Shown here in pieces: positions 1 to 64,000 of a DNA stretch of 64,000 bases; positions within the stretch are counted from its first letter, which is position 1; the number at the start of each line of letters is the position of its first letter. The notes beneath the pieces were generated by a model. That model saw nothing but the letters and a program-made list of their open reading frames with translations, was not told the DNA's origin and ran no database searches. The stretch comes from Phycisphaerales bacterium. GTDB taxonomy: Bacteria > Planctomycetota > Phycisphaerae > Phycisphaerales > UBA1924. The stretch spans positions 1,776,876 through 1,840,875 of the forward strand of contig CP064987.1 in the NCBI GenBank assembly GCA_016699835.1, in the 5' to 3' direction. The position numbers were made by a program, and so were the translations under genes.

Positions 1-15
1 AGGAAGGGGGGAAAA

Positions 16-55
16 CCAAATGGCCAAAGGGACAAATGGCCAAATTACCAAATGA
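16..55 (+). repeat. Five tandem 8-nt units (CCAAATGG CCAAAGGG ACAAATGG CCAAATTA CCAAATGA); left arm of a 40-nt inverted repeat
   Basis: Read directly from the sequence. It is AT-rich against a GC-rich background. Its reverse complement recurs at 169-208. Confidence 0.8.
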
Positions 56-168
56 AAGGCGACAAGCGAGTTCCATGGCCGGCGATCACCGCGATCGACG
101 TTGGCTCCTCTCTCTACCGCCACCACATGCCCAAGGTTCCACACCACGACCCGCCTCATCTTCTCTGG

Positions 169-208
169 TCATTTGGCAATTTGGCCATTTGCCCATTTGG
201 AAATTTCC
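169..208 (-). repeat. Right arm of the inverted repeat: five tandem 8-nt units (TCATTTGG CAATTTGG CCATTTGC CCATTTGG AAATTTCC)
   Basis: Its reverse complement aligns unit by unit with 16-55. Positions 33-55 versus 169-191 match at 22 of 23 nt. Confidence 0.8.
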
Positions 209-250
209 ACACCCCCCTATCCTCCACTCCCCAGGGCTCGTGCCCGGCGT

Positions 251-338
251 GGTGGGGTGGCAGAGCGGTTGAATGCGCCGGACTTGAAATCCGGTAGGGG
301 GCTTGTCCTCCTCGGGGGTTCGAATCCCCCCCCCACCG
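251..338 (+). tRNA. tRNA-Ser (anticodon UGA), class II with a long variable arm
   Basis: Acceptor stem GGTGGGG/CCCCACC. D-loop contains GG. Anticodon stem CCGGA/TCCGG with loop CTTGAAA. Variable stem-loop is about 19 nt. T-arm is GGGGG-TTCGAAT-CCCCC. No encoded CCA. Confidence 0.9.
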
Positions 339-343
339 TTCGT

Positions 344-372
344 CTTGGTGGCCCGCCTCTCCAGAGGCGGGT
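344..372 (+). repeat. Family B palindromic element (CTTGGTGG-CCCGCCTCT-CC-AGAGGCGGG)
   Basis: A 9-bp inverted repeat lies directly after the tRNA. The same architecture recurs at about 8 other sites. Confidence 0.75.
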
Positions 373-397
373 CCTCAGAACTCTCCTCGGCCGGCCC

Positions 398-1090
398 ATG
401 AACCAACGCCAGGCACGAAGACTCACCGGTCTCCTCTTCTGGCTCGGCACCAGCCTCGGCCTCGCCATCGCGCTCACAGGCATGACCTGGTATCCCACCA
501 GACCAACGACATCACCCGTCGCCGACATCCTCTCCTTTCTCACGTCCTCGATCATCGTGGCCACGGTGATCGCCATCGTCCTGGGCACGATCCTCGGCCT
601 GGTCGCCGCCATCTCCCACACCTCGGGCCACATACCCCCCGAGGCCTATGGGTACACCACACCACGCCAGGTCGCCGACGCCCAACGCTCCACCGCCGCC
701 AAGTTCGGAGCCTTCGGCCTCGCCATGCTCCCAACCAGCGCCCTCTTCGCGCTCTCCTCGCTCTTCGCACGACACCTCTTGCCAAACTCGACGCTGGTGC
801 CCAATCACGTCCTCAGCGTGCTCGCCACAAGCGTCCTCCTGCTTGCCTCTCCCATCCTCCTCGCCATCGTCACCTGGCTCCTCGCCAAACCCCTCCGCAC
901 CTGGATCGCCAACAAGCCCCACGACGACCGCGATGATCCAGTCCCCCACTGCCAATCCTGTAACTACCCACGCACCGGCCTCGACCAAGATGCCCCCTGC
1001 CCCGAATGCGGCATGCCCTTCTCTCCACTCACTCCTCAGAATCCCGCGGCCCATGCTCCCTCGCCATCAGTTCGCTCTGCAGACGAATAG
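398..1090 (+). CDS. Hypothetical multi-pass membrane protein with a C-terminal zinc-ribbon (CQSC...CPEC)
   Basis: I trimmed ORF 101-1090 to Met100, because the upstream part reads through the tRNA. Several hydrophobic segments and a CxxC-X13-CxxC motif are present. Confidence 0.55.
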   Translation: MNQRQARRLTGLLFWLGTSLGLAIALTGMTWYPTRPTTSPVADILSFLTSSIIVATVIAIVLGTILGLVAAISHTSGHIPPEAYGYTTPRQVADAQRSTAAKFGAFGLAMLPTSALFALSSLFARHLLPNSTLVPNHVLSVLATSVLLLASPILLAIVTWLLAKPLRTWIANKPHDDRDDPVPHCQSCNYPRTGLDQDAPCPECGMPFSPLTPQNPAAHAPSPSVRSADE

Positions 1091-1168
1091 CCGCATCCTC
1101 GAGGCGATCCATACTTCAATTTCCCAGTTCAATACTGATACGCCACTGCGTATTCGCATATATTCAAC

Positions 1169-1196
1169 TTGACCAACTAAAATCGGACACTATTAT
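1169..1196 (+). promoter_or_regulatory. Sigma70-like promoter candidate: TTGACC-N16-TATTAT
   Basis: The hexamers were read in an AT-rich stretch about 40 nt upstream of the 1238 start. GGAGG lies at 1225-1229. Confidence 0.45.
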
Positions 1197-1237
1197 CCAT
1201 ATTGGTCGCTCGCAGTAGTGCTCTGGAGGCATTCCCC

Positions 1238-1882
1238 ATGCGATCGGTCATGTGTTTCATCGCGTTCATTCTGTGTTCGAGTGTTGCGCACGCAGACCTG
1301 CGGCGCGAAGCCACAATTCCAATCAACTTTGACACCTCCACACCGATTGGTGGAGTTGTGATTGCATCATTCCAGTGGATCGACATTCCTGCGGATCGCA
1401 TCCGTGCGATGAGTCTTGATGTGCTTGTGTCTCAGGATGGCGATGCGGACCTCGCCGGACTCTGGGACTGGGATGCGGATGCACCTCTCTATTTGGTCAC
1501 CCTCGAAGGTCAGGGCTGGATGCACTCCAGCGCCAGCGTGCCACCACCCTTCGACCGATGGCACATCAACGGCCAAGGCTTTGTCCATCCTCAGTTCGCC
1601 TATCTCGCACAACCCGAGTCTCCACCAACCACGTATCTCCAGCGCGCCGAACTACGAGTGATCTATGTGCCTTGGTGTGTCGCCGATTATGACAACGGAT
1701 CCGGCGCAGGCTTCCCCGATCGTGGTGTCACCATCGACGACCTCCTCTTCTACCTTCCACTCTTCGCCACTGGGAATACGAACGCAGACCTCGACGACGG
1801 AACGGCCACGGGCACGCAGGACGGCGGCATCACCATCGACGATCTCCTCTATTTTCTCACGCACTTCTACGAGGGGTGCTAA
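1238..1882 (+). CDS. Secreted protein with a C-terminal double dockerin-like module ending in Gly-Cys
   Basis: Signal peptide MRSVMCFIAFILCSSVAHA follows a GGAGG. The C-terminus reads CVADYDNGSG...VTIDDLLFYL...DLDDGTATGTQDGGITIDDLLYFLTHFYEGC*. Confidence 0.8.
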   Translation: MRSVMCFIAFILCSSVAHADLRREATIPINFDTSTPIGGVVIASFQWIDIPADRIRAMSLDVLVSQDGDADLAGLWDWDADAPLYLVTLEGQGWMHSSASVPPPFDRWHINGQGFVHPQFAYLAQPESPPTTYLQRAELRVIYVPWCVADYDNGSGAGFPDRGVTIDDLLFYLPLFATGNTNADLDDGTATGTQDGGITIDDLLYFLTHFYEGC

Positions 1883-1898
1883 CCCACTTTCTCGCCCT

Positions 1899-2453
1899 CT
1901 ACTCAATCCCCAGATCCCGAATCGTGAACAACGACTCGAACATCAGCCCCGCGCCCTCGATGTTCTCTCTCGCCCCGCCCTGCGCCTCCAACCGATCGAT
2001 CGTCGCGATCACGCCCAGCACCCGCGCTCCCGCCTCGCGCAGCACCTTGACGGCCTCGATCGCCTGCCCGCCCGTCGTCGCCACGTCCTCCACCAGCACC
2101 ATCACGTCCCCCGCGTTCACCACGCCCTCCAACTGCTTCGACGTGCCATAGTCCTTCTTCTGGTTCCGCACGAACACGCTGGGCAACCCAGTCTCCAGAC
2201 TCGCCACCGTCACCAGCGGGATCCCGCCCAGTTCCGCCCCAGCCAGCCGCGCAACCTTGACGCCCGCGCGCTCACCCATCGCCCGCACGCGCTCCGCAAA
2301 CATCGGCCCCAGTCTCCGCAGCAACTCGGGCCGCGTCGAGAAGAGGTACTTGTCCAGATAGAACGAACTCGTCCGCCCCGACCGCAGCGTGAACATCCCA
2401 CGAAGCAGCGCCACCTCCGCGATCGCCCGCGCCAGATTCTCCCGCTCGCTCAT
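1899..2453 (-). CDS. pyrE: Orotate phosphoribosyltransferase
   Basis: Translation MSERENLARAIAEVALLRG...FTLRSGRTSSFYLDKY...VMVLVEDVATTGGQ carries the PRPP-binding motif. I trimmed the start to Met44 of the ORF. Confidence 0.9.
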   Translation of the reverse strand: MSERENLARAIAEVALLRGMFTLRSGRTSSFYLDKYLFSTRPELLRRLGPMFAERVRAMGERAGVKVARLAGAELGGIPLVTVASLETGLPSVFVRNQKKDYGTSKQLEGVVNAGDVMVLVEDVATTGGQAIEAVKVLREAGARVLGVIATIDRLEAQGGARENIEGAGLMFESLFTIRDLGIE

Positions 2454-2493
2454 CGTCACGCTCCGCTTCCGCATGCCTTCCGCCTTTGTGTAC

Positions 2494-2512
2494 CCCCACG
2501 CTCCGCGTGGGG
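2494..2512. repeat. Small hairpin CCCCACGC-TCC-GCGTGGGG (family C)
   Basis: It shares the 15-nt core CCACGCTCCGCGTGG and a GTACC left flank with the hairpin at 4941-4960. Confidence 0.6.
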
Positions 2513-2670
2513 AGTTCCTCGCCGACTCCCTCTCAACAAACGCTCTTCGGTCCTCGCCCGTGAATCTAGGCAACGCCCACACGCCATCGCCCGCAGATTC
2601 TCCGAGAATTCAACCGCCAACCCGAAACAGCCCCCGCGCTCCCACCCAATCATTCATTGGGCCACACACC

Positions 2671-3708
2671 ATGGACCCAAAGGAGACCACCATGCGCACG
2701 CCCACTCGTCGCCTCTGGACTGGAGCCTTGCCTTTGAAGGCGCTCTCGCTTCTCCTCCTCGCGGGCGCACTCTCACCCATCACCCTCGCCGATCCGCCGG
2801 CTCCCGCCGCCGACCCCCTCGCCGGCCCGCGCGTCCCCGATCCCGACGCCGACCGCAAAGCCCCCACCCTCATCGAGCGCGATGCCGATGGCCACATCAA
2901 GCGCCTCGAGATCACCGCCGAGGAAGTCGCCCTCGACAAACTCAAACTCACCGCCAAGGAACGCCGCAAAGCCAACGAGATCGTCGATCGCCGGCGCGTC
3001 GGACTCGATCGCGTCGTGATTGGCAACGTCCCCCTCATCATCCGCCTGCACAACGCCGCCGAGGCCGGCGATAAGCCCGAACTCAAGTCCGCCTTCCAGG
3101 AGTTCATCCGCCTCTACGAGGCCGAGGTCGGCCAGGAAAAGGCCAAGGACCAGATCGCCGAAGTCCTCTCACGCGAGCATGCCACCCAGTTCAACGCCCT
3201 TATCGAGGCGTACTGGAAATCCATTGCCGAGGAGGCCCTCGCCGACGCCAATGACTCCGGCATCACACCCGCCGAAGCCATCGGCGCCGAGATCGCCAGC
3301 GCCATCGGCAAGGAGATCAAGCGCTCCTACGAGCGCCAGGTGCAATATCGCGCCGAGGACCTCGACCACTTCCTCGAGGTCGTCGAGGCGACTCCAAAGC
3401 AGGAAAGCACCATCCGCGCCCAGGCCCTCGAGTTCGCCCAGAAGACCCTCCAAAGGCCCACCATCGCCCAGCGCGAGGCCTTCATCAAGAAAGTCTTCGC
3501 CGAACTCACCCCGGCCCAACGTGCCAAGGTCATGAAGGAATACCTCGACCCCGCCAAGCCCGCCGCCGACACCCCCGGCGAAATGGGCGGCTCCATGGAT
3601 GGATCCATGAGCGGGTCCATGGACGGCTCAATGGACAGCGACTCCAAAGACGCCAAGCCCGCCAACACCGACAAGAAACCTGATAAGAAATCAGACAAGC
3701 CAAAGTGA
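2671..3708 (+). CDS. Secreted helical protein with an LTXXQ-like motif (CpxP/Spy-like, tentative) and a low-complexity GSMDGSM/K-rich tail
   Basis: A signal peptide follows MDPKETTMRTPTRRLW. The motif ELTPAQRAKVMKEY is present. It is a paralogue of the next gene, sharing LIERDADGH versus LVERDAEGK. Confidence 0.65.
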   Translation: MDPKETTMRTPTRRLWTGALPLKALSLLLLAGALSPITLADPPAPAADPLAGPRVPDPDADRKAPTLIERDADGHIKRLEITAEEVALDKLKLTAKERRKANEIVDRRRVGLDRVVIGNVPLIIRLHNAAEAGDKPELKSAFQEFIRLYEAEVGQEKAKDQIAEVLSREHATQFNALIEAYWKSIAEEALADANDSGITPAEAIGAEIASAIGKEIKRSYERQVQYRAEDLDHFLEVVEATPKQESTIRAQALEFAQKTLQRPTIAQREAFIKKVFAELTPAQRAKVMKEYLDPAKPAADTPGEMGGSMDGSMSGSMDGSMDSDSKDAKPANTDKKPDKKSDKPK

Positions 3709-3965
3709 GTCGCGTCGGGGCTCACACCCACTCCACGCCCGAAAACTCCCTCGCCCGTCCCGATCCACAAGCCCCCACCACGCCTCGACCTACACTTTTC
3801 GCCCGTTCCCGCCCGAGCGTCGCCGGATCCTCCGGCCTGCCGCATCCAAGCGGGAACGCACCGAAATCGCGCCCGGAGTCCGTGCCCTCGCACGAGCCCC
3901 AGGCCGCCACGTCACGACGCACACGGCCCGGCACTCCCGCGCCCGATGAAGGAAGGATCGCCCCC

Positions 3966-4901
3966 ATGCTCAGTCGCACCCGCCTGATGGCCCTCACCGC
4001 GACGGCCTCCATGGCCCTCTCGAGCCTCTGCCTCGCCCAACTCGTCCTTCCCCCCGTCGCCCCACCCCCCGAGAGCGACCCATCCTTCGAGATGCCCCCC
4101 AAGCCCATCGCCCCGCCGGTCGCGACGCCCATCAACCCTTCAAAGCCCAAGCCCGAGCCGATCGTCATCCCCGAGGGCGTGAAGTACACCTCCCTCGTCG
4201 AGCGTGACGCCGAGGGCAAACTCATCCCCCTCGCTGTCCCCACCGACTGGGCCGCCCTCAAGAACAACACGCTCCTCGACGACGCCCAGCGTCCCGCGAT
4301 CGAGAAGTATCTCGCCGAGCGCAAGGCCCACCTACGCACCATGGTCGCCCAGAACCTCGACCTCATCGAAGAGATCGAGAACGGCGCCCTCAACAAACTC
4401 AACGCCGACAACCTTGCCGATCGCAAGAATGGCGAGATGCAGCGCGTCACCAACATCGCCCGCCCGCTCATGCCCCCCAAGTCCGCACCCGACCTCGCCA
4501 AGGACCTCACCGACAAGGGCCTCTTCACCCCCGTCCAGGGCGCACTCCACAAGAAGATCACCAAGGAATACGCCGACGCCCTCCTGAAGGACGCCAACGC
4601 CGCCGACAAGAGCCAGACCCTTGTCAACACCCTCCGCTCCATCTTCAACCAGGGCCTCGAAGAGACACGCACCATCCACCAGGAGATGCTCGCCGCCGCC
4701 GCCGCCCATGCCGATGACCTCGCCGCCAAGGGCGTCCTCTCCGACTCCGCGATCGCCAAGGCCCTCAATGCCATCGACGCCAGCGCACCCCTCGCCGCCA
4801 AGGCCAAGGCCGCCAGCGACGCGCTTGCCTCCCTCTCCCTCGATCAGCGCAAGGCCATCATGACCAGCCTCGCCGAGATGATGAACAGCGCCAAGAACTG
4901 A
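3966..4901 (+). CDS. Secreted helical protein, tandem paralogue of 2671-3708
   Basis: Signal peptide MLSRTRLMALTATASMALSSLCLA. Composition is Ala/Lys/Leu-rich. The motif LSLDQRKAIM is present. Confidence 0.65.
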   Translation: MLSRTRLMALTATASMALSSLCLAQLVLPPVAPPPESDPSFEMPPKPIAPPVATPINPSKPKPEPIVIPEGVKYTSLVERDAEGKLIPLAVPTDWAALKNNTLLDDAQRPAIEKYLAERKAHLRTMVAQNLDLIEEIENGALNKLNADNLADRKNGEMQRVTNIARPLMPPKSAPDLAKDLTDKGLFTPVQGALHKKITKEYADALLKDANAADKSQTLVNTLRSIFNQGLEETRTIHQEMLAAAAAHADDLAAKGVLSDSAIAKALNAIDASAPLAAKAKAASDALASLSLDQRKAIMTSLAEMMNSAKN

Positions 4902-4940
4902 TCGCACATCCAGCACTCAACCACAAGCCCGCTCCGGGTA

Positions 4941-4967
4941 CCACCACGCTCCGCGTGGTGTTTTTTT
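4941..4967 (+). terminator. Rho-independent terminator (CCACCACGC-TCC-GCGTGGTG followed by T7)
   Basis: The hairpin and T-run lie 40 nt after the stop at 4901. The T-run overlaps the lysS stop codon on the other strand. Confidence 0.75.
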
Positions 4968-6573
4968 ACACCTCAGGCCGCATCATCGGAAACGCGATCA
5001 CATCCCGGATCGTCCGCTGATTCGTCAGGAGCATCGCCAACCGGTCGATCCCCAGCCCCATCCCACCCGCCGGCGGCATGCCCACGCGCAGCGCCCGCAG
5101 GAAATCATGGTCCATCGTGCGATACGTGCTCTCCTCCGCCGACTTGTCCGTGTCCAATCCCTTGAGTTGCTCCCTGAACTTCGCCTCCTGCACGTCCGGA
5201 TCATTGAGTTCCGTGTAGTGCGGCGCCAGTTCCATCCCCGCCACGAACAAGTCCGCCCGGTCCGCCAGGAGCGGATTCTCCCGCTTTGGCCTCGTCAGCG
5301 GGCTGATCGCGCTCGGATAGTCCGTGATGAACGTCGGCACGCTCGGGTCCAGTTGCGCCTCGCCACCCTTCTGCTTGTGCTCGAACAACTCGTTCACCAC
5401 CATGATCTCGTCCATCGCGTCGATCGCCGCCCCCAACTTCGGCTCCATCTTCTTGAGGAGCGCCCGCGCCTTGCCGCCGTCCGACATCGGGAACCCATAC
5501 GCCTTCTCGAACAACTCGGCATACGACCGCCGCGCGAACGCCTTGCCGTAATCGATCGTCAGATCCCCGAACGCAAGCACCGGCGCCGCTCCCGCCCCGC
5601 CCGCCAACTCCGCCACATACGTCGCCGCGTCACGGATGATCGACTCGGTCAACTCCATCACCGTCTCGACATCTCCGAACGCGTGGTACGCCTCCAGCAT
5701 CGTGAACTCCGGGTTGTGCTGCTTGTCCAGCCCCTCATTCCGGAAGTTCCGATTCACCTCAAAGACCTTCGGCAATCCACCCACCAGCAGCCGCTTCAGA
5801 TACAACTCCGGCGCGATCCGCATGTACAAGTTGATCTGCAGCGCGTTCATGTGCGTGACAAACGGCCGGGCCGCCGCCCCGCCCGCCAGCGTCTGCAGCA
5901 TCGGCGTCTCGACCTCCAAGTACCCGCGAGTCTCCATGAACCTGCGGATCCGCGACACGATCCGCGACCGCATCACCAGCACCGACGCCGACTCCGGATT
6001 CGCCCACAGGTCCACATACCGCTGCCGATACCGAAGTTCAACGTCCGCCAGCCCCTCGTGCTTCGCCGGCGGCGGCTGCAAGCACTTCGCCGCAGGCCAC
6101 AACTCCTGCGCCCACACCGTGATCTCCCCCGCCCGAGTCTTCATTACACGCCCCCGCGCCACCAGCACATCGCCAAGATCCGTGTACTTCGCCAGATCAA
6201 ACCCGGGCGACGCCACGTCCCGCTGGCTCACCGCCACCTGGATGTCACCCGCGTCGTCCCGCACCTGCATCCACACCAACTTCCCCTGATCGCGATGCAA
6301 CACCACCCGCCCCGCGATCGTCACGACGGGTCGCGGATCGACAAACCCCTCCGGCGGCGTCTTCCCCGCCGCCGCCACCGCCTCATCCGCGCTCGGGTCG
6401 TGACACGCCTTCGCCGCCGCAGTGCTCAACCGCTCGCCCGTCGCCAGTCCATACGGCTCCAGACCCAACGCGCGCACCCGCTCGCGATTCTCGCGGCGCT
6501 GCGCCTCCAGATGGTGCAACTCGTTCGACGACTCAGACTCTGGCTTGGGTGTTTCGCTCGACATCGCCGACAT
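4966..6573 (-). CDS. lysS: Lysine--tRNA ligase (class II)
   Basis: The translation carries class II motifs, an OB-fold N-domain, and ...FEVNRNFRNEGLDKQHNPEFTMLE...GMGLGIDRLAMLL. The start is Met35 or Met38 of the ORF. Confidence 0.9.
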   Translation of the reverse strand: MSAMSSETPKPESESSNELHHLEAQRRENRERVRALGLEPYGLATGERLSTAAAKACHDPSADEAVAAAGKTPPEGFVDPRPVVTIAGRVVLHRDQGKLVWMQVRDDAGDIQVAVSQRDVASPGFDLAKYTDLGDVLVARGRVMKTRAGEITVWAQELWPAAKCLQPPPAKHEGLADVELRYRQRYVDLWANPESASVLVMRSRIVSRIRRFMETRGYLEVETPMLQTLAGGAAARPFVTHMNALQINLYMRIAPELYLKRLLVGGLPKVFEVNRNFRNEGLDKQHNPEFTMLEAYHAFGDVETVMELTESIIRDAATYVAELAGGAGAAPVLAFGDLTIDYGKAFARRSYAELFEKAYGFPMSDGGKARALLKKMEPKLGAAIDAMDEIMVVNELFEHKQKGGEAQLDPSVPTFITDYPSAISPLTRPKRENPLLADRADLFVAGMELAPHYTELNDPDVQEAKFREQLKGLDTDKSAEESTYRTMDHDFLRALRVGMPPAGGMGLGIDRLAMLLTNQRTIRDVIAFPMMRPEV

Positions 6574-6720
6574 TCTTGGCGACCGCCACGCCCAACGCGC
6601 ACAACCGTTTCCGATCGCAACCCGGATGCACCCCAAAGAAGAGACAGGCCCCGGTGGTGCTCCGGGGCCTGCCATTCGCGTTCGAAGGAGAAACGCGGGG
6701 AGTGCGCTCGAACGATAGTC

Positions 6721-8703
6721 TCAGCACCCGGCGTTGAATCGGGCCAGGTAGTACAGCAGGTCGTCGATCGTCACGCCGCCATCCTGAGTGCCCGTCCCAG
6801 TCCCATCGTCCACGTCCGCCGAGATGAGGCCCTGGTTGAAGATCGACAGGTAGTACAACAGGTCGTCGATCGTCACGCCGCCGTCGGGAGTTCCCGTGCC
6901 CGTGCCGTCATCCACGTCGGCGACGCACACCGGCCCGCCGCACGTCGTCCCGTTGCCCTGGTACACGCCGCCCAGCGTCGCGCACCGGTTCGCCAGTTCG
7001 ATCGTGCAGAATCCGCCGCCAAAGTCGCACGCACCGGTCACAAACGTCACCGTCGCCGGATCACTCGTCACGCTCCCGCAGTCGTTGGTGATGATGCAGC
7101 GGTATCGACCGCCGCGGTCTCCGCCGCCCTCCGACATCCCGATGCGCAACTGGCTCTTGTGCGTCCCCTCATACTCCCAGAACGTCACCGAATCGAACCC
7201 GTTGCACGACTCGGGGCAGTCCGTCCACGTCCCAGAGCTCGTCTCGTGCTGCCACTGATAGTTCAGAGGCCCAGACCCCGACGCGAAGCAGTTGAGCGAC
7301 ACGCCAAAGCCCGTGTAGTTCGTCACCACGTTGTCCTTCGGCGGCATTCCGATCCGCGGCAACTCACACGCCACGCCCGTAAGATAAATCACACCCGTCG
7401 TCCCCGTGACATGACTCACGGGAAGACCCGGAGCGCACGTGTTCCGATCGTCCGTCGCGTTGATCAGGATCGCGTTCCCGTCGCCGCTCAGCCCGATCGG
7501 CTGACCGAAAGAAAACCCGCTCCCCAGGATCGGGTCCGACGGATTATCAATCGTCGCCAGATAGTCGTTCAAGAACATCGGAACGCCGCTATTGATCGAT
7601 GGCTTCCAGATAAACGGCACGCCGCCAACACACGGCCCGCCGCTCGAATACCCCACAATCCCCACCGCCGTGTTCGCGTCGTCGCTCACACCCAGCACCG
7701 CGATGTTGCACAGCGATCCGCCCAGCGTCGGATGCGTCGACGGGAATGAGCCGAGCACCGTCGGCGTCCATGTCGTCCCCGAGCCCGTCCACTTGATCAG
7801 GTCAAAGGTCCCCTGAATGCTCCCCACGATCGCCGTCCCATCCCGCGTCGGGATCGAGTTGCGATACCCACCAGTATCCAAAATTGTCTGCGAGAAGTCG
7901 GCGTTCCCGTTCACGTCCGGCCCGCCGTTCCACGTCCACACGCACAACCGACGGCTCGATGTCTCATACCCCACGATCACGGTGCCGTTGTTGTTGACAT
8001 AGTCCGCGCGTGTCGTCCCGCTCGTCAGGATGTTCCCACCCACGTCGAACGAGTCACCAGCCGAGGGCAACATCGCGAACGAACCGAGCACCGAGTCATA
8101 CCGGAACGCCCGGAATCGACCACAGATCCCGCCAAACGGCGCCACCACATCGATGTATCCGCCGCCTACCACATATTTCCCGTCGCCCGAGATGTCATAC
8201 GCGTCGTTGATAGTCGCATCACACCGCGTCGCATCAAAGAAGTTCCCCGAGCCAAGCGGAAACTCCACGTGATCGAACCCACGGATGTGCGACCATGTGC
8301 CGCCAGAGTACCGATGCCCAAGGTTCCGAATGGCACACGGCGGCGTCAGCGGCGGATTCGTACCGTTGAAGCAGTTCAGCGAGTGCCAATCCGAGAAGTT
8401 CCCCGCCTCGCCCAAGCCAACCACCGAGCCATCGCTCGACAGCGTCACGTTGCCGCCTTCCCAGAACGCGCCCGCGAGCGTCGACGTCCCGACGCCGCGA
8501 ACATACTTCTGGATCACATACTCATTGATCCCCGCGTCATACACCGGTGCCGCGAACGTGTTCCCGTCCTGGCTGATGTCCTGCGCGTTCGACAACCCCG
8601 TGTGCACGAACGAGAAATGCGGCTGCGCCACCGCGCCCGCCGCCATCGCCAAGGCCCCGGTCATTCCAACAACGCTCCACGTCCTCATGTCCATCCTCCA
8701 CAT
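6721..8703 (-). CDS. Secreted repeat protein (HAF-like repeats, tentative) with an Ig-like domain and a C-terminal double dockerin-like module ending in Gly-Cys
   Basis: A signal peptide is present. Repeated xSxDGxxVVG segments occur. The Ig-like segment reads GGRYRCIITNDCGSVTSDPATVTF. The C-terminus reads CVADVDDGTGTGTPDGGVTIDDLLYYL...ARFNAGC*. Confidence 0.8.
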   Translation of the reverse strand: MWRMDMRTWSVVGMTGALAMAAGAVAQPHFSFVHTGLSNAQDISQDGNTFAAPVYDAGINEYVIQKYVRGVGTSTLAGAFWEGGNVTLSSDGSVVGLGEAGNFSDWHSLNCFNGTNPPLTPPCAIRNLGHRYSGGTWSHIRGFDHVEFPLGSGNFFDATRCDATINDAYDISGDGKYVVGGGYIDVVAPFGGICGRFRAFRYDSVLGSFAMLPSAGDSFDVGGNILTSGTTRADYVNNNGTVIVGYETSSRRLCVWTWNGGPDVNGNADFSQTILDTGGYRNSIPTRDGTAIVGSIQGTFDLIKWTGSGTTWTPTVLGSFPSTHPTLGGSLCNIAVLGVSDDANTAVGIVGYSSGGPCVGGVPFIWKPSINSGVPMFLNDYLATIDNPSDPILGSGFSFGQPIGLSGDGNAILINATDDRNTCAPGLPVSHVTGTTGVIYLTGVACELPRIGMPPKDNVVTNYTGFGVSLNCFASGSGPLNYQWQHETSSGTWTDCPESCNGFDSVTFWEYEGTHKSQLRIGMSEGGGDRGGRYRCIITNDCGSVTSDPATVTFVTGACDFGGGFCTIELANRCATLGGVYQGNGTTCGGPVCVADVDDGTGTGTPDGGVTIDDLLYYLSIFNQGLISADVDDGTGTGTQDGGVTIDDLLYYLARFNAGC

Positions 8704-8825
8704 TCGTGCGCATCACCGTTGACAAAGTGATGGCGAGGTGATTCCAAAGTCAAAATCCACTTGGCGTTGCGCCTGGTGCGCCGCCCACACGCTCATGCTA
8801 CTGAATACCACCAATCCTGTCAACA

Positions 8826-8841
8826 TTTTCTCTAGAGAAAA
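8826..8841. promoter_or_regulatory. Perfect 16-bp palindrome TTTTCTCTAGAGAAAA (operator candidate)
   Basis: Read directly from the sequence. It lies between the rrf2 stop and the start of the 6721-8703 gene. Confidence 0.4.
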
Positions 8842-8892
8842 CTCTATGGACAATTGCCCGGTGTAAACACCGGGTATCAGCCGCTCACATGG

Positions 8893-9357
8893 TCAAGAAA
8901 CTGGCTTCCCGCCCACAGATACCCCCACAACCGTCCGATCCTCGCACAACGGCGTCTTGGCCCCAGGCTCCTTCACCAAGTCTGCCAGCGTCGAACCCTG
9001 ATAGATCTCGATAATCGCCGCAATGGCCTTATCCGCCCGCCGATGGAGCGGGCACAACGCCGAGCCGTGGCTCTTCAGCCCAAGCGGGCATGTCTCGATC
9101 CGTTTGAGGGTCTCCACCGCGTTGATCACGTCCAGGAGATTGATCTCCGACGCCGGCCTCGACAGCCGATACCCCCCGCCCACGCCCCGACGCCCATCCA
9201 CGAGCCCCGCGCTCGACAACTGCTGCAATACCTTCGCCAGGTAGTTCACAGGTACTTTCGTCTGCTCGGCCAACGTCGACGTCGCCACCAGCGAGTCATA
9301 GAGCGCCAGGCATGCCATCGCACGCAACGCGTACTCCGCCGTCTGTGAGAACATCAT
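8893..9357 (-). CDS. Rrf2 family transcriptional regulator
   Basis: Translation MMFSQTAEYALRAMACLAL...VPVNYLAKVLQQLSSAGLV.GRRGVGGGYRL has the winged-helix signature. A Cys-X12-Cys-X2-His segment is present. GGAGG precedes the start. Confidence 0.85.
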   Translation of the reverse strand: MMFSQTAEYALRAMACLALYDSLVATSTLAEQTKVPVNYLAKVLQQLSSAGLVDGRRGVGGGYRLSRPASEINLLDVINAVETLKRIETCPLGLKSHGSALCPLHRRADKAIAAIIEIYQGSTLADLVKEPGAKTPLCEDRTVVGVSVGGKPVS

Positions 9358-9381
9358 GCCTCCGAAATCGACTCGAACTCC

Positions 9382-9396
9382 TAGACCAGTGGTCTA
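9382..9396. promoter_or_regulatory. 15-bp palindrome TAGACCA-G-TGGTCTA, candidate Rrf2 operator
   Basis: It lies 25-39 nt upstream of the rrf2 start codon, in the 57-nt gap after the ATPase gene. Confidence 0.4.
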
Positions 9397-9414
9397 CCCG
9401 CCAGAGGATGAATC

Positions 9415-11508
9415 CTAGCGGGCCCCGACCAGCACCGCATTCCCCGCAGGCTTTCCGGCCGCCATGCCGCGTCCACACGCGATCGCGCGTCCTAGCCCGG
9501 GAAATCGCAACAGCCAGAGCGAGTTCAACACCACCGCGAGCGTCCCGCCCTCGTGCGCCACCACACCCCAGCCCACATCAATCGGCCGCCCAAGGTACGA
9601 CAGCACCAGCGTCGCGATCGACATCACCACGATCACCCCCAGCGCCAGCGAAAGGTTGAACGCCACGCGCCTTCGCACCGACCGCGCCAGCCGCACCGCC
9701 CAGGGCACCGTCCTCAGGTTGTCCGAGAGCAGCACGATGTCCGCCGACTCGAGCGCCGCCGCCGTCCCGATCGCCCCGATCCCGATCGACACGCTCGCCG
9801 CCGCCAGCGCCGGCGCGTCGTTCACGCCATCCCCGATCACACCGACCGACCCGTGCTCGCGCTGCATCGTCTCCACGATCCGCAGTTTGTCCTCGGGCAA
9901 TAACTCCGCGTCCACGAGGTCGATCCCCAGCCGCGACGCCACCCGCGACGCCGTCTCCCGGTGATCCCCCGTCAGCATCCGCACCGGCCGAACCCCCATC
10001 GCATGCAACTCCTCGATCATCTCCCCCGCCCCCTCGCGCACGGCATCCGCCATGATGACCACCGCCGCCTCCCCGCTCCCCCCCCCGCTCCCTTCCGCGC
10101 CACCCCGCGTCACCACCACCGCGATGTGCCCCCGCGCCCGCACACGCGACAGCACCTCGTCGACCCGTGCCCGGAAGCACTCGGGGATCGACTCGCGCAC
10201 AAACGCGGCGCTCCCCAGTCGCACCTCAACGCCCCCATGAACACCGCGCAGCCCCTTCGCCGTCGTGTGGTCCACGCGATCGAACACCACCGGCGCGATC
10301 CCGCGCATCGCCGCGCTCTCACGCACCGCCACCGCGATCGGGTGCGTCGAATCCGCCTCCAGACCCGCCGCCAGCGCCAGCAACTCCTTCCCATCCGACC
10401 ACCCCACCGGATGCACCTCATACACCCGGGGCCGCCCCACCGTCAGTGTCCCCGTCTTGTCGAAGCACACCGCTTTCATCCCGCTCAGCCGCTCGATCGA
10501 CTGCCCGCCCTTGAACAGCACGCCCCCACGCGCGCCGCGAGCGATCCCCGCCAGCGTCGCCGTCGGCGTCGCGATCACCAGCGCACACGGCGACGCCACA
10601 ATCAAGAGCGTGATCGCCGTCGTCGCCGCCTCCGTCCAACTCTGGCCCACCCCATACCGCCACACCAGCACCACCAGCGCCGACACCACCAGCACGCCCA
10701 CGGCATACGGCTCGTTCACCCGATCGATCACCCGCTGCACCGGCTCTCGCTGCTCCCGGGCCGTCGTCACCAGATTGAGAATCTTCTGCAGGCTCGACTC
10801 CGACACCCCCCGCAGCACCCTCGCCTCCAGGGGATCATCCGTGTTGATTGTCCCCGCGTACAACTCATCCCCCTCTACCACGTGCCGCGGCATCGCCTCC
10901 CCCGTCATCGCGCTCTGATCCATCGACGACTCGCCCTGCACCACCACACAATCCGCCGGCACGCGCTCCCCAGGCCGAACCTTCACCCGCTCCCCCGCCA
11001 CAAGCGTCTGCGCGTCCACCTCCACCCACGCCCCATCGCGCAGCACCATCGCCCCCTTGGGCATCAGCGTGTGCAACGACTCGATCTCGCGCTGCGTCCG
11101 CGCCATCGCGAGATCCTCGAGCGCCCCCGACAGCACGAACAGAAAGAGCAGGAGCGCCCCTTCTTCGGGGTGCCCGATATACGCCGCCAGCCCCGCCGCC
11201 ACCACCATCAATACATCAATATCCACCTTCCTCGACCGGATCGCGTGCCACGCCGCCCGTCCGCCGAAGACCATCCCGATCAACAGACTCGTCCAGTACA
11301 ACCCCTCGCCGACGCGCGCCAACGCGCCCACATGCGTCAGCACATACCCCGCGCCCAGCAGAACCCCCGCCGCAATCGCCGCGCGCAACTCACCCTTTGG
11401 TGTGAACATCCCCGACGCCACACGCCCCGCCCCGCGCCGCTCGTTGGTGATGTCCACCTCGGGCCGTCCGCCTGTATCACCCGGCACTCGCGACATCACG
11501 CCGCTCAT
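9415..11508 (-). CDS. Heavy-metal P-type ATPase, P1B-4-like (SPC and HEGGT motifs, no N-terminal metal-binding domain)
   Basis: Motifs read: CFDKTGTLT, ASPCALVIATP, GDGVNDAPAL, VAHEGGTLAVVLNS. The start ATG overlaps the moxR stop as ATGA at 11505-11508. The 826-aa ORF extension overlaps moxR and I rejected it. Confidence 0.85.
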   Translation of the reverse strand: MSGVMSRVPGDTGGRPEVDITNERRGAGRVASGMFTPKGELRAAIAAGVLLGAGYVLTHVGALARVGEGLYWTSLLIGMVFGGRAAWHAIRSRKVDIDVLMVVAAGLAAYIGHPEEGALLLFLFVLSGALEDLAMARTQREIESLHTLMPKGAMVLRDGAWVEVDAQTLVAGERVKVRPGERVPADCVVVQGESSMDQSAMTGEAMPRHVVEGDELYAGTINTDDPLEARVLRGVSESSLQKILNLVTTAREQREPVQRVIDRVNEPYAVGVLVVSALVVLVWRYGVGQSWTEAATTAITLLIVASPCALVIATPTATLAGIARGARGGVLFKGGQSIERLSGMKAVCFDKTGTLTVGRPRVYEVHPVGWSDGKELLALAAGLEADSTHPIAVAVRESAAMRGIAPVVFDRVDHTTAKGLRGVHGGVEVRLGSAAFVRESIPECFRARVDEVLSRVRARGHIAVVVTRGGAEGSGGGSGEAAVVIMADAVREGAGEMIEELHAMGVRPVRMLTGDHRETASRVASRLGIDLVDAELLPEDKLRIVETMQREHGSVGVIGDGVNDAPALAAASVSIGIGAIGTAAALESADIVLLSDNLRTVPWAVRLARSVRRRVAFNLSLALGVIVVMSIATLVLSYLGRPIDVGWGVVAHEGGTLAVVLNSLWLLRFPGLGRAIACGRGMAAGKPAGNAVLVGAR

Positions 11509-12575
11509 CGCATCGCCGTGTCCATCAGCCGTCGCTCCGACGCCGACGATCCCTCCACCGGCGTGTCCTTCACCAATCCGTCGATGATCGTGTCCACCGA
11601 CACCTGGTCCGCCTCGGCATTGAAGTTCGTCATCAAGCGATGGCGCAGCACGGGCCTCACGATCGACCGGATGTGATCCACCGTCACGTGCCCGTCGCCA
11701 CGAATCGCCGCCAGCGCCTGCCCGGCCCGCACCAAAAACTCGCTCGCCCGAGGTCCCGCACCCCACGCCACATAGTCGTGCACCAACTTCGGCCTCACGC
11801 GCCCGCCGTCCATCGCCTCCTTCACGCGCGTCGCCCGAACCAGCCGCAACGAGTACTCGATCACATGGTCCGGCACAGGAATCTCGCGCACGCACTGCTG
11901 GATCCGCCGAATCCCCAACTCGTCCAGCACCGCCTCCACAGGCGCCGACGACCGCGCCGACGACCGCCGCACGATCTCCAACTCCTCCGCCGCCGACGGA
12001 TACCGGATGTCGATCTCGAACATGAACCGGTCCAACTGCGCCTCAGGAAGCGGATACGTCCCCTCCTGATCGATCGGGTTCTGCGTCGCCAGCACGAAGA
12101 ACGGCGAGGGCAACTCGTGCCGTATGCCGCCCACCGTCACCTGACGCTCCTGCATCGCCTCAAGGAGCGCCGCCTGCGTCTTCGGGGGCGTGCGGTTGAT
12201 CTCGTCCGCCAAGATCACGTTCGCGAACACCGGCCCGTGCACAAACCGCAACTCCCGATGCCCCGTCGACTTGTCCTCCTGGATCACCTCCGTCCCCGTG
12301 ATGTCGCTCGGCATCAGGTCGGGCGTGAACTGGATCCGCGAGAACTTCAACGACAGCGTCCTCGCGATCGTCGAGATCAAGAGCGTCTTCGCCAGCCCAG
12401 GCACGCCCACCACCACCGCGTGCCCCCGGCAGAAGACCGCCATCAGCATCTGGTCGATCACGTCGTCCTGGCCCACGATCGTCTTGTGGATCTCCGTCTT
12501 CAGTCTCGCATACGCCTCGCGCACCTCGTGCGTCGTCGCGGCACCAGGAACAGACGGAATCTGGGAATCGCTCAC
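11505..12575 (-). CDS. MoxR-family AAA+ ATPase
   Basis: Translation ...IVGQDDVIDQMLMAVFCRGHAVVVGVPGLAKTLL...ILADEINRTPPKTQAALLEAMQERQVT carries Walker A/B motifs. I chose the GTG start at 12575 because GGAGG lies 6 nt upstream. ATG at 12641 is the alternative. Confidence 0.85.
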   Translation of the reverse strand: MSDSQIPSVPGAATTHEVREAYARLKTEIHKTIVGQDDVIDQMLMAVFCRGHAVVVGVPGLAKTLLISTIARTLSLKFSRIQFTPDLMPSDITGTEVIQEDKSTGHRELRFVHGPVFANVILADEINRTPPKTQAALLEAMQERQVTVGGIRHELPSPFFVLATQNPIDQEGTYPLPEAQLDRFMFEIDIRYPSAAEELEIVRRSSARSSAPVEAVLDELGIRRIQQCVREIPVPDHVIEYSLRLVRATRVKEAMDGGRVRPKLVHDYVAWGAGPRASEFLVRAGQALAAIRGDGHVTVDHIRSIVRPVLRHRLMTNFNAEADQVSVDTIIDGLVKDTPVEGSSASERRLMDTAMR

Positions 12576-12776
12576 GCCGGGCCTCCAATGCCGTTCGGTG
12601 CCCCCGCCACGCCCGTGACTCCGAGCACAACCAGGCGGCACACACAGATTCTAACGTCGGCATTCCGCCGCCGCGCATCGAGCCTTGCCGACCGCATTCC
12701 ACCCCCAAAAACACACCCCGGCGCTCCAGAAGCGCCAGGGCGGTGCTAGGGGTCCTTCGTCTCTCACCGGCCCACG

Positions 12777-13706
12777 TCAGATGGGATCGCCCGGACGGTG
12801 CACAATCTCGTGCCCCTCCACGCCCATCATCTCCAGGATCTCCTCGGGGATCTCGTCGCTGAGCCCCTCCAACTCGATCTCAAATCGCTCACCATTGGTG
12901 TCCACGCCACCGACTCGTTGCCGTGCCTTCGGGGACGTCGGCCCGGGCGCGGGCTTCACACGCCGCTCCTCGAGCCGCAATCCATCCATCTCCCGGGGCG
13001 TCAACTCGCGCTTCTCGCCATCGGGCCCGATGATGAACCCGCGACGCTCCACCCGCACCTCCGGAGCCGAACCACGCGGCACCACCAAGGCCCTTCCCGG
13101 ACCTTCACGATCCGGACCAGCCCGCATCACGCGCTCCTTCTTCGAGATCGCGTCAAGTTTCTTCTCAAGCCTTGCGATCTCCGCGTGGAGCGACGTGATC
13201 TTCGCCACGATCTCCTGCCGGGCCGCGTCCATCTCGCGCGATTCGGCCCGCTCCACCCGGCCAACCCCAGGCCAGCCAGTCTGTCCCGGCCGAGCCTCCA
13301 GTTCCATTCGCCTCCCGTCGGGACCGATCACAATCTGCTTCTTGAGCGTCTTCACCCGTGGCTTCCCAATGAACACGCCCTTGTCTCCCTCACGCAAGGA
13401 GAACATCTCAGGCTCAACACCCTTGAGCCGATCCACGAGCACATCAAGATCCGCGACCTCGCCGTCGAATGTCTCCACGAACTCTCCGAGCCGATCGGCA
13501 TACAGGCGAACAAATGGATTCGTTTCTCTCTCGTCACCCTCCGCCCTCCCGCCATGCCGGAACACACGAACCTGCGGCTCACCAACCTCCCCCAGCATCA
13601 GCACGTTCCCCGAATCGTCCGTCCACGTCTCATCCGGCGGGCACGCCATCGCCGACCCCACGCCGATCGCCATCACGCCCACGAGTCCGCTCATCACCTT
13701 CTTCAT
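12777..13706 (-). CDS. Secreted hypothetical protein with a central coiled coil and repeated IGPDGxxxEL motifs
   Basis: Signal peptide MKKVMSGLVGVMAIGVGSAMA follows AGGAG. The internal repeats are IVIGPDGRRMELE and FIIGPDGEKRELT. Confidence 0.6.
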   Translation of the reverse strand: MKKVMSGLVGVMAIGVGSAMACPPDETWTDDSGNVLMLGEVGEPQVRVFRHGGRAEGDERETNPFVRLYADRLGEFVETFDGEVADLDVLVDRLKGVEPEMFSLREGDKGVFIGKPRVKTLKKQIVIGPDGRRMELEARPGQTGWPGVGRVERAESREMDAARQEIVAKITSLHAEIARLEKKLDAISKKERVMRAGPDREGPGRALVVPRGSAPEVRVERRGFIIGPDGEKRELTPREMDGLRLEERRVKPAPGPTSPKARQRVGGVDTNGERFEIELEGLSDEIPEEILEMMGVEGHEIVHRPGDPI

Positions 13707-13958
13707 CGCGTACTCCTTGTCATCTCTGGCGTCAGCCAGTCGGACACGCGCCGGCTCAGGGGTCAACGCCACACACGCCCGCCAGAGGCGGACGACACCA
13801 TCCTGATGGTCGGTCCCGCCGAATCCCGTCACTCCGCCCACCATTTTTCCATTCCCCGTTACAAAGAGCCTTTTCAAAAAGCGGAACGGGCCGTATGGGG
13901 GTGGCATGCGGCCCGCTCCTTCGGAACATCCGTGGTCTCGCCAGCACAGCAGCGTGTC

Positions 13959-15209
13959 CTACTCCCGCGCGCCCTTCTTCTCCTGCTCGGCAAGCCGCTT
14001 CTCGATCGACGCCATCCGCTTCTCCAGCCGCTCCATCTGATCCGCGAGCCGGTCCAAAGAGCCCGCGAGCCGATTCGAGTCGTCCGCGACCATCCCCTCC
14101 GCGCCCGCCGCCGGCGCCGGAGCACGCATCACAAACACATCGCCATTCGGCCCGAGCAAGCGACGCATCGACTCGCTCATCTCGTCGCCAAACTCCGACC
14201 AGTCGGGACCCTTCTCCAAACTCTCGACGAGTTTCTGTCGCGCCTCTTCAAGAGCCTTCTTCGCCGCCTCGATCGTCTCGCCGGACTTGTTCCTTAGCGT
14301 GTCAAGGCTCTGGCTCTTCTTGATCTCCTCCATCGCCCGGTCCAGCGCCCTGAGTTGCTCATCGAACCACGCGCGATCCTTCCCCTCCGTCTTCGCCGAG
14401 AGCCTCGGCCTCGCCGGATTGAACTCCTTGGTCCACAACTTGTCGCGCGAGTACGCCTCAAGCCGCACCGTCAGGACTTTCGACTCTTCCCCACGAAGGA
14501 CCCTCAGCGAAACATCATCCCCGGCGTCCTTCCCCTGAAGGATCTCCCGCATCTCCCCCTGGCTCGCCACACGCTGTCCGTCCACTGCCACCACCACGTC
14601 GCCGACCTTGAGCCCCGCCTTCGACGCCGGCAGCCCTTCCAGCACGCTGTCCACCACCACGCCCTCGCCCTCCGCCGGGTCACTCATCGTGATCCCCAGC
14701 ATCGCCTTGGGCGGCTTCACCATCGCCAACTGATCCAGCGGCATCCAGTTCCCCTCGCCGCCGCGAGCCCCACCCGACATCCCGCCCGCAAAGGGCGCCG
14801 CGCCTCCCAATCGATCTAACCCCGCCACAACAGAAAACGACGCGATCTCCGCCCCGGATTCATCCAGAATCCGAACCCGATCGCCCTCGCGCTTGATCCG
14901 ATCCGCGGGCACGGCCTTCCCATCCACCGTCGCCGTCGTCACGCCATCCTCGATCTTCAGCGTGACCTTCTTCCCGTTGATGTCCTGCACGAACATCATG
15001 CTCGAGCGCGACATCGAGTCACGCGACGACTCGCGCGCACCATCCCGTGCACCATGCAGCGGCTGATCGAACCCGCCCGACAACTTCGGCCCGCCGCTCG
15101 TGCCGCCCGCGGGCTCGCCCGCAGCCATCGCCATTCCCGCAGCGATTCCCACCGCCAACATCGCTGCCATCGCCTTCGACTTTATGCTCGTGTCCACCAT
15201 CGCGCTCAT
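13959..15209 (-). CDS. Periplasmic PDZ-domain protein with a C-terminal coiled coil
   Basis: The PDZ-like segment reads GVVVDSVLEGLPASKAGLKVGDVVVAVDGQRV. A signal/anchor follows MSAMVDTS. AGGAG lies 7 nt upstream. Confidence 0.7.
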   Translation of the reverse strand: MSAMVDTSIKSKAMAAMLAVGIAAGMAMAAGEPAGGTSGGPKLSGGFDQPLHGARDGARESSRDSMSRSSMMFVQDINGKKVTLKIEDGVTTATVDGKAVPADRIKREGDRVRILDESGAEIASFSVVAGLDRLGGAAPFAGGMSGGARGGEGNWMPLDQLAMVKPPKAMLGITMSDPAEGEGVVVDSVLEGLPASKAGLKVGDVVVAVDGQRVASQGEMREILQGKDAGDDVSLRVLRGEESKVLTVRLEAYSRDKLWTKEFNPARPRLSAKTEGKDRAWFDEQLRALDRAMEEIKKSQSLDTLRNKSGETIEAAKKALEEARQKLVESLEKGPDWSEFGDEMSESMRRLLGPNGDVFVMRAPAPAAGAEGMVADDSNRLAGSLDRLADQMERLEKRMASIEKRLAEQEKKGARE

Positions 15210-15332
15210 CGAGATACTCCTTCGTCTTCCTTCGGCGTTCGTCCCAGCGTCTTTCACGCCTCACCCCGACCCCGCCATGGTGCGTTCAAACTGTCTCGTT
15301 CCGAATCCGATCCAACCACCACTCGCCCGTCC

Positions 15333-16031
15333 CTAGAGCGGCTGTTTCAGCGTGTCCAACCGCTTCGCCGAAGCCGGAGCCGTGTACCCCGCCGCCTCCA
15401 GCATCCCAGGCGCGATCGGCACGGGCAGCCGATGCCCCGCCTCGTCCCGAGAAAACCGGTACAGGTCATTCACCCGAGCCGACTCCACGATCTGCCGCAC
15501 GAACACCACCCTATACCCCTCGTCCGTCGGCGTGCCATACACCAGCACCTTCGTCGGCATCTCCCCAAGCACCGTCCCCTCGTGCTGACCCTTCGACAGA
15601 TACAAGTCCCGCGCCTGGTCCGCCGACACGCTCGTGTCCGTCGACAACCGATGGATCATCTCCGTCGGCGTAAGGCCCGCGGTCACCACTCCTCCCCCAG
15701 GCGACACCCCCGGCGTCCGATTCATCACCCCATTCGCCGCATACAGCGCCAGCCCGGCCGCCGCGACCCACCCCGTCCACGATGTCCAGCGCCGGCCCGC
15801 GGCCGAACCGCCACTCGCGTGCAACGCGTCCAACGGCAACTCGATCCCATCCGCTGCGGCGATCTCGCGACCCACCTGCTCGCTCAACAGCGCGTGGTCC
15901 CGCTGCGCCATCGCCACATCGCGCCACGTTGTCGGCTCCGCTGCCGCCGCGGCCTCCAGCGCCGCCCAGTCCGAGGCCGACGCCGCCCCATCCACCACTC
16001 GACTGATCAGAATGTCCACAGACTCGTTCAT
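15333..16031 (-). CDS. Anti-sigma factor candidate (single-pass membrane protein)
   Basis: It lies downstream of the ECF sigma gene. The N-terminus MNESVDILISRVVDGAASASDWAALEAA is anti-sigma-like, and one TM segment (WTGWVAAAGLALYAA) is present. I trimmed the start to Met52 of the ORF. Confidence 0.6.
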   Translation of the reverse strand: MNESVDILISRVVDGAASASDWAALEAAAAAEPTTWRDVAMAQRDHALLSEQVGREIAAADGIELPLDALHASGGSAAGRRWTSWTGWVAAAGLALYAANGVMNRTPGVSPGGGVVTAGLTPTEMIHRLSTDTSVSADQARDLYLSKGQHEGTVLGEMPTKVLVYGTPTDEGYRVVFVRQIVESARVNDLYRFSRDEAGHRLPVPIAPGMLEAAGYTAPASAKRLDTLKQPL

Positions 16032-16086
16032 GATTCGCTTCGCTTCCCGTTCCACCCCAACCACCACACCATCCACTTCGACCGAC

Positions 16087-16136
16087 CTACCCATCCTCGT
16101 GGGGCAGGCGGCCCGCCTGCCTCTACTTCCTCCTAC
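16087..16136 (+). repeat. Family A palindromic element (core GGCAGGCGG-C-CCGCCTGCC)
   Basis: CTACCCATCCTCGTGGGGCAGGCGGCCCGCCTGCCTCTACTTCCTCCTAC lies between the sigma and anti-sigma genes. Confidence 0.8.
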
Positions 16137-16180
16137 TCCACGCTCATCCCGATGCGCCTGAAACCGAACTCCGTCACCAC

Positions 16181-16825
16181 TCACCCCTCTCCCGCACCCA
16201 GTTTCTCGGACGCCGCCAACTCGCGCAACTGCCGTCGTGCCCGCGCAATCCGAGTCTCCACCGTCGTCTCGGGCAGTCCCAGAATCCGCCCGATCTCCCG
16301 GTACGACAGACCCTGCACCGCCTTCAAAAGCAACGGCTCGCGATACCCCTCCGCCAACTGCTGCGACAACTCCATCAATCGCCGACCCACCTGCTCATCC
16401 GCCAAGCGCTCCGGCGGCGGCGTCTGATCTGCGGTCAACCCCGTCGTCACTCCAGGACGGACCGTCTCGTCGTTCGCCGTCCCCGCGCTCTGACCCCGAT
16501 GCTTCCCAGGCCGCGCCGCCGCCCTCGCCGCGTTCACCGCCACCGTCCGAAGCCACGGCCGGATCGCCGACGGATCGCGGATCTCCCCCACCTTCCGTAC
16601 CAGCGACATCGCGACCTCTTGCAACAGGTCGTCCACATCCGCCCAACGCGGCTTGTGCGCCAACAGAATCGCCGCCACCCACCGCCGATGCTGACCCCAC
16701 ACCGCCTCCAACGCGCGGGCATCCCCCGCCACCGCCGCGGCAGCATGGATCTCCATCGACCCATCGCCTCCCAGCGACGCCGACTCACCCTCCGACGACA
16801 TGTCCGGCTCACTTCGTCGTTTCAC
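16181..16825 (-). CDS. ECF-type RNA polymerase sigma-70 family factor
   Basis: The region 2 segment reads DVDDLLQEVAMSLVRK. The region 4 HTH segment reads QGLSYREIGRILGLPETTVETRIARARRQL. The start is uncertain (16825, 16801 or 16756). Confidence 0.8.
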   Translation of the reverse strand: MKRRSEPDMSSEGESASLGGDGSMEIHAAAAVAGDARALEAVWGQHRRWVAAILLAHKPRWADVDDLLQEVAMSLVRKVGEIRDPSAIRPWLRTVAVNAARAAARPGKHRGQSAGTANDETVRPGVTTGLTADQTPPPERLADEQVGRRLMELSQQLAEGYREPLLLKAVQGLSYREIGRILGLPETTVETRIARARRQLRELAASEKLGAGEG

Positions 16826-16930
16826 AGGCCTGTTCCGTCCCCATCAGGATGCCCCGCCCTCCAACCTCCGTCACCTCAACATTCCTTCGCCCTCATCCCC
16901 GCAAAATAACGCGCCAGTTCCAACCAAAAC

Positions 16931-16961
16931 ACGAATACGATCCGCCCTCACCAACCGTTCA
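16931..16961 (-). promoter_or_regulatory. Possible ECF-type promoter (TGAAC-N17-CGTA)
   Basis: The minus strand reads TGAACGGTTGGTGAGGGCGGATCGTATTCGTG about 110 nt upstream of the sigma gene. This is a motif resemblance only. Confidence 0.2.
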
Positions 16962-17026
16962 TACCTGCACCCAGAACCCATTCCTTATCGGCATCCCAAG
17001 CCCCACGCGACCTCCACCTTCTGCCC

Positions 17027-18049
17027 ATGCCCCCCGCCACACGCACCAACTCCATGACCCTCGGCGAGCACCTCAATGAACTCCGCCGTCGTCTCATAGT
17101 CTCCATCCTCGGCCTCATCCCCATCCTCATCCTCGCGATGGTCTTTGGCCAGAAACTCCTCGCCCTCCTCCTCGCCCCTGCCCAGGAGGCCCTCCGCGAG
17201 CACAACTTCCCCGGCGCCCTCCAGACCACCAGCCCCCTCGAACTCTTCTTCACCTACTTCAACGTCAGCCTCATCGCCGCCGTCGTCGTCGGCAGCCCCT
17301 GGCTCCTCTTCCAACTCTGGCTCTTCGTCTCTCCAGGCCTCCACCACCACGAGCGCCGATACGTCTACTTCCTCATCCCTCTCTCCACCGCCCTCACCGC
17401 TCTGGGCATCCTCTTCCTCTTCAAGGTCATCCTCCCCTTTGCCATGACCTTCTTCGTCACCTTCGGCTCCGACATGGGCGCACGACACGCCACTACCGCC
17501 CCGCTCCCGCCCGGCATCGTCCTCCCCTCTATCCCCATCCTCGACGCCGATCCACCCGACCCACAGCCCGGCCAGCAATGGATCAACCGCCCCCTCACCG
17601 CCCTCCGCATCGCCTCCACAACCTCCGACGCCAAACCCGAGATCTACTCCGTCCCCCTCACACGCGAGGTCGGTGTCGTCCAGCAGTACCGTGTCGCCGA
17701 GTACATCCGACTCCTCCTCATGCTCTCCCTCGCCTTCGCCCTGGGGTTCCAACTCCCCGTCGTCATCCTCCTCCTCGGCTGGGCGCGCCTCATCAACATC
17801 GCGGCACTCAAGAAATACCGAAAGTACGCCCTCTTCGCCTGCGCCATCGTCGCCGCCTTCATCACGCCCGGCGATCCCACCTCCATGATCGCCATGTGGA
17901 TCCCCCTCTATCTCCTCTACGAACTCGGCATCGCCCTCCTCCGCTTCTTCCCCGCCCACAAAGTCGCGGGCAAACCCGCACCCATCGACCGCATGCTCAC
18001 CGCCGAACCCGAAGACATCCGCGAAAAATCAGACGCCGCCGACGAATAG
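17027..18049 (+). CDS. tatC: Twin-arginine translocase subunit TatC
   Basis: The translation starts MTLGEHLNELRRRLIVSILGL..., has six hydrophobic segments and contains ITPGDPTSM. The start is 17027 or 17054. Confidence 0.85.
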   Translation: MPPATRTNSMTLGEHLNELRRRLIVSILGLIPILILAMVFGQKLLALLLAPAQEALREHNFPGALQTTSPLELFFTYFNVSLIAAVVVGSPWLLFQLWLFVSPGLHHHERRYVYFLIPLSTALTALGILFLFKVILPFAMTFFVTFGSDMGARHATTAPLPPGIVLPSIPILDADPPDPQPGQQWINRPLTALRIASTTSDAKPEIYSVPLTREVGVVQQYRVAEYIRLLLMLSLAFALGFQLPVVILLLGWARLINIAALKKYRKYALFACAIVAAFITPGDPTSMIAMWIPLYLLYELGIALLRFFPAHKVAGKPAPIDRMLTAEPEDIREKSDAADE

Positions 18050-18058
18050 CCGTGTCCG

Positions 18059-18113
18059 TTCCTACCCACCCTCGTGGCACAGGCGACTCGCCTGTGTCCT
18101 ACTTCTCTTCTAC
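18059..18113 (+). repeat. Family A palindromic element, covarying variant (CACAGGCGA-C-TCGCCTGTG)
   Basis: The flanks are the same (CCTACCCACCCTCGTGG ... TCCTACTTCTCTTCTAC), but the stem carries compensatory changes. Confidence 0.75.
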
Positions 18114-18149
18114 ATCTTCCATTTTCAAAGCCCCACAAACACCCTCTCC

Positions 18150-18695
18150 ATGTCCCTCCTCTCCCGAATCTTCTCGCGACATTCCACCCCACCGCCCTCG
18201 CCGCGCCCGTCTCTCCCACCCACCGACACCGATCGCGCCATGATGGCCCGCGCCCTCACCCTCGCCCGCCACGCCGCGGCCCAGGGCGAGGTCCCCGTCG
18301 GCGCCATCCTCTACCAAACCTCAACATCCACCATCCTCGCCGAAGGCTTCAACCAGCGCGAAATGGACCATGATCCCTCCGCCCACGCCGAGCATCTCGC
18401 CATCGTCGCCGCCGCCAAAGCACAGCACGACTGGCGCCTCGAGGACACCACCCTCGTCGTCACCCTCGAGCCCTGCGCCATGTGCGCCGGCCTCATCGTC
18501 AACGCCCGCATCCCGCGCCTCGTCTTCGGCACGCGCGACCCCAAGGCCGGCATGGTCCGGTCCCTCGCCACCCTCTGCGACGACCCGCGCCTCAATCACC
18601 GCGCCGCCATCATCGAGGGCGTCATGCAGGACGAGTGCGCCAAAGTCCTCAGCGACTTCTTCCGCGCCCTTCGTGCCCGTCCACGATCGTCCTGA
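18150..18695 (+). CDS. tadA: tRNA adenosine(34) deaminase
   Basis: The CDA zinc motifs HAEHLAI and TLEPCAMCAG are present. Confidence 0.85.
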   Translation: MSLLSRIFSRHSTPPPSPRPSLPPTDTDRAMMARALTLARHAAAQGEVPVGAILYQTSTSTILAEGFNQREMDHDPSAHAEHLAIVAAAKAQHDWRLEDTTLVVTLEPCAMCAGLIVNARIPRLVFGTRDPKAGMVRSLATLCDDPRLNHRAAIIEGVMQDECAKVLSDFFRALRARPRSS

Positions 18696-20709
18696 ACAAG
18701 AACTTCGCCACCTCGCGCATGTACAACTCGCGATTGTCCAGTTTCGCGAACCCGTGCCCCTCATCGGGGAAGTACAACTCCACAGGCTCAAGCCCCCGAC
18801 GCCGCAGCCCCACCGCCAACTGCATCGCCTCGCCCACAGGCACCCGCGGATCGTTCAGACCGTGCGCGATCATCATCGGCACGTTGATCTTGTCGATCTT
18901 GTGGATCGACGACACCGACTCCAGAAACTCCGGATCAGAGAGCGGCCCATACTCCACCTCCCGCAACTTCCGCCGATACCCGCTCGTCTGCTCCAAGAAC
19001 GTCTTCAGGTTCACGATCCCCACCACGTCGATCCCCGCGCCGAACAACCGCTCCTTCCGCTCCCCCCGATCGACCGCCAACTGATCCTCAACGACGCACG
19101 CCACACTCATGAACCCGCCATACGACCCGCCATACGTCGCGATCCGCCCGGCCTGGGCATACCCCTGATCCACCAGCCACTTCGCCGCCGCCACGCCATC
19201 ACGAACGCTGTCCCAGCGCCCCTTGTAATCGTCCATCATCAGGAACGCGCGCCCATACCCATCGCTCCCGCGCACGTTCGGCTGCATCACCCCGATCCCT
19301 TGCGACAGCAGATACTGGATCGTCGACGAGAACCCGGGCCGCGATTGCCCCTCCGGTCCGCCGTGATAGTTCACCACGAACGGAATCGGTGAACCCTTCT
19401 TCGCCCCCGCCGGCAGGAACACAAACGCCGGCACCTCCAACCCGTCAAAACTCGAGTACCGCACCAACTCCGCCAGCGGAAACTTTGAGAAGTCGATCCC
19501 CTGATCGTCCGATCGCGTCAACTCGCGCGCGGCACCAAGCACGCCATCCTCACCCACCGTCGCCATCGACGTCGTCCCCGGCGTGCGCGCGTTCGACAGC
19601 GACCAATACAAATCGCGCCCGCGGAACTTCACGCCAGAGACAACGCCCTTCTCCATCTCGGGCAGCCGAACCACCTCAAACCCAGGCAACCGATACACCG
19701 ACAACTCCCCATACCCATCCACATTCGCCACCACCGCCAGGAGCGACCGATCGTCGTTCATCGTCGCCTCGTCCACCTGACGCCCCGCCAGCGCGGGGAT
19801 CGCCAGCCGCAATGTTCCCGTGGCAAGATCGCGCACAAAGACCTGCTTGAGACCCTCCTCTGCGTCCGACGTCATCAGAACCTGCCGCTCACCCGGCATG
19901 TACCCGATCGGCTCCTGCGCCGCCGTCGGCGTCTTCTCGCCCACTTTGTCAGGCAGGATCGACAGGTCCCGCAACACCCCGCTCGCGACATCCAACTCCT
20001 GCACCACGCTGTGCGACGACGAGAAATACTGCATCACCAGCACCCGCGAACCATCGTCGCTCATGTCCGCCGCCACCCAGTACCCCGGCTTGCCGAGCAA
20101 CTTCGTCCTCGTCCCCGCCTTCGTTGCGTCGCCATCCACAAAGTCGTAGCGATACAAATAGAAGTCGTTCGCGCTCTCGTCGTTCGCCGAGTACAAAAAC
20201 CCGCTCGAGTCCTTCAGCCAGTGCATCGGCGTGAAGACGACCTTGTCCTGCTCCAGAATCGCCTTGACACTGGGCACGCGCCCGTCGCGATCCACCACGT
20301 ACACCTGCGTGTTCTCGTTCCCGCCCACCGCCGCCGACGCCAGCATCACCTTCCCGTCGGGCGACAGCGAGTAACTGCTCGCCCCGTCCGCAAAGTCCGT
20401 CAGTGCGATCAGTTTCGATCCCGGCCCTGCCGTCGATCGACCCTTTTCCCCCGCGACGCGATACACCTGGAACACGCCATTCGGCCAATCGCGCACATAC
20501 AGCGATCCATCCGCCCCCACCGTCGCCGCGCCCGGCGTCCGAATCCGTAAATACCGCGCAAGCAACTCCAGATCAGGCCCGCCAGCCGCCACCTCGGCCT
20601 CAACACCACGACCACCCGGCGCACCCGCCTCTCCCCACGAAACCGTTGGCGTCAAAGCGCCAGCCACCATCGCCAACACCAACGCGCCAACGCCCAGTGT
20701 CCGATTCAT
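18649..20709 (-). CDS. S9 family serine peptidase (prolyl oligopeptidase/dipeptidyl aminopeptidase-like), secreted
   Basis: The signal peptide begins MNRTLGVGALVLAMVAG. A beta-propeller-like N-terminal half is followed by GGSYGGFM and DEGHGF. AGGAG lies upstream. The gene overlaps the tadA 3' end convergently. Confidence 0.85.
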   Translation of the reverse strand: MNRTLGVGALVLAMVAGALTPTVSWGEAGAPGGRGVEAEVAAGGPDLELLARYLRIRTPGAATVGADGSLYVRDWPNGVFQVYRVAGEKGRSTAGPGSKLIALTDFADGASSYSLSPDGKVMLASAAVGGNENTQVYVVDRDGRVPSVKAILEQDKVVFTPMHWLKDSSGFLYSANDESANDFYLYRYDFVDGDATKAGTRTKLLGKPGYWVAADMSDDGSRVLVMQYFSSSHSVVQELDVASGVLRDLSILPDKVGEKTPTAAQEPIGYMPGERQVLMTSDAEEGLKQVFVRDLATGTLRLAIPALAGRQVDEATMNDDRSLLAVVANVDGYGELSVYRLPGFEVVRLPEMEKGVVSGVKFRGRDLYWSLSNARTPGTTSMATVGEDGVLGAARELTRSDDQGIDFSKFPLAELVRYSSFDGLEVPAFVFLPAGAKKGSPIPFVVNYHGGPEGQSRPGFSSTIQYLLSQGIGVMQPNVRGSDGYGRAFLMMDDYKGRWDSVRDGVAAAKWLVDQGYAQAGRIATYGGSYGGFMSVACVVEDQLAVDRGERKERLFGAGIDVVGIVNLKTFLEQTSGYRRKLREVEYGPLSDPEFLESVSSIHKIDKINVPMMIAHGLNDPRVPVGEAMQLAVGLRRRGLEPVELYFPDEGHGFAKLDNRELYMREVAKFLFRTIVDGHEGRGRSR

Positions 20710-20741
20710 GCTCCACTCCTTCGTTCTTTCGCGCCCGCGCG

Positions 20742-21014
20742 TCACCGCCACACGTTCGCCAGCACCAGGATCACAAACGCCACCACCAGCACCACGATCA
20801 CCGCGACGTGCCACCCCTTCGGCCCGCCGCGCCGATCCCGCGCCATCAGTGCGTGGCCGCACTTCCAGCACACCGCCACATCGTCATAGATCTCCGCCTG
20901 GCAACTCGGACACGAGCGCGTCACATCCCCGAACCGCTCCAGATCCGCCTCGGTCGGCCCGTCATCGATCTCCACCTGTCCGCGTCGTTTCGCCACGCGC
21001 CATCCTATTCTCAA
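20742..21014 (-). CDS. Small zinc-ribbon protein with a C-terminal TM helix
   Basis: CPSCQAEIYDDVAVCWKCG and WHVAVIVVLVVAFVILVLA are present. It lies 33 nt upstream of the S9 peptidase gene on the same strand. Confidence 0.5.
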   Translation of the reverse strand: MRIGWRVAKRRGQVEIDDGPTEADLERFGDVTRSCPSCQAEIYDDVAVCWKCGHALMARDRRGGPKGWHVAVIVVLVVAFVILVLANVWR

Positions 21015-21017
21015 ACC

Positions 21018-21416
21018 GTGTCACACGTGCTCCCCGCCATCCTCGTCGGCCTCGGCGGCGGCACCGGCGCCATCGCGCGATACCTCGTCGGACTCGCCTC
21101 CCTCAAACTCCTGGGCGACCGATTCCCCTTCGCCACGCTCTTCGTGAATGTCCTCGGCTGCCTCCTCATCGGCGCCCTCATCTCCGCCTGGACCGGAGGC
21201 ACAGGCGAGGCCCGCTCGCCTCACGAGCACGTCAGACTCCTCCTCGTCACCGGGCTCCTCGGCGGGTTCACCACCTTCTCCGCCTTCGGCCTCGAGACCT
21301 TCACCCTCTACAAACAACACCATCTCGCCCTCGCCGCGCTCAACATCATGCTCAACATCGTCCTCGGTATCGCCGCCGTCGCCCTCGGCATCAAACTCGG
21401 CCGAACCGTCGCCTGA
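21018..21416 (+). CDS. crcB: Fluoride ion channel CrcB/FluC
   Basis: Translation VSHVLPAILVGLGGGTGAIARY...TLFVNVLGCLLIG...GLLGGFTTFSAF. The start is GTG at 21018 or 21027. Confidence 0.8.
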   Translation: MSHVLPAILVGLGGGTGAIARYLVGLASLKLLGDRFPFATLFVNVLGCLLIGALISAWTGGTGEARSPHEHVRLLLVTGLLGGFTTFSAFGLETFTLYKQHHLALAALNIMLNIVLGIAAVALGIKLGRTVA

Positions 21417-21434
21417 ACACCCCACGAGAAGCCC

Positions 21435-22466
21435 ATGCGATACCGCCCCATCCCCCGCACCTCTCTCAAACTCTCCGAGATCGGCTTCGGCTGTTGGACC
21501 ATGGGCGGACCCAACTGGTCAGTCTCCAACGGCCAGCCCATCGGCTGGGCCGACGTCAAGGAAGACGACATCCTCCAGGGCATCAAGACCGGCATCGACG
21601 CCGGCGTCAACCACTGGGACAACGCCGACATCTATGGCAACGGCAAGGCCGAAAGACTCCTCGCCCAGTCCCTCCACAAACTCGGCATCAAACGCGACAC
21701 CCAGATCCTCGCCACCAAAGTCGGCCACTTCAAAGGCACCGCCCCCTACGCCTACGAACCACAGCACATCCGCCACCAGTGCGAGCAGTCACTCAAAAAC
21801 CTCCAGACCGACCACGTCGATCTCTACTACTTCCACCATGGCACGTTCACAGGCCCCGACTACAACAACCAGACCCACGATTACCTCCACGAAGCGGCAG
21901 ACACCATGCACGCCCTCGTCAAGGAAGGCAAGGTCGTCGCCATAGGCCAATCCGCCTACACCGACGAAGACTTCGAGCGCGTCGTCCCCGTCCTCAGGCC
22001 CCACATCCTCCAGAACAAGGCCAACCTCCGCTACGACGACTTCCTCCGCCCGGGCTCACGTCTCCAATCCCTCATGAAGACCCACGTCTGCGCCTTCGTC
22101 GCCTTCGGCCCCCTCGACCAGGGAATCCTCCTCGACAAGTTCGATCCCGCCAATCCCCCCAAGTTCGACGAAGGCGACTATCGCGCCAATCGAAAGGACT
22201 TCAACCCCAACACTCTCTGGGCCGTCCGCGAGAAACTCGCCAAGGCCCTCGCCCACTTCAATAAGGACAAACTCACCGCCGAGGACCGCGTCCGCGCCCT
22301 CGCCTCCATCGCACAGCGTTGGCTCCTCGCTCACGATCACGTCTGCTCCGTCATCCCCGGCTTCCGCAACGCACGACAAGCCGCCTGCAACGTCGCTGCC
22401 GCAAACGACACACCGATGTCCACCAACGACGTCGCCTGGCTCCGCGACCTCTTCAAACCCGTGTAA
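21435..22466 (+). CDS. Aldo/keto reductase
   Basis: Translation LSEIGFGCW...NHWDNADIYGNGKAERLL...DLYYFHH has the AKR signature. Confidence 0.85.
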   Translation: MRYRPIPRTSLKLSEIGFGCWTMGGPNWSVSNGQPIGWADVKEDDILQGIKTGIDAGVNHWDNADIYGNGKAERLLAQSLHKLGIKRDTQILATKVGHFKGTAPYAYEPQHIRHQCEQSLKNLQTDHVDLYYFHHGTFTGPDYNNQTHDYLHEAADTMHALVKEGKVVAIGQSAYTDEDFERVVPVLRPHILQNKANLRYDDFLRPGSRLQSLMKTHVCAFVAFGPLDQGILLDKFDPANPPKFDEGDYRANRKDFNPNTLWAVREKLAKALAHFNKDKLTAEDRVRALASIAQRWLLAHDHVCSVIPGFRNARQAACNVAAANDTPMSTNDVAWLRDLFKPV

Positions 22467-22659
22467 CAACCGCAATGTGTGATCTCACACGCTGACGCGC
22501 GCCCCCGCGCCGTCACGCATGCATCCTTGACCGATCCACACGCCGGATCGGCCACACGCCACGACGGAGTCCTTGGCACTCCCGCATCGCCCGCGTGCAC
22601 GCGAGCCTTGTCCCAACCACCACCACCCCGTTTCACCCCACGCGCCAAGGAGGCACGCC

Positions 22660-23142
22660 ATGCTGTCCCCACGCCCACATCACCGCAAAGCACTCACCCT
22701 CCTCGAACTCCTCGTCGCCGTCGCCACCATGGCCCTCCTCACCGGCATCTCCGCCCCGGCCCTCTCCGGCGCCTGGCGCGTCACCAAACGCACCGCCTGT
22801 GCCGCCAACCTCCGCTCCATCGCCCTCGCCACGGTCGCCCTCGCCGATCAGCAACGCCAACTCCCCTTCGCCCCAGTCGGCACGCCCATCAACGACATCT
22901 CCACCAACCCCAGACTGTGGACGTGCCCCACAGACCACCTCGACCCGGCCAAAAACGAGACCTCCTACCTCTACGCCGTCGGCGACGGCCTGCCACGAGA
23001 CCCCGCCGCCGCCATCCCCCTCCTCCGCCGCGAATACCACTTCCTCGCCGCAAACCCGACATTGGGCCTCTTCAAGGAACGCGAGCACCCCAAGTTCCAC
23101 GCCCTCAACGTTGGTTTCGATGCCGTCGTCCGATCCCAATAA
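22660..23142 (+). CDS. Prepilin-type N-terminal cleavage/methylation domain protein (short, H-X9-DG-like)
   Basis: AAGGAGG precedes the ATG. KALTLLELLVAVATMALLTGI is pseudopilin-like. The C-terminus has HALNVGFDAVV. Confidence 0.7.
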   Translation: MLSPRPHHRKALTLLELLVAVATMALLTGISAPALSGAWRVTKRTACAANLRSIALATVALADQQRQLPFAPVGTPINDISTNPRLWTCPTDHLDPAKNETSYLYAVGDGLPRDPAAAIPLLRREYHFLAANPTLGLFKEREHPKFHALNVGFDAVVRSQ

Positions 23143-23256
23143 ACGCGCAACTATCTACAAAATAGCGATTTATAATATTGTTGTACCAAACCAACTCGTC
23201 AAGTCAACTTGATAAGGGATAAAATGATCGTCATATCTCTTTTCAAGGAGAACTCG

Positions 23257-24216
23257 ATGAGTCGTTCAACCCTTCTCGCCGCCATCGCGGCACTCGCCCT
23301 TGTCCCCACCGCCTTCGCCCAGGAAGTCGCCACAACCCCCACCAAGGCCCATTTCGCCCTCGGCGATCAATCCTGGTTCGGCGAGGACGACCCAAACTCC
23401 GAAGGCTTCATCACCGGCCTCCGCGGCTTCAGCCACTTCTACGAGCCCATCGGCAATCCCATCTACTTCGAATCCCCCTTCAACTACACCGGCGCCCGAT
23501 TCATCTACCTCCACCACTCCTTCGCCGATGACAGCCAACTCGCCGGCGGCGAACTCAGCGTTTACGCACTCCAACTCCGACTCGCCATCAACGAACGCCT
23601 CGGCTTCATCGCCACCAAGGACGGCTACAGCGACCTCAAGGCCGACGCCCTCCCCAACGACAAGGGTTGGAACGACCTCGCCGCAGGACTCAAGTACGTC
23701 TTCTACGTCGATCGCGAGAACGACACCGTCGCCACCGCCGGATTCCGATACATGGTCGACTCCGGCGATGAGGAAGTCCTCCAGGGCGGCGTCGGTGAGT
23801 TCAGCCCCTTCATCTCCGCCGCCATGGGCTTCGATGAACTCCACCTCATCGGCTCCGCCTCACTCCGCGTCCCCATGGACAGCGACGACGGCAACACCAT
23901 CTTCCAGTGGAGTTTCCACGCCGACTACGAGGTCAGCCCCGAGTCCATGCCCGGATTTGCCCCCGTCTTCGAACTCCATGGCCTCCACTACCTCGACGAC
24001 GGCGCCCGCACGCCCCTCTCCGTCGGCGGCCTCGACTACACCAACCTCGGCTCCACCGACGTCGCCGGATCCACCGTCATCTGGGCCGGACTCGGCGCCC
24101 GCTACAAACTCAACCCCAACATGCAACTCGGCCTCGACTACGAACTCCCCCTCACCAACCGCAACGCCGACATCTTCGGCGATCGCATCACCTTCGATCT
24201 CCACATCATGTACTGA
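23257..24216 (+). CDS. Outer-membrane beta-barrel protein candidate
   Basis: AAGGAG lies upstream. The signal peptide is MSRSTLLAAIAALALVPTAFAQE. Alternating beta-strand patterns occur, and the protein ends in an aromatic residue (...DLHIMY). Confidence 0.65.
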   Translation: MSRSTLLAAIAALALVPTAFAQEVATTPTKAHFALGDQSWFGEDDPNSEGFITGLRGFSHFYEPIGNPIYFESPFNYTGARFIYLHHSFADDSQLAGGELSVYALQLRLAINERLGFIATKDGYSDLKADALPNDKGWNDLAAGLKYVFYVDRENDTVATAGFRYMVDSGDEEVLQGGVGEFSPFISAAMGFDELHLIGSASLRVPMDSDDGNTIFQWSFHADYEVSPESMPGFAPVFELHGLHYLDDGARTPLSVGGLDYTNLGSTDVAGSTVIWAGLGARYKLNPNMQLGLDYELPLTNRNADIFGDRITFDLHIMY

Positions 24217-24296
24217 TCCGAACGCTCCCGCTAGGGGCTGCGAAACTCCGTAAGCGAGCGATACGAGCACTCGATTCCACAATCATTTCACGCCCA

Positions 24297-24323
24297 GGGG
24301 CAGGCCACTCGCCTGCCCCTTTT
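24297..24323 (+). terminator. Rho-independent terminator (GGGGCAGGC-CACTC-GCCTGCCCC-TTTT)
   Basis: A 9-bp stem and T-run lie 80 nt after the stop at 24216. Confidence 0.7.
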
Positions 24324-24436
24324 CTCTTCACCCCGCAGTCACGATCAACAACAACTTTGGCACGACGCACATTGTCGATCCTGCACGGACTCCTTGACTC
24401 ACCAAATCCCGGAGAACGACCGCCCCATCCACCCTC

Positions 24437-24745
24437 TCAGGAAAGAGGGCGCTGCCGCCCATGCCTAAAGGCGACAATCTCAACGGCATGCTCGATATCG
24501 TCGATGCGATAGAAAATCGCATCGTCGCCATGGTTGACGCGCCGCACCTCATGCCCCTTCGCCAACGACACCGCATCCGCAACAGGAAAGCGATGTGGTA
24601 TCTCGCCCAACGAATGGACCACGCCAAGCAGACTCTCAAACCACGCCCCAATCCGATCGGGGGAAACACCCGCGTGCAAGAAGTAGACAATCTGCGCATC
24701 GATCGCACCAAGCACTTCGGGCGAGATTGCGACGCGATACGTCAT
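24437..24745 (-). CDS. Type II toxin, RelE/ParE family
   Basis: The product is about 100 aa. It reads MTYRVAISPEVLGAIDAQIVYF...YRIDDIEHAVEIVAFRHGRQ. Its start overlaps the antitoxin stop as ATGA. Confidence 0.8.
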   Translation of the reverse strand: MTYRVAISPEVLGAIDAQIVYFLHAGVSPDRIGAWFESLLGVVHSLGEIPHRFPVADAVSLAKGHEVRRVNHGDDAIFYRIDDIEHAVEIVAFRHGRQRPLS

Positions 24746-25035
24746 GACGTGATGTTCAGGCCATGCTTCTTCGCAAGTTCGAGCAACGCCCCACGCGCCT
24801 CAACTCCCTTACCCGCCCTGAACTCGGCCTCGCTCAGACCGATCATCGCCAGAGTCTCACCAAGGTCGGCACGATCGGCCAACTCGTCAAAGGCCTTCGC
24901 GCTCAGCACCACCGCCTCCGCCACCCCATCGCTCGTCACATACAAAAGCCGGCCCGTCTCCTTCACATGGTTCAGGTGATCCCGAAGATTCTGCCGCAAC
25001 TCCGTGAAGTTCGTGATGTCGCTCGTCCGAGTCAT
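24742..25035 (-). CDS. Type II antitoxin, Phd/YefM-like
   Basis: Translation MTRTSDITNFTELRQNLRDHLNHVKETGRLLYVTSDGVAEAVVLS. I trimmed the start to Met25 of the ORF. Confidence 0.75.
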   Translation of the reverse strand: MTRTSDITNFTELRQNLRDHLNHVKETGRLLYVTSDGVAEAVVLSAKAFDELADRADLGETLAMIGLSEAEFRAGKGVEARGALLELAKKHGLNITS

Positions 25036-25054
25036 ACAACTCCAATCGTCACGA

Positions 25055-25090
25055 TGTACAACAAACTGTATGTACAATATCCTGTACAGT
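25055..25090. promoter_or_regulatory. Operator candidate: three TGTACA palindromes inside an ACTGTA-N14-TACAGT inverted repeat
   Basis: TGTACA occurs at 25055, 25071 and 25083, all 20-55 nt upstream of the antitoxin start in AT-rich DNA. Confidence 0.5.
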
Positions 25091-25199
25091 TCGATCTTTG
25101 TCAACAACGTGTTGTTTTATCGGACGTAATGGATGTGGGGTGGGGAGGAACCGCCCGAATCCCGGCCCCACCACGCGCCTTCACCCGACTTCCGCACAC

Positions 25200-26726
25200 T
25201 CACTCCACCATCGACGCCGGCGGCGGGGTCTCATCCCCGATCCGCTCGCGTTTCACTTTGTCATCCTCCGACTCCAGCGACAACAGGCACATCTCCTCGT
25301 TGATCCGCGCCTGCAGATGCACCGGCCGCCCCCAGAGTCGCCGCAGGTGCCGCAGCACCTCGCTCGCCTTCTGCCCCTCCACCTCCAGCCCGCTGAACTT
25401 GTTCGCCAGGTACAACTCCCCGCGGTTCAGATAGTTCGCGTCCACCACATACACCATCGGCTGCCCCATGTTCGTCAGGTGGTGCAACAGCGTCATCTTC
25501 ACGCGCTTGAAATCCCGCGACACCACCTTCACCTCGCCCGTGTTCGGGTCCATCCGGTGCTGGTACATCTTGTGCCGCTCGACAAACTCCTCCGTCAGAA
25601 ACTCATCAATGAACGAGACGTCGTTGTAGATCCGGCGCACCTCAAAGATCTTCTCCCGCCCCATCATGCTCCGGTCGTCGTGCTTCTCCCGCGCCCCCAT
25701 GCTCTCCAGGCTCTCCCACCGTGGGCCGTGCTGACCCTTGTCCCACCTTCGCTCGATGTCCTTGAAGATCTCCAGCCCGATCTTGTACGGATTGAACCCG
25801 CCCGGCGGCATGTGCACCACGCCCGAGTGCTGATCCGCATAGTGCACGATCTCCTTCGATTCGAGAAAGTGCCGCGTCATCAACTTGCTGTGCCAATACG
25901 TCGCCCACCCCTCGTTCATCACCTTCGTCATCCCCTGCGGCGCGTAGTAGTACGCCTCATCGCGCACGATCGACAGCACATCCTGCTGCCACTCCTCGAG
26001 AGGCGCGTGCCGCAGCAGAAACAGCAGCACATCCCGCGTCGCCCGCCTCGGGAATCGCCCCCGCTCGCTCCGCCGCGCCTCCTCGTGCTCCTCACGCTGC
26101 CGCGCCATCTCCTCCCGCGGATTGATGTACCGGTCCATGTAGTCCTTCGCCGGCAGACGCTGGGGCGAGAACTCCTCATTCGCGCCATCGCCACCCTCCC
26201 TCGCCACAAACATCGAGTGCGGATCGATCAGGTGCTCCAGAGACAAGCACGAATCAATGAACCGCTCCACCCGCTCCTGACCCTGCCGCTCGATGTGCCG
26301 ACGAACCCGCGTCGCGTGGTTCGCCATCTGGTCCATCATTTTCCGGTCCGTCTTGCTGAACCACAGATTGTTCTTGAAGAAGTCCGCGTGCCCGTACACG
26401 TGCGCCATCACCAGTTTCTGATCCGTGACGCTGTTGCTCTCCTGCAGATACGCGTAGCACGGGTCGTTGTTGATCACCATCTCATAGATGCGCCCAAGCC
26501 CATACGCGTCGCGCTTGCTCAGCCGCTCATACTCCATCCCCCACCGCCAGTGCGGATACCGCACCGGAAAACCCCCATACGCCGCGATCTGGTTCATCGT
26601 CTCGAAGTCCAGAACCTCGAAGACGACCTCATAGAAGTCCAGCCCGTACTCGATCGCCTTGGCCTTGATGGCCTTCATGTGCTCGAGCAACTCAGGCGAC
26701 AGATCCGTGTTCGGCAGCCCCGTCAT
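25200..26726 (-). CDS. SpoVR/YcgB family protein
   Basis: Translation ...LDFYEVVFEVLDFETMNQIAAYGGFPVRYPHWRWGMEYE...VMAHVYGHADFFKNN. I trimmed the start to Met128 of the ORF. Confidence 0.85.
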   Translation of the reverse strand: MTGLPNTDLSPELLEHMKAIKAKAIEYGLDFYEVVFEVLDFETMNQIAAYGGFPVRYPHWRWGMEYERLSKRDAYGLGRIYEMVINNDPCYAYLQESNSVTDQKLVMAHVYGHADFFKNNLWFSKTDRKMMDQMANHATRVRRHIERQGQERVERFIDSCLSLEHLIDPHSMFVAREGGDGANEEFSPQRLPAKDYMDRYINPREEMARQREEHEEARRSERGRFPRRATRDVLLFLLRHAPLEEWQQDVLSIVRDEAYYYAPQGMTKVMNEGWATYWHSKLMTRHFLESKEIVHYADQHSGVVHMPPGGFNPYKIGLEIFKDIERRWDKGQHGPRWESLESMGAREKHDDRSMMGREKIFEVRRIYNDVSFIDEFLTEEFVERHKMYQHRMDPNTGEVKVVSRDFKRVKMTLLHHLTNMGQPMVYVVDANYLNRGELYLANKFSGLEVEGQKASEVLRHLRRLWGRPVHLQARINEEMCLLSLESEDDKVKRERIGDETPPPASMVE

Positions 26727-26952
26727 ACCACACTTATCGGCCGCACACCCCCTCCGGTTCGCCCCAATCTCATCGCCATAACCACAACTTCCTCGCCGCC
26801 CCCGCCCGTGATCCACACAAACGTCCCGTCCACCCACCCGGGGCGGGACATCTCCTAAACCAATCCGCCAGCGTGTCCGATTCCCTCCGCGCCTCGTTCC
26901 ACAGCCGAAGAGGCCAGCCGTTCCCCGTCTCCAAGATTGGACACGCTCACCC

Positions 26953-29007
26953 ATGAAGGTCAAGACCAAACTCCTCGTCGTCATGCTCGCCGCCGGGCTT
27001 CTCCCCGTCATCACCCTCTCGGGCATCCTCTGGAACCAACAATCCTCCAGACTCGTCGAGGACCAGGGCCACAGCCTCCAGACCGCCGCCCACAACATCC
27101 TCGACAAGATCGAGCGAAACCTCTTCGAACGCTACGGCGACGTCCAGGCCTTCGGATACAACGCCGTCGTCCTCGACCAGGACCACTGGTACCAGCCCGG
27201 CGACACCAACCCCATCGTCCAGTCCATGGACCGCTATGTCGCCGCATACGGCGTCTACGCCGCCACAATCCTCGTCGACACCGACGGCAAGGTCATCGCC
27301 GTCAACTCCAAAGACGCCTCGGGCAAGCCCCTCAACACCGACATCTTCTACAACAAGTCCTTCAAGCACGAGTCCTGGTTCCAGGACGCCACCAGCAACC
27401 GATTCCTCGCCTCCAACCAACTCACCGGCACCGTCGTGACTGACCTCCACGTCGACGACCTCGTCAAGCAGGCCTGTGGCGAAGACGGCCTCGTCCTCGG
27501 CTTCACCGCCCCCGTCACCGACTCCACCGGCACCACCGTCGCCGTCTGGCACAACGTCGCCCGCTGGGCTCTCGTCGAGGAACTCCTCGCCTCCGAATAC
27601 GACGCGCTCAGCAAGGAAGGCCACAACAGCGCCGAGATCACACTCATCGACTACCAGGGCCGCATCCTTGCCGATTGCGATCCCGCCCACGCAGGATCCG
27701 TCAACCGCGACCTCACCAACGTCATCCTCCGTGAGAATCTCATCACCCAATCCAACGAGGCGGCCAAGAACGCCATCGCGGGCAACGACGGATTCCTCGA
27801 AACCACACACCACCGCCTCAAAACCCCGCAACTCACCGGCTACGCCCAGAGCGAAGGCGCCCTCGGCTACCCAGGCCTCAAGTGGTCCCTCCTCGTCAGC
27901 ATCGACAAGGCCGAAGTCTTGTCCGACCTGAGCCAGGCACGCAATCAGGCCATCCTCGTCCTCCTCGCCGCAGGCGCCATCGTCGCCGTCGGCGCCTGGA
28001 TCTTCGCACGCCAACTCACACGACCCATCCACGCCATGATCGCACGCCTCAAGGACATCGCCCAGGGCGAAGGCGACCTCACCCAGCGCGTCGACGACTC
28101 CCGAAAGGACGAGTTCGGTGAACTCGGTACCTGGTTCAACACCTTCGTCACCAACATCCGCGACGTCATCAAGGAAGTCGCCACCTCCGCCAACAGCGTC
28201 GCCGCCGCCTCCACCCAGATCGCCGCCTCCAGCGAGGAAATGTCCGCAGGCATCAACGAGCAGCGAAATCAGGTCTCCCAGATCGCCGCCGCCACAGGCG
28301 AGATGTCCTCCTCCGTCGTCGAGGTCGCTCGCCAGGCCTCCGACCTCCTCCAGAGCGCCCACAACGCCGGCAAGACCGCCGAGGCCGGCGGCGAGATCGT
28401 CTCCCAATCCATCGCCGGCATGCACGACATCAACCAGGCCGTCGCCTCCTCCGCCGATATCGTCCTCGATCTCGGCAAACGCGGCGAGCAGATCGGCAAC
28501 ATCGTCCAGACCATCAACGAGATCGCCGACCAGACCAACCTCCTCGCCCTCAACGCCGCCATCGAGGCCGCCCGCGCCGGCGAGCACGGCCGGGGCTTCG
28601 CCGTCGTCGCCGACGAGGTCCGCAAACTCGCCGACCGCACCACCAAAGCCACCGATGAGATCGCCGAATCCATCCGCACCATCCGCGATCAGACCGCCAA
28701 GGCCGTCTCCCACATGGAAGTCGGAACCCGGCGCGTCAAAGACGGCGTCTCCCAATCCGAGAAAGCCGGCCAGAGCCTCTCCGCGATCGTGGACAACACC
28801 AGGCACCTCGCCTCGCTCGTCCAGTCCATCGCCGCCGCCGCCGAACAGCAAGGCTCCGCCGCCGAGGAAATCAGCCGCAACATCGAGGGCGTCAGTTCCG
28901 TCTCCGCCCAGACCTCCCAGGGCGCATCCGAAGCCTCCCACGCCGCCCAGGACCTCTCCATGAAGGCCGAATCACTCAACCGGCTCGTCACCAGATTCAA
29001 ACTCTGA
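26953..29007 (+). CDS. Methyl-accepting chemotaxis protein (two TM helices, periplasmic sensor of about 300 aa, HAMP, MA domain)
   Basis: The signalling hairpin reads [37 protein letters not shown]. The HAMP segment reads [24 protein letters not shown]. Confidence 0.9.
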
Positions 29008-29031
29008 TTCAAAGCTCAACACAACCACGCC

Positions 29032-29062
29032 AAGGCACGGGCCAAATACCCGTGCCTTTCTC
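29032..29062 (+). terminator. Rho-independent terminator (AAGGCACGGG-CCAAATA-CCCGTGCCTT-TCTC)
   Basis: A 10-bp stem lies 25 nt after the MCP stop. Confidence 0.65.
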
Positions 29063-29103
29063 ATTGAACTTAGCACATCACGCACGAGCGCCATCGCCAG
29101 CCG

Positions 29104-29478
29104 TCACACCACCCTGATCCGCTTCACCGTCGCCCCGCACGCCCGCTTGAGCACCGTCTCCCCGCCGCTCCTCAGCCACACACTCACCGCGCTCCGCGTC
29201 GACGAATCCTCCGCCCGAATCGTCAGCACCCCCGCGCGCAGCCCCTCAGGCCGAGCCCGCTCACAGATCGCCCGAGGCACATTCTCCTCCCACGCCCGCT
29301 CCACGCCCCCCACCGCCCGCGACACGCGCTTCACACTCCCCACCAATCGCTCGACCTCACGACCAACACCAACATCCTTCTCCGCTCGAACCCGATACCC
29401 GCGCACCCGTTCCACCGCCGCCAACCCGGGCATCAATCCCGGCGTCACACGCCCACACTTCGCGCCGCCTCGCTCCAT
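29104..29478 (-). CDS. DUF721-like protein (DciA-type, tentative)
   Basis: Translation ...ERAWEENVPRAICERARPEGLRAGVLTIRAEDSSTRSAVSVWLRSGGETVLKR...KRIRVV matches my memory of the DUF721 pattern. Confidence 0.45.
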   Translation of the reverse strand: MERGGAKCGRVTPGLMPGLAAVERVRGYRVRAEKDVGVGREVERLVGSVKRVSRAVGGVERAWEENVPRAICERARPEGLRAGVLTIRAEDSSTRSAVSVWLRSGGETVLKRACGATVKRIRVV

Positions 29479-29485
29479 GTCCTCA

Positions 29486-29545
29486 TCCTACCCAGTCTCG
29501 TGGGGCAGGCGGCCCGCCTGCCTCTCCTTCTCCTACTCCTACTTC
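29486..29545 (+). repeat. Family A palindromic element
   Basis: TCCTACCCAGTCTCGTGGGGCAGGCGGCCCGCCTGCCTCTCCTTCTCCTACTCCTAC begins 8 nt from the start codon at 29478. Confidence 0.8.
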
Positions 29546-29648
29546 ACGCCTCACAAAAGAGGGCATCCCACCTCTCTTCTCCTTCTTCCTCTTCATCATC
29601 CCCTCACACAACCCAATCCCACCCCCACGCGCGTACATTTCGCCTGTC

Positions 29649-30785
29649 ATGTCCACAACCATCCGCATCCACTCCCTCACCAAGTCCTTCCCCGCCCCAT
29701 CCGGCGGCACAACCACCGCCGTCGACCACGCCTCCCTCACCATCAACCCCGGCGAACTCTTCTTCCTCCTCGGCCCCAGCGGCTGCGGCAAAACCACACT
29801 CCTCCGAATGATCGCAGGCTTCATCGACCCAACCTCCGGCACCATCACCTTCGAAGACGCCAAAGGCACACGCGACGTCACCCACCTCGCCCCAAACCTC
29901 CGAAACACCGGCATGGTCTTCCAGTCCTACGCCCTCTGGCCACACATGACCGTCGAAGCCAACGTCGCCTTCGGTCTCAACATCCGCAAAACCCCATCCG
30001 ACGAGAAAAAACAACGCGTCGCCGAGGCCCTCAAGGCCGTCCAGATGGACCCCTACGCCACACGCAAGCCCAACCAACTCTCCGGTGGCCAACAACAACG
30101 CGTCGCCCTCGCCCGCGCCCTCGTCATCCGCCCCAGCGTCCTCCTCCTCGACGAGCCCCTCTCCAACCTCGACGCCAAACTCCGAAACGACCTCCGCGCC
30201 GAGATCCGAAAAATCTGCAAGGCCTCAGGCATCACCACCGTCTACGTCACCCACGACCAGAAAGAAGCCCTCAGCATGGCCGACCGCATCGCCGTCATGC
30301 GCAGCGGCTCCATCGTCCAGATCGGCTCTCCCACCGACATGTACCGAAAGCCCGCCTCGCGCTTCGTCGCCGAGTTCCTGGGCGAGACCAATCTCTTCGC
30401 CGCCACCATCGCCGAGATCAAGCCCGCAAACGCCACCAGCCCAAGACTCGTCCGCCTCACCACTCCCGCCGGCGAACTCCTCTCCACACACACCGAGCAC
30501 GCGCAATCACCAGGCACAAAGGTCACCCTCTCCATCCGCCCCGAAACCATCCAACTCTCGCGCGACGCCCACACGCCCTCAACCACCAACAGCCTCAAAG
30601 CCACCATCGAGGACACCACTTTCCTCGGAGAAACCGCCCAGCACACCGCCGCACTCGCCGACGGCACCCACCTCCGACTCGCCACCCTCCACCCCCTCGC
30701 CAACGCCAACCTCGATACAGGCCACAAAGCCACACTCACCATCAGCCCCGACGACGTCGTCGTCCTGCCGCAAGATACAAACTGA
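29649..30785 (+). CDS. ABC transporter ATP-binding protein (PotA/FbpC/MalK-like with a C-terminal TOBE-like extension)
   Basis: Walker A is GPSGCGKTT, the signature is [15 protein letters not shown], and Walker B is LLLDEP. No permease or binding-protein gene is adjacent. Confidence 0.85.
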
Positions 30786-30796
30786 TGCCTCCCCAT

Positions 30797-30852
30797 GTGG
30801 CCCGCCTCTCCGAGGCGGGTCTCATGATGGCACCGATCTACAGAGCGGTGGC
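30797..30852 (+). repeat. Two tandem family B hairpins (GTGGCCCGCCTCTCCGAGGCGGGTC and GGCACCGATCTACAGAGCGGTGGC)
   Basis: Read directly from the sequence. The second copy is degenerate and abuts the stop codon at 30853. Confidence 0.65.
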
Positions 30853-31212
30853 TTACTCAGGCAGAACTCGCGCCAACTCATCCGCCCGCCGTGCCAGTTC
30901 AAAGTCCTTCGCCGAGATCCCCCCCGCGTCGTGCGTCGTCAGCGTCAGCGTCACCTTGTTCCAACGGATCAGGATGTCCGGGTGGTGCTGGGCCGCTTCC
31001 GCCGCCTCCGCCACGCTGTTCACGAACTTGATCGACGCGACAAAGTCCTTGAACGCGTACGTGCGCTGGATCCCCCCGCCCGCCTCCGACCACTCGGGCA
31101 CGCCCTCCAGGTTCTTCTGGATCTCCTCAGGCGTGAACTTCACAGGCCCCGCCGCCTCGCGAGCCGCGGCCTTCGCCTTCTTCCCAACTGCCGGTGTCGT
31201 GGGCTTGCTCAT
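30853..31212 (-). CDS. 4a-hydroxytetrahydrobiopterin (pterin-4-alpha-carbinolamine) dehydratase
   Basis: Translation ...WSEAGGGIQRTYAFKDFVASIKFVNSVAEAAEAAQHHPDILIRWNKVTLTLTTHDAGGIS. The start directly abuts the gyrA stop. Confidence 0.85.
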   Translation of the reverse strand: MSKPTTPAVGKKAKAAAREAAGPVKFTPEEIQKNLEGVPEWSEAGGGIQRTYAFKDFVASIKFVNSVAEAAEAAQHHPDILIRWNKVTLTLTTHDAGGISAKDFELARRADELARVLPE

Positions 31213-33954
31213 CTACGCCTCCGTGGGTTCCGCGCCGTCCTCGTCCTGCTCGGCCACCGGGGCCGCCGACACCACACTATCCCCTTCGTGCAGCGAGGCA
31301 ACCCGCACCCCCTGCGTTCCACGCCCGCACTCGCGGATGCTCCCCGCCGGCACACGCACCAACTGCCCGCCCTTGGTGATCACCACGACATCCTCATTCT
31401 CAAACACACCGAGCGACGCCACGCTCCGTCCATTACGCTCGCTCGTGTCGATGTCCAGGCGGCCCTTCCCGCCCCGCGACTGGCTCCGAGGCTTGCCCGT
31501 CTCCGGATGCACACGATACTCGTCGATCGCCGTGCGCTTGCCATAGCCGTGCTCCGTGATCGTGAGCAGCGCCATCTCCGGCCTCACCGTCATCAAGTCT
31601 CCATCCGCGTCGGGTGACATCTCCACGCGAACCACCCCGATCACCTCGTCGCCGTCGCCCAGGTCGATCCCCTTCACCCCCGCCGCCGATCGTCCCATGA
31701 GCCGTGCATCCTGCTCATTGAACCGGATCGCCATGCCTCCGGCCGTGATCAGCAGCAGGTCGTCGTTCCCGCTCGTCAGCGTCACGCCAAGCAGCGCATC
31801 GTCCTCCTTCAGCCCCACCGCGATGATGCCCGCTTTGTTGACGTTGCGATACTCCTTGAGGGCCGTCCGCTTCACGATCCCCTGTCGCGACACGAACGTC
31901 AGGTAGTTGCTCCCCTCCTCAAAGTTCTTGATCGCCAGGTACGCCCGCGTCTTCTCCCCCTCGCGAAGGTCCACGAGGTTCACCATCGCGCGCCCCTTGC
32001 TCGTCCGCGACATCTCGGGCACCTCAAAGACCTTGATCTTGAAGACCCGCCCCGTGTTCGTGAAGCACAGCAGATCGTCGTGCGTGCTCGCCACGAACAG
32101 GTGCTCGACGAAATCGTCCTCCTTCGAGTCCGACGCGCGGATCCCCTTCCCGCCTCGCCCCTGCTGCCGATACGTCCCGATCGGCACGCGCTTGGCATAC
32201 CCCGCGTGGCTGATCGTCAGCGCGACCTCCTCCACCGGGATCAACTCCGCGATGTTCACGTCCGCCCCGCCGTCCTCGATCGCCGTCAGCCGGGGCGACG
32301 AGAACCGCGCCCGCATCTCCTCGCAGTCCGCCTTGATCATCGACAGCACGCGCCCATGATCCGCGAGGATCGACTCATAGTCCTCGATCTCACGCACTTT
32401 CTCCGCATACTCAGCCACCAGCCGATCGATCTCGAGCGCCACCAACTGGATCAGCCGCATCGACCCGATCGCCTCGGCCTGCACCCGCGTCAACCGGATC
32501 GTGTACGCCCCACTCTTCTCCTTCTCGATGTTCCCGCTCCCCTCGCCCAATGTCCCCCAGCGATGCATCGGCAGCCCCGAGAGGTCCGCCTGTCCGGGCC
32601 GGATGAAATACTTCCCGGCCATCAACTTCTGGATCGCTTCCTCGCGCGTCGAACTGCTCCGGATCAACTTCACGATCTCATCAATATTCGCGACGGCAAA
32701 GATCATCGCCTCGAGCAGGTGCGCCCGCTTCTTCGCCTCGCGCATCAAAAACGCCGTGCGCCGACGGATCACGTCCACCCGGTGCTCGACATAGCAGTCG
32801 ATCATCTCTCGCAAACTCAGCGTCTGGGGCCGGCGCTTCACCAGCGCGATATTCAAAATCGAGAACGTCTGCTGCAGAGGCGTGTACTCGTACAACTGCT
32901 TCTCGACCACCGCCGGATCCACGCCGCGCTTCAGTTCGATCACGATCCGCGTCTGCGCCTCGCGCCCGGACTCGTTCCGCACGTCTGACACGTCCGCAAG
33001 CTTGTCCTCCTTCACCGCGTCCACGATCGATTCCACCAGGGTCCTCTGCCCCAGCATGTACGGGATCGAATCGATCACGATCTGCTTGCGCTCGCTCTTC
33101 CCGGACCCCGGCACATCCTCGACGTGCACGCTCCCGCGCACCGTCACCTTGCCGCGCCCCGATGAGTACGCCTCCACGATCCCCCGCCGACCGAAGATCG
33201 TCCCGCCCGTCGGGAAATCGGGCCCGATCACGCCGCGACGCACGATCTTCCCGTCCACCACCTCATCCGTCATCAACTCCGCCAGCGTGATCGAGGGCCT
33301 CTCGATCACCCGCACGATCGCGTCCAGGATCTCCGTCGGGTTGTGCGGCGCCAGGCTCGTCGCCATCCCCACCGCGATCCCCACACCGCCGTTGATCAAA
33401 AGATTCGGCAACTTCCCGGGAAGAACCGTCGGCTCCTCGCGCGTGTCGTCGTAGTTCGGCACGAAGTCAACCGTGTCGAGTTCCATATCCCCCAGCATGT
33501 CCACCGCCGCGTGCGTCAGCCGCGCCTCGGTGTACCGCATCGCCGCCGGTGGATCCGGATCAATCGACCCGAAGTTCCCCTGCGGATCAATCAGCGGCAC
33601 GCGCATCCGCCAGTCCTGCGCCATGTTCACCAGCGTCGGATAGATCACGCTCTCGCCGTGCGGGTGGTAATCGCCCGACGTGTTCCCGCAGATCTTCGCG
33701 CACTTGCGGTGCTGCCGACCCGGCCGAAGGCTCAGGTCGTTCATCGACACCAGGATCCGCCGCTGGCTGGGCTTGAGACCGTCACGAACATCGGGCAGCG
33801 CCCGGTCCATGATCGTGCTCATCGCATACGTGAGATAACTGTCCTGCAACTCACGCTGGATGTCGTGGTCGATCACGTTCCCGTGATTCACCCCCCCACC
33901 CCCGGCCCCGCCCTCGCCGCCGTCAATCCCACCAGTCTGGTCGATGTCGCTCAT
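31213..33954 (-). CDS. gyrA: DNA gyrase subunit A
   Basis: Translation ...DGLKPSQRRILVSMND...GDYHPHGESVIYPTLVNMAQDW, followed by C-terminal beta-pinwheel repeats. I trimmed the start to Met12. Confidence 0.95.
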   Translation of the reverse strand: MSDIDQTGGIDGGEGGAGGGGVNHGNVIDHDIQRELQDSYLTYAMSTIMDRALPDVRDGLKPSQRRILVSMNDLSLRPGRQHRKCAKICGNTSGDYHPHGESVIYPTLVNMAQDWRMRVPLIDPQGNFGSIDPDPPAAMRYTEARLTHAAVDMLGDMELDTVDFVPNYDDTREEPTVLPGKLPNLLINGGVGIAVGMATSLAPHNPTEILDAIVRVIERPSITLAELMTDEVVDGKIVRRGVIGPDFPTGGTIFGRRGIVEAYSSGRGKVTVRGSVHVEDVPGSGKSERKQIVIDSIPYMLGQRTLVESIVDAVKEDKLADVSDVRNESGREAQTRIVIELKRGVDPAVVEKQLYEYTPLQQTFSILNIALVKRRPQTLSLREMIDCYVEHRVDVIRRRTAFLMREAKKRAHLLEAMIFAVANIDEIVKLIRSSSTREEAIQKLMAGKYFIRPGQADLSGLPMHRWGTLGEGSGNIEKEKSGAYTIRLTRVQAEAIGSMRLIQLVALEIDRLVAEYAEKVREIEDYESILADHGRVLSMIKADCEEMRARFSSPRLTAIEDGGADVNIAELIPVEEVALTISHAGYAKRVPIGTYRQQGRGGKGIRASDSKEDDFVEHLFVASTHDDLLCFTNTGRVFKIKVFEVPEMSRTSKGRAMVNLVDLREGEKTRAYLAIKNFEEGSNYLTFVSRQGIVKRTALKEYRNVNKAGIIAVGLKEDDALLGVTLTSGNDDLLLITAGGMAIRFNEQDARLMGRSAAGVKGIDLGDGDEVIGVVRVEMSPDADGDLMTVRPEMALLTITEHGYGKRTAIDEYRVHPETGKPRSQSRGGKGRLDIDTSERNGRSVASLGVFENEDVVVITKGGQLVRVPAGSIRECGRGTQGVRVASLHEGDSVVSAAPVAEQDEDGAEPTEA

Positions 33955-34109
33955 GGATGCTCGTTTCTGCCTGGCACACGGAAACACCGGGAATCAAGCC
34001 TCGAAATGGGCCCGCTCCGGCGCTCCGCAATCATAGGTTTCCCACCCTCGCGTGGCCCAAATCCACAGAACTTTCCATCCCCCAACGCGCCCCCAAAAAC
34101 ACCTGAAAA

Positions 34110-36095
34110 TCAGGGGCGTTCCGCTCCCGTCGCATCTTCACCGCGACCATCCGTCGGCGTGTCCGGCGGCGCCGCCCACTCATCCAGCACGCGCACCGAC
34201 TCGCACACCGCGATCAGCCCCATCGCCGACGCCTCGATCGACTGCCTCGGGTCCCACGTCGCCGCCCGGATCCCCCACCGCGCCCGCTCGACATCCACGA
34301 ACAACGCCCCGCTCGCCTCGTCCGCCGCCAACTGGCGTGCGAACCGCAACGCCGAGAGCAGCCGCGACAACTCGGGCAGACGCTCCTCCTCGTCCGTCAA
34401 TCGCCGATCACCAAGCATCGCCGCCAGAAACGACACGCCGCGCATCGAGTTCCACGTCGGCCTCGTCCCCACCACGCCCCCATCGAACATGAATCCGCCG
34501 GCAAAGTCCGGATCCGCGCCCGCCACGACATCCGGCACCTGCCGCGATTCCACCAGCATCCGCTCGTTCCGAAGCGCCTCCGCCGAACCAATCGCCGCAT
34601 CGCCCGAAGCCGCGATCTCCGCCCACACGATCCAGGGCATGTGCGCCACCAGGCTCTTCCCCTCAAGGCTCTCGCGCAGAACCGACGAAACCATCGGCCG
34701 GAGAGACTCCCGTCCCGCCCCCTCGCGCACGCCACGCAACACAAGCGAATACGCCGCCAGCCCTCGCGCCGAACCCGGCACTCCCTCTCCCCAGCCGTGC
34801 TCCGCCGAGAACGTTCCCGCCAAGGCCGCCCCCACGCGAGTGACCACCGCTGCCGCAGGCTTCCCCTTCCACTCACCCCCCGCTTCCCCCGACAGCATCA
34901 CCTCCTCATACGCCAGCGTCAGCATCGCGGCATCGATCGCCTTGATCGACTCTCCATGCCCAAAGTCGGCATAGAGCGTCGTCGTCAGCCGCCGAGCCAT
35001 CTCACGCGCTGAATCTCGAGACTCTGCCGACAACGACGACACCCGGCTCATCCGCGCCAGCGCCACCGCCGCCAACGCCCGAGGCACGGCCTCCTCCGAA
35101 TCCTCGGCCATCCGCGTCGTCGGCCATTCCATCCGAACGATCGATCCGCCGCCAATCCCACCGGTCTGACACCGCCGCTCGATGTGCTTGCCAAGCCCCT
35201 CGGCAAACGCGCGCAGCATCGCCCCGTCGATCCGCGACTTCGAGATCACCTCCGATCCGCGATACAGCACCAGAGGGCGAGCCCCGCCACGCGCCTGCAC
35301 CAGATGGATCGTCCGGAACTTCCAGAATCGAATCCCCGTCCGATGCGCGATGTCGCCCGGCTGTCCCACCGCCGCCGTCGCATCCCCCGAAGCCCGTGAG
35401 ATCGCCGCCTGCAAACCCCACGATGGAGACGCCCCGCTGATCAGCATCTCGCTCGGAAACGTCGCCGCCCGCTTCGTCTCGCCATCCTTCCCCTCGAGCG
35501 TCGCCTCAACGCCATCAAGCCCGGGCGAGAGATCCGCATCCAGCGACTCATACGTCCCAGGAGAGATCGGCACGCGATCCCCCGCCAACTCCACGCTCAC
35601 CGCCAGCATCGGCAACCACTCGCGACGATGCTCCGCCGCCAGCGCGTCGTTCGCCACGGGCAACTTCAGCATCGCCCCCTCGATCGCCGCACGAGCCGCA
35701 CGCACCACGCCGCACTCGCCGCCAACCTCCTCAACCTCCGCCCCGCGCCCGACAATCGATCCATCCAGACGGATCATCACGCACGCCCCACCCACGCTCC
35801 GAATCGCCGCCGGCACCTCCACCCCCTCCGCGACCGCGCCCGCCCGAACCCACGACTCCACCAACTCAAACGCACGCAGCCCCACATCGAGCGAAGGCAC
35901 GCCGCCCACGACCCCGTCGACCACGGCGCCATCCTCGTGCGCAACGCCCGGCACCACCTCCTGTCCAGAGGCCACACCACACCCCACGCCGCACCCAAGC
36001 GCCAGAGCCATGAGTCCGAGAATCGATCGACGCGCGTTGTGACTCTTCACTCGTGTTGCTCCCTCGCGACGCCAGATGCTGCCCCAAGGCATCAC
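34110..36095 (-). CDS. Large secreted or lipoprotein hypothetical protein
   Basis: The ORF is 661 codons. The N-terminus RRSILGLMALALGCGVGCG looks like a signal or lipobox. I recognise no family. The start is uncertain. Confidence 0.6.
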   Translation of the reverse strand: MMPWGSIWRREGATRVKSHNARRSILGLMALALGCGVGCGVASGQEVVPGVAHEDGAVVDGVVGGVPSLDVGLRAFELVESWVRAGAVAEGVEVPAAIRSVGGACVMIRLDGSIVGRGAEVEEVGGECGVVRAARAAIEGAMLKLPVANDALAAEHRREWLPMLAVSVELAGDRVPISPGTYESLDADLSPGLDGVEATLEGKDGETKRAATFPSEMLISGASPSWGLQAAISRASGDATAAVGQPGDIAHRTGIRFWKFRTIHLVQARGGARPLVLYRGSEVISKSRIDGAMLRAFAEGLGKHIERRCQTGGIGGGSIVRMEWPTTRMAEDSEEAVPRALAAVALARMSRVSSLSAESRDSAREMARRLTTTLYADFGHGESIKAIDAAMLTLAYEEVMLSGEAGGEWKGKPAAAVVTRVGAALAGTFSAEHGWGEGVPGSARGLAAYSLVLRGVREGAGRESLRPMVSSVLRESLEGKSLVAHMPWIVWAEIAASGDAAIGSAEALRNERMLVESRQVPDVVAGADPDFAGGFMFDGGVVGTRPTWNSMRGVSFLAAMLGDRRLTDEEERLPELSRLLSALRFARQLAADEASGALFVDVERARWGIRAATWDPRQSIEASAMGLIAVCESVRVLDEWAAPPDTPTDGRGEDATGAERP

Positions 36096-36156
36096 CTAGC
36101 CCTCGCCCATTCCGGCTTGAAAGCCCGAGAACTCGGCCCAAACCCCGTTCCAGGCC

Positions 36157-36177
36157 GTTTCACGCCGGTTTCACGCC
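36157..36177 (+). repeat. Tandem direct repeat GTTTCACGCC-G-GTTTCACGCC (two parS half-site-like units)
   Basis: Read directly from the sequence. GTTTCACG equals the left half of the parS consensus. Confidence 0.6.
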
Positions 36178-36272
36178 ATCTCGCCCCCACAAGGCGACCA
36201 AGTGTGGTATGCTGGCATGCCGGTTGATTCTCTCCCCGCCATATCCAGAAACTCGAAAGGCGGACAGAAACA

Positions 36273-36353
36273 ATGAAGATCCTGATGAACGTCACCGAAA
36301 CCCACCGTCGCGTCGCCCTCCTCTGCCTCATCTCCTTCTTCGCCATGTGCTGA
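36273..36353 (+). CDS. Candidate 26-aa hydrophobic peptide (MKILMNVTETHRRVALLCLISFFAMC)
   Basis: The ATG..TGA ORF sits in otherwise non-coding DNA and is followed immediately by tandem hairpins. The RBS is weak (GAAAGG). This call is speculative. Confidence 0.25.
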   Translation: MKILMNVTETHRRVALLCLISFFAMC

Positions 36354-36354
36354 A

Positions 36355-36418
36355 CCAGGTGGCACAACTCCAGAGTGGTGTCCGACTCCCCAAGGTGGCA
36401 CGGCTCTCCAGAGCCGTG
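36355..36418 (+). repeat. Two tandem family B hairpins (CCAGGTGGCACAACTCCAGAGTGGTG and CCAAGGTGGCACGGCTCTCCAGAGCCGTG)
   Basis: Read directly from the sequence. The second copy has a perfect 9-bp stem. Confidence 0.75.
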
Positions 36419-36649
36419 TTCCCGACCCTACGCAACTCGCTCGCAGAAACAGCCGCGAATGCCCCGCTCACCGCGAAGCACTCGCCCCGACTTCGACACC
36501 AATCGTTCATTGAGTCTCAACACACGCAAGCACACCGGATCGCGCCCATCGCGGCGCGGCCTTGCCATCCCATCGAACCCGCCCTCGCTCGAGAAGCCCA
36601 TTCGCGGCTCCTCTCAACTCGTTGAGTCCGGAGGGGAGGGGGTAAGCCG

Positions 36650-36686
36650 GCGCTCCGCACGGAAACGTGCCGAGCGTCGTTTTTTT
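36650..36686 (+). terminator. Strong rho-independent terminator (12-bp stem, GAAA loop, T7) with no annotated gene to terminate
   Basis: The sequence is GCGCTCCGCACG-GAAA-CGTGCCGAGCGTC-G-TTTTTTT. Confidence 0.7.
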
Positions 36687-36834
36687 CATTCCACATCACA
36701 CCTTCACTCACGAAACACACTCGCGTTGGGGTTGTGTTTCGTGTCCGTTCGCAACAACCCGTCTTGACGCGCCCGCCCGATTATGGGATGCTGGTTCTCG
36801 AATCTGATCCACTCATCTCTGCGGGGAACACGCC

Positions 36835-38535
36835 ATGATGTACACGTCCACTCGTTGCGTCGCACGATCACTCATCGCCATCGCCGCCACACTCGCGCTC
36901 GCCTCGGCCGCCAGCGCCCAGACCTTCACCAACAACACCGCAATCACCATCCCCGCCGGCGCCCCGGGCACAACCAACGGCCCCGCCAGCGTCTACCCCA
37001 GCATCATCAACGTCGCCGGCGTCCCCAACATCGACTACATCGAGGTCCGACTCCTCGGCCTCACCCACACCTACGTCGGCGACCTCGACATCCTCATTGT
37101 CGCGCCAGGAGGGCAAGCCATTCTCTTGGCCTCGGACCAAGGAAACAACGTCCCGCTTACCGCCCAGGACGTCATCTTCACGTTCGATGCGCCGACCTTC
37201 TTCCCCACCCCAGATCCAACAGGTGTCCCCGGATACGTCTTCCGGCCCGTCGGCGGCAGCCAAACCGACCCATTCACCGCACCGGCCCCCGCAGGACCTT
37301 ACACCGGCACCCTCAACGCCCTCAACGGCTCCGCCGGCAACGGCACCTGGGCCCTCTACATCATGGACGACGCCGCCGCCGACGTGGGAGCACTCGCCGG
37401 TGGCTGGCAGATCTCCTTCAACGGCTCGCGCGTCGACCAGCCTCGGCCCGAGGTCATGACCTACCAGGGACGTCTCGATTTCAACGGCACCCCCGCCAAC
37501 GGCAACTTCGACATCCAGTACAACCTCTGGACGCACCCCACAAGCACGCTCGACGACGACCTCGTCTCGGGAACGCCCACCGTTTCCAACGTCCCCGTCG
37601 CCAACGGCCTTTTCTCCATACAACTCGACGGCCTCGCCACCGAACTCTTCGACCGCGAACTCTGGCTCGAAATCCGCGCCCGACAATCCGGCGGCGGCGC
37701 CTTCACGCCCCTCGCCGGACGACAGAAACTCACCGCCTCGCCCTTCGCCATCTCCTCCGCCAACGCCTTCAACGCCGCTCACGTCCCCTTCACCGGCATC
37801 ACCGCAAACCCCATCTCCCTCGATGCCTCCGGCGACCTCATCACCACCAACCGACTCGCCGTCGGCGGCAACGGCGCCGATCTCCTCAACGGCAACACCC
37901 ACTTCCAGGTCAATGGCGCCGCAGCTGCCAACGGCTACGGCGGAATGTACCTCAACACCTCCGACGCCGGATCCTGGCCGTTCTATGGCTACGCCACCAA
38001 CAACGCCATCCAGATGTGGACTTACTACAACGGTACCGAGGATGATTGGCGAGTCTGGCACGGCGCCGACCGCCTCTTCCTCGAGTCCAACGGCTATCTC
38101 GGCATCGGCGTCAACAACCCCGCAAACCGACTCGAACTCCCCAACCTGGCCTCCGCCGACGGCCGCGCCCGCGCCAACGCCTGGCTCACCTACTCCTCCG
38201 AAAAGTTCAAAACCAACATCACCCCCATCGCCAGCGCCCTCGAACGACTCGAACGACTCCAGGGCGTCACCTTCGACTGGAAGCCCGAGCACGGCGGCCA
38301 GCACGACATCGGATTCATCGCCCAGCGCGTCGCCGAGGTCCTCCCCGAGGTCGTCGCCTTCGAGAACGGCGAACCAAGCGCCGTCGACTACTCCCGCATC
38401 ACCGCGCTTGCCGTCGAGGCCGTCAAGGAACTCAAGGCCAAGCAGGACGCCAAGGTCGACTCACTCGTAAAGGAAAACGCCGACCTCAAGGCCCGCCTCG
38501 AACGAATCGAGGCCCTCCTCAAAGACCGCGAGTAA
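36835..38535 (+). CDS. Secreted protein combining a proprotein-convertase P-domain with a tail-fibre-like C-terminal intramolecular chaperone (peptidase S74-like) domain
   Basis: A signal peptide is present. The P-domain-like part reads THTYVGDLDILIVAPGG...GNGTWALYIMDDAAADVGALAGGWQISF. The C-terminal part reads YSSEKFKTNI..L.GVTFDWK...DIGFIAQRVAEVLPEVV, followed by a coiled coil. Confidence 0.75.
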   Translation: MMYTSTRCVARSLIAIAATLALASAASAQTFTNNTAITIPAGAPGTTNGPASVYPSIINVAGVPNIDYIEVRLLGLTHTYVGDLDILIVAPGGQAILLASDQGNNVPLTAQDVIFTFDAPTFFPTPDPTGVPGYVFRPVGGSQTDPFTAPAPAGPYTGTLNALNGSAGNGTWALYIMDDAAADVGALAGGWQISFNGSRVDQPRPEVMTYQGRLDFNGTPANGNFDIQYNLWTHPTSTLDDDLVSGTPTVSNVPVANGLFSIQLDGLATELFDRELWLEIRARQSGGGAFTPLAGRQKLTASPFAISSANAFNAAHVPFTGITANPISLDASGDLITTNRLAVGGNGADLLNGNTHFQVNGAAAANGYGGMYLNTSDAGSWPFYGYATNNAIQMWTYYNGTEDDWRVWHGADRLFLESNGYLGIGVNNPANRLELPNLASADGRARANAWLTYSSEKFKTNITPIASALERLERLQGVTFDWKPEHGGQHDIGFIAQRVAEVLPEVVAFENGEPSAVDYSRITALAVEAVKELKAKQDAKVDSLVKENADLKARLERIEALLKDRE

Positions 38536-38560
38536 TCACACCACCATCCCAATACCCACA

Positions 38561-38586
38561 AACCCGCCAAAACCAGGCGGGTTTTT
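38561..38586 (+). terminator. Rho-independent terminator (AACCCGCC-AAAACCA-GGCGGGTT-TTT)
   Basis: An 8-bp stem and T-run lie 26 nt after the stop at 38535. Confidence 0.75.
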
Positions 38587-38602
38587 CATTGACGGTTTCG
38601 TC

Positions 38603-38631
38603 CTTGGTGACCCGCCTCTCCAGAGGCGGGT
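38603..38631 (+). repeat. Family B palindromic element (CTTGGTGA-CCCGCCTCT-CC-AGAGGCGGG)
   Basis: It is nearly identical to the copy at 344-372. Confidence 0.8.
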
Positions 38632-38641
38632 TCCAGCCCCA

Positions 38642-41600
38642 TCACTCCCCACCCCCGCCCCGCCGCCCCCACGCCCTCTTCCCGCCCTTCTCCGGCGTCT
38701 CCTTCGTCATCCCGATCACTTTCACCGTCGACTCCCCCAACTCCCCCTGGATCTCGCGCACCAACTCATCCGACAGCGCCACGCGCCACGTCGGGTCGCA
38801 CTGCAGAAGCGCAAAGTGGTCCTCCGTCGCCACCACCAACTCCACATGGAACAGCGACTGCCCCTCGCCCAACTCCTTCCCCTTCCCGTTTGTTCCGGCC
38901 ACGCTCGGCTCCGGTCCCTTCAGCATCGACGCCACCCGTTGCAACGCCAGACCCGCCGAACCATTCAGCCGTCGCTCGTCAACCACCACACGCACCCGCC
39001 CCGCATCGAACGGCACGCCATCGATCGGCACTACCCGCTCCACGATCACCTGTGGATCGCCCCGCGACAAGTCCACCCGCCCCGCCACGAACACCACCGC
39101 CTCCGGCTGTGCCAGATGCCCAAACCGCGCGAACTGGTCCGTGAACATCACCGCGTCCATCGACCCGCCCAGGTCCTCGATCGTCAGAATCGCCATCCGC
39201 TGCCCCGCGCTCCGCCCGTTGCGCACCACGATCGGCCGAACGCTCTGCACCATCGCCGCGATCACCACCCGCGCGTCCTGCGCCTTCTCCTTCACGCTCA
39301 CCACCGTCGCGTCCGCGAACGCCGACGACCACGCCTTCCACCGCTCCAGCGGATGGCTCGACACATAAAAACCCAGGCTCTCCTTCTCGAACGCCAGCGT
39401 CTCCGTCTCGCCCCACGCCGGGACATGCGGCAGCGACACACTTGGCGCCGCCTCAGGCGCGGCCGCCGGCCCCTCGCCGCCCCCACCAAACAAGTTCCCC
39501 TGCCCCGCCGCCTTGTCCGCCGCCGCCTGGCTCGCCGCAGACATCGCCTGCTCGATCCCCGCCGCCATCGCCGCCCGCGACTCGCGCCCGTGCAAGGTGT
39601 CGAACGCCCCGCACTTGATCAGCGAGTCCAGCGTCGACTTCGTCACCGTTCCCGCCGGCGAGCGCTCGCAGAACTCGAACATCGATCGGAACGCGCCGCT
39701 CTTCTCCCGCTCCTCGATGATCGCCCTGATCGCCTTCTCGCCCACACCCTTGATCGCCTGCAACCCGAACCGCACATGCCCCCGGTGCGCCCGCAGCGCC
39801 TGCGCCGATCCATCATCCACCACCACCGCGAACGCCGCCTGCGACAACCCGATATCCGGCGGCCTCACCTCAACACCCACCCGCACCACCGCGCCAGACT
39901 TCGGATCCACAAACCGCGTCCGTCGGCAGTCGTCCAGATACGGGATCCACTCGCTCACCTTGTTCGCCTGGCTCTCATACGTCAGGAACGCCGCCATGTA
40001 CTGGTTCGGGAAGTACGTCTTCAGATACGCCGTCTGATACGCGACAATCGCGTACCCCGTCGAGTGGCTCTTGTTGAAGCCATACCCCGCGAACTTCAGG
40101 ATCAACTCAAAGAGTTCCTCCGCCTGCGCCCTCGCCAGCCCCTGCTTCTGCGCCCCATCGACAAACTTCGGGCGCTCCTTCTCGATCTTGTCATACTTCT
40201 TTTTGCTGATGTTCTTGATCAGCGTGTACGCATCGCGCAGCCCGATCCCGCCCAGGCCGTGCACGATTTGCATGACCTGCTCCTGGTACACCATCACGCC
40301 ATACGTCTCGCGCGTGAACTCATCCACGATCGCGTGGACCCTGGGCACCTCCGCCTGCCCGTGCTTGCGACGGTTGTAATCCGGAATCAGGTCCATCGGG
40401 CCCGGCCGGAACAGCGCGTTCGCCGCGATCAGATCCTCCAGCCGGTCCGGCTTCATCTCGACGAGCAGCCGGCGCATCCCCCCCGATTCAAACTGGAACA
40501 CCCCCGTCGTGTCCGCCCGCTGGAACAACTCGAAGACGCGCGGGTCGTCATAGTTCAACCGATCCAGATCGAGCGGGTCCGCCCCGCCGTCGCCCGCCTC
40601 GCGACCCACCGCCGCGTACACGTCCCCCTCATCCAGCCCCTCCCGGATCAACCCCTTGCACCGCTCGATCACGCTCAGCGTGCGCAGTCCGAGGAAGTCC
40701 ATCTTCAAGAGGCCCATCTTCTCGCACGTCGGCCCGTCCCACTGCGTGATGATGTCGTTGCCGTCCGAGCCAGGCGGCCGATACAGCGGCACGATCTCAT
40801 GCAAAGGCCGCGTCGCCACGATCACGCCCGCCGCGTGCACCCCCGCGTGCCGCGTGTGCCCCTCCAGGCGGATCGCGTGGTCCATCAGCCGCTGATACCG
40901 CGGGTCGTTGTCGCACGCCCGCTTGAGTTCGGGCTCCTGGTCCAGCGCCTCCTGGATCGAGATGTTGAGTTGCTGCGGGATCAACTTGCACAGCCGATCC
41001 ACCTCGTTCAGCGGGATCGCCAGCACGCGCCCCACATCGCGGATCGCCGCTTTCGCCCCCAGCGTCCCGAACGTGATGATCTGCGCCACGTGCCCATACT
41101 TCTCGCGCACGTAGTTGATCACCTCGCCACGACCGTCCTGGCACAAGTCGATATCGATATCGGGATACTCGCTGCGATCCGGATCCGTGAACCGCTCGAA
41201 CAGCAGCCCATACCGCACCGGGCACGCGTTCGACAGGCCCAGCACATACCCCACCATCGTCCCCACGCCCGATCCACGAGCATTCGCCGGGATCCCGCGC
41301 TGCCGACCCCAGTTCACAAAGTCCCACACGATCAGGAAGTACGCCGAGATGCTCTTGTCCGCGAGAATCTTCAGTTCCCGCTCCAGCCGCGCCCGCTTCT
41401 CCGCCCGTGTCGGGTCCGCCTTCTCGTCCGCCCCATACCGCCACACAAACCCCGCCTCCGCAAGCATCCGCAGCGCCTCGTCACACCGCGCCTTGCTCTC
41501 GTCCAACTGCTTCTTCGTCGGCGTCTCTTTGAACGGCCTCAACTCGAACTTCGAGCAGTACTCCCGATACCACGCCGACAAATCCCCCTCAAACCGAGCC

Positions 41601-42604
41601 TCCGACGCCTTGGGCAGCGTCCTCGCGCCCGGCACCTCAATCTCCACCGCCGGCGCGTTGTTCTCCCCCAAAGGCAGCGTCACCTCGCAACGCGACGCGA
41701 TCGACGCCGCATTGTCCAGCGCCTCACGCCCCGCCTCCCCATACTCCGCGAACAGCCCCTCCATCTGCTCCGGGCTTTTCACGTACAACTCAGGCGTGTA
41801 CCGCATCCGGTCCGGGTCGTCCTTCCCCCGTGCCGTCGAGATGCAGATCAGCGTGTCGTGCGAATCATGGTCCTCGGCCTTGAGAAAGTGCGCGTCATTG
41901 TCGCACACCAGGGGCAACTCGAGTTCCCGCGCCAGCCGGATCAGATGCGGATTGATCGCGTTCTGCTCCGGCACATGGTGCTGCATCTCCACAAAGAACC
42001 GAGGCCCCGTCCCCGAATCCGAGAACACCCGCGCGTGCCACCGCGCGCTCTCCACCGCCGCCTCCCAGTACTTCGCGTCCTGCGACCTGTGAAAATCCAG
42101 CAGGTGATCGCCGATCTCACTCCCCAGGTGCCCGTTGATCGCGATCAGCCCCTCGCCATGCGCCTCGAGCAACTCCCGATCGATCCGAGGCTTGTAGTAA
42201 AACCCCGTCAGATACGCCTCGCTGCAAAGCACAAGCAGGTTCCGCCACCCGACGTTGTTCTCCGCCAAAAGCACCAGGTGATACCCACCCTCGCCGCCCC
42301 CCGAATACGTCCGATCCGTCCGCGGCTTGCCCGGCGGCGTCACATACGCCTCCACCCCAAGCACCGGCCGGATCCCCTTCTCCTTACACGCCGTGTAAAA
42401 CGCCGCCGTCCCAAACAGATTCCCATGGTCGGTGATGGCGCACGAGTCCATCCCCAACTCCTTGATCCGCGCCACCAACTTCTCAACCTGATTGCCGCCA
42501 TCCAGCAGCGAGTACTCGGTGTGCAAATGCAGATGCGCAAAGGCACCCCGTCTCGCCGGGGCGGGCTTCTCCGCCGAACTCGACTTCACGCCCTCCCTGG
42601 CCAT
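38642..42604 (-). CDS. dnaE: DNA polymerase III subunit alpha
   Basis: The PHP domain begins FAHLHLHTEYSLLDG. The polymerase core and OB-fold follow. The product is 1320 aa with a long C-terminal region. Confidence 0.95.
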   Translation of the reverse strand: MAREGVKSSSAEKPAPARRGAFAHLHLHTEYSLLDGGNQVEKLVARIKELGMDSCAITDHGNLFGTAAFYTACKEKGIRPVLGVEAYVTPPGKPRTDRTYSGGGEGGYHLVLLAENNVGWRNLLVLCSEAYLTGFYYKPRIDRELLEAHGEGLIAINGHLGSEIGDHLLDFHRSQDAKYWEAAVESARWHARVFSDSGTGPRFFVEMQHHVPEQNAINPHLIRLARELELPLVCDNDAHFLKAEDHDSHDTLICISTARGKDDPDRMRYTPELYVKSPEQMEGLFAEYGEAGREALDNAASIASRCEVTLPLGENNAPAVEIEVPGARTLPKASEARFEGDLSAWYREYCSKFELRPFKETPTKKQLDESKARCDEALRMLAEAGFVWRYGADEKADPTRAEKRARLERELKILADKSISAYFLIVWDFVNWGRQRGIPANARGSGVGTMVGYVLGLSNACPVRYGLLFERFTDPDRSEYPDIDIDLCQDGRGEVINYVREKYGHVAQIITFGTLGAKAAIRDVGRVLAIPLNEVDRLCKLIPQQLNISIQEALDQEPELKRACDNDPRYQRLMDHAIRLEGHTRHAGVHAAGVIVATRPLHEIVPLYRPPGSDGNDIITQWDGPTCEKMGLLKMDFLGLRTLSVIERCKGLIREGLDEGDVYAAVGREAGDGGADPLDLDRLNYDDPRVFELFQRADTTGVFQFESGGMRRLLVEMKPDRLEDLIAANALFRPGPMDLIPDYNRRKHGQAEVPRVHAIVDEFTRETYGVMVYQEQVMQIVHGLGGIGLRDAYTLIKNISKKKYDKIEKERPKFVDGAQKQGLARAQAEELFELILKFAGYGFNKSHSTGYAIVAYQTAYLKTYFPNQYMAAFLTYESQANKVSEWIPYLDDCRRTRFVDPKSGAVVRVGVEVRPPDIGLSQAAFAVVVDDGSAQALRAHRGHVRFGLQAIKGVGEKAIRAIIEEREKSGAFRSMFEFCERSPAGTVTKSTLDSLIKCGAFDTLHGRESRAAMAAGIEQAMSAASQAAADKAAGQGNLFGGGGEGPAAAPEAAPSVSLPHVPAWGETETLAFEKESLGFYVSSHPLERWKAWSSAFADATVVSVKEKAQDARVVIAAMVQSVRPIVVRNGRSAGQRMAILTIEDLGGSMDAVMFTDQFARFGHLAQPEAVVFVAGRVDLSRGDPQVIVERVVPIDGVPFDAGRVRVVVDERRLNGSAGLALQRVASMLKGPEPSVAGTNGKGKELGEGQSLFHVELVVATEDHFALLQCDPTWRVALSDELVREIQGELGESTVKVIGMTKETPEKGGKRAWGRRGGGGE

Positions 42605-42614
42605 TCGCGCACAC

Positions 42615-42660
42615 TCCTACCCAAGCTCGTGGGGCAGGCGGCCCGCCCGCCTCTACCACT
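42615..42660 (+). repeat. Family A palindromic element
   Basis: TCCTACCCAAGCTCGTGGGGCAGGCGGCCCGCCCGCCTCTACCACTT begins 11 nt from the dnaE start. Read on the minus strand, it places AGGAG 9 nt before the ATG. Confidence 0.8.
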
Positions 42661-42770
42661 TCGACCTCTCTCGCAGCATATCCGCCACACGATCCAACAA
42701 CCGCTCTCGCCACGCCCAATAGCCCCTCCCACCGCCGCAATGCCCCTCTCCACTTTCCGAATACCATGCG

Positions 42771-43067
42771 ATGATGGACCCGACCCCCACGGGCACTCCC
42801 CCGCACACGCCCCAGGACCCAACCCAGGCCCCGGGCCACTTCCCCAGAACCCAATCCCTCGCCGCCCTCCTCGTCTACCTCGCCCTCATCGTCCTCGTCG
42901 TCGCCGTCGTCATCGTCTTCATCCCCATCTTCCTCATCGCCGCCATCATCTTCGGCGTCCTCTCCGCCACACTGACCATCCTCGCCTGGTTCAAACGCCA
43001 GAAACGACCCAACGGCATCCTCGACGGCCGAAAAAACGTCCGAGTCCGCGGCCCCAACGAGCCATGA
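42771..43067 (+). CDS. Small two-TM membrane protein (hypothetical)
   Basis: A Pro/Thr-rich N-terminus is followed by LAALLVYLALIVLVVAVVIVFIPIFLIAAIIFGVLSATLTILAW. Confidence 0.45.
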   Translation: MMDPTPTGTPPHTPQDPTQAPGHFPRTQSLAALLVYLALIVLVVAVVIVFIPIFLIAAIIFGVLSATLTILAWFKRQKRPNGILDGRKNVRVRGPNEP

Positions 43068-43085
43068 TGCACACAGACACAACGA

Positions 43086-44240
43086 CTACTCCGCCGCGGC
43101 GCTCTTCTCGATGAACACCGTCTGCGTCGGATACGCAAACTCCACCTTCATTTCCTCAAACCGCGCCGCCAGATCCAGGTTGATCCCCTGCTGGATGTCC
43201 ATGTACTGGTTGTACTCCGCCGACAGCACCCAGTACACATACTCAAAGTCCAAGGAAAAGTTGCCGAAACTCTTGAAGTGCGCCCGATCAAACCGCACGC
43301 TCTTCTGCTTCTCGATGATCGCCTTGATCTCCCCAGGCAGCGCCCGCAGCGTCGCCACCGGCGTCTGATACGTCACCCCGATCGTCACCACGATCCGCCG
43401 CTCCTGCATCCGCTTGAAGTTGCGAATGCGGCTCGCGAGCAAATCCGTGTTCCGGAACACCAACTGCTCGCCCCACAAACTCCGCACCCGAGTGCTCTTG
43501 AGCCCGATGTGCTCCACCGTCCCCGCGCTCTCGCCGACGATGATGAAATCGCCCACCACAAACGGCTTGTCCAGCACGATCGACAGCGACGAGAACAGAT
43601 CCCCCAGGATGTTCTGCACCGCCAACGCAATCGCGATCCCGCCGATCCCCAGCCCCGCCACCAGCGCCGTCACGTCGATCCCAAGATTCTGCAGCGCGAG
43701 CAGCACCGCGATCGCAAGGATCACCAGACGCCCGATGAACGTCACCGCCGGCACCGCCGTCCGCAACGACGCGTCGTCCTGACCCGACTCGGCCCGACGC
43801 TTCTTCAGATACGCCTCGAGCGCGAACTCCATCGCCGCCATCGCCCAGATCGCGCCCTGGATCGCCACCGCCACCGTCACCACGCCGCGGAGAAACTCCT
43901 TCCCCCGCTCGGGAATCGTCAGAAACTGCGAGCCCGCCCACAACGCGACGGCAAACACCACAAGAAAACTCGTCTTCGCCACCACCGCACCCAGCAGCGC
44001 GAACACGCCAACCTTGTGCGTCGTCCCGAACGATCTCGCACGCCCCACCACAAACTTCCGCACGATCGACAGTACGATGAACACGCCGATCGCCGTCGCC
44101 GCCCCAAGCCCCCAGTTCTGCACCGACGTCCCCAGCCACGTCGAGTCCAAAACCCCCTGCATATTCGTCCAGTCCACCGCGCCCAGCGAAACACCAATCG
44201 ACGACATCAATCCACAAGCGTGAACGAGACCCATGCGCAT
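43086..44240 (-). CDS. Mechanosensitive ion channel family protein (MscS-like)
   Basis: Translation ...NILGDLFSSLSIVLDKPFVVGDFIIVGESAGTVEHIGLKSTRVRSLWGEQLVFRN. Several N-terminal TM helices are present. Confidence 0.85.
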   Translation of the reverse strand: MRMGLVHACGLMSSIGVSLGAVDWTNMQGVLDSTWLGTSVQNWGLGAATAIGVFIVLSIVRKFVVGRARSFGTTHKVGVFALLGAVVAKTSFLVVFAVALWAGSQFLTIPERGKEFLRGVVTVAVAIQGAIWAMAAMEFALEAYLKKRRAESGQDDASLRTAVPAVTFIGRLVILAIAVLLALQNLGIDVTALVAGLGIGGIAIALAVQNILGDLFSSLSIVLDKPFVVGDFIIVGESAGTVEHIGLKSTRVRSLWGEQLVFRNTDLLASRIRNFKRMQERRIVVTIGVTYQTPVATLRALPGEIKAIIEKQKSVRFDRAHFKSFGNFSLDFEYVYWVLSAEYNQYMDIQQGINLDLAARFEEMKVEFAYPTQTVFIEKSAAAE

Positions 44241-44315
44241 CCCTTCAACATGTGTTCAATCTCAAGTGATCCGTGCACTCTAGACGCCCACGCCACGCGC
44301 GTCGATCATGCCACG

Positions 44316-45302
44316 TTACCCACCCTCGTGCCCACCCCGAACAAATCCGCGCCATCCACCAACCAATCCGCGCGTCACCTCACCCACCACCCCCCCGCCA
44401 ATCCGCTCACGCTCCACGCCAACCACAGGCAGCACGCCCCAACTGCTGTTCGTCAAAAACACCTCATCGCTCGACAGCACATCATCAATCGACAGCATCC
44501 GTCGCTCGAGGGTCATCCCCATCGTCTCCGCCTGTTGAATCACCCACTCCCGCGTGATCCCAGGCAAGACCGGACTCGGCAACACCGCCCCACTGCCACC
44601 CGCCTGCCGTGCTCCATCGCCGAACCCTTCTTCCCCACGCGCAATCGGCGTGAGCAGCACGCCATCCCTCACACAGAACACGTTGCTCACGCACCCGCCG
44701 CTCAGGTGATTCGTCACCTGAAACACCAGCGCCTCTCCCGCGCCGCTCGCCGCCGCCCGCTGCAACTCGCGCAGACGCGACCAATACGACAGCGTCTTGT
44801 GCCCCGCCATCGCGTCCAGCGGATTCACCCGCCAGTCCGCCAGCACCACCGACACCCCGCGCTCGAACATCGCCTCGGGATACACCGTCGCCGGCGTCGC
44901 CGCGATCAACACCGTCGGCTGATGCTCACGCCCCACACCCTCCCCACGCTCGAGCAGGTTCAGATCACCCCCCGTGATCGTCAAACGCACGCGCCACGCC
45001 GAAACTCCATCGGAACTCCCACCCGAATCACCTCTCGAATCATCAACCGCGCGCTCCAACGTCCGCCGAACCGCCTCCACCAACGCCTCCACCTTCAGTG
45101 TCGTCGAAAGCCCCAACTCCCGCGCCGAGAACGCCAGCCGCTCCACGTGCTCACGCACCAATATCCCGCGCACCCCCGCGCCATCCCTCACCCCCAGCAT
45201 CGTCTCGAACAACCCCACCCCATGCTGCAACCCGGCATCAAACGCCGACACCCGCGCATCATCCCGCGACACAAACTCGCCATCCAGAAACACACTCGAC
45301 AC
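44316..45302 (-). CDS. Class IV (fold-type IV) aminotransferase / aminodeoxychorismate lyase-like
   Basis: Translation FLDGEFVSRDDARVSAFDAGLQHGVGLFETM...GHKTLSYW...LPGITREWV. The GTG start at 45302 is tentative, with GGAG 7 nt upstream inside the family A element. Confidence 0.75.
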   Translation of the reverse strand: MSSVFLDGEFVSRDDARVSAFDAGLQHGVGLFETMLGVRDGAGVRGILVREHVERLAFSARELGLSTTLKVEALVEAVRRTLERAVDDSRGDSGGSSDGVSAWRVRLTITGGDLNLLERGEGVGREHQPTVLIAATPATVYPEAMFERGVSVVLADWRVNPLDAMAGHKTLSYWSRLRELQRAAASGAGEALVFQVTNHLSGGCVSNVFCVRDGVLLTPIARGEEGFGDGARQAGGSGAVLPSPVLPGITREWVIQQAETMGMTLERRMLSIDDVLSSDEVFLTNSSWGVLPVVGVERERIGGGVVGEVTRGLVGGWRGFVRGGHEGG

Positions 45303-45311
45303 GCACGTTCT

Positions 45312-45371
45312 CCCTACCCAATCTCGTGGCACAGGGAGGGGGGCGTCTTGCCTGTGTCCTATTTCGTCTAC
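45312..45371 (+). repeat. Family A palindromic element, divergent variant with an enlarged loop
   Basis: The sequence is CCCTACCCAATCTCGTGGCACAGG...CCTGTGTCCTATTTCGTCTAC. Confidence 0.65.
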
Positions 45372-45471
45372 ATCGCCTCAAGGCTCGGCGAGTGGACATC
45401 TCACCAGTGCACAGCATCATCAACAACACATGGAGCCCGACCGCCAGAGAGGGCCCGCACACCCCCACACC

Positions 45472-46872
45472 TCAATGCCCGGCCTCACCACCAGGCGCAC
45501 CCGCCGCCTTCTTCGACCCCATCAGCACGATCGCGCCGCCCACCACACACGCCACCGTCGACGCCACCAGGATCCCCAGTTTCGCCGTCGCCAGGTGCGC
45601 CTCATCCTTGAACGCCAGATGCGCAATGAACAGCGCCATCGTGAATCCAATCCCGCCCAGCCACGCCGCCCCGTGCAACTGCACCCAGTTCACGCCTCGC
45701 GGCAGCGCCCCAAGCCCCACCTTCACCGCAAACAGAGACGCCAGCGTGATCCCAATCGGCTTCCCGATCGCCAACCCCAGAATCACGCCCAACCCTTCCC
45801 GGCTGCCCAGACTCCCGATCGATCCCGTGTCCACATGCACGCCCGCGTTCGCGAGCGCGAAGATCGGCACAATCAGGAACGCCACCCACCCCACCAGCCC
45901 ATGCTCCAACTGGTGCAGCGGCGTCTGCACCTTGTCGCACGCATCCTCCACCGCCTGCACCAGCGCCTGCTGCTTCGCGCTCGAGATGATCGTCTTCCCG
46001 GGCTCCAGCGTGCCCCCGGCGTCCTCACGGAACGCCGCGATCGACTTCTCCGTGAAGTCCACGAACTTCTTCGAGTCCACCCGCGTCCGCACCGGGATCA
46101 TCGCCGCCCCGATCACACCCGCGATCGTCGCGTGCACCCCCGACATCAGCACCATGTACCACAGCACCAGGCCCACCACAAAGAACGCGATCGCCTTGCG
46201 AACACCCAGCAGGTTCATCGCCAGCATCACGCCCGCGCACACCCCCGCACCCATCAGGTAGTCCGTCCGCAGGTCGTCCGTATAGAACACCGCGATCACC
46301 ACCAGCGCGCCAAGATCGTCCGCGATCGCCAGCGTCGCCATGAACAGCCGCAGACCCATCGGCACCCGCTTCCCAAGAAGCGCGAGCACCCCCAGCGCGA
46401 ACGCGATGTCCGTCGCCATCGGCACGCCCCACCCGTGGATCGTGTCGTGCCCCCAGTTCAGCGCCGCATAGATCCCGCCAGGCACCACCATCCCGCCCAC
46501 CGCCGCAAACATCGGCAGCGCCGCCTTCTTGAACGACGACAACTCCCCGATCGCCATCTCCCGCTTGATCTCAAGACCGACGAGGAAAAAGAAAATCGCC
46601 ATCACCGCGTCGTTGATCCACCACTCGAGCGAGCCTTTCAGCCCGATCTTCCCCCCAAGGTCCAGAGACACCTCCGTCTCCGCCCAGAAATGGTGCCACG
46701 CCTCGCCAATCCCGGAGTTCGCCGCAACCAGCGCCGCCACAAGGCACACCAGCAGGATGATCCCGCCCCCAGCCTCCATCCGCATGAACGAGTTGAATGG
46801 CCCAACTAGCCGATCCACCGGCGCCGGCGGAATCTCATCCCGAAGCCGCGGCACTCGCGCCCCATGAGCCAT
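45472..46872 (-). CDS. nhaA: Na+/H+ antiporter NhaA
   Basis: FFFLVGLEIKREM and LAIADDLGA are present, with about 11-12 TM segments. I trimmed the start to Met62, which has AGGAG upstream. Confidence 0.9.
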   Translation of the reverse strand: MAHGARVPRLRDEIPPAPVDRLVGPFNSFMRMEAGGGIILLVCLVAALVAANSGIGEAWHHFWAETEVSLDLGGKIGLKGSLEWWINDAVMAIFFFLVGLEIKREMAIGELSSFKKAALPMFAAVGGMVVPGGIYAALNWGHDTIHGWGVPMATDIAFALGVLALLGKRVPMGLRLFMATLAIADDLGALVVIAVFYTDDLRTDYLMGAGVCAGVMLAMNLLGVRKAIAFFVVGLVLWYMVLMSGVHATIAGVIGAAMIPVRTRVDSKKFVDFTEKSIAAFREDAGGTLEPGKTIISSAKQQALVQAVEDACDKVQTPLHQLEHGLVGWVAFLIVPIFALANAGVHVDTGSIGSLGSREGLGVILGLAIGKPIGITLASLFAVKVGLGALPRGVNWVQLHGAAWLGGIGFTMALFIAHLAFKDEAHLATAKLGILVASTVACVVGGAIVLMGSKKAAGAPGGEAGH

Positions 46873-46901
46873 CCAAAGACTCCTCTCCAGGTGGACAACA
46901 T

Positions 46902-46930
46902 CCAAGGTGGCACCGCTCTCCAGAGCGGTG
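46902..46930 (+). repeat. Family B palindromic element (CCAAGGTGG-CACCGCTCT-CC-AGAGCGGTG)
   Basis: Perfect 9-bp stem. It lies 30 nt upstream of the nhaA start. Confidence 0.8.
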
Positions 46931-46984
46931 TTCTCTAAACACAGCCCCACCGTAAGGGACGGCCTCCCCCACTTCAACCCACCC

Positions 46985-49714
46985 CTATCTCCCAAACTCA
47001 AACCGCCCACCGGCATATCCCACCCGCACCACATCCCCGCTCCCAATCTCCCCATTCAAAATCTTCGTCGCCAGCGCATTCTCCACCCGCTGCTGAATCA
47101 CTCTCTTGAGTGGCCTCGCTCCAAACACCGGGTCCCACCCCTCCACACCCAACTGCTCCTTCGCCTTCTCCTCCATCTCCAGCACAATCCCCCGCTCCGC
47201 CAGCCGCGCCGTCAGCCGCGCCAACTGGATCTCCACAATCCGAGAGAGCGCCTCCTTCGCCAGCATGTGGAACACCACCACCTCATCGATCCGATTCAGC
47301 AACTCCGGCCGCATCAACCCGCCCGACATCGTCTGCGCCGCCTTGCTCATCACCTCCATCACCTTCGAGGGCAACCCCGCCGCACGCCCCACCTCCTCCG
47401 CCGCCAGCGCCGCCGGCCCGCGCTTCAGCATCTCCCGCATAGCTGCCTCGATCTCCCAGTCCTCCGCCCCGCTCGCCGCCAACTCCTGGATCTGCTGGCT
47501 CCCATAGTTGCTCGTCATCACCACGATCGCGTTGCGGAAGTCCACCGTCCGCCCCTGCCCATCCGTCAGCCGCCCATCATCCAATACCTGCAGCAGAATG
47601 TTGAACACGTCCGGATGCGCCTTCTCGATCTCATCCAGCAGCACCACGCAATACCCCCGCCGCCGCACCGCCTCCGTCAACTGCCCCCCCTCGTCATACC
47701 CCACATACCCCGGAGGCGCCCCGATCAGCCGCGCCACCGCGTGCTTCTCCCCATACTCGCTCATATCAATCCGCACCACCGCCTCGTCCGTGTCGAACAG
47801 AAACTCCGCCAGCGCCTTGCACGTCTCCGTCTTCCCCACGCCCGTCGGCCCCAGAAACAGAAAACTCCCGATCGGCCGATCCGGATCGCTCAATCCCGCC
47901 CGACTCCGCCGCACCGCGTCCGACACCGCCCTCAACGCGTGCTCCTGCCCCACCACCCGCTTCGAGAGTTGTTCCTCCATCCGCGTCAGTTTCTCACGCT
48001 CCCCCTCCACCAGCCGCGACACCGGAATCCCCGTCCACCGCCCCACCACCTCCGCGATCGCCTCCGCATCAACTTCTTCCTTCACGAGCGCATCGCCACG
48101 CTCCTGACGCACCGCCAACGACTGCTCCGCGGCCTTCAACTTCCCCTCAAGATCCCGCATCTCCCCATACCGGATCCGCGCCGCCGACTCCAGGTCCCCA
48201 CGCCGCTGCGCCTGCTCCAACTCCACCTGCTTCTCGTCCATCGTCCGCTTGATGCCCTTCACGGCATCCAACTCCCGCTTCTCCTCCTCCCACCGTGCCG
48301 AGAGCGCCCGATTCTTCTCCTGGATCTCCCCCAACTCCCGCTCGATCCGCTCCAACTCCCGCTGCGTCCCCCCACGCTCGCTGCTCTTCTCGTCCTTCCC
48401 CTTCGACTCGATCTTCAGCGCCTCCCGCTCGATCTCCAGTTGCATGATCCGCCGACGCAACTCATCCAACTCCGTCGGCATGCTGTCGTTCTCAATCCTC
48501 AAACGGCTCGCCGCCTCATCCACAAGATCGATCGCCTTATCCGGCAGGAACCGATCCGCAATGTACCGATGGCTCAACTGCGCCGCCGCCAGAATCGCCT
48601 CGTCCTTGATCCGAACGCCATGGTGCGCCTCATACCGCGGCTTCAGCCCGCGCAAGATCGCCACCGTCTCCTCCACCGTCGGCTGATCCACATACACCGG
48701 CTGGAATCGCCGCTCAAACGCCGCGTCCTTCTCCACGTGCTTGCGATACTCATCCAGCGTCGTCGCCCCGATGCACCGCAACTCCCCACGCGCCAAGGCC
48801 GGCTTGAGCAGGTTCCCCGCGCTCACCGCTCCCTCCGCCGCGCCCGCCCCGATGATCGTGTGCAACTCATCAATGAACAGAATCACCCGCCCATCGCTCG
48901 CCATCACCTCACGCAAGACCGCCTTGAGCCGCTCCTCAAACTCCCCGCGAAACTTCGCCCCCGCAAGCAACTGCCCCACATCCAGCGCCACGATCCGACG
49001 ATCCCGCATGCTCTCCGGGCAATCCCCATTCACAATCCGCAGCGCCAGCCCCTCCGCGATCGCCGTCTTCCCCACGCCAGGCTCACCAATCAACACCGGA
49101 TTGTTCTTGGTCCGTCGGCTCAACACCTGCATGCATCTCCGAATCTCCTCGTCACGCCCGATCACCGGATCCAACTTCCCCTGCTGCGCCTTCTCCGTCA
49201 GGTCGATCCCATACTTCTTGAGCGCCTCATACCCGCTCTCCGCGTTCGCATCGCTCACACTCGACACCCCCGATGACTTCCGAATCTCCCCGATCGCCTT
49301 CTCCAGCCGCGCCTTGCTCGCGCCGAACGAGGTGAGAATCTCCTTCGCCTGCCCCGCCGAGCCGCCAACGTCGAGGAGCGCCAGCAGCAAGTGCTCCGAC
49401 GAGACCAGCGCATCGCCCATGCGCTTCGCCTCGCTCTCCGCCTTCGCCAGTATCTCCATGAGCGCTCGGCCGGCGGCCCCAGCCCCAGACGACGTCGTCG
49501 GCAAGCGATCCAACTCGCTCCGAGCCACACGCTCGATCTCCCCCACATCCGCCCCGGCCTTCCCCAGAATCGACCGCACCGGCCCGCTCCGGTCCTCCAA
49601 CATCCCCCACAACACGTGCAAGCCCCCAACCTCCGCGTGCGACTTCCCCATCGCCTCACGCTGAGCGTCCGCGAGCACCTGCTGAGCAACCGTCGTCAAT
49701 CGATCCTGGCGCAT
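46985..49714 (-). CDS. clpB: ATP-dependent disaggregase ClpB
   Basis: There are two AAA+ modules ([10 protein letters not shown] and GPTGVGKTE), a middle coiled-coil domain and a Clp N-domain. GGAGG precedes the Met31 start. Confidence 0.95.
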
Positions 49715-49980
49715 GGAAATACCTCCACACACCCACCATGCAACCCGCGCACCAACCGACAACCCCATCACACAGGCCCTGTAGCCCCCGTGAAGACCAA
49801 ACACAACCCAAAATAATGGTTCTCGCCGTCCACGGCCAGAGCATCAACCCGCCCCGCTGCCTCACTGGCAGTCCACGCCGCATGCCCCAACCTCCCACAG
49901 TTTCGGTCACAAATCACGACTCCAGCCGAACCGATCGCCTTCCACGCCGAATCGAACCCCACGCCGGTGCACGACAATGC

Positions 49981-50030
49981 CTACAACGGCTAGTGGGGCA
50001 GGCGGCCCGCCTGCCTCTACTTCTTCTACA
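49981..50030 (+). repeat. Family A palindromic element
   Basis: The sequence is CTACAACGGCTAGTGGGGCAGGCGGCCCGCCTGCCTCTACTTCTTCTACA. Confidence 0.8.
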
Positions 50031-50048
50031 GGCTTTCAAGAGAAGCAC

Positions 50049-50285
50049 TTAGGCGAACAGGTCCAAGCCACCAGCCTTCGGCCCAGACCCGCCCGAAGGC
50101 CGAGCACCCCGAGACGAGCCCCGCCCCGTCTCCGCCGCCGACTGGATCAACTGGACCACCGCGTCGCCCTGCGACCGGGCCGTATCCAGGGCCTTCTTCG
50201 CCACCGCGACCGAGATCTTGGATCCCAGATCCACCGATCGGAGAGCACCCAACGACACACCAGATGACACGCCCTGTACGTCCAT
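50049..50285 (-). CDS. YjfB-like small protein (putative motility protein family, tentative)
   Basis: Translation MDVQGVSSGVSLGALRSVDLGSKISVAVAKKALDTARSQGDAVVQLIQSA resembles the YjfB pattern from memory. Confidence 0.5.
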   Translation of the reverse strand: MDVQGVSSGVSLGALRSVDLGSKISVAVAKKALDTARSQGDAVVQLIQSAAETGRGSSRGARPSGGSGPKAGGLDLFA

Positions 50286-50401
50286 ATCCTCACCATCGGC
50301 CAAAGCCCACCCAGGCTTCAGCCCAGACCGCGTTGACAGCCAACCCGCTCCCGCGGTATAACCCGACCTCCAAAACCTGTTCTCTCGTCGAAAGGCCCGA
50401 T

Positions 50402-50674
50402 ATGAACCGCAAAACCCTTCGCTCCGCCGCACTCCTCGCTCTCACCGCCGCCGCCCTCACCGGCTGCGCTGGCGGCCCCGACCGAGCCTCCTACGAAAAA
50501 GTCCGCTACGACATGACCCCCGAACTCCTCACCATCGATCAGCGCCCCGTCGACTACAACAACATGATGGGCATCACCATCAACACCAACAAGCGACTCT
50601 TCTGGGACGACCTCGCGCGGGCCATGCTCCTCGATCGCCCCAGCCGCCTCAGCAACCGCCTCATCCCTTATTGA
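50402..50674 (+). CDS. Small lipoprotein (hypothetical)
   Basis: The N-terminus MNRKTLRSAALLALTAAALTGCAG contains a lipobox (LTGC). Confidence 0.6.
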   Translation: MNRKTLRSAALLALTAAALTGCAGGPDRASYEKVRYDMTPELLTIDQRPVDYNNMMGITINTNKRLFWDDLARAMLLDRPSRLSNRLIPY

Positions 50675-50806
50675 TCGCCCTCTCATATTTCAGCACACAC
50701 CCATCGGCCCCGGCACGCTCGCCGGGGCCGTCTTGCTTTGTGCCCCACTCGTCGACCACAAGCCCACCCGCAACAGGCCCGAATCACCACCCTCGTGAGC
50801 ATAACC

Positions 50807-51181
50807 ATGCCCTACGACGAAACGCTCGCACAACGCATCAGAGACATCCTGGCCGACCGACACGATGTGGTCGAAAAGAAAATGTTCGGCGGCATCGCCT
50901 TCATGGTCTCAGGAAAAATGGCCTGCGGCCCACACGGGAAAAAACTCATCGTGCGCATCGGTGAAGAATCGGCCACAAGGCACATCGGCAAGCCCCATGT
51001 GAAGCCCATGGACTTCACGGGACGTGTGATGAAGGCCTTCGCAACCATTGAACCCGAGGGAATCCGAACCTCGCCACAGTTGAAACGATGGGTCATCATG
51101 GCCGCCGAGTTCGCCGCATCCTCCGCCACGCCAAAGGTGCCGCAGAAACGCGATCGGCGCGAACGCACCAGGAAATCGTGA
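50807..51181 (+). CDS. TfoX/Sxy N-terminal domain protein
   Basis: Translation MPYDETLAQRIRDILADRHDVVEKKMFGGIAFMVSGKMACG. GC content is visibly lower than in the neighbouring genes. Confidence 0.7.
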   Translation: MPYDETLAQRIRDILADRHDVVEKKMFGGIAFMVSGKMACGPHGKKLIVRIGEESATRHIGKPHVKPMDFTGRVMKAFATIEPEGIRTSPQLKRWVIMAAEFAASSATPKVPQKRDRRERTRKS

Positions 51182-51227
51182 TCGGGCGACTCACGCCCTG
51201 CCCATCTCTTCCGGATGCTCTTGGAGT

Positions 51228-51257
51228 AAAAAAACGCCGGGCGTGCCCGGCGTTTTT
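51228..51257. terminator. Bidirectional rho-independent terminator (A7-CGCCGGG-CGTG-CCCGGCG-T5)
   Basis: It lies between the convergent stops at 51181 (+) and 51280 (-). Confidence 0.8.
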
Positions 51258-51279
51258 CGTACCGAAATATCGAAATGTC

Positions 51280-51780
51280 TCACGAAGCCGTGTACTTCCC
51301 ACGCCCCGCACGCTTGAACACCTTCGGATACTTGACCAGCGTCTGGTTCACGATCGTCCGGAAGTTCGGCGAGTTCGTCTTATACCCCGCCTTCTGAACC
51401 TCCACCACAATGTCCTTCACCCGAAGTGTCTTGCCCGACAGTAACTTCTTGAGCGCCGGCACCAGGGGCATGTCATTCACAGGACGCGTCCGTCCCCCAC
51501 CACCGCGACGACCCGCGGGACGACCCGCAGGACGACCCACAGGACGGCCACGCTTCGCGCGAGCCGGCGCGGGACCCGCAGCCGCCGAACCACCACCGGC
51601 CGAAGGAGGACTCCCCGGCGCAAGGTCCGCGATCTGCTGCTCGATCTCCCGCAGTTTCGCCGTCAGCCGCTGACGCTCACGCTCCAACCGGCCCACCGAA
51701 CTCTGCCGCCGAACCAACTCCGCCTGCAGTGCCCGGCTCGAAATCTTCGACAACGAATATCCACTACCACGCTTTGCCAT
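51280..51780 (-). CDS. Hypothetical DNA-binding protein: N-terminal coiled coil, AT-hook-like RGRP repeats, C-terminal winged-helix-like domain
   Basis: The coiled-coil part reads LERERQRLTAKLREIEQQIADL. The AT-hook-like part reads KRGRPVGRPAGRPAGRRGGGG. The C-terminal part reads LRVKDIVVEVQKAGYKTNSPNFRTIVNQTLVKYPKVFKRAGRGKY. Confidence 0.6.
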   Translation of the reverse strand: MAKRGSGYSLSKISSRALQAELVRRQSSVGRLERERQRLTAKLREIEQQIADLAPGSPPSAGGGSAAAGPAPARAKRGRPVGRPAGRPAGRRGGGGRTRPVNDMPLVPALKKLLSGKTLRVKDIVVEVQKAGYKTNSPNFRTIVNQTLVKYPKVFKRAGRGKYTAS

Positions 51781-52040
51781 GAAATGTCCTTCTCATCCAA
51801 GATGAAACACGCGGGCGAACGCCTTGGATCGCGTCACGCTGCCCTCGCGTCTTCGACGCTCAATACGCCGACACGCACGCGCGTCTCCCAATAGTCGCCG
51901 AACGCGCCCACATGCACGCCGGAGAGTCGCGGTGGGATGGCCGCAACAACGCGAATATTAGCGGAATCCACACCCCCATGCGGGATTCTTGACAAAAACC
52001 AATTGCAACTTCAACGACAGTAACCCCTGTTTGGTGTCCG

Positions 52041-53039
52041 TCAATAGTTCTCTCGCGAGAATCCAAGTTTCGAGAGCACGCCATCGAACTGATCGAGTGA
52101 GAAAAACGAGACTATCACTTGCCCCTTCGTGCCTCGACGATCCGTTCGAATCGATACCCGAGTGCCAAGATGTTGCGACAACCGCTTCTCAATATCACGC
52201 ACAACCGCCTCACGAGGGGAATACGTGACCGGGTCCGGATTCGCCCCGGCAACCCGTGCCGCCTCGCTCGCGCCTTCTCCCGCCCGTCGCGACTCCTCCT
52301 CCACACGACGCACGCTCCAGCCGTTCGACGCCGCCTGCTTCGCGAGCGCCACGCGTCGAACGCCGGCCGGCGCCATCAACAGTGCTCGCGCGTGCCCCCC
52401 AGAGAGACGACCGTCCGAGACCATCATCGCGACCTCGTCCTCCAACTCCGTCAGCCGAACCAGGTTCGCGATCGTCGAGCGATCGATCCCAAGTCGTTCC
52501 GCCATCTGGGCCTGGGTCAATCCAAACTCGTCCGCTAGCCGCCGAAGCGCGTGCGCCCGATCCATCGGATTCAGGTCCTCACGCTGTACATTCTCAACAA
52601 GCCCCCACTCCGCCGAATCCTCATCCGTCAACTCACGAACCATCGCCGGAATATGCGTCAGCCCCGCCAACTTCGCGGCACGCCACCGCCGCTCCCCAGC
52701 CACCAACTCCAACTTCCCCCCAGCAATCGGCCGCACGATAATCGGTTGCATCAACCCCGACCGACGGATCGACGCCGCCAACCCCTCCACCGCCGCCGAG
52801 TCCATCACCCGCCGAGGCTGATACTCGCTCGGCACCACCCGTTCCACCGCAATACTCTGATACCCCTCACTCCGAATCTTCTCACCAACTTCCGCAGCGT
52901 TCATACCAGTCTGTATAGTCTGTGTTTGTTCGGTATGCGAAGCAACTTCGACTGGTTTGCTAACATTGATCAAGCTGCTAAGCCCGCGTCCAAGCCGCCG
53001 TCCCTTCACCGCTTCCGCGCCCTTGTTTGACTCGGCCAT
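52041..53039 (-). CDS. parB: Chromosome partitioning protein ParB/Spo0J
   Basis: Translation RRLGRGLSSLI...YQPRR...LAASIRRSGLMQPIIVRP...LVAGERRWRAAKLAGL...ENVQREDLNPMD. GGAGG lies 6 nt upstream of Met163. The 494-aa ORF extension is rejected. Confidence 0.9.
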   Translation of the reverse strand: MAESNKGAEAVKGRRLGRGLSSLINVSKPVEVASHTEQTQTIQTGMNAAEVGEKIRSEGYQSIAVERVVPSEYQPRRVMDSAAVEGLAASIRRSGLMQPIIVRPIAGGKLELVAGERRWRAAKLAGLTHIPAMVRELTDEDSAEWGLVENVQREDLNPMDRAHALRRLADEFGLTQAQMAERLGIDRSTIANLVRLTELEDEVAMMVSDGRLSGGHARALLMAPAGVRRVALAKQAASNGWSVRRVEEESRRAGEGASEAARVAGANPDPVTYSPREAVVRDIEKRLSQHLGTRVSIRTDRRGTKGQVIVSFFSLDQFDGVLSKLGFSRENY

Positions 53040-53075
53040 GAATGTCCTCCTGTAATAACCCGAATTGTACCGCTC

Positions 53076-53531
53076 ATGCGCGCGCAACAGGGAGTGTTTC
53101 ACGTGGCACAAATTGAACTCATCGCCAGAGGCATCTCCCGCCACCGCGGCAAAGTCCTGCTCTGTGGCCACGCTACCAAAAACTACTGGTACCTCCCAGG
53201 CGGCCACGTCGAACCCCACGAATCGGCCGCCGCCGCACTCGCCCGTGAGTTTCTCGAAGAAACCGGCCTGAAAGTCACCGTTGGCCCCTGTGTCGCTGTC
53301 GCAGAGCACATCTTCCGCCAGGGCAAAAAACACCGCCATGAGGTAAATCTTGTGTTTCACGTGAAACATCGGGAAAAGGATGCCCGCTCTCTCGAGCCAG
53401 AGATCGTGTTCAAATGGTGCCGCATCGACGAACTGGAGACGCTTGATCTTCGCCCTGCAGTGGCCGTGGATCTGGTGAAACTCCATCCTGGCGAGGTGCG
53501 GCATTTCCTCTGGAACTCGGACCAAAGTTGA
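53076..53531 (+). CDS. NUDIX hydrolase
   Basis: GGHVEPHESAAAALAREFLEETGL is a complete match to the NUDIX box GX5EX7REUXEEXGU. Confidence 0.85.
   Translation: MRAQQGVFHVAQIELIARGISRHRGKVLLCGHATKNYWYLPGGHVEPHESAAAALAREFLEETGLKVTVGPCVAVAEHIFRQGKKHRHEVNLVFHVKHREKDARSLEPEIVFKWCRIDELETLDLRPAVAVDLVKLHPGEVRHFLWNSDQS
53095..53110. other. Degenerate parS-like site TGTTTCACGTGGCACA (14 of 16 matches to the palindrome)
   Basis: Read directly from the sequence. It lies 56 nt from the parB start, inside the NUDIX 5' end. Confidence 0.55.
53353..53368. other. parS centromere-like site, perfect palindrome TGTTTCACGTGAAACA
   Basis: Exact 16-bp palindrome matching the canonical parS consensus tGTTNCACGTGAAACa. 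It lies inside the NUDIX CDS. Confidence 0.85.
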
Positions 53532-53554
53532 TTCGCTGACAACCCGATCCCAGA

Positions 53555-54376
53555 TTGGTGGATCCGAATCAGCCCAAATCAGAACTGGACGTCGCGGGCC
53601 AGGTTGACCGCCTCCGCGCGCGTGTGGCCGAGTTGGAGCGATCGGCTTTGCTGGGCACCGTTCTGGCTGGCGTGGCCCACGAAATCAATAACATCCTCAC
53701 ACCCGTTCTGGCGTATGCGGAGATGGCCGTGCGGTCCACGGAGGATGATCCGGTTCGTGGGAAGTCGATCGAGCGGACTTTGGCTGGGGTGGGGCGAGCG
53801 GCGACGATTTCGCGGGCGGTTTTGAGTCTTGTGAGGCAGTCGGGGCCTGTGTCTGGGGATTTGGATGTGGCGGCAGCGGTGGACACGGCAGTTACCGCGG
53901 TGCGGGCGCACTACCCGACCACATTGTTCCACGTGAAACATTCCCTACTCACAGCGTCCGTGCCGGAGGCTCAGGTTTCGACGATACTGGAAAATTTGCT
54001 GATGAATGCGGCGCGGGAGAGTTCTCGGGTTGAGGTTGTTGCGCGCGCTGCGGGTATGAATGAGGGTCAGGATTTGTGGGAGGGGATAGAGTGTCGGACG
54101 GAAATTCCGAAGGGTGATGTTGTGTTTGTCGAGGTGTTTTCGCCTGGGAGTCGGATGGCCTTGGAGATGCTGGCGGCCGTGGCGCGTATGTTCCGTGGGG
54201 AGGCGTTTGGTGCCGGGCGTGAGGCACGTGGAACTGGGTATGGCCTAACAATATCCAAACTATTGGCTGATCAGATTGGGGCTGGGCTTGGGTTGGTTTC
54301 GGAGCCTGGTGGAGTTCGGGCAATTCTCGCGCTTCCTGTGTCCTCGGTGAAACAGGAAGCGGGTGCCATGCGATAG
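53555..54376 (+). CDS. Soluble sensor histidine kinase (HisKA plus HATPase_c only)
   Basis: The H-box reads LAGVAHEINNILTPVL. The G-box reads GTGYGLTISKLLADQIGAGLGL. There are no TM segments and no adjacent response regulator. The start is TTG or GTG at 53555/53558. Confidence 0.75.
   Translation: MVDPNQPKSELDVAGQVDRLRARVAELERSALLGTVLAGVAHEINNILTPVLAYAEMAVRSTEDDPVRGKSIERTLAGVGRAATISRAVLSLVRQSGPVSGDLDVAAAVDTAVTAVRAHYPTTLFHVKHSLLTASVPEAQVSTILENLLMNAARESSRVEVVARAAGMNEGQDLWEGIECRTEIPKGDVVFVEVFSPGSRMALEMLAAVARMFRGEAFGAGREARGTGYGLTISKLLADQIGAGLGLVSEPGGVRAILALPVSSVKQEAGAMR
53925..53940. other. parS centromere-like site TGTTCCACGTGAAACA
   Basis: It matches the canonical parS at 15 of 16 palindromic positions and is identical to the classical Bacillus-type sequence. 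It lies inside the kinase CDS. Confidence 0.8.
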
Positions 54377-54412
54377 GTTAGATGGAACCCGAGTTGTATG
54401 AGGAGAGTAGTT

Positions 54413-55936
54413 ATGGGACGTAGCGTGGCATCCGCGTTGGCGGCGGTTTGTGTTTTGGGCGCGGTTGCGGTGGGGCAGCCGGATTTGGGAAACCTGCAAG
54501 AGGTGGCGACGGGGTTGTCGGCGCCGCTGTATGCCGCCCATCCGCCGGGTGATTCGTCGCGGCTGTTCATTGTGGAGCAGTCGGGGAAGATCCGGCTCAT
54601 GGTGAATGGCGTGATGCAGGGTCAGGCGTTCATTGACGTGGGGGCGTTGCTGACGCCGAATACCGGGACGATTGTGCTCTCCGGGACGACGTACTCGTTC
54701 GTGCGTGGGAGTGAGCAGGGGTTGTTGGGCCTGGCGTTTCCGCCAGACTATGCGACGAGCGGCGTGTGCTACGCGTACTTCGTTGGGCCTCGGCAGTCGT
54801 ATGGCGTGAACAACCAGAACCAGACGGCGACGGACTTGGGGCGGTCGTACCTGATCAAGATCACCCGGAGCGATGCGAACGACAACGTGGCGACGAATCC
54901 GCTGCCGTCGTCGATCGGCGACGTTGATGTGATTTTCCAGACGGACCAGCCGTTCACGAATCACAACGGCGGGTGTTTGCAGTTCGGGCCTGACGGGATG
55001 TTGTATCTGAGCCTGGGTGATGGCGGCTCGGGGAACGATCCGCTCAACGCGGCGCTGAACCCCAACAACATCCTCGGGAAGTTGCTGCGGCTGGACGTGT
55101 CACGCGATGACTATCCGGCGGACCCCGCGAAGGACTATGGGATTCCATCGGACAATCCGTACGCGAGTGGTGGGGGGCTGCCTGAGATCTGGGCGCGGGG
55201 TCTGCGCAACTCGTGGCGGTACTCGTTCGATCGGGTGACGGGGGACCTGTGGATCGGCGATGTCGGGCAGAATGTGATCGAGGAAGTGAACTGGGTGCCT
55301 GGGAACGGCGGGCCTGGTCGGAACTATGGATGGCGTTTCCGAGAGGGTGATGCGGCCACGGGTCTCTCGACTGGCGGGTTCGATGTGTCGAATCTCACGG
55401 GTCCGGTGTACACGTACACGCATGGGGCGGGTTCGACGCAGGGATACTCGCTCACGGGCGGGTATGTGTACCGCGGGTCGGCGATCCCGAAGTGGCGCGG
55501 GCGGTACTTCTTCACGGACTATGTGAATCGGCGGATGTGGTCGGGGAAACTGGTGAATGGCGTGTTCACGGATTTCCAGGATCACTACGACGGGTTCTCG
55601 AATCTCGGGACGACGGCGGCGCTTCGATTGCAGAACGTCGCATCATTCGGCGAGGATCCCAATGGCGAGTTGTACATCGTGCAGTTGAATGGACGCGTGC
55701 GGAAACTCGTGGCGGACGCGAACCAGCCCTGCCCCGCGGACTTTGATGACGGGAGCGGCGTTGGACACCCGGACTTTGCGGTGACGATCGACGACCTGCT
55801 CTACTACCTCGGCGTGTTCCAGTCGGGGGCGCTCGAGGCGGACATGGATGACGGGTCGGGGACGGGGGCGTTTGATAATGCCGTGACGATTGATGATTTG
55901 CTGTACTTCATTGGGCACTTCCAGGGGGGGTGCTAA
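54413..55936 (+). CDS. PQQ-dependent sugar (glucose/sorbosone) dehydrogenase-like beta-propeller with a C-terminal double dockerin-like module ending in Gly-Cys
   Basis: Translation GLLGLAFPPDY...HNGGCLQFGPDGMLYLSLGDGGSGNDP...RGLRNSWRYSFD...GWRFREG. The C-terminus reads CPADFDDGSGVGHPDFAVTIDDLLYYL...IGHFQGGC*. GAGGAG precedes the ATG at 54413. Confidence 0.85.
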   Translation: MGRSVASALAAVCVLGAVAVGQPDLGNLQEVATGLSAPLYAAHPPGDSSRLFIVEQSGKIRLMVNGVMQGQAFIDVGALLTPNTGTIVLSGTTYSFVRGSEQGLLGLAFPPDYATSGVCYAYFVGPRQSYGVNNQNQTATDLGRSYLIKITRSDANDNVATNPLPSSIGDVDVIFQTDQPFTNHNGGCLQFGPDGMLYLSLGDGGSGNDPLNAALNPNNILGKLLRLDVSRDDYPADPAKDYGIPSDNPYASGGGLPEIWARGLRNSWRYSFDRVTGDLWIGDVGQNVIEEVNWVPGNGGPGRNYGWRFREGDAATGLSTGGFDVSNLTGPVYTYTHGAGSTQGYSLTGGYVYRGSAIPKWRGRYFFTDYVNRRMWSGKLVNGVFTDFQDHYDGFSNLGTTAALRLQNVASFGEDPNGELYIVQLNGRVRKLVADANQPCPADFDDGSGVGHPDFAVTIDDLLYYLGVFQSGALEADMDDGSGTGAFDNAVTIDDLLYFIGHFQGGC

Positions 55937-56068
55937 GAGAACGCAGAGGGCGCGAGGGGTGGGGAGGGAGACGGAGGGGAGTTGGGAGTTGGTGCGCGCT
56001 GGGGTGCCATGTGATGGGTGCGTTGCGGGCCGCCTGTAGCGCATTGCCCGAAGTGATGCTCAGAGCAG

Positions 56069-56098
56069 CCACCGCTCTGGAGAGCAGTGCCACCTTGG
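56069..56098 (-). repeat. Family B palindromic element, inverted orientation
   Basis: The reverse complement reads CCAAGGTGGCACTGCTCTCCAGAGCGGTGG. Confidence 0.75.
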
Positions 56099-56135
56099 GG
56101 GCCGCCTTGGAGAGGTGGGCCGCCATGAGAGTTGT

Positions 56136-56897
56136 CTATCTTCGGGCGCGGATGAAGACGCCGCAGGTGAAGAGGGGGTCGTGGGTTTCGAGTTCGCGGG
56201 TGCTCATGTCTTCGACGGTGAGGCCGGCGAGGAAGGCGAAGGCGAGGCGGAGGTTGCCCCAGGATTCGATTCTGATGTGGTCGGCGGGGAAGTGTCGCTC
56301 GAAGACGAGTCTGGCGAGGTCTGGGGTGAGTCGCCAGTAGTGGCCTGGGATGTTTTCTTCCTGGCCATCGATTTTGCCGAGGGTGGGGAGGGTGACGAGC
56401 ATGACGCCGCCGGGCTTCAGGACGCGTTTCATGTTGCGGATGGCGCCGTCGAGGTCGTCGATGTATTGGAGTGTTTGGGTGCAGATGAAGCAGTCGTAGG
56501 TCTCGTCGGCGATGGAGTGCATCGTCTTGATGTCGTCGTGGATATTGGCGAGGGTGTTGGAGGTGGCGATGTCGAGGACGTCGGAGTGGGTGACGTTCTG
56601 GCCGCCGAACTGTCTGGTGTAGTCGGGGTCCTTGATCTCGAGGACTCGGCCTTTGATGTCTGATTTGTATCGTTCGAGGAACTGCTCGATGTATCGGCGG
56701 TCGATGGGCGTGCCGCGGTCGGTGCCGACGAGGGGGCTGATGGGTCGGGTGGAGTGGGAGAGCATGTAGAGCCATCGGGGGCGGAGGAGGCGTTTAAGGG
56801 GCTTGTCGAGCATGGCGCTTGCGCGGCCGAGGGCTCTTTGGGCGAGACTTCGGCGCGGTTGGTTGTGGGTCGGAGTTGAGGGGTCTGTATTCGCCAT
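56136..56897 (-). CDS. Class I SAM-dependent methyltransferase
   Basis: Translation GRVLEIKDPDY...FICTQTLQYIDDLDGAIRNMKRVLKPGGVMLVTLP. Confidence 0.7.
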   Translation of the reverse strand: MANTDPSTPTHNQPRRSLAQRALGRASAMLDKPLKRLLRPRWLYMLSHSTRPISPLVGTDRGTPIDRRYIEQFLERYKSDIKGRVLEIKDPDYTRQFGGQNVTHSDVLDIATSNTLANIHDDIKTMHSIADETYDCFICTQTLQYIDDLDGAIRNMKRVLKPGGVMLVTLPTLGKIDGQEENIPGHYWRLTPDLARLVFERHFPADHIRIESWGNLRLAFAFLAGLTVEDMSTRELETHDPLFTCGVFIRARR

Positions 56898-56919
56898 GTG
56901 TTTGGGTTTGGGTGGTTGA

Positions 56920-58581
<1,662 letters not shown>

Positions 58582-58626
58582 AGGCCGTCAGGTCGCGACG
58601 GTCGGACATCGAATGTTGATCCACAC

Positions 58627-58653
58627 GCCCGGGGCGAGAGCTCCGGGCTTTTT
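58627..58653 (+). terminator. Rho-independent terminator (GCCCGGGG-CGAGAG-CTCCGGGC-TTTTT)
   Basis: The hairpin and T-run lie 46 nt after the atpD stop. Confidence 0.7.
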
Positions 58654-58697
58654 CGTTGTCGTGAGCGCCTCGTGATTGCCGCATTCGGCCCGTGGCG

Positions 58698-59843
58698 TCA
58701 CTTCGGCTGCACTTGACGCCGGGCCTCATCCAGAATTTCGGCGACGACCACGTTGTACTCGAGGCTCGACAGCGGGTCGACGGCACACTCGCCGCGCACG
58801 ACCGCCTTCAGATACGACCACTCGTTCTCCAGATTCTTTGGCTTCGCGGCGGGCTGCACCTTTGTTGGCCCGGCGTTCTCCTGTCGCATGGCGAGATCGT
58901 CCCACTTGCCCGCGTGCAGCGACCATCCATCGAGGTACAGGTCCATCTCTTTGTTGTCGTGGGTCCAGGCCCACGATGCCTCGATCACGGCGGTCGCGCC
59001 CACGCGCGTTTCTTTACCCGGATAGGTGAGCACGATGGTGGCGTCGTCATCGACGTGTGGATATGCCGCGGGCTTGAGCGTCGTCGCGCTCGCCTTGATG
59101 CTTGAGGGGCGCGTTCCGTCCATCATCCACGTGGCGATCACCGCGCCGTAGCACCCGAAATCGACGATCGCGCCGCCGCCGTTCTTTGTTGGATCGGTCA
59201 GCCACGCCAGGAACTCCGCTGAACAGCCGATCTCTTTGGGGCCTTTGTGTCCGTGGCGGAAGATCATCTTGCGCAGGGTGCCATGCTCACCCGAGTCCGC
59301 GAGTCGCTTTGCTTCTCGCACCGACGCGTACCAACTTGTCTCGAAGTTTGTCAGGACCAGCACCTTGTGGGCGCGGGCCGCCTCCTGGATCGCTTTCGCA
59401 TCTTCGCTGGAATACGCGAGCGGTTTCTCGAGCAGGGTGTGCACGCCCCTGGCGGCGCAGGCCTCGACGGCCGCCCGATGCCCGGAGATCGGGCCCATCA
59501 CGCTGACGGCTTCGGGCTTGGTTGCGTTGAGCATCGCCTCCGTCGTCGCGTAATACAGCGACGCCTCGAGTATGTATTTGGCGGCCAGGCGATCGAAGAG
59601 GGCGCGATTCGGCTCGCTGATGCCGACGATCACCATGTCGTCGCGGTGCGTGGCGTTCCAGAGCAGCCCTTCGATGTGCCCGTGGTCCATCCCGATGATG
59701 CCGATCCGCAGCGGTCCTGCCTGCTTCGAGAGGAGAACGTCGGCGTGGTCCTTTGGCTCATCGGCGTGTGTTCGAGGTGCGCACGCCAGGCTCAGGGTCA
59801 ATACCGTCAGGCCTGTCATCACATTCATCAGCATGTGCATCAT
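58698..59843 (-). CDS. Gfo/Idh/MocA family oxidoreductase, secreted
   Basis: A signal peptide is followed by the Rossmann motif LRIGIIGMDHGH. Confidence 0.8.
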   Translation of the reverse strand: MMHMLMNVMTGLTVLTLSLACAPRTHADEPKDHADVLLSKQAGPLRIGIIGMDHGHIEGLLWNATHRDDMVIVGISEPNRALFDRLAAKYILEASLYYATTEAMLNATKPEAVSVMGPISGHRAAVEACAARGVHTLLEKPLAYSSEDAKAIQEAARAHKVLVLTNFETSWYASVREAKRLADSGEHGTLRKMIFRHGHKGPKEIGCSAEFLAWLTDPTKNGGGAIVDFGCYGAVIATWMMDGTRPSSIKASATTLKPAAYPHVDDDATIVLTYPGKETRVGATAVIEASWAWTHDNKEMDLYLDGWSLHAGKWDDLAMRQENAGPTKVQPAAKPKNLENEWSYLKAVVRGECAVDPLSSLEYNVVVAEILDEARRQVQPK

Positions 59844-60050
59844 GCGCGCATGGTATCAGAAGGGTTATGGTGCCGGTTTGTGGCCCCGCGTGAGTCCATC
59901 TATGGATCGTGCCTCGTGGGCGTGTGTGTGTTTCGGTTGGGTTGGCCATGGAGATGGAACCACCGCGACCTCGACGTGTGGTTGTCGCGAAGATTGCCTC
60001 CGAGGACGGCGGCTGTGTCGAAGTAGGCCGAGAAGTTGCACGAATCAGGA

Positions 60051-60899
60051 TCAATACCGCCACGCCATCCCGGCGAAGATGCCGAGATCTTCCGCGGCCC
60101 CGGTCAGCCCGATGCGCACGCCCGCGTCGAGCTGGATATCCGGCGAGATTCCGAGGGTCATGCCGGTGTTGAGTGAGGCACGATAGCTGCTCTCGCCGGA
60201 CGTGTCCGCGGCGCCCGCGTATTCCACAAAGAGGCCGAGCGTGTCGGTGAGCCCACGGGCGATCGTGGCGGTGTGCACGAGATCAAGCGTGTAGGCGTCG
60301 TCGGCCTCATTTCTCACGACATCGAACTCGAGCATGGCGCCGAGGTTGAACCCGTGGGCGAGTTCGAAGGCGGCCGGGACGATGATCCCGGCCTCGAGGT
60401 CGTCGTTTCCCAGACCGTCGCTGGCGGTGGGAATCTTGATGAATGGCATGATCGCGAGGGCGGACTCGCCGGTGTCGTTCCCGTGGAGGTTGATCTTCAC
60501 GCGGACGATCGTGTCGCCGAAACCGTCAACCGTCTCGCGGGATGTCCCACTCTCCGATCGCTGAGAGGTGTAGGGAGTGAGGCCGACCTGGAAGTCGATC
60601 GATGGCGTGAGGCCGGCCTTGAGGAGGAGCGGGGCGATGTCGAGCGTGCGGACGTTCCCCTCGTTGTCACGTGAGTAATCTACGAACGAGAACTCGACCT
60701 GGTAGTGCCGGGCATCGACGGTGAAGGGGCTCTCGGTGGCGTCGGGGCGGTCGGTGCTGAGCCTCCGCATCTGGTCTCTGGGGACCGGGTTCCACAGGGA
60801 GAATGCCGCCGCGTCTGGGGTGAGCGGCTCGATGTCCGCGTGCGCACCGGGTGGACATTCTAGCAGGATCACGGCGCCGACGATTGATATGTAGTTCAT
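60051..60899 (-). CDS. Outer-membrane transporter-like beta-barrel (MetA-pathway-of-phenol-degradation-like family, tentative)
   Basis: The signal peptide begins MNYISIVGAVILL. LSTDRPDATESPFTV is present. The C-terminus is aromatic (GMAWRY). Confidence 0.7.
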   Translation of the reverse strand: MNYISIVGAVILLECPPGAHADIEPLTPDAAAFSLWNPVPRDQMRRLSTDRPDATESPFTVDARHYQVEFSFVDYSRDNEGNVRTLDIAPLLLKAGLTPSIDFQVGLTPYTSQRSESGTSRETVDGFGDTIVRVKINLHGNDTGESALAIMPFIKIPTASDGLGNDDLEAGIIVPAAFELAHGFNLGAMLEFDVVRNEADDAYTLDLVHTATIARGLTDTLGLFVEYAGAADTSGESSYRASLNTGMTLGISPDIQLDAGVRIGLTGAAEDLGIFAGMAWRY

Positions 60900-60955
60900 G
60901 CTACATTGTAGCACATGCTACACACTCGTCCGACACCTCCTTGCAAGCCCTTGGC

Positions 60956-60971
60956 GGGGGGGGTGGGGGGG
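60956..60971. repeat. Homopolymeric tract G8-T-G7
   Basis: Read directly from the sequence. It lies 57-72 nt upstream of the 60899 start (C8-A-C7 on the coding strand). Confidence 0.85.
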
Positions 60972-61019
60972 TGATTCGGCTCCGAACGTCGGGTGGGCGC
61001 CCGTTGTGTGGGGACTGGA

Positions 61020-61688
61020 CTAGGCTCCGGAATCCCGCTTCGCTTCCCACCGCGTGTTCAGCGTGTGGTCGACCTTGAGGAGGTCGAGCACCTTGCCGAC
61101 GACGAAGTCCACGAGGTCTTCGATGGACTTTGGGCCGAGGTAGAAACCGGGGTTGGGTGAGCAGAGCGTCGCGCCGGCGAGGGCGAGGCTTTCCATGTTG
61201 CGGAGGTCGATGAGGCTCAGGGGCATCTCGCGGTGGCAGATGATGAGCGGGCGGCGTTCCTTGAGCGTGACCATGGCGGCGCGGCAGAGAAGGTTGCTGC
61301 CGCTGCCGGTGGCGATCTGGCCGAGGGAGGTGGAGGAGCAGGGGATGACGACCATGCCGTCGTGGAGGAAACTCCCTGAGGCGATGACGGCGCCGACGTC
61401 CTTGTGGGGGTGGATGAACAGTCGATTCTGTGTGGAGACCATGTTGGGGGCATCGAGTTTCGAGGACAGGCGGGGGCAGAGTTGGGCGAGTTCGAGTTCT
61501 CGGACGCCGGCCTCGTCGAAGAGGAGGCGCCGGCCGTAGTCGCTGACGACGAGATGGACCTCGTGGGTGGGGTTCTCGAGGAGGAGTTCGAGGAGGCGGA
61601 GGGCGTAGGCGGCCCCGGAGGCGCCGGAGATGCCGACGACGAATCGACGGGTTCGTTGATCGGCGGAATGGCTGGAAGGGTGGGTCAT
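61020..61688 (-). CDS. ubiX: UbiX-family flavin prenyltransferase
   Basis: Translation RFVVGISGASGAAYALRLLELLL...VHLVVSDYG...MVVIPCSSTSLGQIA. Confidence 0.9.
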   Translation of the reverse strand: MTHPSSHSADQRTRRFVVGISGASGAAYALRLLELLLENPTHEVHLVVSDYGRRLLFDEAGVRELELAQLCPRLSSKLDAPNMVSTQNRLFIHPHKDVGAVIASGSFLHDGMVVIPCSSTSLGQIATGSGSNLLCRAAMVTLKERRPLIICHREMPLSLIDLRNMESLALAGATLCSPNPGFYLGPKSIEDLVDFVVGKVLDLLKVDHTLNTRWEAKRDSGA

Positions 61689-61898
61689 CTGGGTCGTGTT
61701 CGGCTGACGCGGGCGTGCGGATGCTCAGCGTAGCCGCGTGCGGGATTCTATTTTCGATGGTGAGCGGCGAAGGGTGGCGTGTGGACGGGGGTTCACGTAC
61801 GCTTGTGCACCTCGGCGTTTTCATCGGGTGCCGCGCGGAGCGCGGTCCTGGATGGGTTCATGGTGGACGGGACGCCGGCGTTCATGGAGGTGCGGGAC

Positions 61899-62603
61899 AT
61901 GCATTCGGCAGGGAAGTGCGTGGTCGTGGGCGTGATGATGGCGGCGGGTCTTGGCGGGTGCATCGGGTACTCGAATGTGGCGGAAGAGACCAGCCAGACG
62001 CCGTTGAAAACGCCGAACTATGCCTCGACGGATCCAAACGAGCCCGGCGTAGTCGAGATCATGACGGCGTCGTTGCTCGAGGTGATCGCGCGTCGGCCGG
62101 CGCCTGGGAGCGCGGCGATCGTGAACCTTCCCGAGGGGATGCGGAAGGTGTACTACGAGCGGGTGGCGGAGTCGTTGACGAAGGCGACGGGCGTGGAGTT
62201 CATGGCGATGTCGCCCGATGTGGTGGATCGCGGCCTCCCTGTGTACAGCGTGGGCGAGGTGCTTGTGCGGTACAACCGGGCCGAGTGTGATGTGTTCGCG
62301 CCGACGTCGGATGAGTTTGGGCAGATGGGGGTCCAGCGGATCCGCGTGCATCTCGATGGTGGACTGAACCCGTGGCGCGTGGTCCGGCCTCAGATCTATC
62401 TGGTGAACGCCTTTGCCGCGCCCGAGGCGCACTTCATTCCCGAGGTGGACAACCCGACGGAGTATCAGGATCTTCGCAAGCGTCAGAAGATGGCGAAGAT
62501 CCCGCCTGCGTCGGCGCTTGAGCCGAAAAAGCCTGAGCCTCAACCGATGGAGGAGATGGATCCGGTGACGGCGGCAGAGGAGTTGCCGGCCGGGCAGCCG
62601 TGA
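61899..62603 (+). CDS. Lipoprotein (hypothetical)
   Basis: The N-terminus MHSAGKCVVVGVMMAAGLGGCIGYS contains a lipobox. I trimmed the start to Met41 of the ORF. Confidence 0.55.
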   Translation: MHSAGKCVVVGVMMAAGLGGCIGYSNVAEETSQTPLKTPNYASTDPNEPGVVEIMTASLLEVIARRPAPGSAAIVNLPEGMRKVYYERVAESLTKATGVEFMAMSPDVVDRGLPVYSVGEVLVRYNRAECDVFAPTSDEFGQMGVQRIRVHLDGGLNPWRVVRPQIYLVNAFAAPEAHFIPEVDNPTEYQDLRKRQKMAKIPPASALEPKKPEPQPMEEMDPVTAAEELPAGQP

Positions 62604-62642
62604 CGTGGTGACGATTCGGGGCGCGGCTGATACGGTTGGGAC

Positions 62643-63644
62643 ATGAACGCACCCATGGAGGCTCGGCCGACCGGCTCGATTTCACGCGAGCGTGATCTGC
62701 TCGCGCTGCGGGGGATGGACGCCCGAGAGATCCGGCGTCTTGTTCGGCTGGCGGCCGACCCCGCCGCGCTGCGCGAGGACGAGAATCCGCTGATAGGGCG
62801 GATCGTCGCGAACCTTTTCTTCGAGGACTCCACGCGGACGCGGCTGTCGTTCTCGGTGGCGGCGCAGCGGCTTGGGGCGCGCGTCGTGGATCTCGCGGGG
62901 CCTGGATCGAGCGTGAGCAAGGGGGAGTCGCTGGTGGACACGGCACTCACCGTCGAGGCGATGGGGGTCTCGGCGCTCGTCGTGCGCTGCAAGCAGTCGG
63001 GGGGCGCGGAACTCATCTCGCGCGCGGTGGACATCGGCGTCATCAACGCGGGAGACGGGCGGCACGAGCACCCGACACAGGGGTTGCTCGACATCCTGAC
63101 GCTGGCGAGGGCGGCGGGGCGGCTCTCGACGCTGGATTTCTCGGGGATGACGCTGGCGATCGTGGGGGACATCGAGTCGTCGCGAGTGGCGCGATCGAAC
63201 ATCGCGGGGATGGGGGCGCTGGGGGCGCGGGTGGTGTGTGTCGGGCCGGCGAGCATGGCGCCGGCGTCGCTCTCGACGCTGGGGTGTGAGGTGTCATCCG
63301 ATCTCGATTCGATCCTGCCGTCGGCGGACGCGGTGATGATGCTGCGGATCCAGTTCGAGCGGCACGAGGACTCGGCGAGGGGCGCGGAGGGTGTGCCGAT
63401 GAAGTCGTCGCACGAGTCGATCCGGGAGTATCGCGCGGGGTACGCGCTCACGCGGGAGCGGCACGCGGTGATGAAGCGCGGGGCCTTCGTGATGCACCCG
63501 GGCCCCATGAACCGGGGTGTGGAGATCGATGCCGAGGTGGCGGACGCGCCGAACTCGCTGATTCTGACGCAGGTGGCGCGGGGTGTGGATGTTCGGATGG
63601 CGGTCTTGCTGGATCGGCTGAGGCCGGAGTTGACGCGAGGTTGA
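62643..63644 (+). CDS. pyrB: Aspartate carbamoyltransferase catalytic subunit
   Basis: FFEDSTRTRLSF, HEHPTQGLLD and HPGPMNRGVEI are present. Confidence 0.95.
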   Translation: MNAPMEARPTGSISRERDLLALRGMDAREIRRLVRLAADPAALREDENPLIGRIVANLFFEDSTRTRLSFSVAAQRLGARVVDLAGPGSSVSKGESLVDTALTVEAMGVSALVVRCKQSGGAELISRAVDIGVINAGDGRHEHPTQGLLDILTLARAAGRLSTLDFSGMTLAIVGDIESSRVARSNIAGMGALGARVVCVGPASMAPASLSTLGCEVSSDLDSILPSADAVMMLRIQFERHEDSARGAEGVPMKSSHESIREYRAGYALTRERHAVMKRGAFVMHPGPMNRGVEIDAEVADAPNSLILTQVARGVDVRMAVLLDRLRPELTRG

Positions 63645-63651
63645 TCGCTCG

Positions 63652-64000
63652 TTAGCACCCGTCGGCGAAGCGCTCGATGTAGAAGAGCAGGTCGTCGATG
63701 GTGACGGCGTAGTCGCCGACGCCCGTGCCGCTGCCGTCGTCGAGGTCGGCGATGGCGTCGCCGTCCTGGAATCGATCGATGAAGTAGAGGAGGTCGTCGA
63801 TGGTGACGGCCCCGTCGCAGGCACCGGTCTGGGTGGCATCGTCGAGGTCGGCGGGGCAGTAGACGAGATCGGCGTGGTAGGTCCGGGTCTCGTCGCAGGG
63901 GTCCTTGATGGTGCACTCATAGCGGGCGACATCGAGGAGGGCGACGTTGTCGATGGTGAGCGTGGCGGCCTTGGCGCCGGTAACGGTGGAGCCTGTGCCC
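63652..64000 (-). CDS. Partial (3' end) secreted protein with an Ig-like domain and a C-terminal double dockerin-like module ending in Gly-Cys
   Basis: This is my own translation of the reverse strand; the ORF is not in the track because it runs off the window. It reads ...ATLTIDNVALLDVARYECTIKD...CPADLDDATQTGACDGAVTIDDLLYFIDRF...DLDDGSGTGVGDYAVTIDDLLFYIERFADGC*. Confidence 0.8.
   Translation of the reverse strand, partial: GTGSTVTGAKAATLTIDNVALLDVARYECTIKDPCDETRTYHADLVYCPADLDDATQTGACDGAVTIDDLLYFIDRFQDGDAIADLDDGSGTGVGDYAVTIDDLLFYIERFADGC

Follow-up and report, generated by a model that had tools for sequence, protein, structure and literature searches.

Family A, a short structured repeat present six times in the 64-kb stretch of Phycisphaerales DNA analyzed here (the window), is probably the REP family of a RAYT/TnpA-REP system ("REPtron") of the order Phycisphaerales. 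Its copies are best read as short, selfish palindromes on which a RAYT tyrosine transposase acts, and our verdict is that they form a new REP/RAYT family with an unusual replication polarity.

On its tag-bearing strand, a Family A unit starts with an unpaired 5′ arm (CCTACCCA-NN-CTC), conserved across many species, followed by the tetranucleotide GTGG directly 5′ of a GC-rich hairpin. The hairpin takes one of two forms, 8 bp with a 3-nt loop or a two-tier, long-loop variant; after it comes a pyrimidine tail, often with CTAC. The opposite strand of many copies reads GTAG-A-hairpin. CT is conserved 5′ of the hairpin, within CTC-GTGG, and again in many 3′ tails, which read T-CT-AC. Folded as DNA, the unit reaches about −10 to −12 kcal/mol; folded as RNA, −15 to −21 kcal/mol. 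We found that the 8-bp stem is paired in 97.7% of cells across 33 copies from many Phycisphaerales genomes, which were seeded with a search pattern that left out the right stem arm, and that four of the eight stem pairs show compensatory changes (GC/CG, AU/GC/CG/UA and similar). Pairing dropped to 30-50% when the partner column was slid, and the observed values were matched by none of 500 shuffles: the compensatory changes proposed from the window in a preliminary description hold in this larger set. G·U and A·C wobbles number three and two, respectively, counts that do not indicate which strand folds. The GTGG tag is invariant in all 54 aligned matches, and the 5′ arm is conserved also in copies retrieved by the model alone, without the exact pattern.

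Repeat finding and our covariance model, R1, agreed on six copies in the window, 58 to 67 nt long and all on the + strand (E = 1e-11 to 3e-17), as the preliminary description had it; its consensus was correct, as were the stem versions GGCAGGCG/CGCCTGCC and CACAGGCG/CGCCTGTG and the long loop of copy 5. Gene neighbors were assigned from ORF calls and Pfam, which bear out that five copies lie 5′ of minus-strand genes. Copy 1 (16086..16143; R1 68.0 bits, E = 4.9e-16) consists of CCTACCCA-TC-CTC, the GTGG tag, the hairpin GGCAGGCG-GCC-CGCCTGCC (16103-16121), and the tail TCTACTTCCTCCTAC; its neighbors are an ECF sigma factor gene (−, stop 16181) and an unknown ORF (−, GTG 16076, 9 nt off). Copy 2 (18061..18118; 68.1 bits, E = 4.6e-16; hairpin CACAGGCG-ACT-CGCCTGTG) sits between two plus-strand genes, tatC (stop 18049, 11 nt upstream) and a tadA-like deaminase gene (ATG 18150, 31 nt downstream), whose products match TatC and MafB19-deam/dCMP_cyt_deam_1 in Pfam. 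Copy 3 (29487..29544; 72.7 bits, E = 3.1e-17; hairpin GGCAGGCG-GCC-CGCCTGCC) lies in a divergent intergenic region between dciA (−, ATG 29478, 8 nt off; Pfam DciA) and an ABC ATPase gene (+, ATG 29649; Pfam ABC_tran), and folds with about −10.5 kcal/mol on either strand (DNA parameters). Copy 4 (42616..42673; 64.7 bits, E = 3.5e-15; hairpin GGCAGGCG-GCC-CGCCCGCC) has a single A·C stem mismatch on the + strand, which becomes a G·T wobble when the − strand is read. The dnaE ATG (−, 42604; Pfam DNA_pol3_alpha) is 11 nt away, and a small + strand ORF starts near 42771. Copy 5 (45313..45379; 53.8 bits, E = 2.2e-12) is the long-loop variant, CACAGG-GAG-GGGGGCGT-CTT-G-CCTGTG, flanked by a class IV aminotransferase gene (−, GTG start about 45302, about 10 nt off; Pfam Aminotran_4) and nhaA (−, stop 45472; Pfam Na_H_antiport_1). 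Copy 6 (49980..50037; 51.2 bits, E = 1e-11) has a degenerate 5′ arm (CCTACAACGGCTAGTGG) and an intact hairpin, GGCAGGCG-GCC-CGCCTGCC; the ClpB start (−, 49714-49804) is at least 176 nt off, and a small YjfB-like ORF (−, 50049-50432) lies on the other side. All six are intergenic within 34 kb of the window; the 8 kb of L005, one of the 8- to 14-kb loci through which relatives were covered, contain nine copies. The left-arm fragments suggested at 44319, 34041, and 50786 are 12-mers that stand alone, without an adjoining hairpin, and give R1 E values of at least 9; they are therefore unconfirmed. Curated Rfam models matched only tRNA at gathering thresholds, and nothing at E ≤ 1 over 15000-51000. 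The next-best R1 match in the window (24297-24339, E = 0.002) comprises hairpin and tail only and looks like an ordinary terminator.

The search for a RAYT/TnpA-REP transposase proposed in the preliminary description succeeded in a relative. At locus L017, read along the strand of a ValRS ORF, the order is a Family A element (3150-3207), a partial hairpin, a second element (3060-3117), a 149-amino-acid HUH/Y1 protein, and an inverted element (2503-2560), so that the RAYT is flanked by two direct and one inverted unit. The protein contains the motifs MPDHVHLIL and YVLGNPVAAGLV, with HVH and YVLGNP visible in its sequence, and matches NCBIfam REP_Tyr_transpos over profile positions 4-145 of 146 (E = 1.8e-22) at 79.8 bits, 0.2 bits below the curated cutoff of 80; it also matches Pfam Y1_Tnp (E = 1.2e-4). 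Against an IS200 model it scored 17.4 bits (cutoff, 55). This difference in scores, together with the single hairpin per unit, led us to reject a MITE derived from IS200/IS605 (PATE). The L017 RAYT copy may be inactive, since a start codon of its own is not obvious. The protein has 1,368 homologues, and many of the best 120 are named REP element-mobilizing transposase RayT. We looked at three loci encoding such homologues: in L030 (a Phycisphaerales MAG) and L033 (a metagenome contig), the gene is bracketed by GTGG-tagged hairpins, and in L034 it is bracketed by related hairpins. The L030 hairpin, GTGG-CACAGGCGTCTCGCCTGTG, is an exact match to stems of Family A copies in L011, L008, L009, and L014. 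Full-length Family A units beside a RAYT occur in L017 only, the other three loci showing just the GTGG-hairpin core. Within the 64-kb window, tblastn found no RAYT gene; the link between Family A and RAYT thus rests on relatives.

Stem and loop variants are genome specific. In the window, GGCAGGCGGCCCGCCTGCC is exact in three copies and has one mismatch in a fourth, while eight of nine copies in L005, where the units form tandem arrays, carry CACCGG-TTTSYAA-CCGGTG. Relative to loci about 93% identical to the window, the orthologous copies 1 and 4 are only 77% and 62% identical, respectively, although their left flanks are 92-93% identical; the copy 1 ortholog in L011 and L042 has a different stem variant, and the copy 4 ortholog in L026 is a long-loop variant. 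Copies 2 and 5, in contrast, diverge at the background rate (L011 ortholog of copy 2, 93% identical; L026 ortholog of copy 5, 91%). These comparisons show that stem variants are homogenized within genomes and that some have been replaced at orthologous sites. Occupancy of all four sites in a relative of about 93% identity argues that movement to new sites is slow. Units have also inserted into genes: relative to orthologues, an in-frame insertion lies in the linker of an ABC ATPase in L009, and ValRS carries insertions at differing positions in two species (L013 and L017).

We compared Family A with the GTAG-type REPs and REPtrons of Escherichia coli (REP/BIME with TnpA-REP), Stenotrophomonas (SMAG), Opitutus terrae (GTAG-20), and Rhodopirellula baltica. 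Like them, it has a tetranucleotide directly 5′ of a short GC-rich palindrome, stem subfamilies related by compensatory changes, copies that are, at the loci covered, mostly intergenic and occasionally intragenic, a RAYT flanked by direct and inverted units, and a CT flanking the unit (PMC3733652, PMC8266576, PMC3333891). REPs of R. baltica are themselves known, as are REPs inside genes, and O. terrae REPs have GTGG in place of GTAG (PMC3733652); one system that has been tested accepts GTGG as the tag, with cleavage retargeted by it (PMC8266576). Unlike these REPs, Family A has, 5′ of the tag, an additional conserved stretch of 13 nt that is unpaired (CCTACCCA-NN-CTC), occurs as one-orientation singletons rather than inverted doublets, with orientation tied to GC skew, and is conserved as a unit across many species of one order. 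The insertion sequences IS608 and ISDra2 (IS200/IS605) resemble Family A in using a Y1 HUH enzyme, folded single-stranded DNA, and a 5′ guide tetranucleotide, features that Family A would share by inference, and in the chromosome-wide, replication-linked orientation bias of Y1-transposase insertion sequences (PMC3971601, PMC6006769); Family A differs in having a single hairpin, no distinct left and right ends, and no transposase within the unit. Concerted evolution within a genome is also seen in the short RAYT-associated REPINs of Pseudomonas fluorescens (PMC3116915). REPINs are inverted REP doublets, however, whereas the window copies are all direct-orientation singletons; we saw inverted pairs of Family A at the RAYT locus and, in a single case, in L018, but nowhere else, and this is not a REPIN or BIME organization. 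The Rickettsia palindromic elements (RPEs) of Ogata et al. (2000) are reportedly stop-free palindromic repeats lying in frame within protein-coding genes, as are the Family A insertions in the L009 ABC ATPase and the L013 and L017 ValRS genes. To our knowledge, RPEs are longer than Family A and have no known RAYT.

It seems unlikely that Family A is a repeated host transcription terminator or mRNA 3′-end stabilizer. Its GC-rich hairpin is stable (−15 to −21 kcal/mol as RNA) and, as in Rho-independent terminators, precedes a tail that is pyrimidine- and T-rich on one strand, here the + strand; many copies follow stop codons, a terminator scan accepted copy 6 as well as a related hairpin (24296-24320), and REPs of other bacteria act in this way (PMC3733652). 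However, a T-rich tract passing the scan is present in only one of the six copies (copy 6, + strand), and copy 2 alone follows a + strand gene; in five of six, the sense of the T-tail faces away from, or lies upstream of, the adjacent genes. Family A also lacks a consistent U-tract and a consistent place downstream of genes; some copies are found between divergent promoters (copy 3) or within ORFs. The conserved 17-nt 5′ arm and GTGG tag are foreign to terminators.

The orientation of Family A tracks GC skew, that is, replication direction, rather than gene direction or start codons. Of 27 independent loci seeded with the pattern, 21 have a local skew below −0.1 on the element strand and six a skew near zero, and none exceeds +0.1 (two-sided binomial, about 1e-6 by our own arithmetic), and metagenome loci show the same pattern. 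In the window, GC skew is independent of gene strand and flips next to parB. A sister GTGG-tagged family behaves similarly. Left of the skew switch, its exact matches all lie on the + strand: 347..371 (GGTGG-CCCGCCTC-TCCA-GAGGCGGG), directly 3′ of tRNA-Ser (250-339); 36394..36418 (GGTGG-CACGGCTC-TCCA-GAGCCGTG); 38606..38630 (GGTGA-CCCGCCTC-TCCA-GAGGCGGG), in the convergent gap between a + gene end (38535) and the dnaE stop (38642); and 46906..46930 (GGTGG-CACCGCTC-TCCA-GAGCGGTG), between the ClpB stop (46985) and the NhaA start. A weak match with three mismatches lies at 30826, and a sister-family-like copy (30797..30819, +; GTGG-CCCGCCTC-TCC-GAGGCGGG) just past the ABC ATPase stop (30785). 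The one copy right of the switch (56070..56094; GGTGG-CACTGCTC-TCCA-GAGCGGTG) is on the − strand, which argues that sister-family orientation flips with the replication arm. We found no report of replication-polar REPs in a nonexhaustive search of the literature.

Polarity of this kind in both families raises the alternative of a host chromosome-level signal, a replication, segregation, or recombination cue, polar like KOPS or Chi and read from a single template strand, with which RAYT is only incidentally associated; we regard this as quite improbable. The arm is conserved across many species, sites persist between relatives, and copies lie near a putative origin region with parB, gyrA, dciA, and dnaE, all of which such a signal would accommodate. 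It fits poorly with irregular spacing, tandem arrays, copies inside ORFs, genome-specific stem variants, and a RAYT gene directly flanked by elements, and we identified no candidate reader protein.

The preliminary description was right that Family A is a structured, covarying, same-orientation repeat, but its proposal of a hairpin-plus-RBS cassette fails as a general property because gene contexts are mixed. We scored gene context for 51 copies, drawn from the window and from 27 related loci: flanks are (−,−) in 16 cases, (+,+) in nine, convergent in seven, and divergent in seven, with about six copies inside ORFs; no fixed sense or distance to a downstream start, as expected of a Shine-Dalgarno or 5′-UTR leader, emerged from these four arrangements. 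Starts and stops are approached with similar frequency: the left end lies ≤20 nt from a co-oriented start in 12 of the 51 and from a stop in nine (copy 2 and eight others). The preferred orientation is real, but relative to GC skew, not to start codons. Thus, although copies 3, 4, and 5 read on the minus strand do place GGGTAGGA/GGGTAGGGAG 7-11 nt before a start codon (GGGTAGGATGAGG, GGGTAGGAG, and GGGTAGGGAG before dciA, dnaE, and the aminotransferase gene), and although the L026 dnaE ortholog retains GTAGGAG, a 5′-UTR module giving a Shine-Dalgarno sequence and regulatory hairpin to the downstream gene is highly improbable, given orientation by replication direction rather than by nearby genes, tandem arrays, in-frame copies within ValRS and ABC ATPase, and the fact that bases outside the element supply part of every Shine-Dalgarno-like string. 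A REP scenario was the outcome that the preliminary description held to refute its proposal, yet the element is better organized than the "debris" it had in mind.

As a REP family, Family A would be mobilized much as known REPs are: these consist of a tetranucleotide plus palindrome, bound as single-stranded DNA by TnpA-REP and cut at a flanking CT (PMC8266576). By analogy, the HUH/Y1 enzyme would bind to a folded single strand by way of its hairpin and GTGG tag. Cutting and rejoining would take place at the conserved CT dinucleotides that flank the unit, in the manner of E. coli TnpA-REP on GTAG REPs, and would copy or replace units. We suggest that replication forks supply the single-stranded DNA on which the enzyme acts; this would account for the tag strand being almost always the C-rich, leading-strand template. 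On the G-rich strand, the resemblance to a Shine-Dalgarno sequence (GGGTAGG plus neighboring bases) would then be a by-product of polarity and tight intergenic spacing, although it may be co-opted at single genes such as dnaE and dciA; any hairpin effect at the mRNA level is presumably secondary.

The GTGG strand, if active, lies on the leading-strand template, the opposite of what simple IS608 insertion would predict; such polarity needs either an excision or survival bias or recognition of GTAG-A-hairpin on the G-rich strand. Conservation of the 17-nt 5′ arm across many species goes beyond what known RAYTs have been shown to require and could reflect a host function.

Judged from its sequence, Family A is a family of repetitive extragenic palindromes (REPs) associated with RAYTs, the REP-associated tyrosine transposases: it behaves as such elements do in each feature by which membership could be tested. 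The finding is thereby mostly explained, as a REP family and not as a new type of translation cassette. Read from its six sites in the window (copies 1 to 6, 16086-50037), the unit runs from CCTACCCA-NN-CTCGTGG, an unpaired arm followed by the GTGG tag, through a 19-nt hairpin to a pyrimidine tail with CTAC. Copies 1, 3, and 6 share the hairpin GGCAGGCG-GCC-CGCCTGCC, which copy 4 carries with one mismatch; the hairpin of copy 2 is CACAGGCG-ACT-CGCCTGTG, and that of copy 5 is a longer, two-tier version. A repeat search of the window recovered Family A as a single direct-repeat family (n = 6, six of six on the + strand), and a covariance model scored the copies at 51 to 73 bits (E = 1e-11 to 3e-17), so the repeat exists as the preliminary description had it.

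The model found no further full copy in the 64 kb; its sole additional match in the window with E < 0.01 (24297-24339) comprises hairpin and tail only. The hairpin there (24296-24320; GGGGCAGGC-CACT-CGCCTGCCCC, then TTTTCTCTT) lies 3' of a + strand gene (23224-24216) and looks like a classical terminator, with a stem like that of Family A but without the 5' arm or tag. Supposed left-arm fragments at 44319, 34041, and 50786 proved to be bare 12-mers, with no hairpin and no model score. Rfam searches of the window at gathering and at permissive thresholds gave no family match except one tRNA. No motif or duplication marks the element ends: the base preceding CCTACCC varies, and flanking repeats lack consistency. 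Wobble pairs (three G.U on the + strand versus two A.C, which are G.U on the − strand) do not separate the two possible folding strands.

We scanned GTDB representatives, one genome per species, for the pattern CCTACCCANNCTCGTGGNNCAGG, which leaves the remaining stem, the loop, the entire right arm, and the tail unconstrained. The scan returned 29 loci, two of which are gammaproteobacterial chance matches with no hairpin. The other 27 belong to metagenome-assembled genomes (MAGs) of many species of Phycisphaerales or Phycisphaeraceae, and all 27 have the hairpin at the expected place. Over 33 copies, 97.7% of stem positions pair, with C-G, G-C, A-U, G-C, C-G, and U-A among the pairs at free outer positions; none of 500 shuffles reached the observed values, and slid controls gave 30 to 50%. 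The covariation that had been claimed for the stem is therefore real and general. Within the pattern-scan loci the covariance model detected 48 copies; many fail the exact pattern, yet their 5' arm is retained and their GTGG is invariant. Further copies of this type came from a scan of metagenomes. One relative (L005) carries nine copies in 8 kb (1662-7969), in one orientation throughout, including three units head-to-tail at 7813-7969. In another (L003, ∼2370-2560), copies of a palindromic hairpin, GTTCTGAAACAG-TCTCTTAGAAG-CTGTTTCAGAAC, are interleaved with two units; this local repeat may be a different family of that genome, and direct repeats flanking the elements at L003 also look like a different local repeat.

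A RAYT (TnpA-REP) gene, for which the preliminary description had suggested a search, was found flanked by Family A units in a relative: a tblastn search of the window and the other loci detected one at L017 only, and none within the window. At L017, three Family A copies lie within a 1,329-aa ORF that Pfam identifies as valyl-tRNA synthetase (ValRS; 643-4632, − strand, contig JBAZUW010000019.1). Alignment with the ValRS of a second relative (L013) showed that the L017 ORF carries an insert of roughly 230 aa, in frame and stop-free, composed in turn of two Family A units plus a partial hairpin, a protein segment, and one inverted unit. The segment, which carries MPDHVHLIL and YVLGNPVAAGLV, matched NCBIfam REP_Tyr_transpos over 142 of 146 profile positions (E = 1.8e-22; 79.8 bits, with a cutoff of 80); its match to Pfam Y1_Tnp was weak, and against the IS200 model it scored only 17.4 bits. 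The segment lacks an obvious start codon, and this RAYT copy may be inactive; the insert may be one that an essential gene tolerates, or it may be an artifact of assembly.

A database search yielded 1,368 homologues of this RAYT, and many of the best 120 of the 1,368 are named RayT. Three homologues were looked up for their flanks. P0002, from a Phycisphaerales MAG, has GTGG-CACAGGCGTCTCGCCTGTG hairpins on both sides of its gene, one of them inverted, with hairpin and tag identical to those of many Family A copies. The P0015 gene is preceded by GGTGG-CACCGGCTTCCAGCCGGTG and followed by an inverted GTGG-CACAGGCCTCTGGCCTGTG, and P0019 carries CCCACCCCTGGTGG-CACAGGCATCTTGCCTGTG. Full-length Family A units are joined to a RAYT at one locus only, L017. 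The arrangement at L017 and around P0002 is the defining REP-RAYT-REP order of REPtrons, as described for these REP-plus-RAYT systems (PMC3333891, PMC8266576). In the REPs of Opitutus terrae, GTGG likewise replaces GTAG (PMC3733652). Four features set Family A apart from described REPs: upstream of its tag lies a conserved arm of 13 nt, its units are singletons, it is conserved across an order, and its orientation is replication-polar.

The preliminary description read the element as a hairpin-plus-RBS cassette. Genes in the window (64% G+C) were called by codon-position G+C and by a codon-usage caller, the latter missing a deaminase gene (18150-18695), and neighbors were named by Pfam scans. 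Copy 1 lies between genes for an ECF σ and an unknown ORF (both −), copy 2 between tatC and the tadA-like deaminase gene (both +), copy 3 between the divergent genes for DciA (−) and an ABC ATPase (+), copy 4 between dnaE (−) and a small ORF (+), copy 5 between genes for a class IV aminotransferase and NhaA (both −), and copy 6 between genes for ClpB and a small ORF (both −). The count of five copies 5' of minus-strand genes was thus right, copy 2 having only + neighbors, and Shine-Dalgarno-like strings are indeed present before dciA, dnaE, and the aminotransferase gene. As a general property, the cassette is ruled out by a census of the genes flanking 51 copies, each taken in the orientation of the window copies: neighbors were (−,−) for 16 copies, (+,+) for 9, convergent for 7, and divergent for 7, while about 6 copies lie inside ORFs and 6 have one neighboring gene uncalled. 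Among these 51 copies a stop codon lay ≤20 nt from the left end in 9 cases, a start codon in 12; the left end adjoins ORF boundaries generally, and starts are not favored. A terminator reading was rejected too: only copy 6 of the six window copies passes a simple terminator scan. Family A does not fit the definition of a REPIN doublet, an IS200-type MITE, an intrinsic terminator, or an RBS leader. Annotation is affected as well: units adjoin the dnaE and dciA start codons and lie inside ValRS and ABC-transporter genes, and unrecognized ones will be mistaken for leaders, terminators, or protein linkers.

The orientation of Family A follows GC skew. Skew in the window is very strong: on the + strand it stays near −0.3 over positions 1 to about 53 kb and is about +0.2 past 54 kb, changing sign at about 53.5 to 54.5 kb beside parB (52041-53525) and a ∼950-nt noncoding stretch (53505-54454); genes lie on both strands, so this is not a gene-orientation effect. 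The switch is adjoined by parB, gyrA, dciA, and dnaE, and from the switch and this gene set the window is probably origin proximal, with the G-rich strand leading. A search of the window for DnaA boxes to place oriC gave 7 matches versus 4.2 expected, with no enrichment and no cluster. Of 27 independent seed copies, judged by the skew of the surrounding 3 kb on the element's strand, 21 fell below −0.1, 6 lay within ±0.1, and none exceeded +0.1. The sole positive value among the 51 copies (+0.14) belongs to a copy at a contig end, the inverted member of a pair, and at loci with near-zero skew (L036, L017, and L025) both orientations occur close together.

A sister family with the pattern GGTGG-CAC..CTC-TCCA-GAG..GTG, which emerged from the repeat search of the window, obeys the same polarity rule there. 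Left of the switch, its exact matches (347-371, 36394-36418, 38606-38630, and 46906-46930), a similar copy (30797-30819), and a weak match with three mismatches (30826) are all on the + strand; the single copy right of the switch (56070-56094) is on the − strand. One copy lies directly 3' of tRNA-Ser (250-339). The skew data for both families therefore identify the tag-bearing strand as the C-rich one, which the usual skew convention makes the leading-strand template. A generic census of GTGG plus perfect hairpins across all the DNA analyzed agrees with the polarity, with 56 in negative and 14 in positive skew, but we do not use it as evidence for polarity because its loci were chosen for Family A and are not independent. 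In the literature searched we found no report of replication-polar orientation of REPs, which is already known for insertion sequences of the IS200 family (PMC3971601).

Several signs point to activity. Stem and loop variants are homogenized within genomes: in the window the dominant one is the GGC-loop, GG..CC variant, CACCGG-TTTSYAA-CCGGTG is specific to the L005 genome and present in eight of its nine copies, and other genomes each have their own. Within the species set, the closest relative is CAZVMU01 (about 93% identity across 8-kb stretches), which is occupied at all four comparable sites. Copies 1 and 4 are only 77% and 62% identical to their CAZVMU01 orthologs, versus 92 to 93% for their left flanks; for copies 2 and 5, divergence matches that of the flanks. 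At copy 1 a third relative (L042) has what CAZVMU01 has, and the window lineage therefore swapped that unit for its own house variant. Insertions were also seen. Compared with the window, the ABC ATPase ortholog at L009 carries a single in-frame unit (5571-5628) in the linker that joins its ATPase and TOBE domains, and the L013 ValRS has a single in-frame unit (4408-4465) at a site different from that in L017. Both encode Pro/Thr/Ser/Gly-rich linkers (e.g., PTQARGTGVSPVATPTTSP); the unit is stop-free in five of six frames as read from its sequence, which is why in-frame inserts survive.

The spread and maintenance of REPs by RAYTs in vivo have so far been inferred mainly from in vitro cleavage and comparative genomics. 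A singleton REP family offers a readable in vivo footprint of RAYT action, because strand choice tracks the replication arm and units are replaced at orthologous sites; this footprint points to fork-coupled processing of single strands. Directly observed are the anatomy and covariation of the unit, conservation of its tag, a RAYT next to it in relatives, concerted evolution of its copies, their insertion and replacement, and a polarity linked to skew. By analogy with TnpA-REP and IS608-type enzymes, the RAYT would bind the folded single strand through hairpin and tag, cut at the conserved CT on each side (CTC-GTGG ... T-CT-AC), and join the ends, such that units are copied or overwritten; the single strands used would be those generated at the fork, the presumed source of the polarity. 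Against this, simple insertion into the lagging-strand template would not place the GTGG strand where it lies, on the template of the leading strand. Candidate explanations are that units in the other orientation are preferentially lost, that a GTAG-A-hairpin reading on the G-rich strand is what is recognized, or that the single strands have a different source. We regard as rather improbable a fuller model in which both families are singleton REPs oriented by the replication fork, the RAYT acts on one template strand only and mainly overwrites residents at fixed loci, copy to copy, rather than seeding new sites, and the polarity and 13-nt arm may be a host-co-opted strand or arm marker. If such fork-set overwriting were true, it would give a footprint of RAYT action in vivo that is natural and genome-scale, the first of its kind.

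Two further features of this DNA deserve mention. At 29545-29648 in the window and at many of the loci, intergenic DNA is strikingly CT-rich on the C-rich strand (e.g., runs of CTTCTCCTTCTTCCTCTTC), and L013 has a long intergenic CTT run on that strand; the CT strand asymmetry is greater in intergenic than in coding DNA. The window also contains two pairs of 93-nt repeats with 102-nt spacing (6728-6922 and 63659-63853). These lie in ORFs on the minus strand, and the GGVTIDDLL-type motif for which they code resembles a dockerin or EF-hand repeat.

What the first reader, a model, noticed from the sequence alone, without database searches (positions are those of the whole stretch)
52900..53600. 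Strand-composition polarity flip (origin-type GC-skew switch) with no dnaA and almost no non-coding DNA
Left of about 53.3 kb the + strand is C-rich whatever the gene orientation. Right of about 53.6 kb it is G-rich.

My hand tallies of C:G on 60-nt lines:
- 53101-53160: 22:14
- 53161-53220: 24:13
- 53221-53280: 22:16
- 53281-53340: 21:15
- 53341-53520: roughly even (14:16, 16:17, 16:20)
- 53581-53640: 18:25
- 57301-57360: 16:29

Gene-orientation bias flips at the same place. The large genes to the left are on the minus strand (lysS, the P-type ATPase, gyrA, dnaE, clpB, nhaA, parB). The large genes to the right are on the plus strand (kinase, dehydrogenase, atpD, pyrB).

A negative-to-positive skew switch read 5' to 3' is the classical signature of a replication origin. 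Yet there is no dnaA or dnaN in the window. The nearest non-coding stretches are only 36 bp (53040-53075), 23 bp (53532-53554) and 260 bp (51781-52040). I could not see a cluster of TTATCCACA-type boxes; the best single match is GAATCCACA at 51964-51972.
Basis: partly seen in the sequence, partly recalled or inferred. Interest (0 to 1): 0.8.

Follow-up and report, generated by a model that had tools for sequence, protein, structure and literature searches.

The report
Chromosome origin at a parS centromere
The strand-composition flip is real and most likely marks where this Phycisphaeraceae (Planctomycetota) chromosome starts replicating; it sits on a cluster of three parS centromere sites next to parB, inside protein-coding DNA, with none of the usual origin landmarks (dnaA, DnaA boxes, a non-coding AT-rich stretch) detectable.

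Summary
Plus-strand GC skew is about -0.3 for 53 kb and flips to +0.2 to +0.35; the best change point is 53,337. The flip also holds at third codon positions for genes on both strands, so it is a replication-strand bias. It occurs inside a Nudix ORF.

They are the only ones in 64 kb, bracket the flip and lie directly upstream of an orphan parB.

Three relatives show the same flip at the same parS site: L001, L026/27 and the distant L012. The window also carries a derived 25-kb inversion that spans the flip without disturbing skew. This rules out an inversion endpoint and supports a replication origin.

Canonical origin parts are missing:
- no dnaA or parA in the window or within 10 kb of parB in 54 related loci;
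- no DnaA-box cluster anywhere, and none at all (up to 2 mismatches) in the kilobase around the flip;
- no strongly AT-rich element;
- no intergenic gap over 36 bp.

One sister lineage (L029) keeps the module intact and collinear, but its flip lies about 19 kb away. So parS does not by itself fix the origin.

Verdict: an origin region with a superimposed centromere, in an unusual architecture. Interest is moderate.

The parts
53243..53712 (.). Zone of the strand-bias switch (best point 53,337). This is the inferred start of bidirectional replication.
   Evidence: Cumulative minimum and change point. Support intervals. Third-position G/C is 12/48 before 53,340 and 21/18 after, within the Nudix ORF. 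The four-genome overlap of support intervals corresponds to 53,479-53,529.
53095..53110 (.). parS-1: TGTGCCACGTGAAACA, 1 mismatch to TGTTNCACGTGAAACA. It overlaps the first codons of Nudix.
   Evidence: 0.07 sites expected by chance in the whole window. Conserved in L001 and L026. Lies in the invariant block.
53353..53368 (.). parS-2: TGTTTCACGTGAAACA, a perfect palindrome inside Nudix that encodes V-F-H-V-K-H. It lies 16 bp from the cumulative-skew minimum.
   Evidence: The homologous codon position carries parS in L001, L002 and L012.
53925..53940 (.). parS-3: TGTTCCACGTGAAACA, 0 mismatches, inside the histidine-kinase ORF.
   Evidence: Conserved in L001; L026 has a parS site at the matching position.
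52041..53039 (-). parB (332 aa): ParB_N with the GERRWRA motif, HTH_ParB and ParB_C. It is an orphan, with no adjacent parA.
   Evidence: Pfam. NCBIfam parB_part. Sequence. No Soj/ParA homolog in the window or 54 loci. GC3 skew -0.52, so it lies on the left arm.
53076..53531 (+). Nudix hydrolase ORF (151 aa). It contains parS-1, parS-2 and the skew switch. The N-terminal two-thirds are under purifying selection.
   Evidence: Pfam NUDIX 2.7e-17. Orthologs in 7 loci. dN/dS of about 0.2 for codons 1-97.
53555..54376 (+). Soluble histidine kinase (HisKA + HATPase_c). It is conserved divergently from parB across Phycisphaerae.
   Evidence: Synteny. GC3 skew +0.51, so it lies on the right arm.
53015..53115 (.). 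Nearly invariant block of about 100 bp: parB start codon, 36-bp spacer, Nudix start and parS-1. Probably the divergent regulatory region.
   Evidence: Three-genome alignment. Four-fold-site divergence is 0.07-0.08 in Nudix codons 1-30, against 0.25-0.43 locally.
51280..51780 (-). orf166: a conserved gene downstream of parB with a coiled coil, an Arg/Gly/Pro linker and a C-terminal domain of unknown family.
   Evidence: Synteny in 7 loci. dN 0.010 against L001. No Pfam, NCBIfam or PDB match.
51781..52040 (.). The only sizeable non-coding stretch near the flip (260 bp, between the parB stop and the orf166 start). It is 94-95% conserved against L001. It is not the switch.
   Evidence: It holds one of the least stable duplexes of the window. 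parB, which lies between it and the flip, has left-arm composition.
30793..30850 (-). Left junction of the window-specific 25-kb inversion that spans the switch. Carries a copy of a ~58-bp double-hairpin (REP-like) element.
56070..56127 (+). Right junction of the same inversion. Carries an inverted copy of the same element.

Best explanation
This is the replication-origin region of the main chromosome of a Phycisphaeraceae bacterium, with the ParB-parS centromere lying on top of it.

Shown directly:
- The mutational strand bias (G and T enriched on the leading strand) reverses within a few hundred bases of the central parS site.
- Three consensus parS sites, spaced 258 and 572 bp apart, flank the reversal.
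- parB lies immediately to the left.

Inferred:
- Bidirectional replication starts at about 53.3-53.6 kb, in the 3' part of the Nudix ORF, the 23-bp spacer and the start of the histidine-kinase gene.
- One fork runs left through parB, clpB, dnaE and gyrA, which are co-oriented with it. The other runs right.
- ParB clamps load at the three parS sites as soon as they are copied, so the newly replicated origins are the first DNA to be organised and segregated.
- The element that melts the DNA, and the protein that recognises it, are not identified. dnaA lies more than 53 kb away on one side and more than 10 kb away on the other. No DnaA-box array is present.
For: - The polarity is origin-type (minus to plus, read 5' to 3'). 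It holds at third codon positions for genes of both orientations and flips inside one ORF.
- Genes are mostly co-oriented with forks leaving this point.
- Three parS sites occur where 0.07 are expected by chance. They are the only ones in 64 kb and lie within -242 to +588 bp of the flip.
- ParB is canonical. The literature places chromosomal parS mainly close to oriC (PMC5961200, PMC4368675).
- The same flip lies at the homologous Nudix-embedded parS in L001, L026/27 and L012 (ParB 48% identical). Support intervals overlap at +126 to +176 bp from that site.
- The window differs from L001, L026 and the L029 lineage by an inversion of 30.85-56.07 kb that contains the flip. Skew is undisturbed at both junctions, as expected only if the flip is a replication axis.
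- Housekeeping content (gyrA, dnaE, lysS, atpD, pyrB) shows this is the main chromosome.
Against: - No dnaA or dnaN occurs in the window. No dnaA lies within 10 kb of parB in any of 54 loci.
- There are zero TTATCCACA-like sites (up to 2 mismatches) in 52.8-53.8 kb, against 1.67 per kb on average. No cluster of three or more boxes occurs in 837 kb of related sequence.
- There is no clearly AT-rich unwinding element. The least stable 100-mer nearby is 52,874-52,973, inside parB and left of the flip.
- No repeated motif other than parS is present.
- In the L029/L002 lineage the intact, collinear module shows no flip. Its origin-type flip lies about 19 kb away. So the module is not sufficient, and flips can relocate.
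- Only 10.6 kb of right arm is visible, with a weak-skew stretch at 57-60 kb.
- The replicon-wide minimum could not be computed.
Confidence: 0.75

Rival explanations
1. Fossil origin. The skew step records where replication started for most of the lineage's history, but the active origin has recently moved. Composition has not yet re-equilibrated.
For: Origin-type flips do move in this clade. L012 and L029 are collinear, yet the same genes have GC3 skew of +0.4 to +0.7 in L012 and -0.3 to -0.4 in L029. L029's flip is about 19 kb from its parS sites. No canonical origin parts are seen at the window's flip.
Against: The step is very sharp, and it is shared by four genomes that have diverged to saturation at synonymous sites. 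A recent move would have to be specific to the window. Nothing in the window shows a competing flip.
Confidence: 0.08
2. The true oriC is the conserved 260-bp non-coding stretch 51781-52040 (or another nearby gap), and the compositional flip is displaced by about 1.3 kb.
For: It is the only sizeable non-coding DNA nearby. It is 94-95% identical to L001, more than parB itself. It contains the best single DnaA-like box (GAATCCACA) and a low-stability duplex.
Against: parB lies between it and the flip and has GC3 skew of -0.52, typical of the left arm. The flip maps to the right of parB in L001, L026 and L012 as well. One box with two mismatches is no more than chance gives. The stretch is equally explained as the orf166 promoter and leader.
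Confidence: 0.06
3. The flip is the endpoint of a recent inversion or other rearrangement and has nothing to do with initiation.
For: The window does carry a derived inversion, and synteny with relatives breaks at 56.07 kb.
Against: The inversion endpoints are at 30.85 and 56.07 kb, not at 53.3 kb. Sequence is collinear across the flip in all relatives. The flip is present in relatives with the ancestral arrangement and in distant L012. The flip lies inside an intact, conserved ORF.
Confidence: 0.02
4. It is a terminus in an organism with reversed skew polarity, or a by-product of gene orientation, transcription or codon usage.
For: None beyond the bare existence of a flip.
Against: A terminus would put 72% of left-arm coding DNA head-on to replication, including dnaE, gyrA, lysS and clpB. 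parS and parB are origin-proximal in known systems. GC3 skew follows the arm and not the gene strand.
Confidence: 0.01

Closest known systems
Canonical DnaA-dependent oriC (E. coli gidA-mioC oriC; B. subtilis dnaA-dnaN oriC)
   Same: An origin-type GC/AT-skew switch on the main chromosome. Genes are co-oriented away from it. Inversions across it preserve skew.
   Different: No dnaA or dnaN nearby, no cluster of DnaA boxes, no evident AT-rich unwinding element and no intergenic region. The switch lies in coding DNA. Absence of dnaA alone is not unusual: E. coli's oriC is about 42 kb from dnaA (own knowledge), and SkewDB finds dnaA within 5% of the skew origin in just over 80% of chromosomes (PMC8941118).
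Origin-proximal chromosomal ParABS centromeres (B. subtilis Spo0J/parS, Caulobacter parS about 8 kb from Cori, P. aeruginosa parS1-4)
   Same: The 16-bp palindromic parS matches the Firmicute/Proteobacteria consensus. ParB has CTPase-type N-terminal, HTH and dimerisation domains. parS sites lie inside ORFs, as in B. subtilis spo0J (own knowledge). The location is origin-proximal.
   Different: parS lies within about 0-300 bp of the inferred initiation point, not kilobases away. parB is an orphan: there is no parA in the window or within 10 kb in 54 related loci. It is instead followed by a conserved unknown gene (orf166) and faces a conserved Nudix-histidine kinase pair.
Origins without recognisable DnaA boxes or with dispensable DnaA (some cyanobacteria and reduced symbionts; own knowledge)
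   Same: No detectable DnaA-box array at the inferred origin.
   Different: Those genomes typically have weak or irregular skew. Here the skew is among the strongest I am aware of (0.19 G deficit per nucleotide), which implies one fixed, heavily used origin. Whether this organism has DnaA is unknown.

Membership tests
Bacterial chromosomal replication origin (oriC, DnaA type) | Minus-to-plus GC-skew switch of the replicon, with leading strands G- and T-rich | tested here: met
   Tested locally only; the replicon-wide minimum is not available.
Bacterial chromosomal replication origin (oriC, DnaA type) | Cluster of DnaA boxes (TTATCCACA and close variants) | tested here: not met
   No site with up to 1 mismatch between 48.7 and 57.8 kb. 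No site with up to 2 mismatches in 52.8-53.8 kb, and no enrichment for 3 variant consensus sequences. No cluster in 837 kb of related loci.
Bacterial chromosomal replication origin (oriC, DnaA type) | AT-rich DNA-unwinding element next to the boxes | tested here: inconclusive
   GC drops to 0.56-0.58 around 52.8-53.6 kb, against 0.64 overall. The least stable 100-mer nearby (52,874-52,973) is in the top 0.3% of the window, but it lies inside parB and left of the flip. No 13-mer-type repeats.
Bacterial chromosomal replication origin (oriC, DnaA type) | Intergenic location, commonly beside dnaA, dnaN or gidA | tested here: not met
   The gaps are 36 and 23 bp. There is no dnaA or dnaN in 64 kb.
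Bacterial chromosomal replication origin (oriC, DnaA type) | Initiation activity (marker-frequency peak, autonomous replication, DnaA binding) | not testable with these tools
   Needs sequencing reads from growing cells or experiments.
Chromosomal ParB-parS centromere | 16-bp palindromic parS matching TGTTNCACGTGAAACA, in multiple copies | tested here: met
   Three sites with 0-1 mismatch, against 0.07 expected. Conserved in relatives.
Chromosomal ParB-parS centromere | ParB with a CTP-binding N-terminal domain (GxxRxxA), an HTH domain and a C-terminal dimerisation domain | tested here: met
   Pfam ParB_N 3e-32, HTH_ParB 3e-30, ParB_C 7.5e-14. The GERRWRA motif is in the translation. TIGR00180 scores above its cut-off.
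Chromosomal ParB-parS centromere | Partner ParA (Soj) ATPase encoded in the same operon | tested here: not met
   No ParA-like gene in the window. A parA elsewhere in the genome is not excluded.
Chromosomal ParB-parS centromere | Origin-proximal position | tested here: met
   The sites lie within 600 bp of the skew switch. In the L029 lineage the distance is about 19 kb.
Chromosomal ParB-parS centromere | ParB binding and spreading at these sites; SMC loading | not testable with these tools
   Needs ChIP-seq or Hi-C.

The most novel reading that the evidence does not exclude
Some Phycisphaeraceae chromosomes may fire from an origin that has no DnaA-box array. That origin is embedded in protein-coding DNA directly beside the parS centromere.

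Its position is not hard-wired to a conserved oriC cassette. In a sister lineage the strand-bias switch moved about 19 kb, into a block holding phage-like head genes. The local gene order, and the sequence at the old site, stayed intact.

This would imply one of two things. Either origin recognition is non-canonical (a divergent DnaA specificity or a different initiator, possibly coupled to ParB-parS), or origins can be replaced by captured foreign replicons.
Probability: 0.25. Interest if true: 0.8.

Novelty: new variant of a known kind. Interest (0 to 1): 0.5.

Why it matters
Replication origins of Planctomycetota have not been characterised, as far as I could find. This phylum already departs from textbook cell biology.

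The skew here is strong enough to place the leading/lagging switch to within a few hundred bases. That yields three testable statements:
- Initiation occurs in coding DNA, within about 300 bp of a parS site.
- It occurs without a recognisable DnaA-box array.
- The switch has moved about 19 kb in a collinear sister lineage.

If confirmed, this would be a compact natural case of an origin fused to a centromere, and of origin turnover without rearrangement.

If whole-genome data show an ordinary DnaA-box origin elsewhere, the locus is simply an origin-proximal parS-parB centromere, which is ordinary.

Tried and rejected
1. Exact-sequence look-ups of the window's Nudix, ParB and dehydrogenase found nothing on record. 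The source genome itself could not be retrieved.

2. GATC (Dam-type) clustering at the flip looked suggestive by eye but is not significant: 5 sites against 2.6 expected. GATC is very frequent genome-wide, at 10 per kb.

3. A "hypervariable patch" starts exactly at the right edge of parS-2 (53,369-53,630). Its identity to L001 is 51-57%, with dS about 1.8 and dN about 0.76. At first it looked like an origin-linked mutation hot spot. Adding L026 showed that only L001 is diverged there; window against L026 is 0.78. Pairwise identities are mosaic along the whole region, so lineage-specific divergence or recombination explains it. The peptide is still homologous to that of distant orthologs.

4. 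The word ACTCGGACC, shared between the window and L012, lies in a different context in L012. It is a chance match.

5. De novo searches found nothing beyond parS half-sites and GC-rich low-complexity words. These searches looked for motifs repeated at the flip, shared between the window and L012, or shared with the relocated L029 switch zone.

6. Rfam and tRNA scans found only one tRNA-Ser at 250-339. The sigma-70 promoter scan found nothing in 49.7-54.5 kb.

7. Literature searches for Planctomycetes or Phycisphaerae origins, DnaA boxes and parS returned nothing specific.

8. I could not locate dnaA in any related genome.
Full report
**Observation.** All nine C:G tallies, the three non-coding gaps and the GAATCCACA match reproduce exactly.
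- In 2-kb windows, plus-strand GC skew is -0.20 to -0.42 from position 1 to 53 kb. It then becomes +0.15 to +0.29 up to 57 kb and stays positive to the end.
- The cumulative minimum is at 53,337 and a two-segment likelihood change point at 53,340.
- The 2-unit support interval is 53,243-53,399 or 53,315-53,712, depending on the flank length used.
- AT skew flips the other way, so one strand is rich in both G and T.
- The size is exceptional. The left arm loses 0.19 G per nucleotide. SkewDB calls about 0.025 typical and uses 0.046 as its worked example (PMC8941118).

**It is a replication-strand bias and not a gene-orientation effect.** I built a gene map from ORFs whose GC3 pattern fits coding DNA and annotated it with Pfam and NCBIfam.
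- GC3 skew expressed on the + strand is negative for all 35 genes left of the flip, whichever strand encodes them. It is positive or near zero (down to +0.01) for the genes right of Nudix, for example +0.73 for minus-strand gene 56136-56897.
- The flip falls inside one ORF. Third-position G/C is 12/48 in Nudix codons before 53,340 and 21/18 after. parB immediately to the left is -0.52 and the histidine kinase immediately to the right is +0.51.
- Coding-strand bias agrees with forks leaving this point: 72% of coding bases on the minus strand to the left, and 64% on the plus strand to the right. The right arm has only ten genes.

**What sits at the flip.**
- The long minus-strand ORF 52041-53525 is parB (52041-53039) plus a shadow extension.
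- parB is canonical. It has ParB_N, HTH_ParB and ParB_C domains and the GERRWRA motif.
- Divergent from it, after a 36-bp spacer, are a Nudix hydrolase (53076-53531) and a soluble histidine kinase (53555-54376).
All match TGTTNCACGTGAAACA with 0-1 mismatch. No other such site occurs in 64 kb, where 0.07 are expected by chance.
- The cumulative-skew minimum is 16 bp from the central site.

**Source and relatives.** ParB-based scans place the window in Phycisphaeraceae, Planctomycetota. They returned close relatives L001 (ParB 92% identical) and L026/L027 (94%, identical to each other), plus many distant ones.
- L001 and L026/27 have the same three parS sites and the same sharp flip, from about -0.3 to +0.3.
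- So does L012, whose ParB is only 48% identical.
- Relative to the start of the Nudix-embedded parS, the flip maps as follows:

| Genome | Flip position | Support interval |
|---|---|---|
| Window | -16 | -38 to +359 |
| L001 | +104 | -109 to +176 |
| L026 | +268 | -14 to +278 |
| L012 | +140 | +126 to +434 |

- The intervals share +126 to +176, which corresponds to window 53,479-53,529. This is the end of the Nudix ORF, just before the kinase start.
- The parS inside Nudix encodes a conserved V-F-H-V-(K/E)-H strand in the window, L001, L002 and L012, so it is old.
- The module histidine kinase-Nudix / parB-orf166 is conserved in at least seven loci.
- Weaker origin-type transitions lie 1-4 kb upstream of parB in L003, L006, L009 and L011.

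**Not an inversion endpoint.**
- Sequence is collinear across the flip in all close relatives.
- Beyond the dehydrogenase gene, L001 and L026/27 continue into the window's 30.85-to-21 kb block in reverse orientation.
- The distant L029 lineage also has the ABC-transporter gene, reversed, right after its kinase.
- The window therefore carries a derived inversion of about 25 kb (30.85-56.07 kb) that contains the flip.
- Both junctions hold inverted copies of a ~58-bp double-hairpin element. Skew is undisturbed across them.
- An inversion that contains a replication axis keeps every gene's leading or lagging status. This is what is seen.

**Canonical origin parts are absent.**
- No dnaA, dnaN or parA is in the window.
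- tblastn with E. coli DnaA and B. subtilis Soj found nothing in the window or in any of the 54 loci held at that point.
- TTATCCACA with up to 1 mismatch occurs 7 times in 64 kb (4.2 expected), and never between 48.7 and 57.8 kb.
- With up to 2 mismatches there are no sites in 52.8-53.8 kb, against 1.67 per kb on average. Three variant consensus sequences are not enriched either.
- No cluster of three or more boxes exists in 837 kb of related sequence.
- The flip lies in a shallow GC trough of 0.56-0.58. The least stable 100-mer nearby (52,874-52,973) is inside parB, on the left arm.
- GATC is not enriched.
- Repeat and motif searches return only parS.
- Suppressed synonymous change is seen only in Nudix codons 1-30. 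This matches a ~100-bp invariant block (53,015-53,115) covering the parB start, the spacer and parS-1. The simplest reading is a regulatory region.
- The 260-bp non-coding stretch at 51,781-52,040 is well conserved. It cannot be the switch, because parB lies between it and the flip and has left-arm composition.

**A lineage that lost the flip.**
- L029, L002, L030 and L035 are about 99% identical to one another. They are collinear with L012 in the same orientation across the module and about 10 kb beyond parB, at 65-78% identity and with no large indel at the flip.
- The same orthologous genes nevertheless have GC3 skew of +0.4 to +0.7 in L012 and -0.3 to -0.4 in L029.
- An inversion cannot change coding-strand composition. 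These genes must have been replicated in opposite directions for a long time.
- I walked the 221-kb contig of this lineage. Its origin-type flip lies about 19 kb from its two parS sites. It falls in a block between phosphoglucomutase (GC3 skew -0.64) and an OEP gene (+0.59). That block holds an SPP1-type portal gene, an SU10-type capsid gene and several small unannotated ORFs.
- That zone has no DnaA-box cluster either.
- So the parS module does not by itself fix the origin, and the switch can relocate without local rearrangement.
- L018, L019 and L031 also carry parB inside uniformly negative skew.

**A lead that dissolved.** Against L001, the 260 bp immediately right of parS-2 is the most divergent stretch in 14 kb: 51-57% identity, with dS about 1.8 and dN about 0.76. 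dS is also 2-4 times higher across 52-56 kb than across 43-52 kb. With L026 added, only L001 is diverged in that patch, and identities are mosaic along the whole region. A recombining-population history explains this better than an origin-linked mutation hot spot.

**Mechanism.**
- *Shown:* a sharp, conserved reversal of replication-strand mutational bias at a parS cluster beside parB.
- *Inferred (confidence about 0.75):* bidirectional replication starts at about 53.3-53.6 kb, in coding DNA. ParB loads on the three flanking parS sites, so the origin and the centromere are effectively one locus.
- *Unknown:* what is recognised and melted, and by which protein.

**Comparison and novelty.**
- The locus is a member of the ParB-parS centromere class on every sequence-testable criterion except an adjacent parA.
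- It behaves like an oriC in skew. It fails the testable sequence criteria of a DnaA-type oriC (boxes, intergenic location, dnaA linkage) and is inconclusive for an unwinding element.
- An origin away from dnaA is a known minority case (PMC8941118).
- The unusual points are the absence of any box array, the coding location, the sub-kilobase coincidence with parS, the extreme skew and the relocation in a sister lineage.
- I rate it a new variant of a known kind and of moderate interest. The main caveat is that everything rests on composition and comparative sequence, not on replication data.

Noticed in passing
window 1-64000; also L001, L012, L026, L029: The skew magnitude is extreme. The G deficit is 0.19 per nucleotide on the left arm, and GC3 skew reaches 0.5-0.76, roughly 8 times the value SkewDB calls typical. 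It is lineage-specific within Phycisphaerae: many related loci show almost no skew.
   Followed up: partly
L029/L002/L030/L035 and L055-L066 (merged L065+L060, 32.9 kb): A sister lineage keeps the kinase-Nudix-parS-parB-orf166 module collinear with L012, but the strand bias of the adjacent genes is reversed. Its origin-type switch lies about 19 kb away, in a block with SPP1-type portal and SU10-type capsid genes plus unannotated ORFs. This may be origin relocation or capture of a foreign replicon.
   Followed up: partly
window 30793-30850 and 56070-56127: The window alone carries a 25-kb inversion spanning the switch. Both junctions hold inverted copies of a ~58-bp double-hairpin (REP-like) element, GCCACCGCTCTGGAGAGCGGTGCCACC...GCCGCCTTGGAGAGGCGGGCC.
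   Followed up: partly
window 53369-53630 (against L001 9340-9670): In L001 only, the DNA from the last base of parS-2 to about codon 25 of the kinase is almost unalignable (51-57% identity), although the ORFs stay intact. Identities among the three close genomes are mosaic along 49.6-55.9 kb, which suggests frequent recombination. One junction falls exactly at parS.
   Followed up: yes
window 51280-51780 (-): orf166 is always found downstream of parB in this clade and is under very strong constraint (dN 0.010). It has a coiled coil, an Arg/Gly/Pro-rich AT-hook-like linker and a C-terminal domain with no family. The L012 ortholog gives only a weak HARE-HTH hint. It may be a ParB-associated DNA-binding partner in a clade where parB has no adjacent parA.
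   Followed up: partly
window and all 54 loci held: parB is an orphan throughout these Phycisphaerae loci: no ParA/Soj homolog lies within 10 kb. A small histidine kinase with no sensor domain is conserved divergently from parB even in distant members (L008, L011, L018, L019, L022, L023).
   Followed up: partly
window, whole: The tetranucleotide AGCT is strongly avoided: 11 observed, against 105 expected from a Markov model and 200 from base composition. TTAA occurs once. This may reflect restriction avoidance (an AluI-type site).
   Followed up: no
window 56980-59843: atpD (F1 beta subunit) stands alone, without other atp genes. Together with the neighbouring GFO/IDH-type oxidoreductase, it has almost no GC3 skew (+0.10 and +0.01) inside a strongly skewed arm. 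This may indicate recent arrival or relocation.
   Followed up: no
L050 9105-10438: A distant relative (ParB 37% identical) has eight parS sites packed into 1.3 kb around the parB start, but no measurable GC skew.
   Followed up: no
L012 6082-6963: The Nudix ortholog at L012's switch appears frameshifted at both ends relative to L002. This is either an assembly error in a long-read hybrid MAG or decay of the gene while the DNA, including parS, is retained.
   Followed up: no
window 18-57 and 168-207: Arrays of CCAAAT/ATTTGG-type short repeats in opposite orientation lie just upstream of tRNA-Ser (250-339). They are among the most AT-rich stretches of the window.
   Followed up: no

What the first reader, a model, noticed from the sequence alone, without database searches (positions are those of the whole stretch)
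53095..53940. Three parS-type sites embedded in coding sequence beside a parB gene that lacks parA
A perfect 16-bp palindrome TGTTTCACGTGAAACA sits at 53353-53368. The classical TGTTCCACGTGAAACA sits at 53925-53940. A 14-of-16 variant sits at 53095-53110. All three lie within 900 bp, directly upstream of parB.

All three are inside ORFs (the NUDIX gene and the histidine kinase). As a result both proteins contain the peptide FHVKH.

The two outer sites are in inverted orientation and share an extended flank (CCACGTGAAACAYTCCCT).

parB has no parA partner. Its upstream neighbour is the divergent NUDIX gene, and its downstream neighbour is an AT-hook protein gene.

The perfect site coincides with the centre of the skew flip.
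Basis: partly seen in the sequence, partly recalled or inferred. Interest (0 to 1): 0.65.

Follow-up and report, generated by a model that had tools for sequence, protein, structure and literature searches.

The report
Origin-proximal parS centromere beside unlinked parB
Three real parS centromere sites sit next to a canonical parB gene at the replication-origin end of a Phycisphaeraceae (Planctomycetota) chromosome; this is the ordinary bacterial ParB-parS arrangement, unusual only in that parA is not next to parB and two sites lie inside genes.

Summary
The 16-mers at 53095, 53353 and 53925 are the only parS-like sequences in 64 kb (0.07 expected by chance).

- **ParB:** the adjacent gene (52041-53039, minus strand) encodes a canonical chromosomal ParB with the N-terminal CTPase domain, HTH and C-terminal dimerisation domain.
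- **Conservation:** in 27 of 27 related Phycisphaerae/Planctomycetota loci, parS-like sites cluster within -1.8 to +0.4 kb of the parB start. That is 52 sites there against 1 in the other 280 kb.
- **Selection on DNA:** the NUDIX-internal site occupies the same codons in five diverged genomes. Its two half-sites co-vary (TTT..AAA to TTC..GAA) at the cost of a Lys-to-Glu change.
- **Origin:** the GC-skew switch maps to 53340, 13 bp from the perfect palindrome, with origin polarity. No dnaA gene or DnaA-box cluster is nearby.
- **ParA:** no ParA-type ATPase is encoded in the window or within 6-10 kb of parB in any relative. Every ParB nevertheless keeps the N-terminal ParA-binding peptide (LGRGLSSLI), so an unlinked parA is more likely than none.

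Caveats: site 1 may lie in the NUDIX leader or start codon rather than in coding sequence, and the shared flank is not conserved.

Verdict: a new member of a known kind, of modest interest. A conserved uncharacterised gene downstream of parB (p166) is the most novel item.

The parts
53095..53110 (.). parS-1, TGTTTCACGTGGCACA (one mismatch to TGTTNCACGTGNAACA). Its centre is 63 bp upstream of the parB ATG. It lies in the parB/NUDIX divergent control region or the first NUDIX codons.
   Evidence: It is 16/16 identical in L001. Homologous sites lie 56-131 bp upstream of parB in L003, L005, L006 and L009.
53353..53368 (.). parS-2, the perfect palindrome TGTTTCACGTGAAACA, inside NUDIX codons 93-98 (VFHVKH).
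   Evidence: It is 15/16 identical in L001, while the next 120 bp are only about 50% identical. The site occupies the same codon position in L001, L002, L012 and L030, with co-varying half-sites.
53925..53940 (.). parS-3, TGTTCCACGTGAAACA, inside histidine kinase codons 124-129 (LFHVKH), between the HisKA and HATPase_c domains.
   Evidence: It is 16/16 identical in L001.
52041..53039 (-). parB, 332 aa. It carries the N-terminal ParA-binding peptide LGRGLSSLI (residues 16-24), the CTP-binding motifs GERRWRA (115-121) and ENVQREDLNP (149-158), the HTH, and the C-terminal dimerisation domain. AGGAGG lies 6 nt upstream of the ATG.
   Evidence: One search gives the translation. Pfam finds ParB_N, HTH_ParB and ParB_C. 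TIGR00180 scores above its cut-off and the Noc model scores below its cut-off. The best solved relatives are M. xanthus, C. crescentus and T. thermophilus ParB.
53076..53531 (+). NUDIX hydrolase gene, divergent from parB; an alternative start is the GTG at 53103. It hosts parS-2 and possibly parS-1.
   Evidence: Pfam NUDIX E = 2.7e-17. The gene is syntenic upstream of parB in L001, L002, L003, L005, L006, L009, L012, L026 and L030.
53555..54376 (+). Soluble histidine kinase gene (HisKA + HATPase_c). It hosts parS-3.
   Evidence: A homologue lies beside parB in many relatives.
53199..53462 (.). GC/AT-skew switch of origin polarity (maximum-likelihood point 53340). To the left the plus strand is C-rich (-0.25 to -0.45); to the right it is G-rich (+0.2 to +0.4).
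   Evidence: A similar switch lies beside the parS cluster in L001 and L012.
51280..51780 (-). p166, a conserved uncharacterised gene directly downstream of parB. It has a coiled coil, an AT-hook-rich linker and a C-terminal winged helix. It is a candidate accessory DNA-binding protein and is not shown to be part of the system.
   Evidence: There are no Pfam or NCBIfam hits. It has 231 homologues, all named hypothetical; every one that carries an organism label is from Phycisphaerae. It lies next to parB in 12 of 13 places examined.

Best explanation
The three 16-mers are functional parS sites, that is, the chromosomal centromere of a Phycisphaeraceae bacterium.

**Proposed mechanism.**
1. Dimers of the adjacent canonical ParB (a CTP-dependent DNA clamp) load at the three sites.
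2. The clamps slide over the surrounding few kb, covering parB, the NUDIX gene, the kinase gene and p166, and build a partition complex.
3. Because the cluster lies at or within about 1-2 kb of the replication origin, the complex is duplicated first.
4. The complex then serves as the handle for origin segregation, through SMC loading and through a ParA ATPase.
5. That ParA is predicted to be encoded elsewhere in the genome, because ParB keeps its ParA-binding peptide.

Intergenic space is minimal here, so two of the sites lie inside genes in the one reading frame that gives a tolerable beta-strand peptide, (V/L)FHV(K/E). Site 1, 63 bp upstream of parB, may additionally allow ParB to autoregulate the divergent parB and NUDIX promoters.

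**What is shown.** Site sequences, their clustering and conservation, the ParB domain and motif content, the skew switch, and the local absence of parA.

**What is inferred.** ParB binding, spreading, SMC and ParA engagement, and autoregulation.
For: - **Sites beyond chance.** Three sites match the universal parS consensus and are the only ones in 64 kb; 0.07 are expected.
- **Canonical ParB.** Pfam finds ParB_N, HTH_ParB and ParB_C. TIGR00180 scores 162 bits against a 58-bit cut-off, and the Noc model scores below its cut-off. The closest solved structures are parS-binding ParBs of Myxococcus, Caulobacter, Thermus and Bacillus. The GERRWRA and ENVQREDLNP CTP motifs are present.
- **Conserved clustering.** 27 of 27 related loci have at least one parS-like site within -1800 to +400 of the parB start. 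That is 52 sites in 58.5 kb against 1 in 280 kb, about a 250-fold enrichment.
- **Islands of conservation.** Between the window and L001 the sites are 16/16, 15/16 and 16/16 identical, while adjacent NUDIX sequence is about 50% identical.
- **Selection on the palindrome.** parS-2 occupies the same NUDIX codons in the window, L001, L002, L012 and L030. A TTT-to-TTC change is paired with AAA-to-GAA (Lys to Glu), which keeps the palindrome. Across all sites, positions 5 and 12 are C/G in 43 of 53.
- **Origin polarity.** The GC and AT skew switch at 53340. dnaE, gyrA, clpB and parB on the left and the NUDIX, kinase and GSDH genes on the right are co-oriented with the diverging forks.
- **ParA-binding peptide.** The N-terminal peptide is conserved in all 24 relatives with an N-terminus. 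Its role is described in PMC12462528.
Against: - No binding data exist; everything rests on sequence and comparison.
- No ParA-type ATPase is present in the window or in any of the 31 loci searched (L001-L031). The ParA limb of the mechanism is therefore unverified.
- SMC/ScpAB were not found in the window, and the genome could not be scanned.
- No dnaA gene and no cluster of E. coli-type DnaA boxes lie near the skew switch. The origin assignment rests on compositional skew alone.
- In some relatives (L002, L018, L019) the switch is 5 kb or more from the parS cluster.
Confidence: 0.85

Rival explanations
1. This is a truly ParA-less system of the Streptococcus pneumoniae / Staphylococcus aureus type. 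ParB-parS serves only to load SMC and organise the origin region, and no ParA exists anywhere in the genome.
For: - No ParA is found in 64 kb.
- None is found within 6-10 kb of parB in the 31 related loci searched (L001-L031) across the class.
- ParA-less ParB-parS-SMC species are documented (PMC7333895, PMC4488948).
Against: [quoted passage not shown] Keeping it without a partner over class-level divergence would be unexpected.
- Whole genomes could not be searched here.
Confidence: 0.3
2. The sites act mainly as transcriptional operators. ParB, or another CACGTG-binding regulator, controls the divergent parB and NUDIX-kinase transcription units, and segregation is secondary.
For: - Site 1 lies 63 bp upstream of the parB ATG, in a 36-63 bp divergent region that is 97-100% identical to L001.
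- ParB spreading is known to modulate neighbouring genes in S. pneumoniae (PMC4488948).
Against: - Sites 2 and 3 are 321 and 893 bp away, deep inside genes.
- The full 16-bp parS consensus is conserved, not only the CACGTG core.
- The ParB has all the features of a CTPase clamp.
- The cluster tracks the origin-type skew switch.
- Regulation is more plausibly a by-product.
Confidence: 0.1
3. The parS cluster is itself part of the replication origin. Initiation occurs within the parB-NUDIX-kinase coding region, and ParB/parS takes part in origin function.
For: - The skew change point, 53340 (support 53199-53462), falls on parS-2.
- The transition from full negative to full positive skew spans roughly 52900-53950, which is the span of the cluster.
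- There is no dnaA gene or DnaA-box cluster within -53/+10.6 kb.
- The switch lies in or next to the parS cluster in L001 and L012.
Against: - The largest non-coding gaps at the switch are 36-63 bp and 23 bp, with no recognisable unwinding element or initiator boxes.
- Skew minima locate origins only to about a kb.
- A 260-bp conserved intergenic region lies 1.3 kb away (51781-52040).
- In L002, L018 and L019 the switch is 5 kb or more from the parS sites.
Confidence: 0.1
4. The repeats are by-products of protein-level selection for an FHVKH peptide, or chance, and not DNA sites.
For: Both embedded sites encode (V/L)FHVKH, and the NUDIX strand at that position is hydrophobic-F-x-V in relatives that lack the site (LIFRVD, IVFLME).
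Against: - The chance expectation is 0.07.
- Third-codon positions within the sites are invariant, while flanking synonymous positions change.
- A Lys-to-Glu replacement accompanies the synonymous TTT-to-TTC change and keeps the palindrome.
- Homologous sites occur in non-coding DNA and in other frames in relatives.
- Two unrelated proteins would have to need the same hexapeptide.
Confidence: 0.02

Closest known systems
Chromosomal ParABS / Spo0J-parS centromeres (Bacillus subtilis, Caulobacter crescentus, Myxococcus xanthus, Thermus thermophilus)
   Same: - The same 16-bp palindromic consensus.
- A ParB with the CTPase N-domain, HTH, C-terminal dimerisation domain and N-terminal ParA-binding peptide.
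- Sites clustered near the origin and next to parB (PMC7333895).
- From my own knowledge rather than anything checked here, a parS inside a coding sequence is classical: the first B. subtilis parS lies within spo0J.
   Different: - parA is not adjacent to parB, here or in any of the related Phycisphaerae loci checked.
- The cluster coincides with the skew switch to within about 100 bp, rather than lying several kb away.
- dnaA is not nearby.
ParA-less ParB-parS-SMC systems of Streptococcus pneumoniae and Staphylococcus aureus
   Same: - parB without a neighbouring parA.
- A few origin-proximal parS sites with the consensus tGTTTCACGtGAAACa, identical to parS-2.
- ParB spreading into neighbouring genes (PMC4488948, PMC7333895).
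   Different: - Here the ParB retains the ParA-binding N-terminal peptide.
- Genome-wide absence of ParA is not established.
- The presence of SMC was not tested.
Multi-site origin-proximal parS clusters (Streptomyces coelicolor, Listeria innocua, Pseudomonas aeruginosa)
   Same: Several closely spaced parS copies near oriC, with variable numbers between relatives (PMC7333895, PMC5961200).
   Different: There are only three sites within 850 bp, and the copy number in relatives is 1-4.
Rok of Bacillus subtilis (nucleoid-associated protein); comparison for the neighbouring gene p166 only
   Same: An N-terminal coiled-coil helix, a flexible basic linker and a C-terminal winged-helix DNA-binding domain. 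The Rok C-domain is the top fold hit (5zux/5zuz, probability 0.97-0.98).
   Different: - The fold-search E-values are only about 0.03.
- There is no sequence similarity to any Pfam, NCBIfam or PDB family.
- p166 carries AT-hook GRP repeats.
- p166 is linked to parB, which Rok is not.

Membership tests
Chromosomal ParB-parS (ParABS) partition system | A 16-bp palindromic parS matching tGTTNCACGTGAAACa | tested here: met
   Three sites have 0, 0 and 1-2 mismatches. They are the only ones in 64 kb, with 0.07 expected.
Chromosomal ParB-parS (ParABS) partition system | A ParB protein with the ParB_N (CTPase) domain, HTH and C-terminal dimerisation domain, including the GERRxRA CTP motif | tested here: met
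   Pfam finds ParB_N (3e-32), HTH_ParB (3e-30) and ParB_C (7.5e-14). TIGR00180 scores above its cut-off. GERRWRA lies at residues 115-121. The best PDB hits are parS-binding ParBs.
Chromosomal ParB-parS (ParABS) partition system | Sites concentrated near the replication origin | tested here: met
   A skew switch of origin polarity lies at 53340, inside the cluster. The origin is inferred from composition only.
Chromosomal ParB-parS (ParABS) partition system | Sites conserved in relatives beyond the neutral expectation | tested here: met
   27 of 27 loci have sites next to parB, about a 250-fold enrichment. The sites are islands of identity against L001. Half-sites co-vary.
Chromosomal ParB-parS (ParABS) partition system | A ParA (Soj) deviant Walker A ATPase partner, usually encoded immediately upstream of parB | tested here: not met
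   There is no Soj-like sequence or KGGxGK[ST] motif in the window. None is found within 6-10 kb of parB in the 31 related loci searched (L001-L031), and no ParA-family Pfam domain is annotated among the called genes of L026-L034. Presence elsewhere in the genome could not be tested.
Chromosomal ParB-parS (ParABS) partition system | An N-terminal ParA-binding peptide on ParB | tested here: met
   RLGRGLSSLI lies at residues 15-24 and is conserved in all 24 relatives with an N-terminus. The motif is described in PMC12462528.
Chromosomal ParB-parS (ParABS) partition system | Specific, CTP-dependent ParB loading at the sites | not testable with these tools
   This needs ChIP-seq, EMSA/BLI or single-molecule assays.
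ParA-less ParB-parS-SMC system (S. pneumoniae type) | No ParA homologue anywhere in the genome | not testable with these tools
   Only 64 kb of this genome, and 6-10 kb flanks in relatives, were available.
ParA-less ParB-parS-SMC system (S. pneumoniae type) | An SMC-ScpAB complex present as the ParB client | not tested
   No SMC was seen among the window ORFs that were scanned. The rest of the genome was not available.
Noc / NBS nucleoid occlusion system | A Noc-type paralogue and an NBS site (ATTTCCCGGGAAAT) | tested here: not met
   The Noc model TIGR04285 scores 198.9 bits against a 315-bit cut-off. The sites have a CACGTG core, not CCCGGG.

The most novel reading that the evidence does not exclude
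Phycisphaerae may have re-wired the partition locus. parA has been removed from the operon, or lost altogether. In its place parB is stably paired with p166, a clade-specific protein with a coiled coil, AT-hooks and a winged helix (Rok-like architecture). The centromere has also merged with the replication origin inside coding DNA that has no dnaA or DnaA-box cluster nearby.

On this reading p166 would be a new ParB accessory factor, for example one that anchors or compacts the origin-centromere region in a class that is reported to divide without FtsZ (my own knowledge, not checked here).
Probability: 0.12. Interest if true: 0.7.

Novelty: new member of a known kind. Interest (0 to 1): 0.3.

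Why it matters
The finding gives a firm centromere and origin-region annotation for Phycisphaeraceae, a poorly studied planctomycete lineage.

It shows that the parS position is held by selection even inside protein-coding genes, with a visible cost to the protein (Lys to Glu).

It also yields three concrete, testable predictions:
- an unlinked ParA is encoded elsewhere in the genome;
- the replication origin lies within about 1 kb of parS-2;
- p166 is a conserved partner gene of parB.

For chromosome-segregation specialists, none of the core features is surprising.

Tried and rejected
- **Extended flank as a larger recognition element: rejected.** The flank CCACGTGAAACAYTCCCT is real in the window, but at site 3 it is only 3/6 conserved in L001. 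At site 1 it coincides with a Shine-Dalgarno-like AGGGAG, 8 nt before an in-frame GTG.
- **A fourth site at 54220 (3 mismatches): rejected.** It encodes the kinase G2 box ARGTGYGL, and its conservation is at the protein level.
- **A recognisable oriC: not found.** TTATCCACA with up to 1 or 2 mismatches shows no cluster near the switch. tblastn with DnaA finds nothing in the window or in 31 loci. The promoter scan found no sigma-70-type sites in 51.1-54.5 kb.
- **ncRNA: none.** Rfam finds only a tRNA at 251-338.
- **Literature on ParA/ParB in Planctomycetes or Phycisphaerae: nothing usable**. Livny et al. 2007 is not held, and no accessible source for 'parS within spo0J' was found.
- **p166 against Pfam, NCBIfam and PDB sequences: no significant hits**.
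Full report
**1. Observation**

The window sequence and a pattern search confirm three parS-like 16-mers:
- TGTTTCACGTGGCACA at 53095-53110;
- the perfect palindrome TGTTTCACGTGAAACA at 53353-53368;
- TGTTCCACGTGAAACA at 53925-53940.

At up to 2 mismatches these are the only matches in 64 kb. Dinucleotide-preserving shuffles give 0.07 matches on average, and none reached the observed number.

With 3 mismatches, three further hits appear, against an expectation of about 1.1 matches in shuffled sequence. The one near the cluster, at 54220, encodes the kinase G2 box and is not a parS.

The NUDIX protein contains VFHVKH and the histidine kinase contains LFHVKH.

The outer sites form a 23-nt inverted repeat.

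**2. Genes and organism**

- **parB** is 52041-53039 on the minus strand and encodes 332 aa, with AGGAGG 6 nt before the ATG.
  - It has ParB_N, HTH_ParB and ParB_C domains.
  - It passes the NCBIfam ParB/Spo0J model and fails the Noc model.
  - It is most similar to the structurally characterised ParBs of Myxococcus, Caulobacter, Thermus and Bacillus.
  - It carries the CTP-binding motifs GERRWRA and ENVQREDLNP.
- **Divergent from parB** are a NUDIX hydrolase gene (53076-53531), a soluble HisKA/HATPase_c kinase gene (53555-54376) and a GSDH-family gene.
- **Downstream of parB** is p166 (51280-51780), followed by a hairpin terminator, a TfoX_N gene and clpB.
- **Elsewhere in the window** are dnaE, gyrA, a class II (Asp/Lys/Asn-type) aminoacyl-tRNA synthetase gene and an ATP-synthase subunit gene. 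This is therefore the main chromosome.

The closest relatives of ParB are MAGs labelled Phycisphaeraceae, Phycisphaerales or Planctomycetota. The best is 92% identical, on a 1.04-Mb contig.

**3. Comparative test**

I searched 27 related loci: 24 of the 25 ParB-centred loci, leaving out the 5'-truncated L024, plus three p166-centred loci (L026, L028, L030).
- Every locus has at least one parS-like site between -1800 and +400 of the parB start.
- There are 52 sites in those 58.5 kb, against a single weak match in the other 280 kb.
- The prevailing variant is the fully symmetric TGTTCCACGTGGAACA.

Between the window and L001, the three sites are 16/16, 15/16 and 16/16 identical. The NUDIX 3' half just downstream of parS-2 is only about 50% identical.

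parS-2 occupies the same NUDIX codons (HEVNxVFHV-K/E) in the window, L001, L002, L012 and L030. Where position 5 is C instead of T (a synonymous change in the Phe codon), position 12 is G instead of A, which turns Lys into Glu. Selection therefore acts on the DNA palindrome and not on the peptide.

Relatives that lack the site have LIFRVD or IVFLME at that strand. The fold offers a compatible template, and the site is an overlay on it.

The classical A-variant can be encoded in only two of the three frames, because the third contains TGA. All embedded sites in the window use the xTG-TTY-CAC-GTG-RAA-CAx frame.

**4. Site 1**

In L003 and L005 the homologous site is in frame with NUDIX. In L006 and L009 it is out of frame, and the conserved NUDIX N-terminus (MHQPIETIARG) starts downstream of it.

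In the window, a GTG at 53103 inside the site, preceded at 8 nt by AGGGAG, would give M-AQIELIARG, which matches those N-termini. Site 1 is therefore best described as lying in the 36-63 bp divergent parB/NUDIX control region. That region is 97-100% identical to L001.

This also gives a mundane explanation for the 'extended flank', which is not conserved at site 3 in L001.

**5. Origin**

GC skew is very strong across the window:
- it runs from -0.2 to -0.42 on the left and from +0.04 to +0.4 on the right;
- AT skew changes sign mostly in the opposite sense;
- the skew is independent of gene strand.

The cumulative minimum is at 53337. A two-state likelihood change point is 53340, with support 53241-53371. 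This is origin polarity.

Similar switches lie in or beside the parS cluster in L001 and L012, and about 1.5 kb from the parB start (about 1.4-1.6 kb from its two parS sites) in L011. The switch is 5 kb or more away, or outside the locus, in L002, L018 and L019.

No dnaA gene and no DnaA-box cluster lie within -53/+10.6 kb. The largest non-coding gaps at the switch are 36-63 bp and 23 bp.

The origin assignment is therefore compositional. Its exact position is uncertain by about a kb.

**6. ParA**

No ParA-type ATPase was found:
- tblastn with Soj finds nothing in the window;
- no deviant Walker A motif occurs in any frame of the window;
- the 31 related loci searched (L001-L031) contain no Soj-like sequence;
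- no ParA-family Pfam domain is annotated among the called genes of L026-L034.

The absence of a linked parA is thus a clade-wide trait.

However, all 24 ParB relatives with an N-terminus retain RLGRGLSSL. [quoted passage not shown] I therefore consider an unlinked parA more likely (about 0.6) than a ParA-less system of the S. pneumoniae / S. aureus type (PMC7333895). The genome could not be scanned to decide this.

**7. Mechanism**

- **Shown.** Consensus sites, a canonical CTPase-type ParB, conservation and co-variation of the sites, and their position at the skew switch.
- **Inferred from established ParABS biology (PMC7333895, PMC4488948, PMC12462528).**
  - ParB dimers load at the three sites.
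  - They close as CTP-dependent clamps and slide over neighbouring DNA.
  - They recruit SMC and, through the N-terminal peptide, engage ParA to segregate the newly replicated origin region.
  - Site 1 may also mediate autoregulation of parB and the NUDIX gene.

**8. Comparison and novelty**

All defining features of a chromosomal ParB-parS centromere that can be tested in silico are met, except an adjacent parA.
- Origin-proximal parS clusters and ParB without ParA are documented in the reviews cited above.
- parS inside coding sequence is classical from my own knowledge; I could not retrieve a source for it here.

This is a new member of a known kind in an under-studied phylum, and I score its interest at about 0.3.

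**9. Most novel residue: p166**

- p166 has 231 homologues, all annotated hypothetical; every homologue that carries an organism label is from Phycisphaerae.
- It has no Pfam, NCBIfam or PDB sequence match.
- The AF2 model shows a long N-terminal helix, a disordered Gly/Arg linker with GRP AT-hooks, and a confident C-terminal winged helix.
- The best fold matches for that winged helix are the Rok DNA-binding domain and other winged helices, at weak E-values.
- It lies directly downstream of parB in 12 of 13 places examined.

Whether p166 works with ParB is unknown.

Noticed in passing
window 51280-51780 (minus strand); also L001-L003, L005, L006, L009, L012, L026, L028, L030, L032, L033: p166 is an uncharacterised protein family: 231 homologues, all named 'hypothetical', and every one that carries an organism label is from Phycisphaerae. 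It has an N-terminal coiled coil, a Gly/Arg linker with AT-hook GRP repeats, and a highly conserved C-terminal winged helix (FRTIVNQ..RGxYTA). The architecture resembles the nucleoid protein Rok, and the fold hits are weak (E about 0.03). It lies directly after parB in 12 of 13 places examined.
   Followed up: partly
whole window 1-64000; L001, L002, L012, L018, L019: GC skew is exceptionally strong (0.25-0.42 in 2-kb windows) and independent of gene strand. It is shared by some relatives, whereas most other related loci have skew near zero.
   Followed up: partly
window 1-64000, around the skew switch at 53340: There is no dnaA gene and no cluster of TTATCCACA-like boxes within 53 kb to the left or 10.6 kb to the right of the origin-type skew switch. 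The nearest sizeable conserved non-coding stretch is 51781-52040 (260 bp, 92% identical to L001).
   Followed up: partly
window 53370-53600: The NUDIX 3' end, the 23-bp spacer and the kinase 5' end are only about 43-57% identical to L001, while flanking genes are 85-93% identical. This fast-diverging patch lies just to the right of the skew switch. The cause is unknown.
   Followed up: no
window 53089-53105: A possible alternative NUDIX start codon, GTG at 53103, lies inside parS-1, with AGGGAG (53089-53094) as its ribosome-binding site. The centromere site would then overlap a translation start.
   Followed up: partly
window 51230-51257: A perfect 13-bp hairpin flanked by A and T runs (AAAAACGCCGGGC..GCCCGGCGTTTTT) lies between the convergent TfoX_N gene and p166. 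It is a likely bidirectional terminator.
   Followed up: no
L026-L031, L033 and the window: Synteny around parB is conserved across distant Phycisphaerae. The pattern is ABC-transporter ATPase gene, kinase and/or NUDIX gene, parB, p166, then clpB within a few kb, with dnaE, a DciA-like gene or a pol III delta-like gene nearby.
   Followed up: no
window 25200-27107 and 36835-38535: A SpoVR-like protein gene, and a protein with a peptidase S74 (endosialidase chaperone) domain, lie in the origin-proximal region. Neither was examined further.
   Followed up: no
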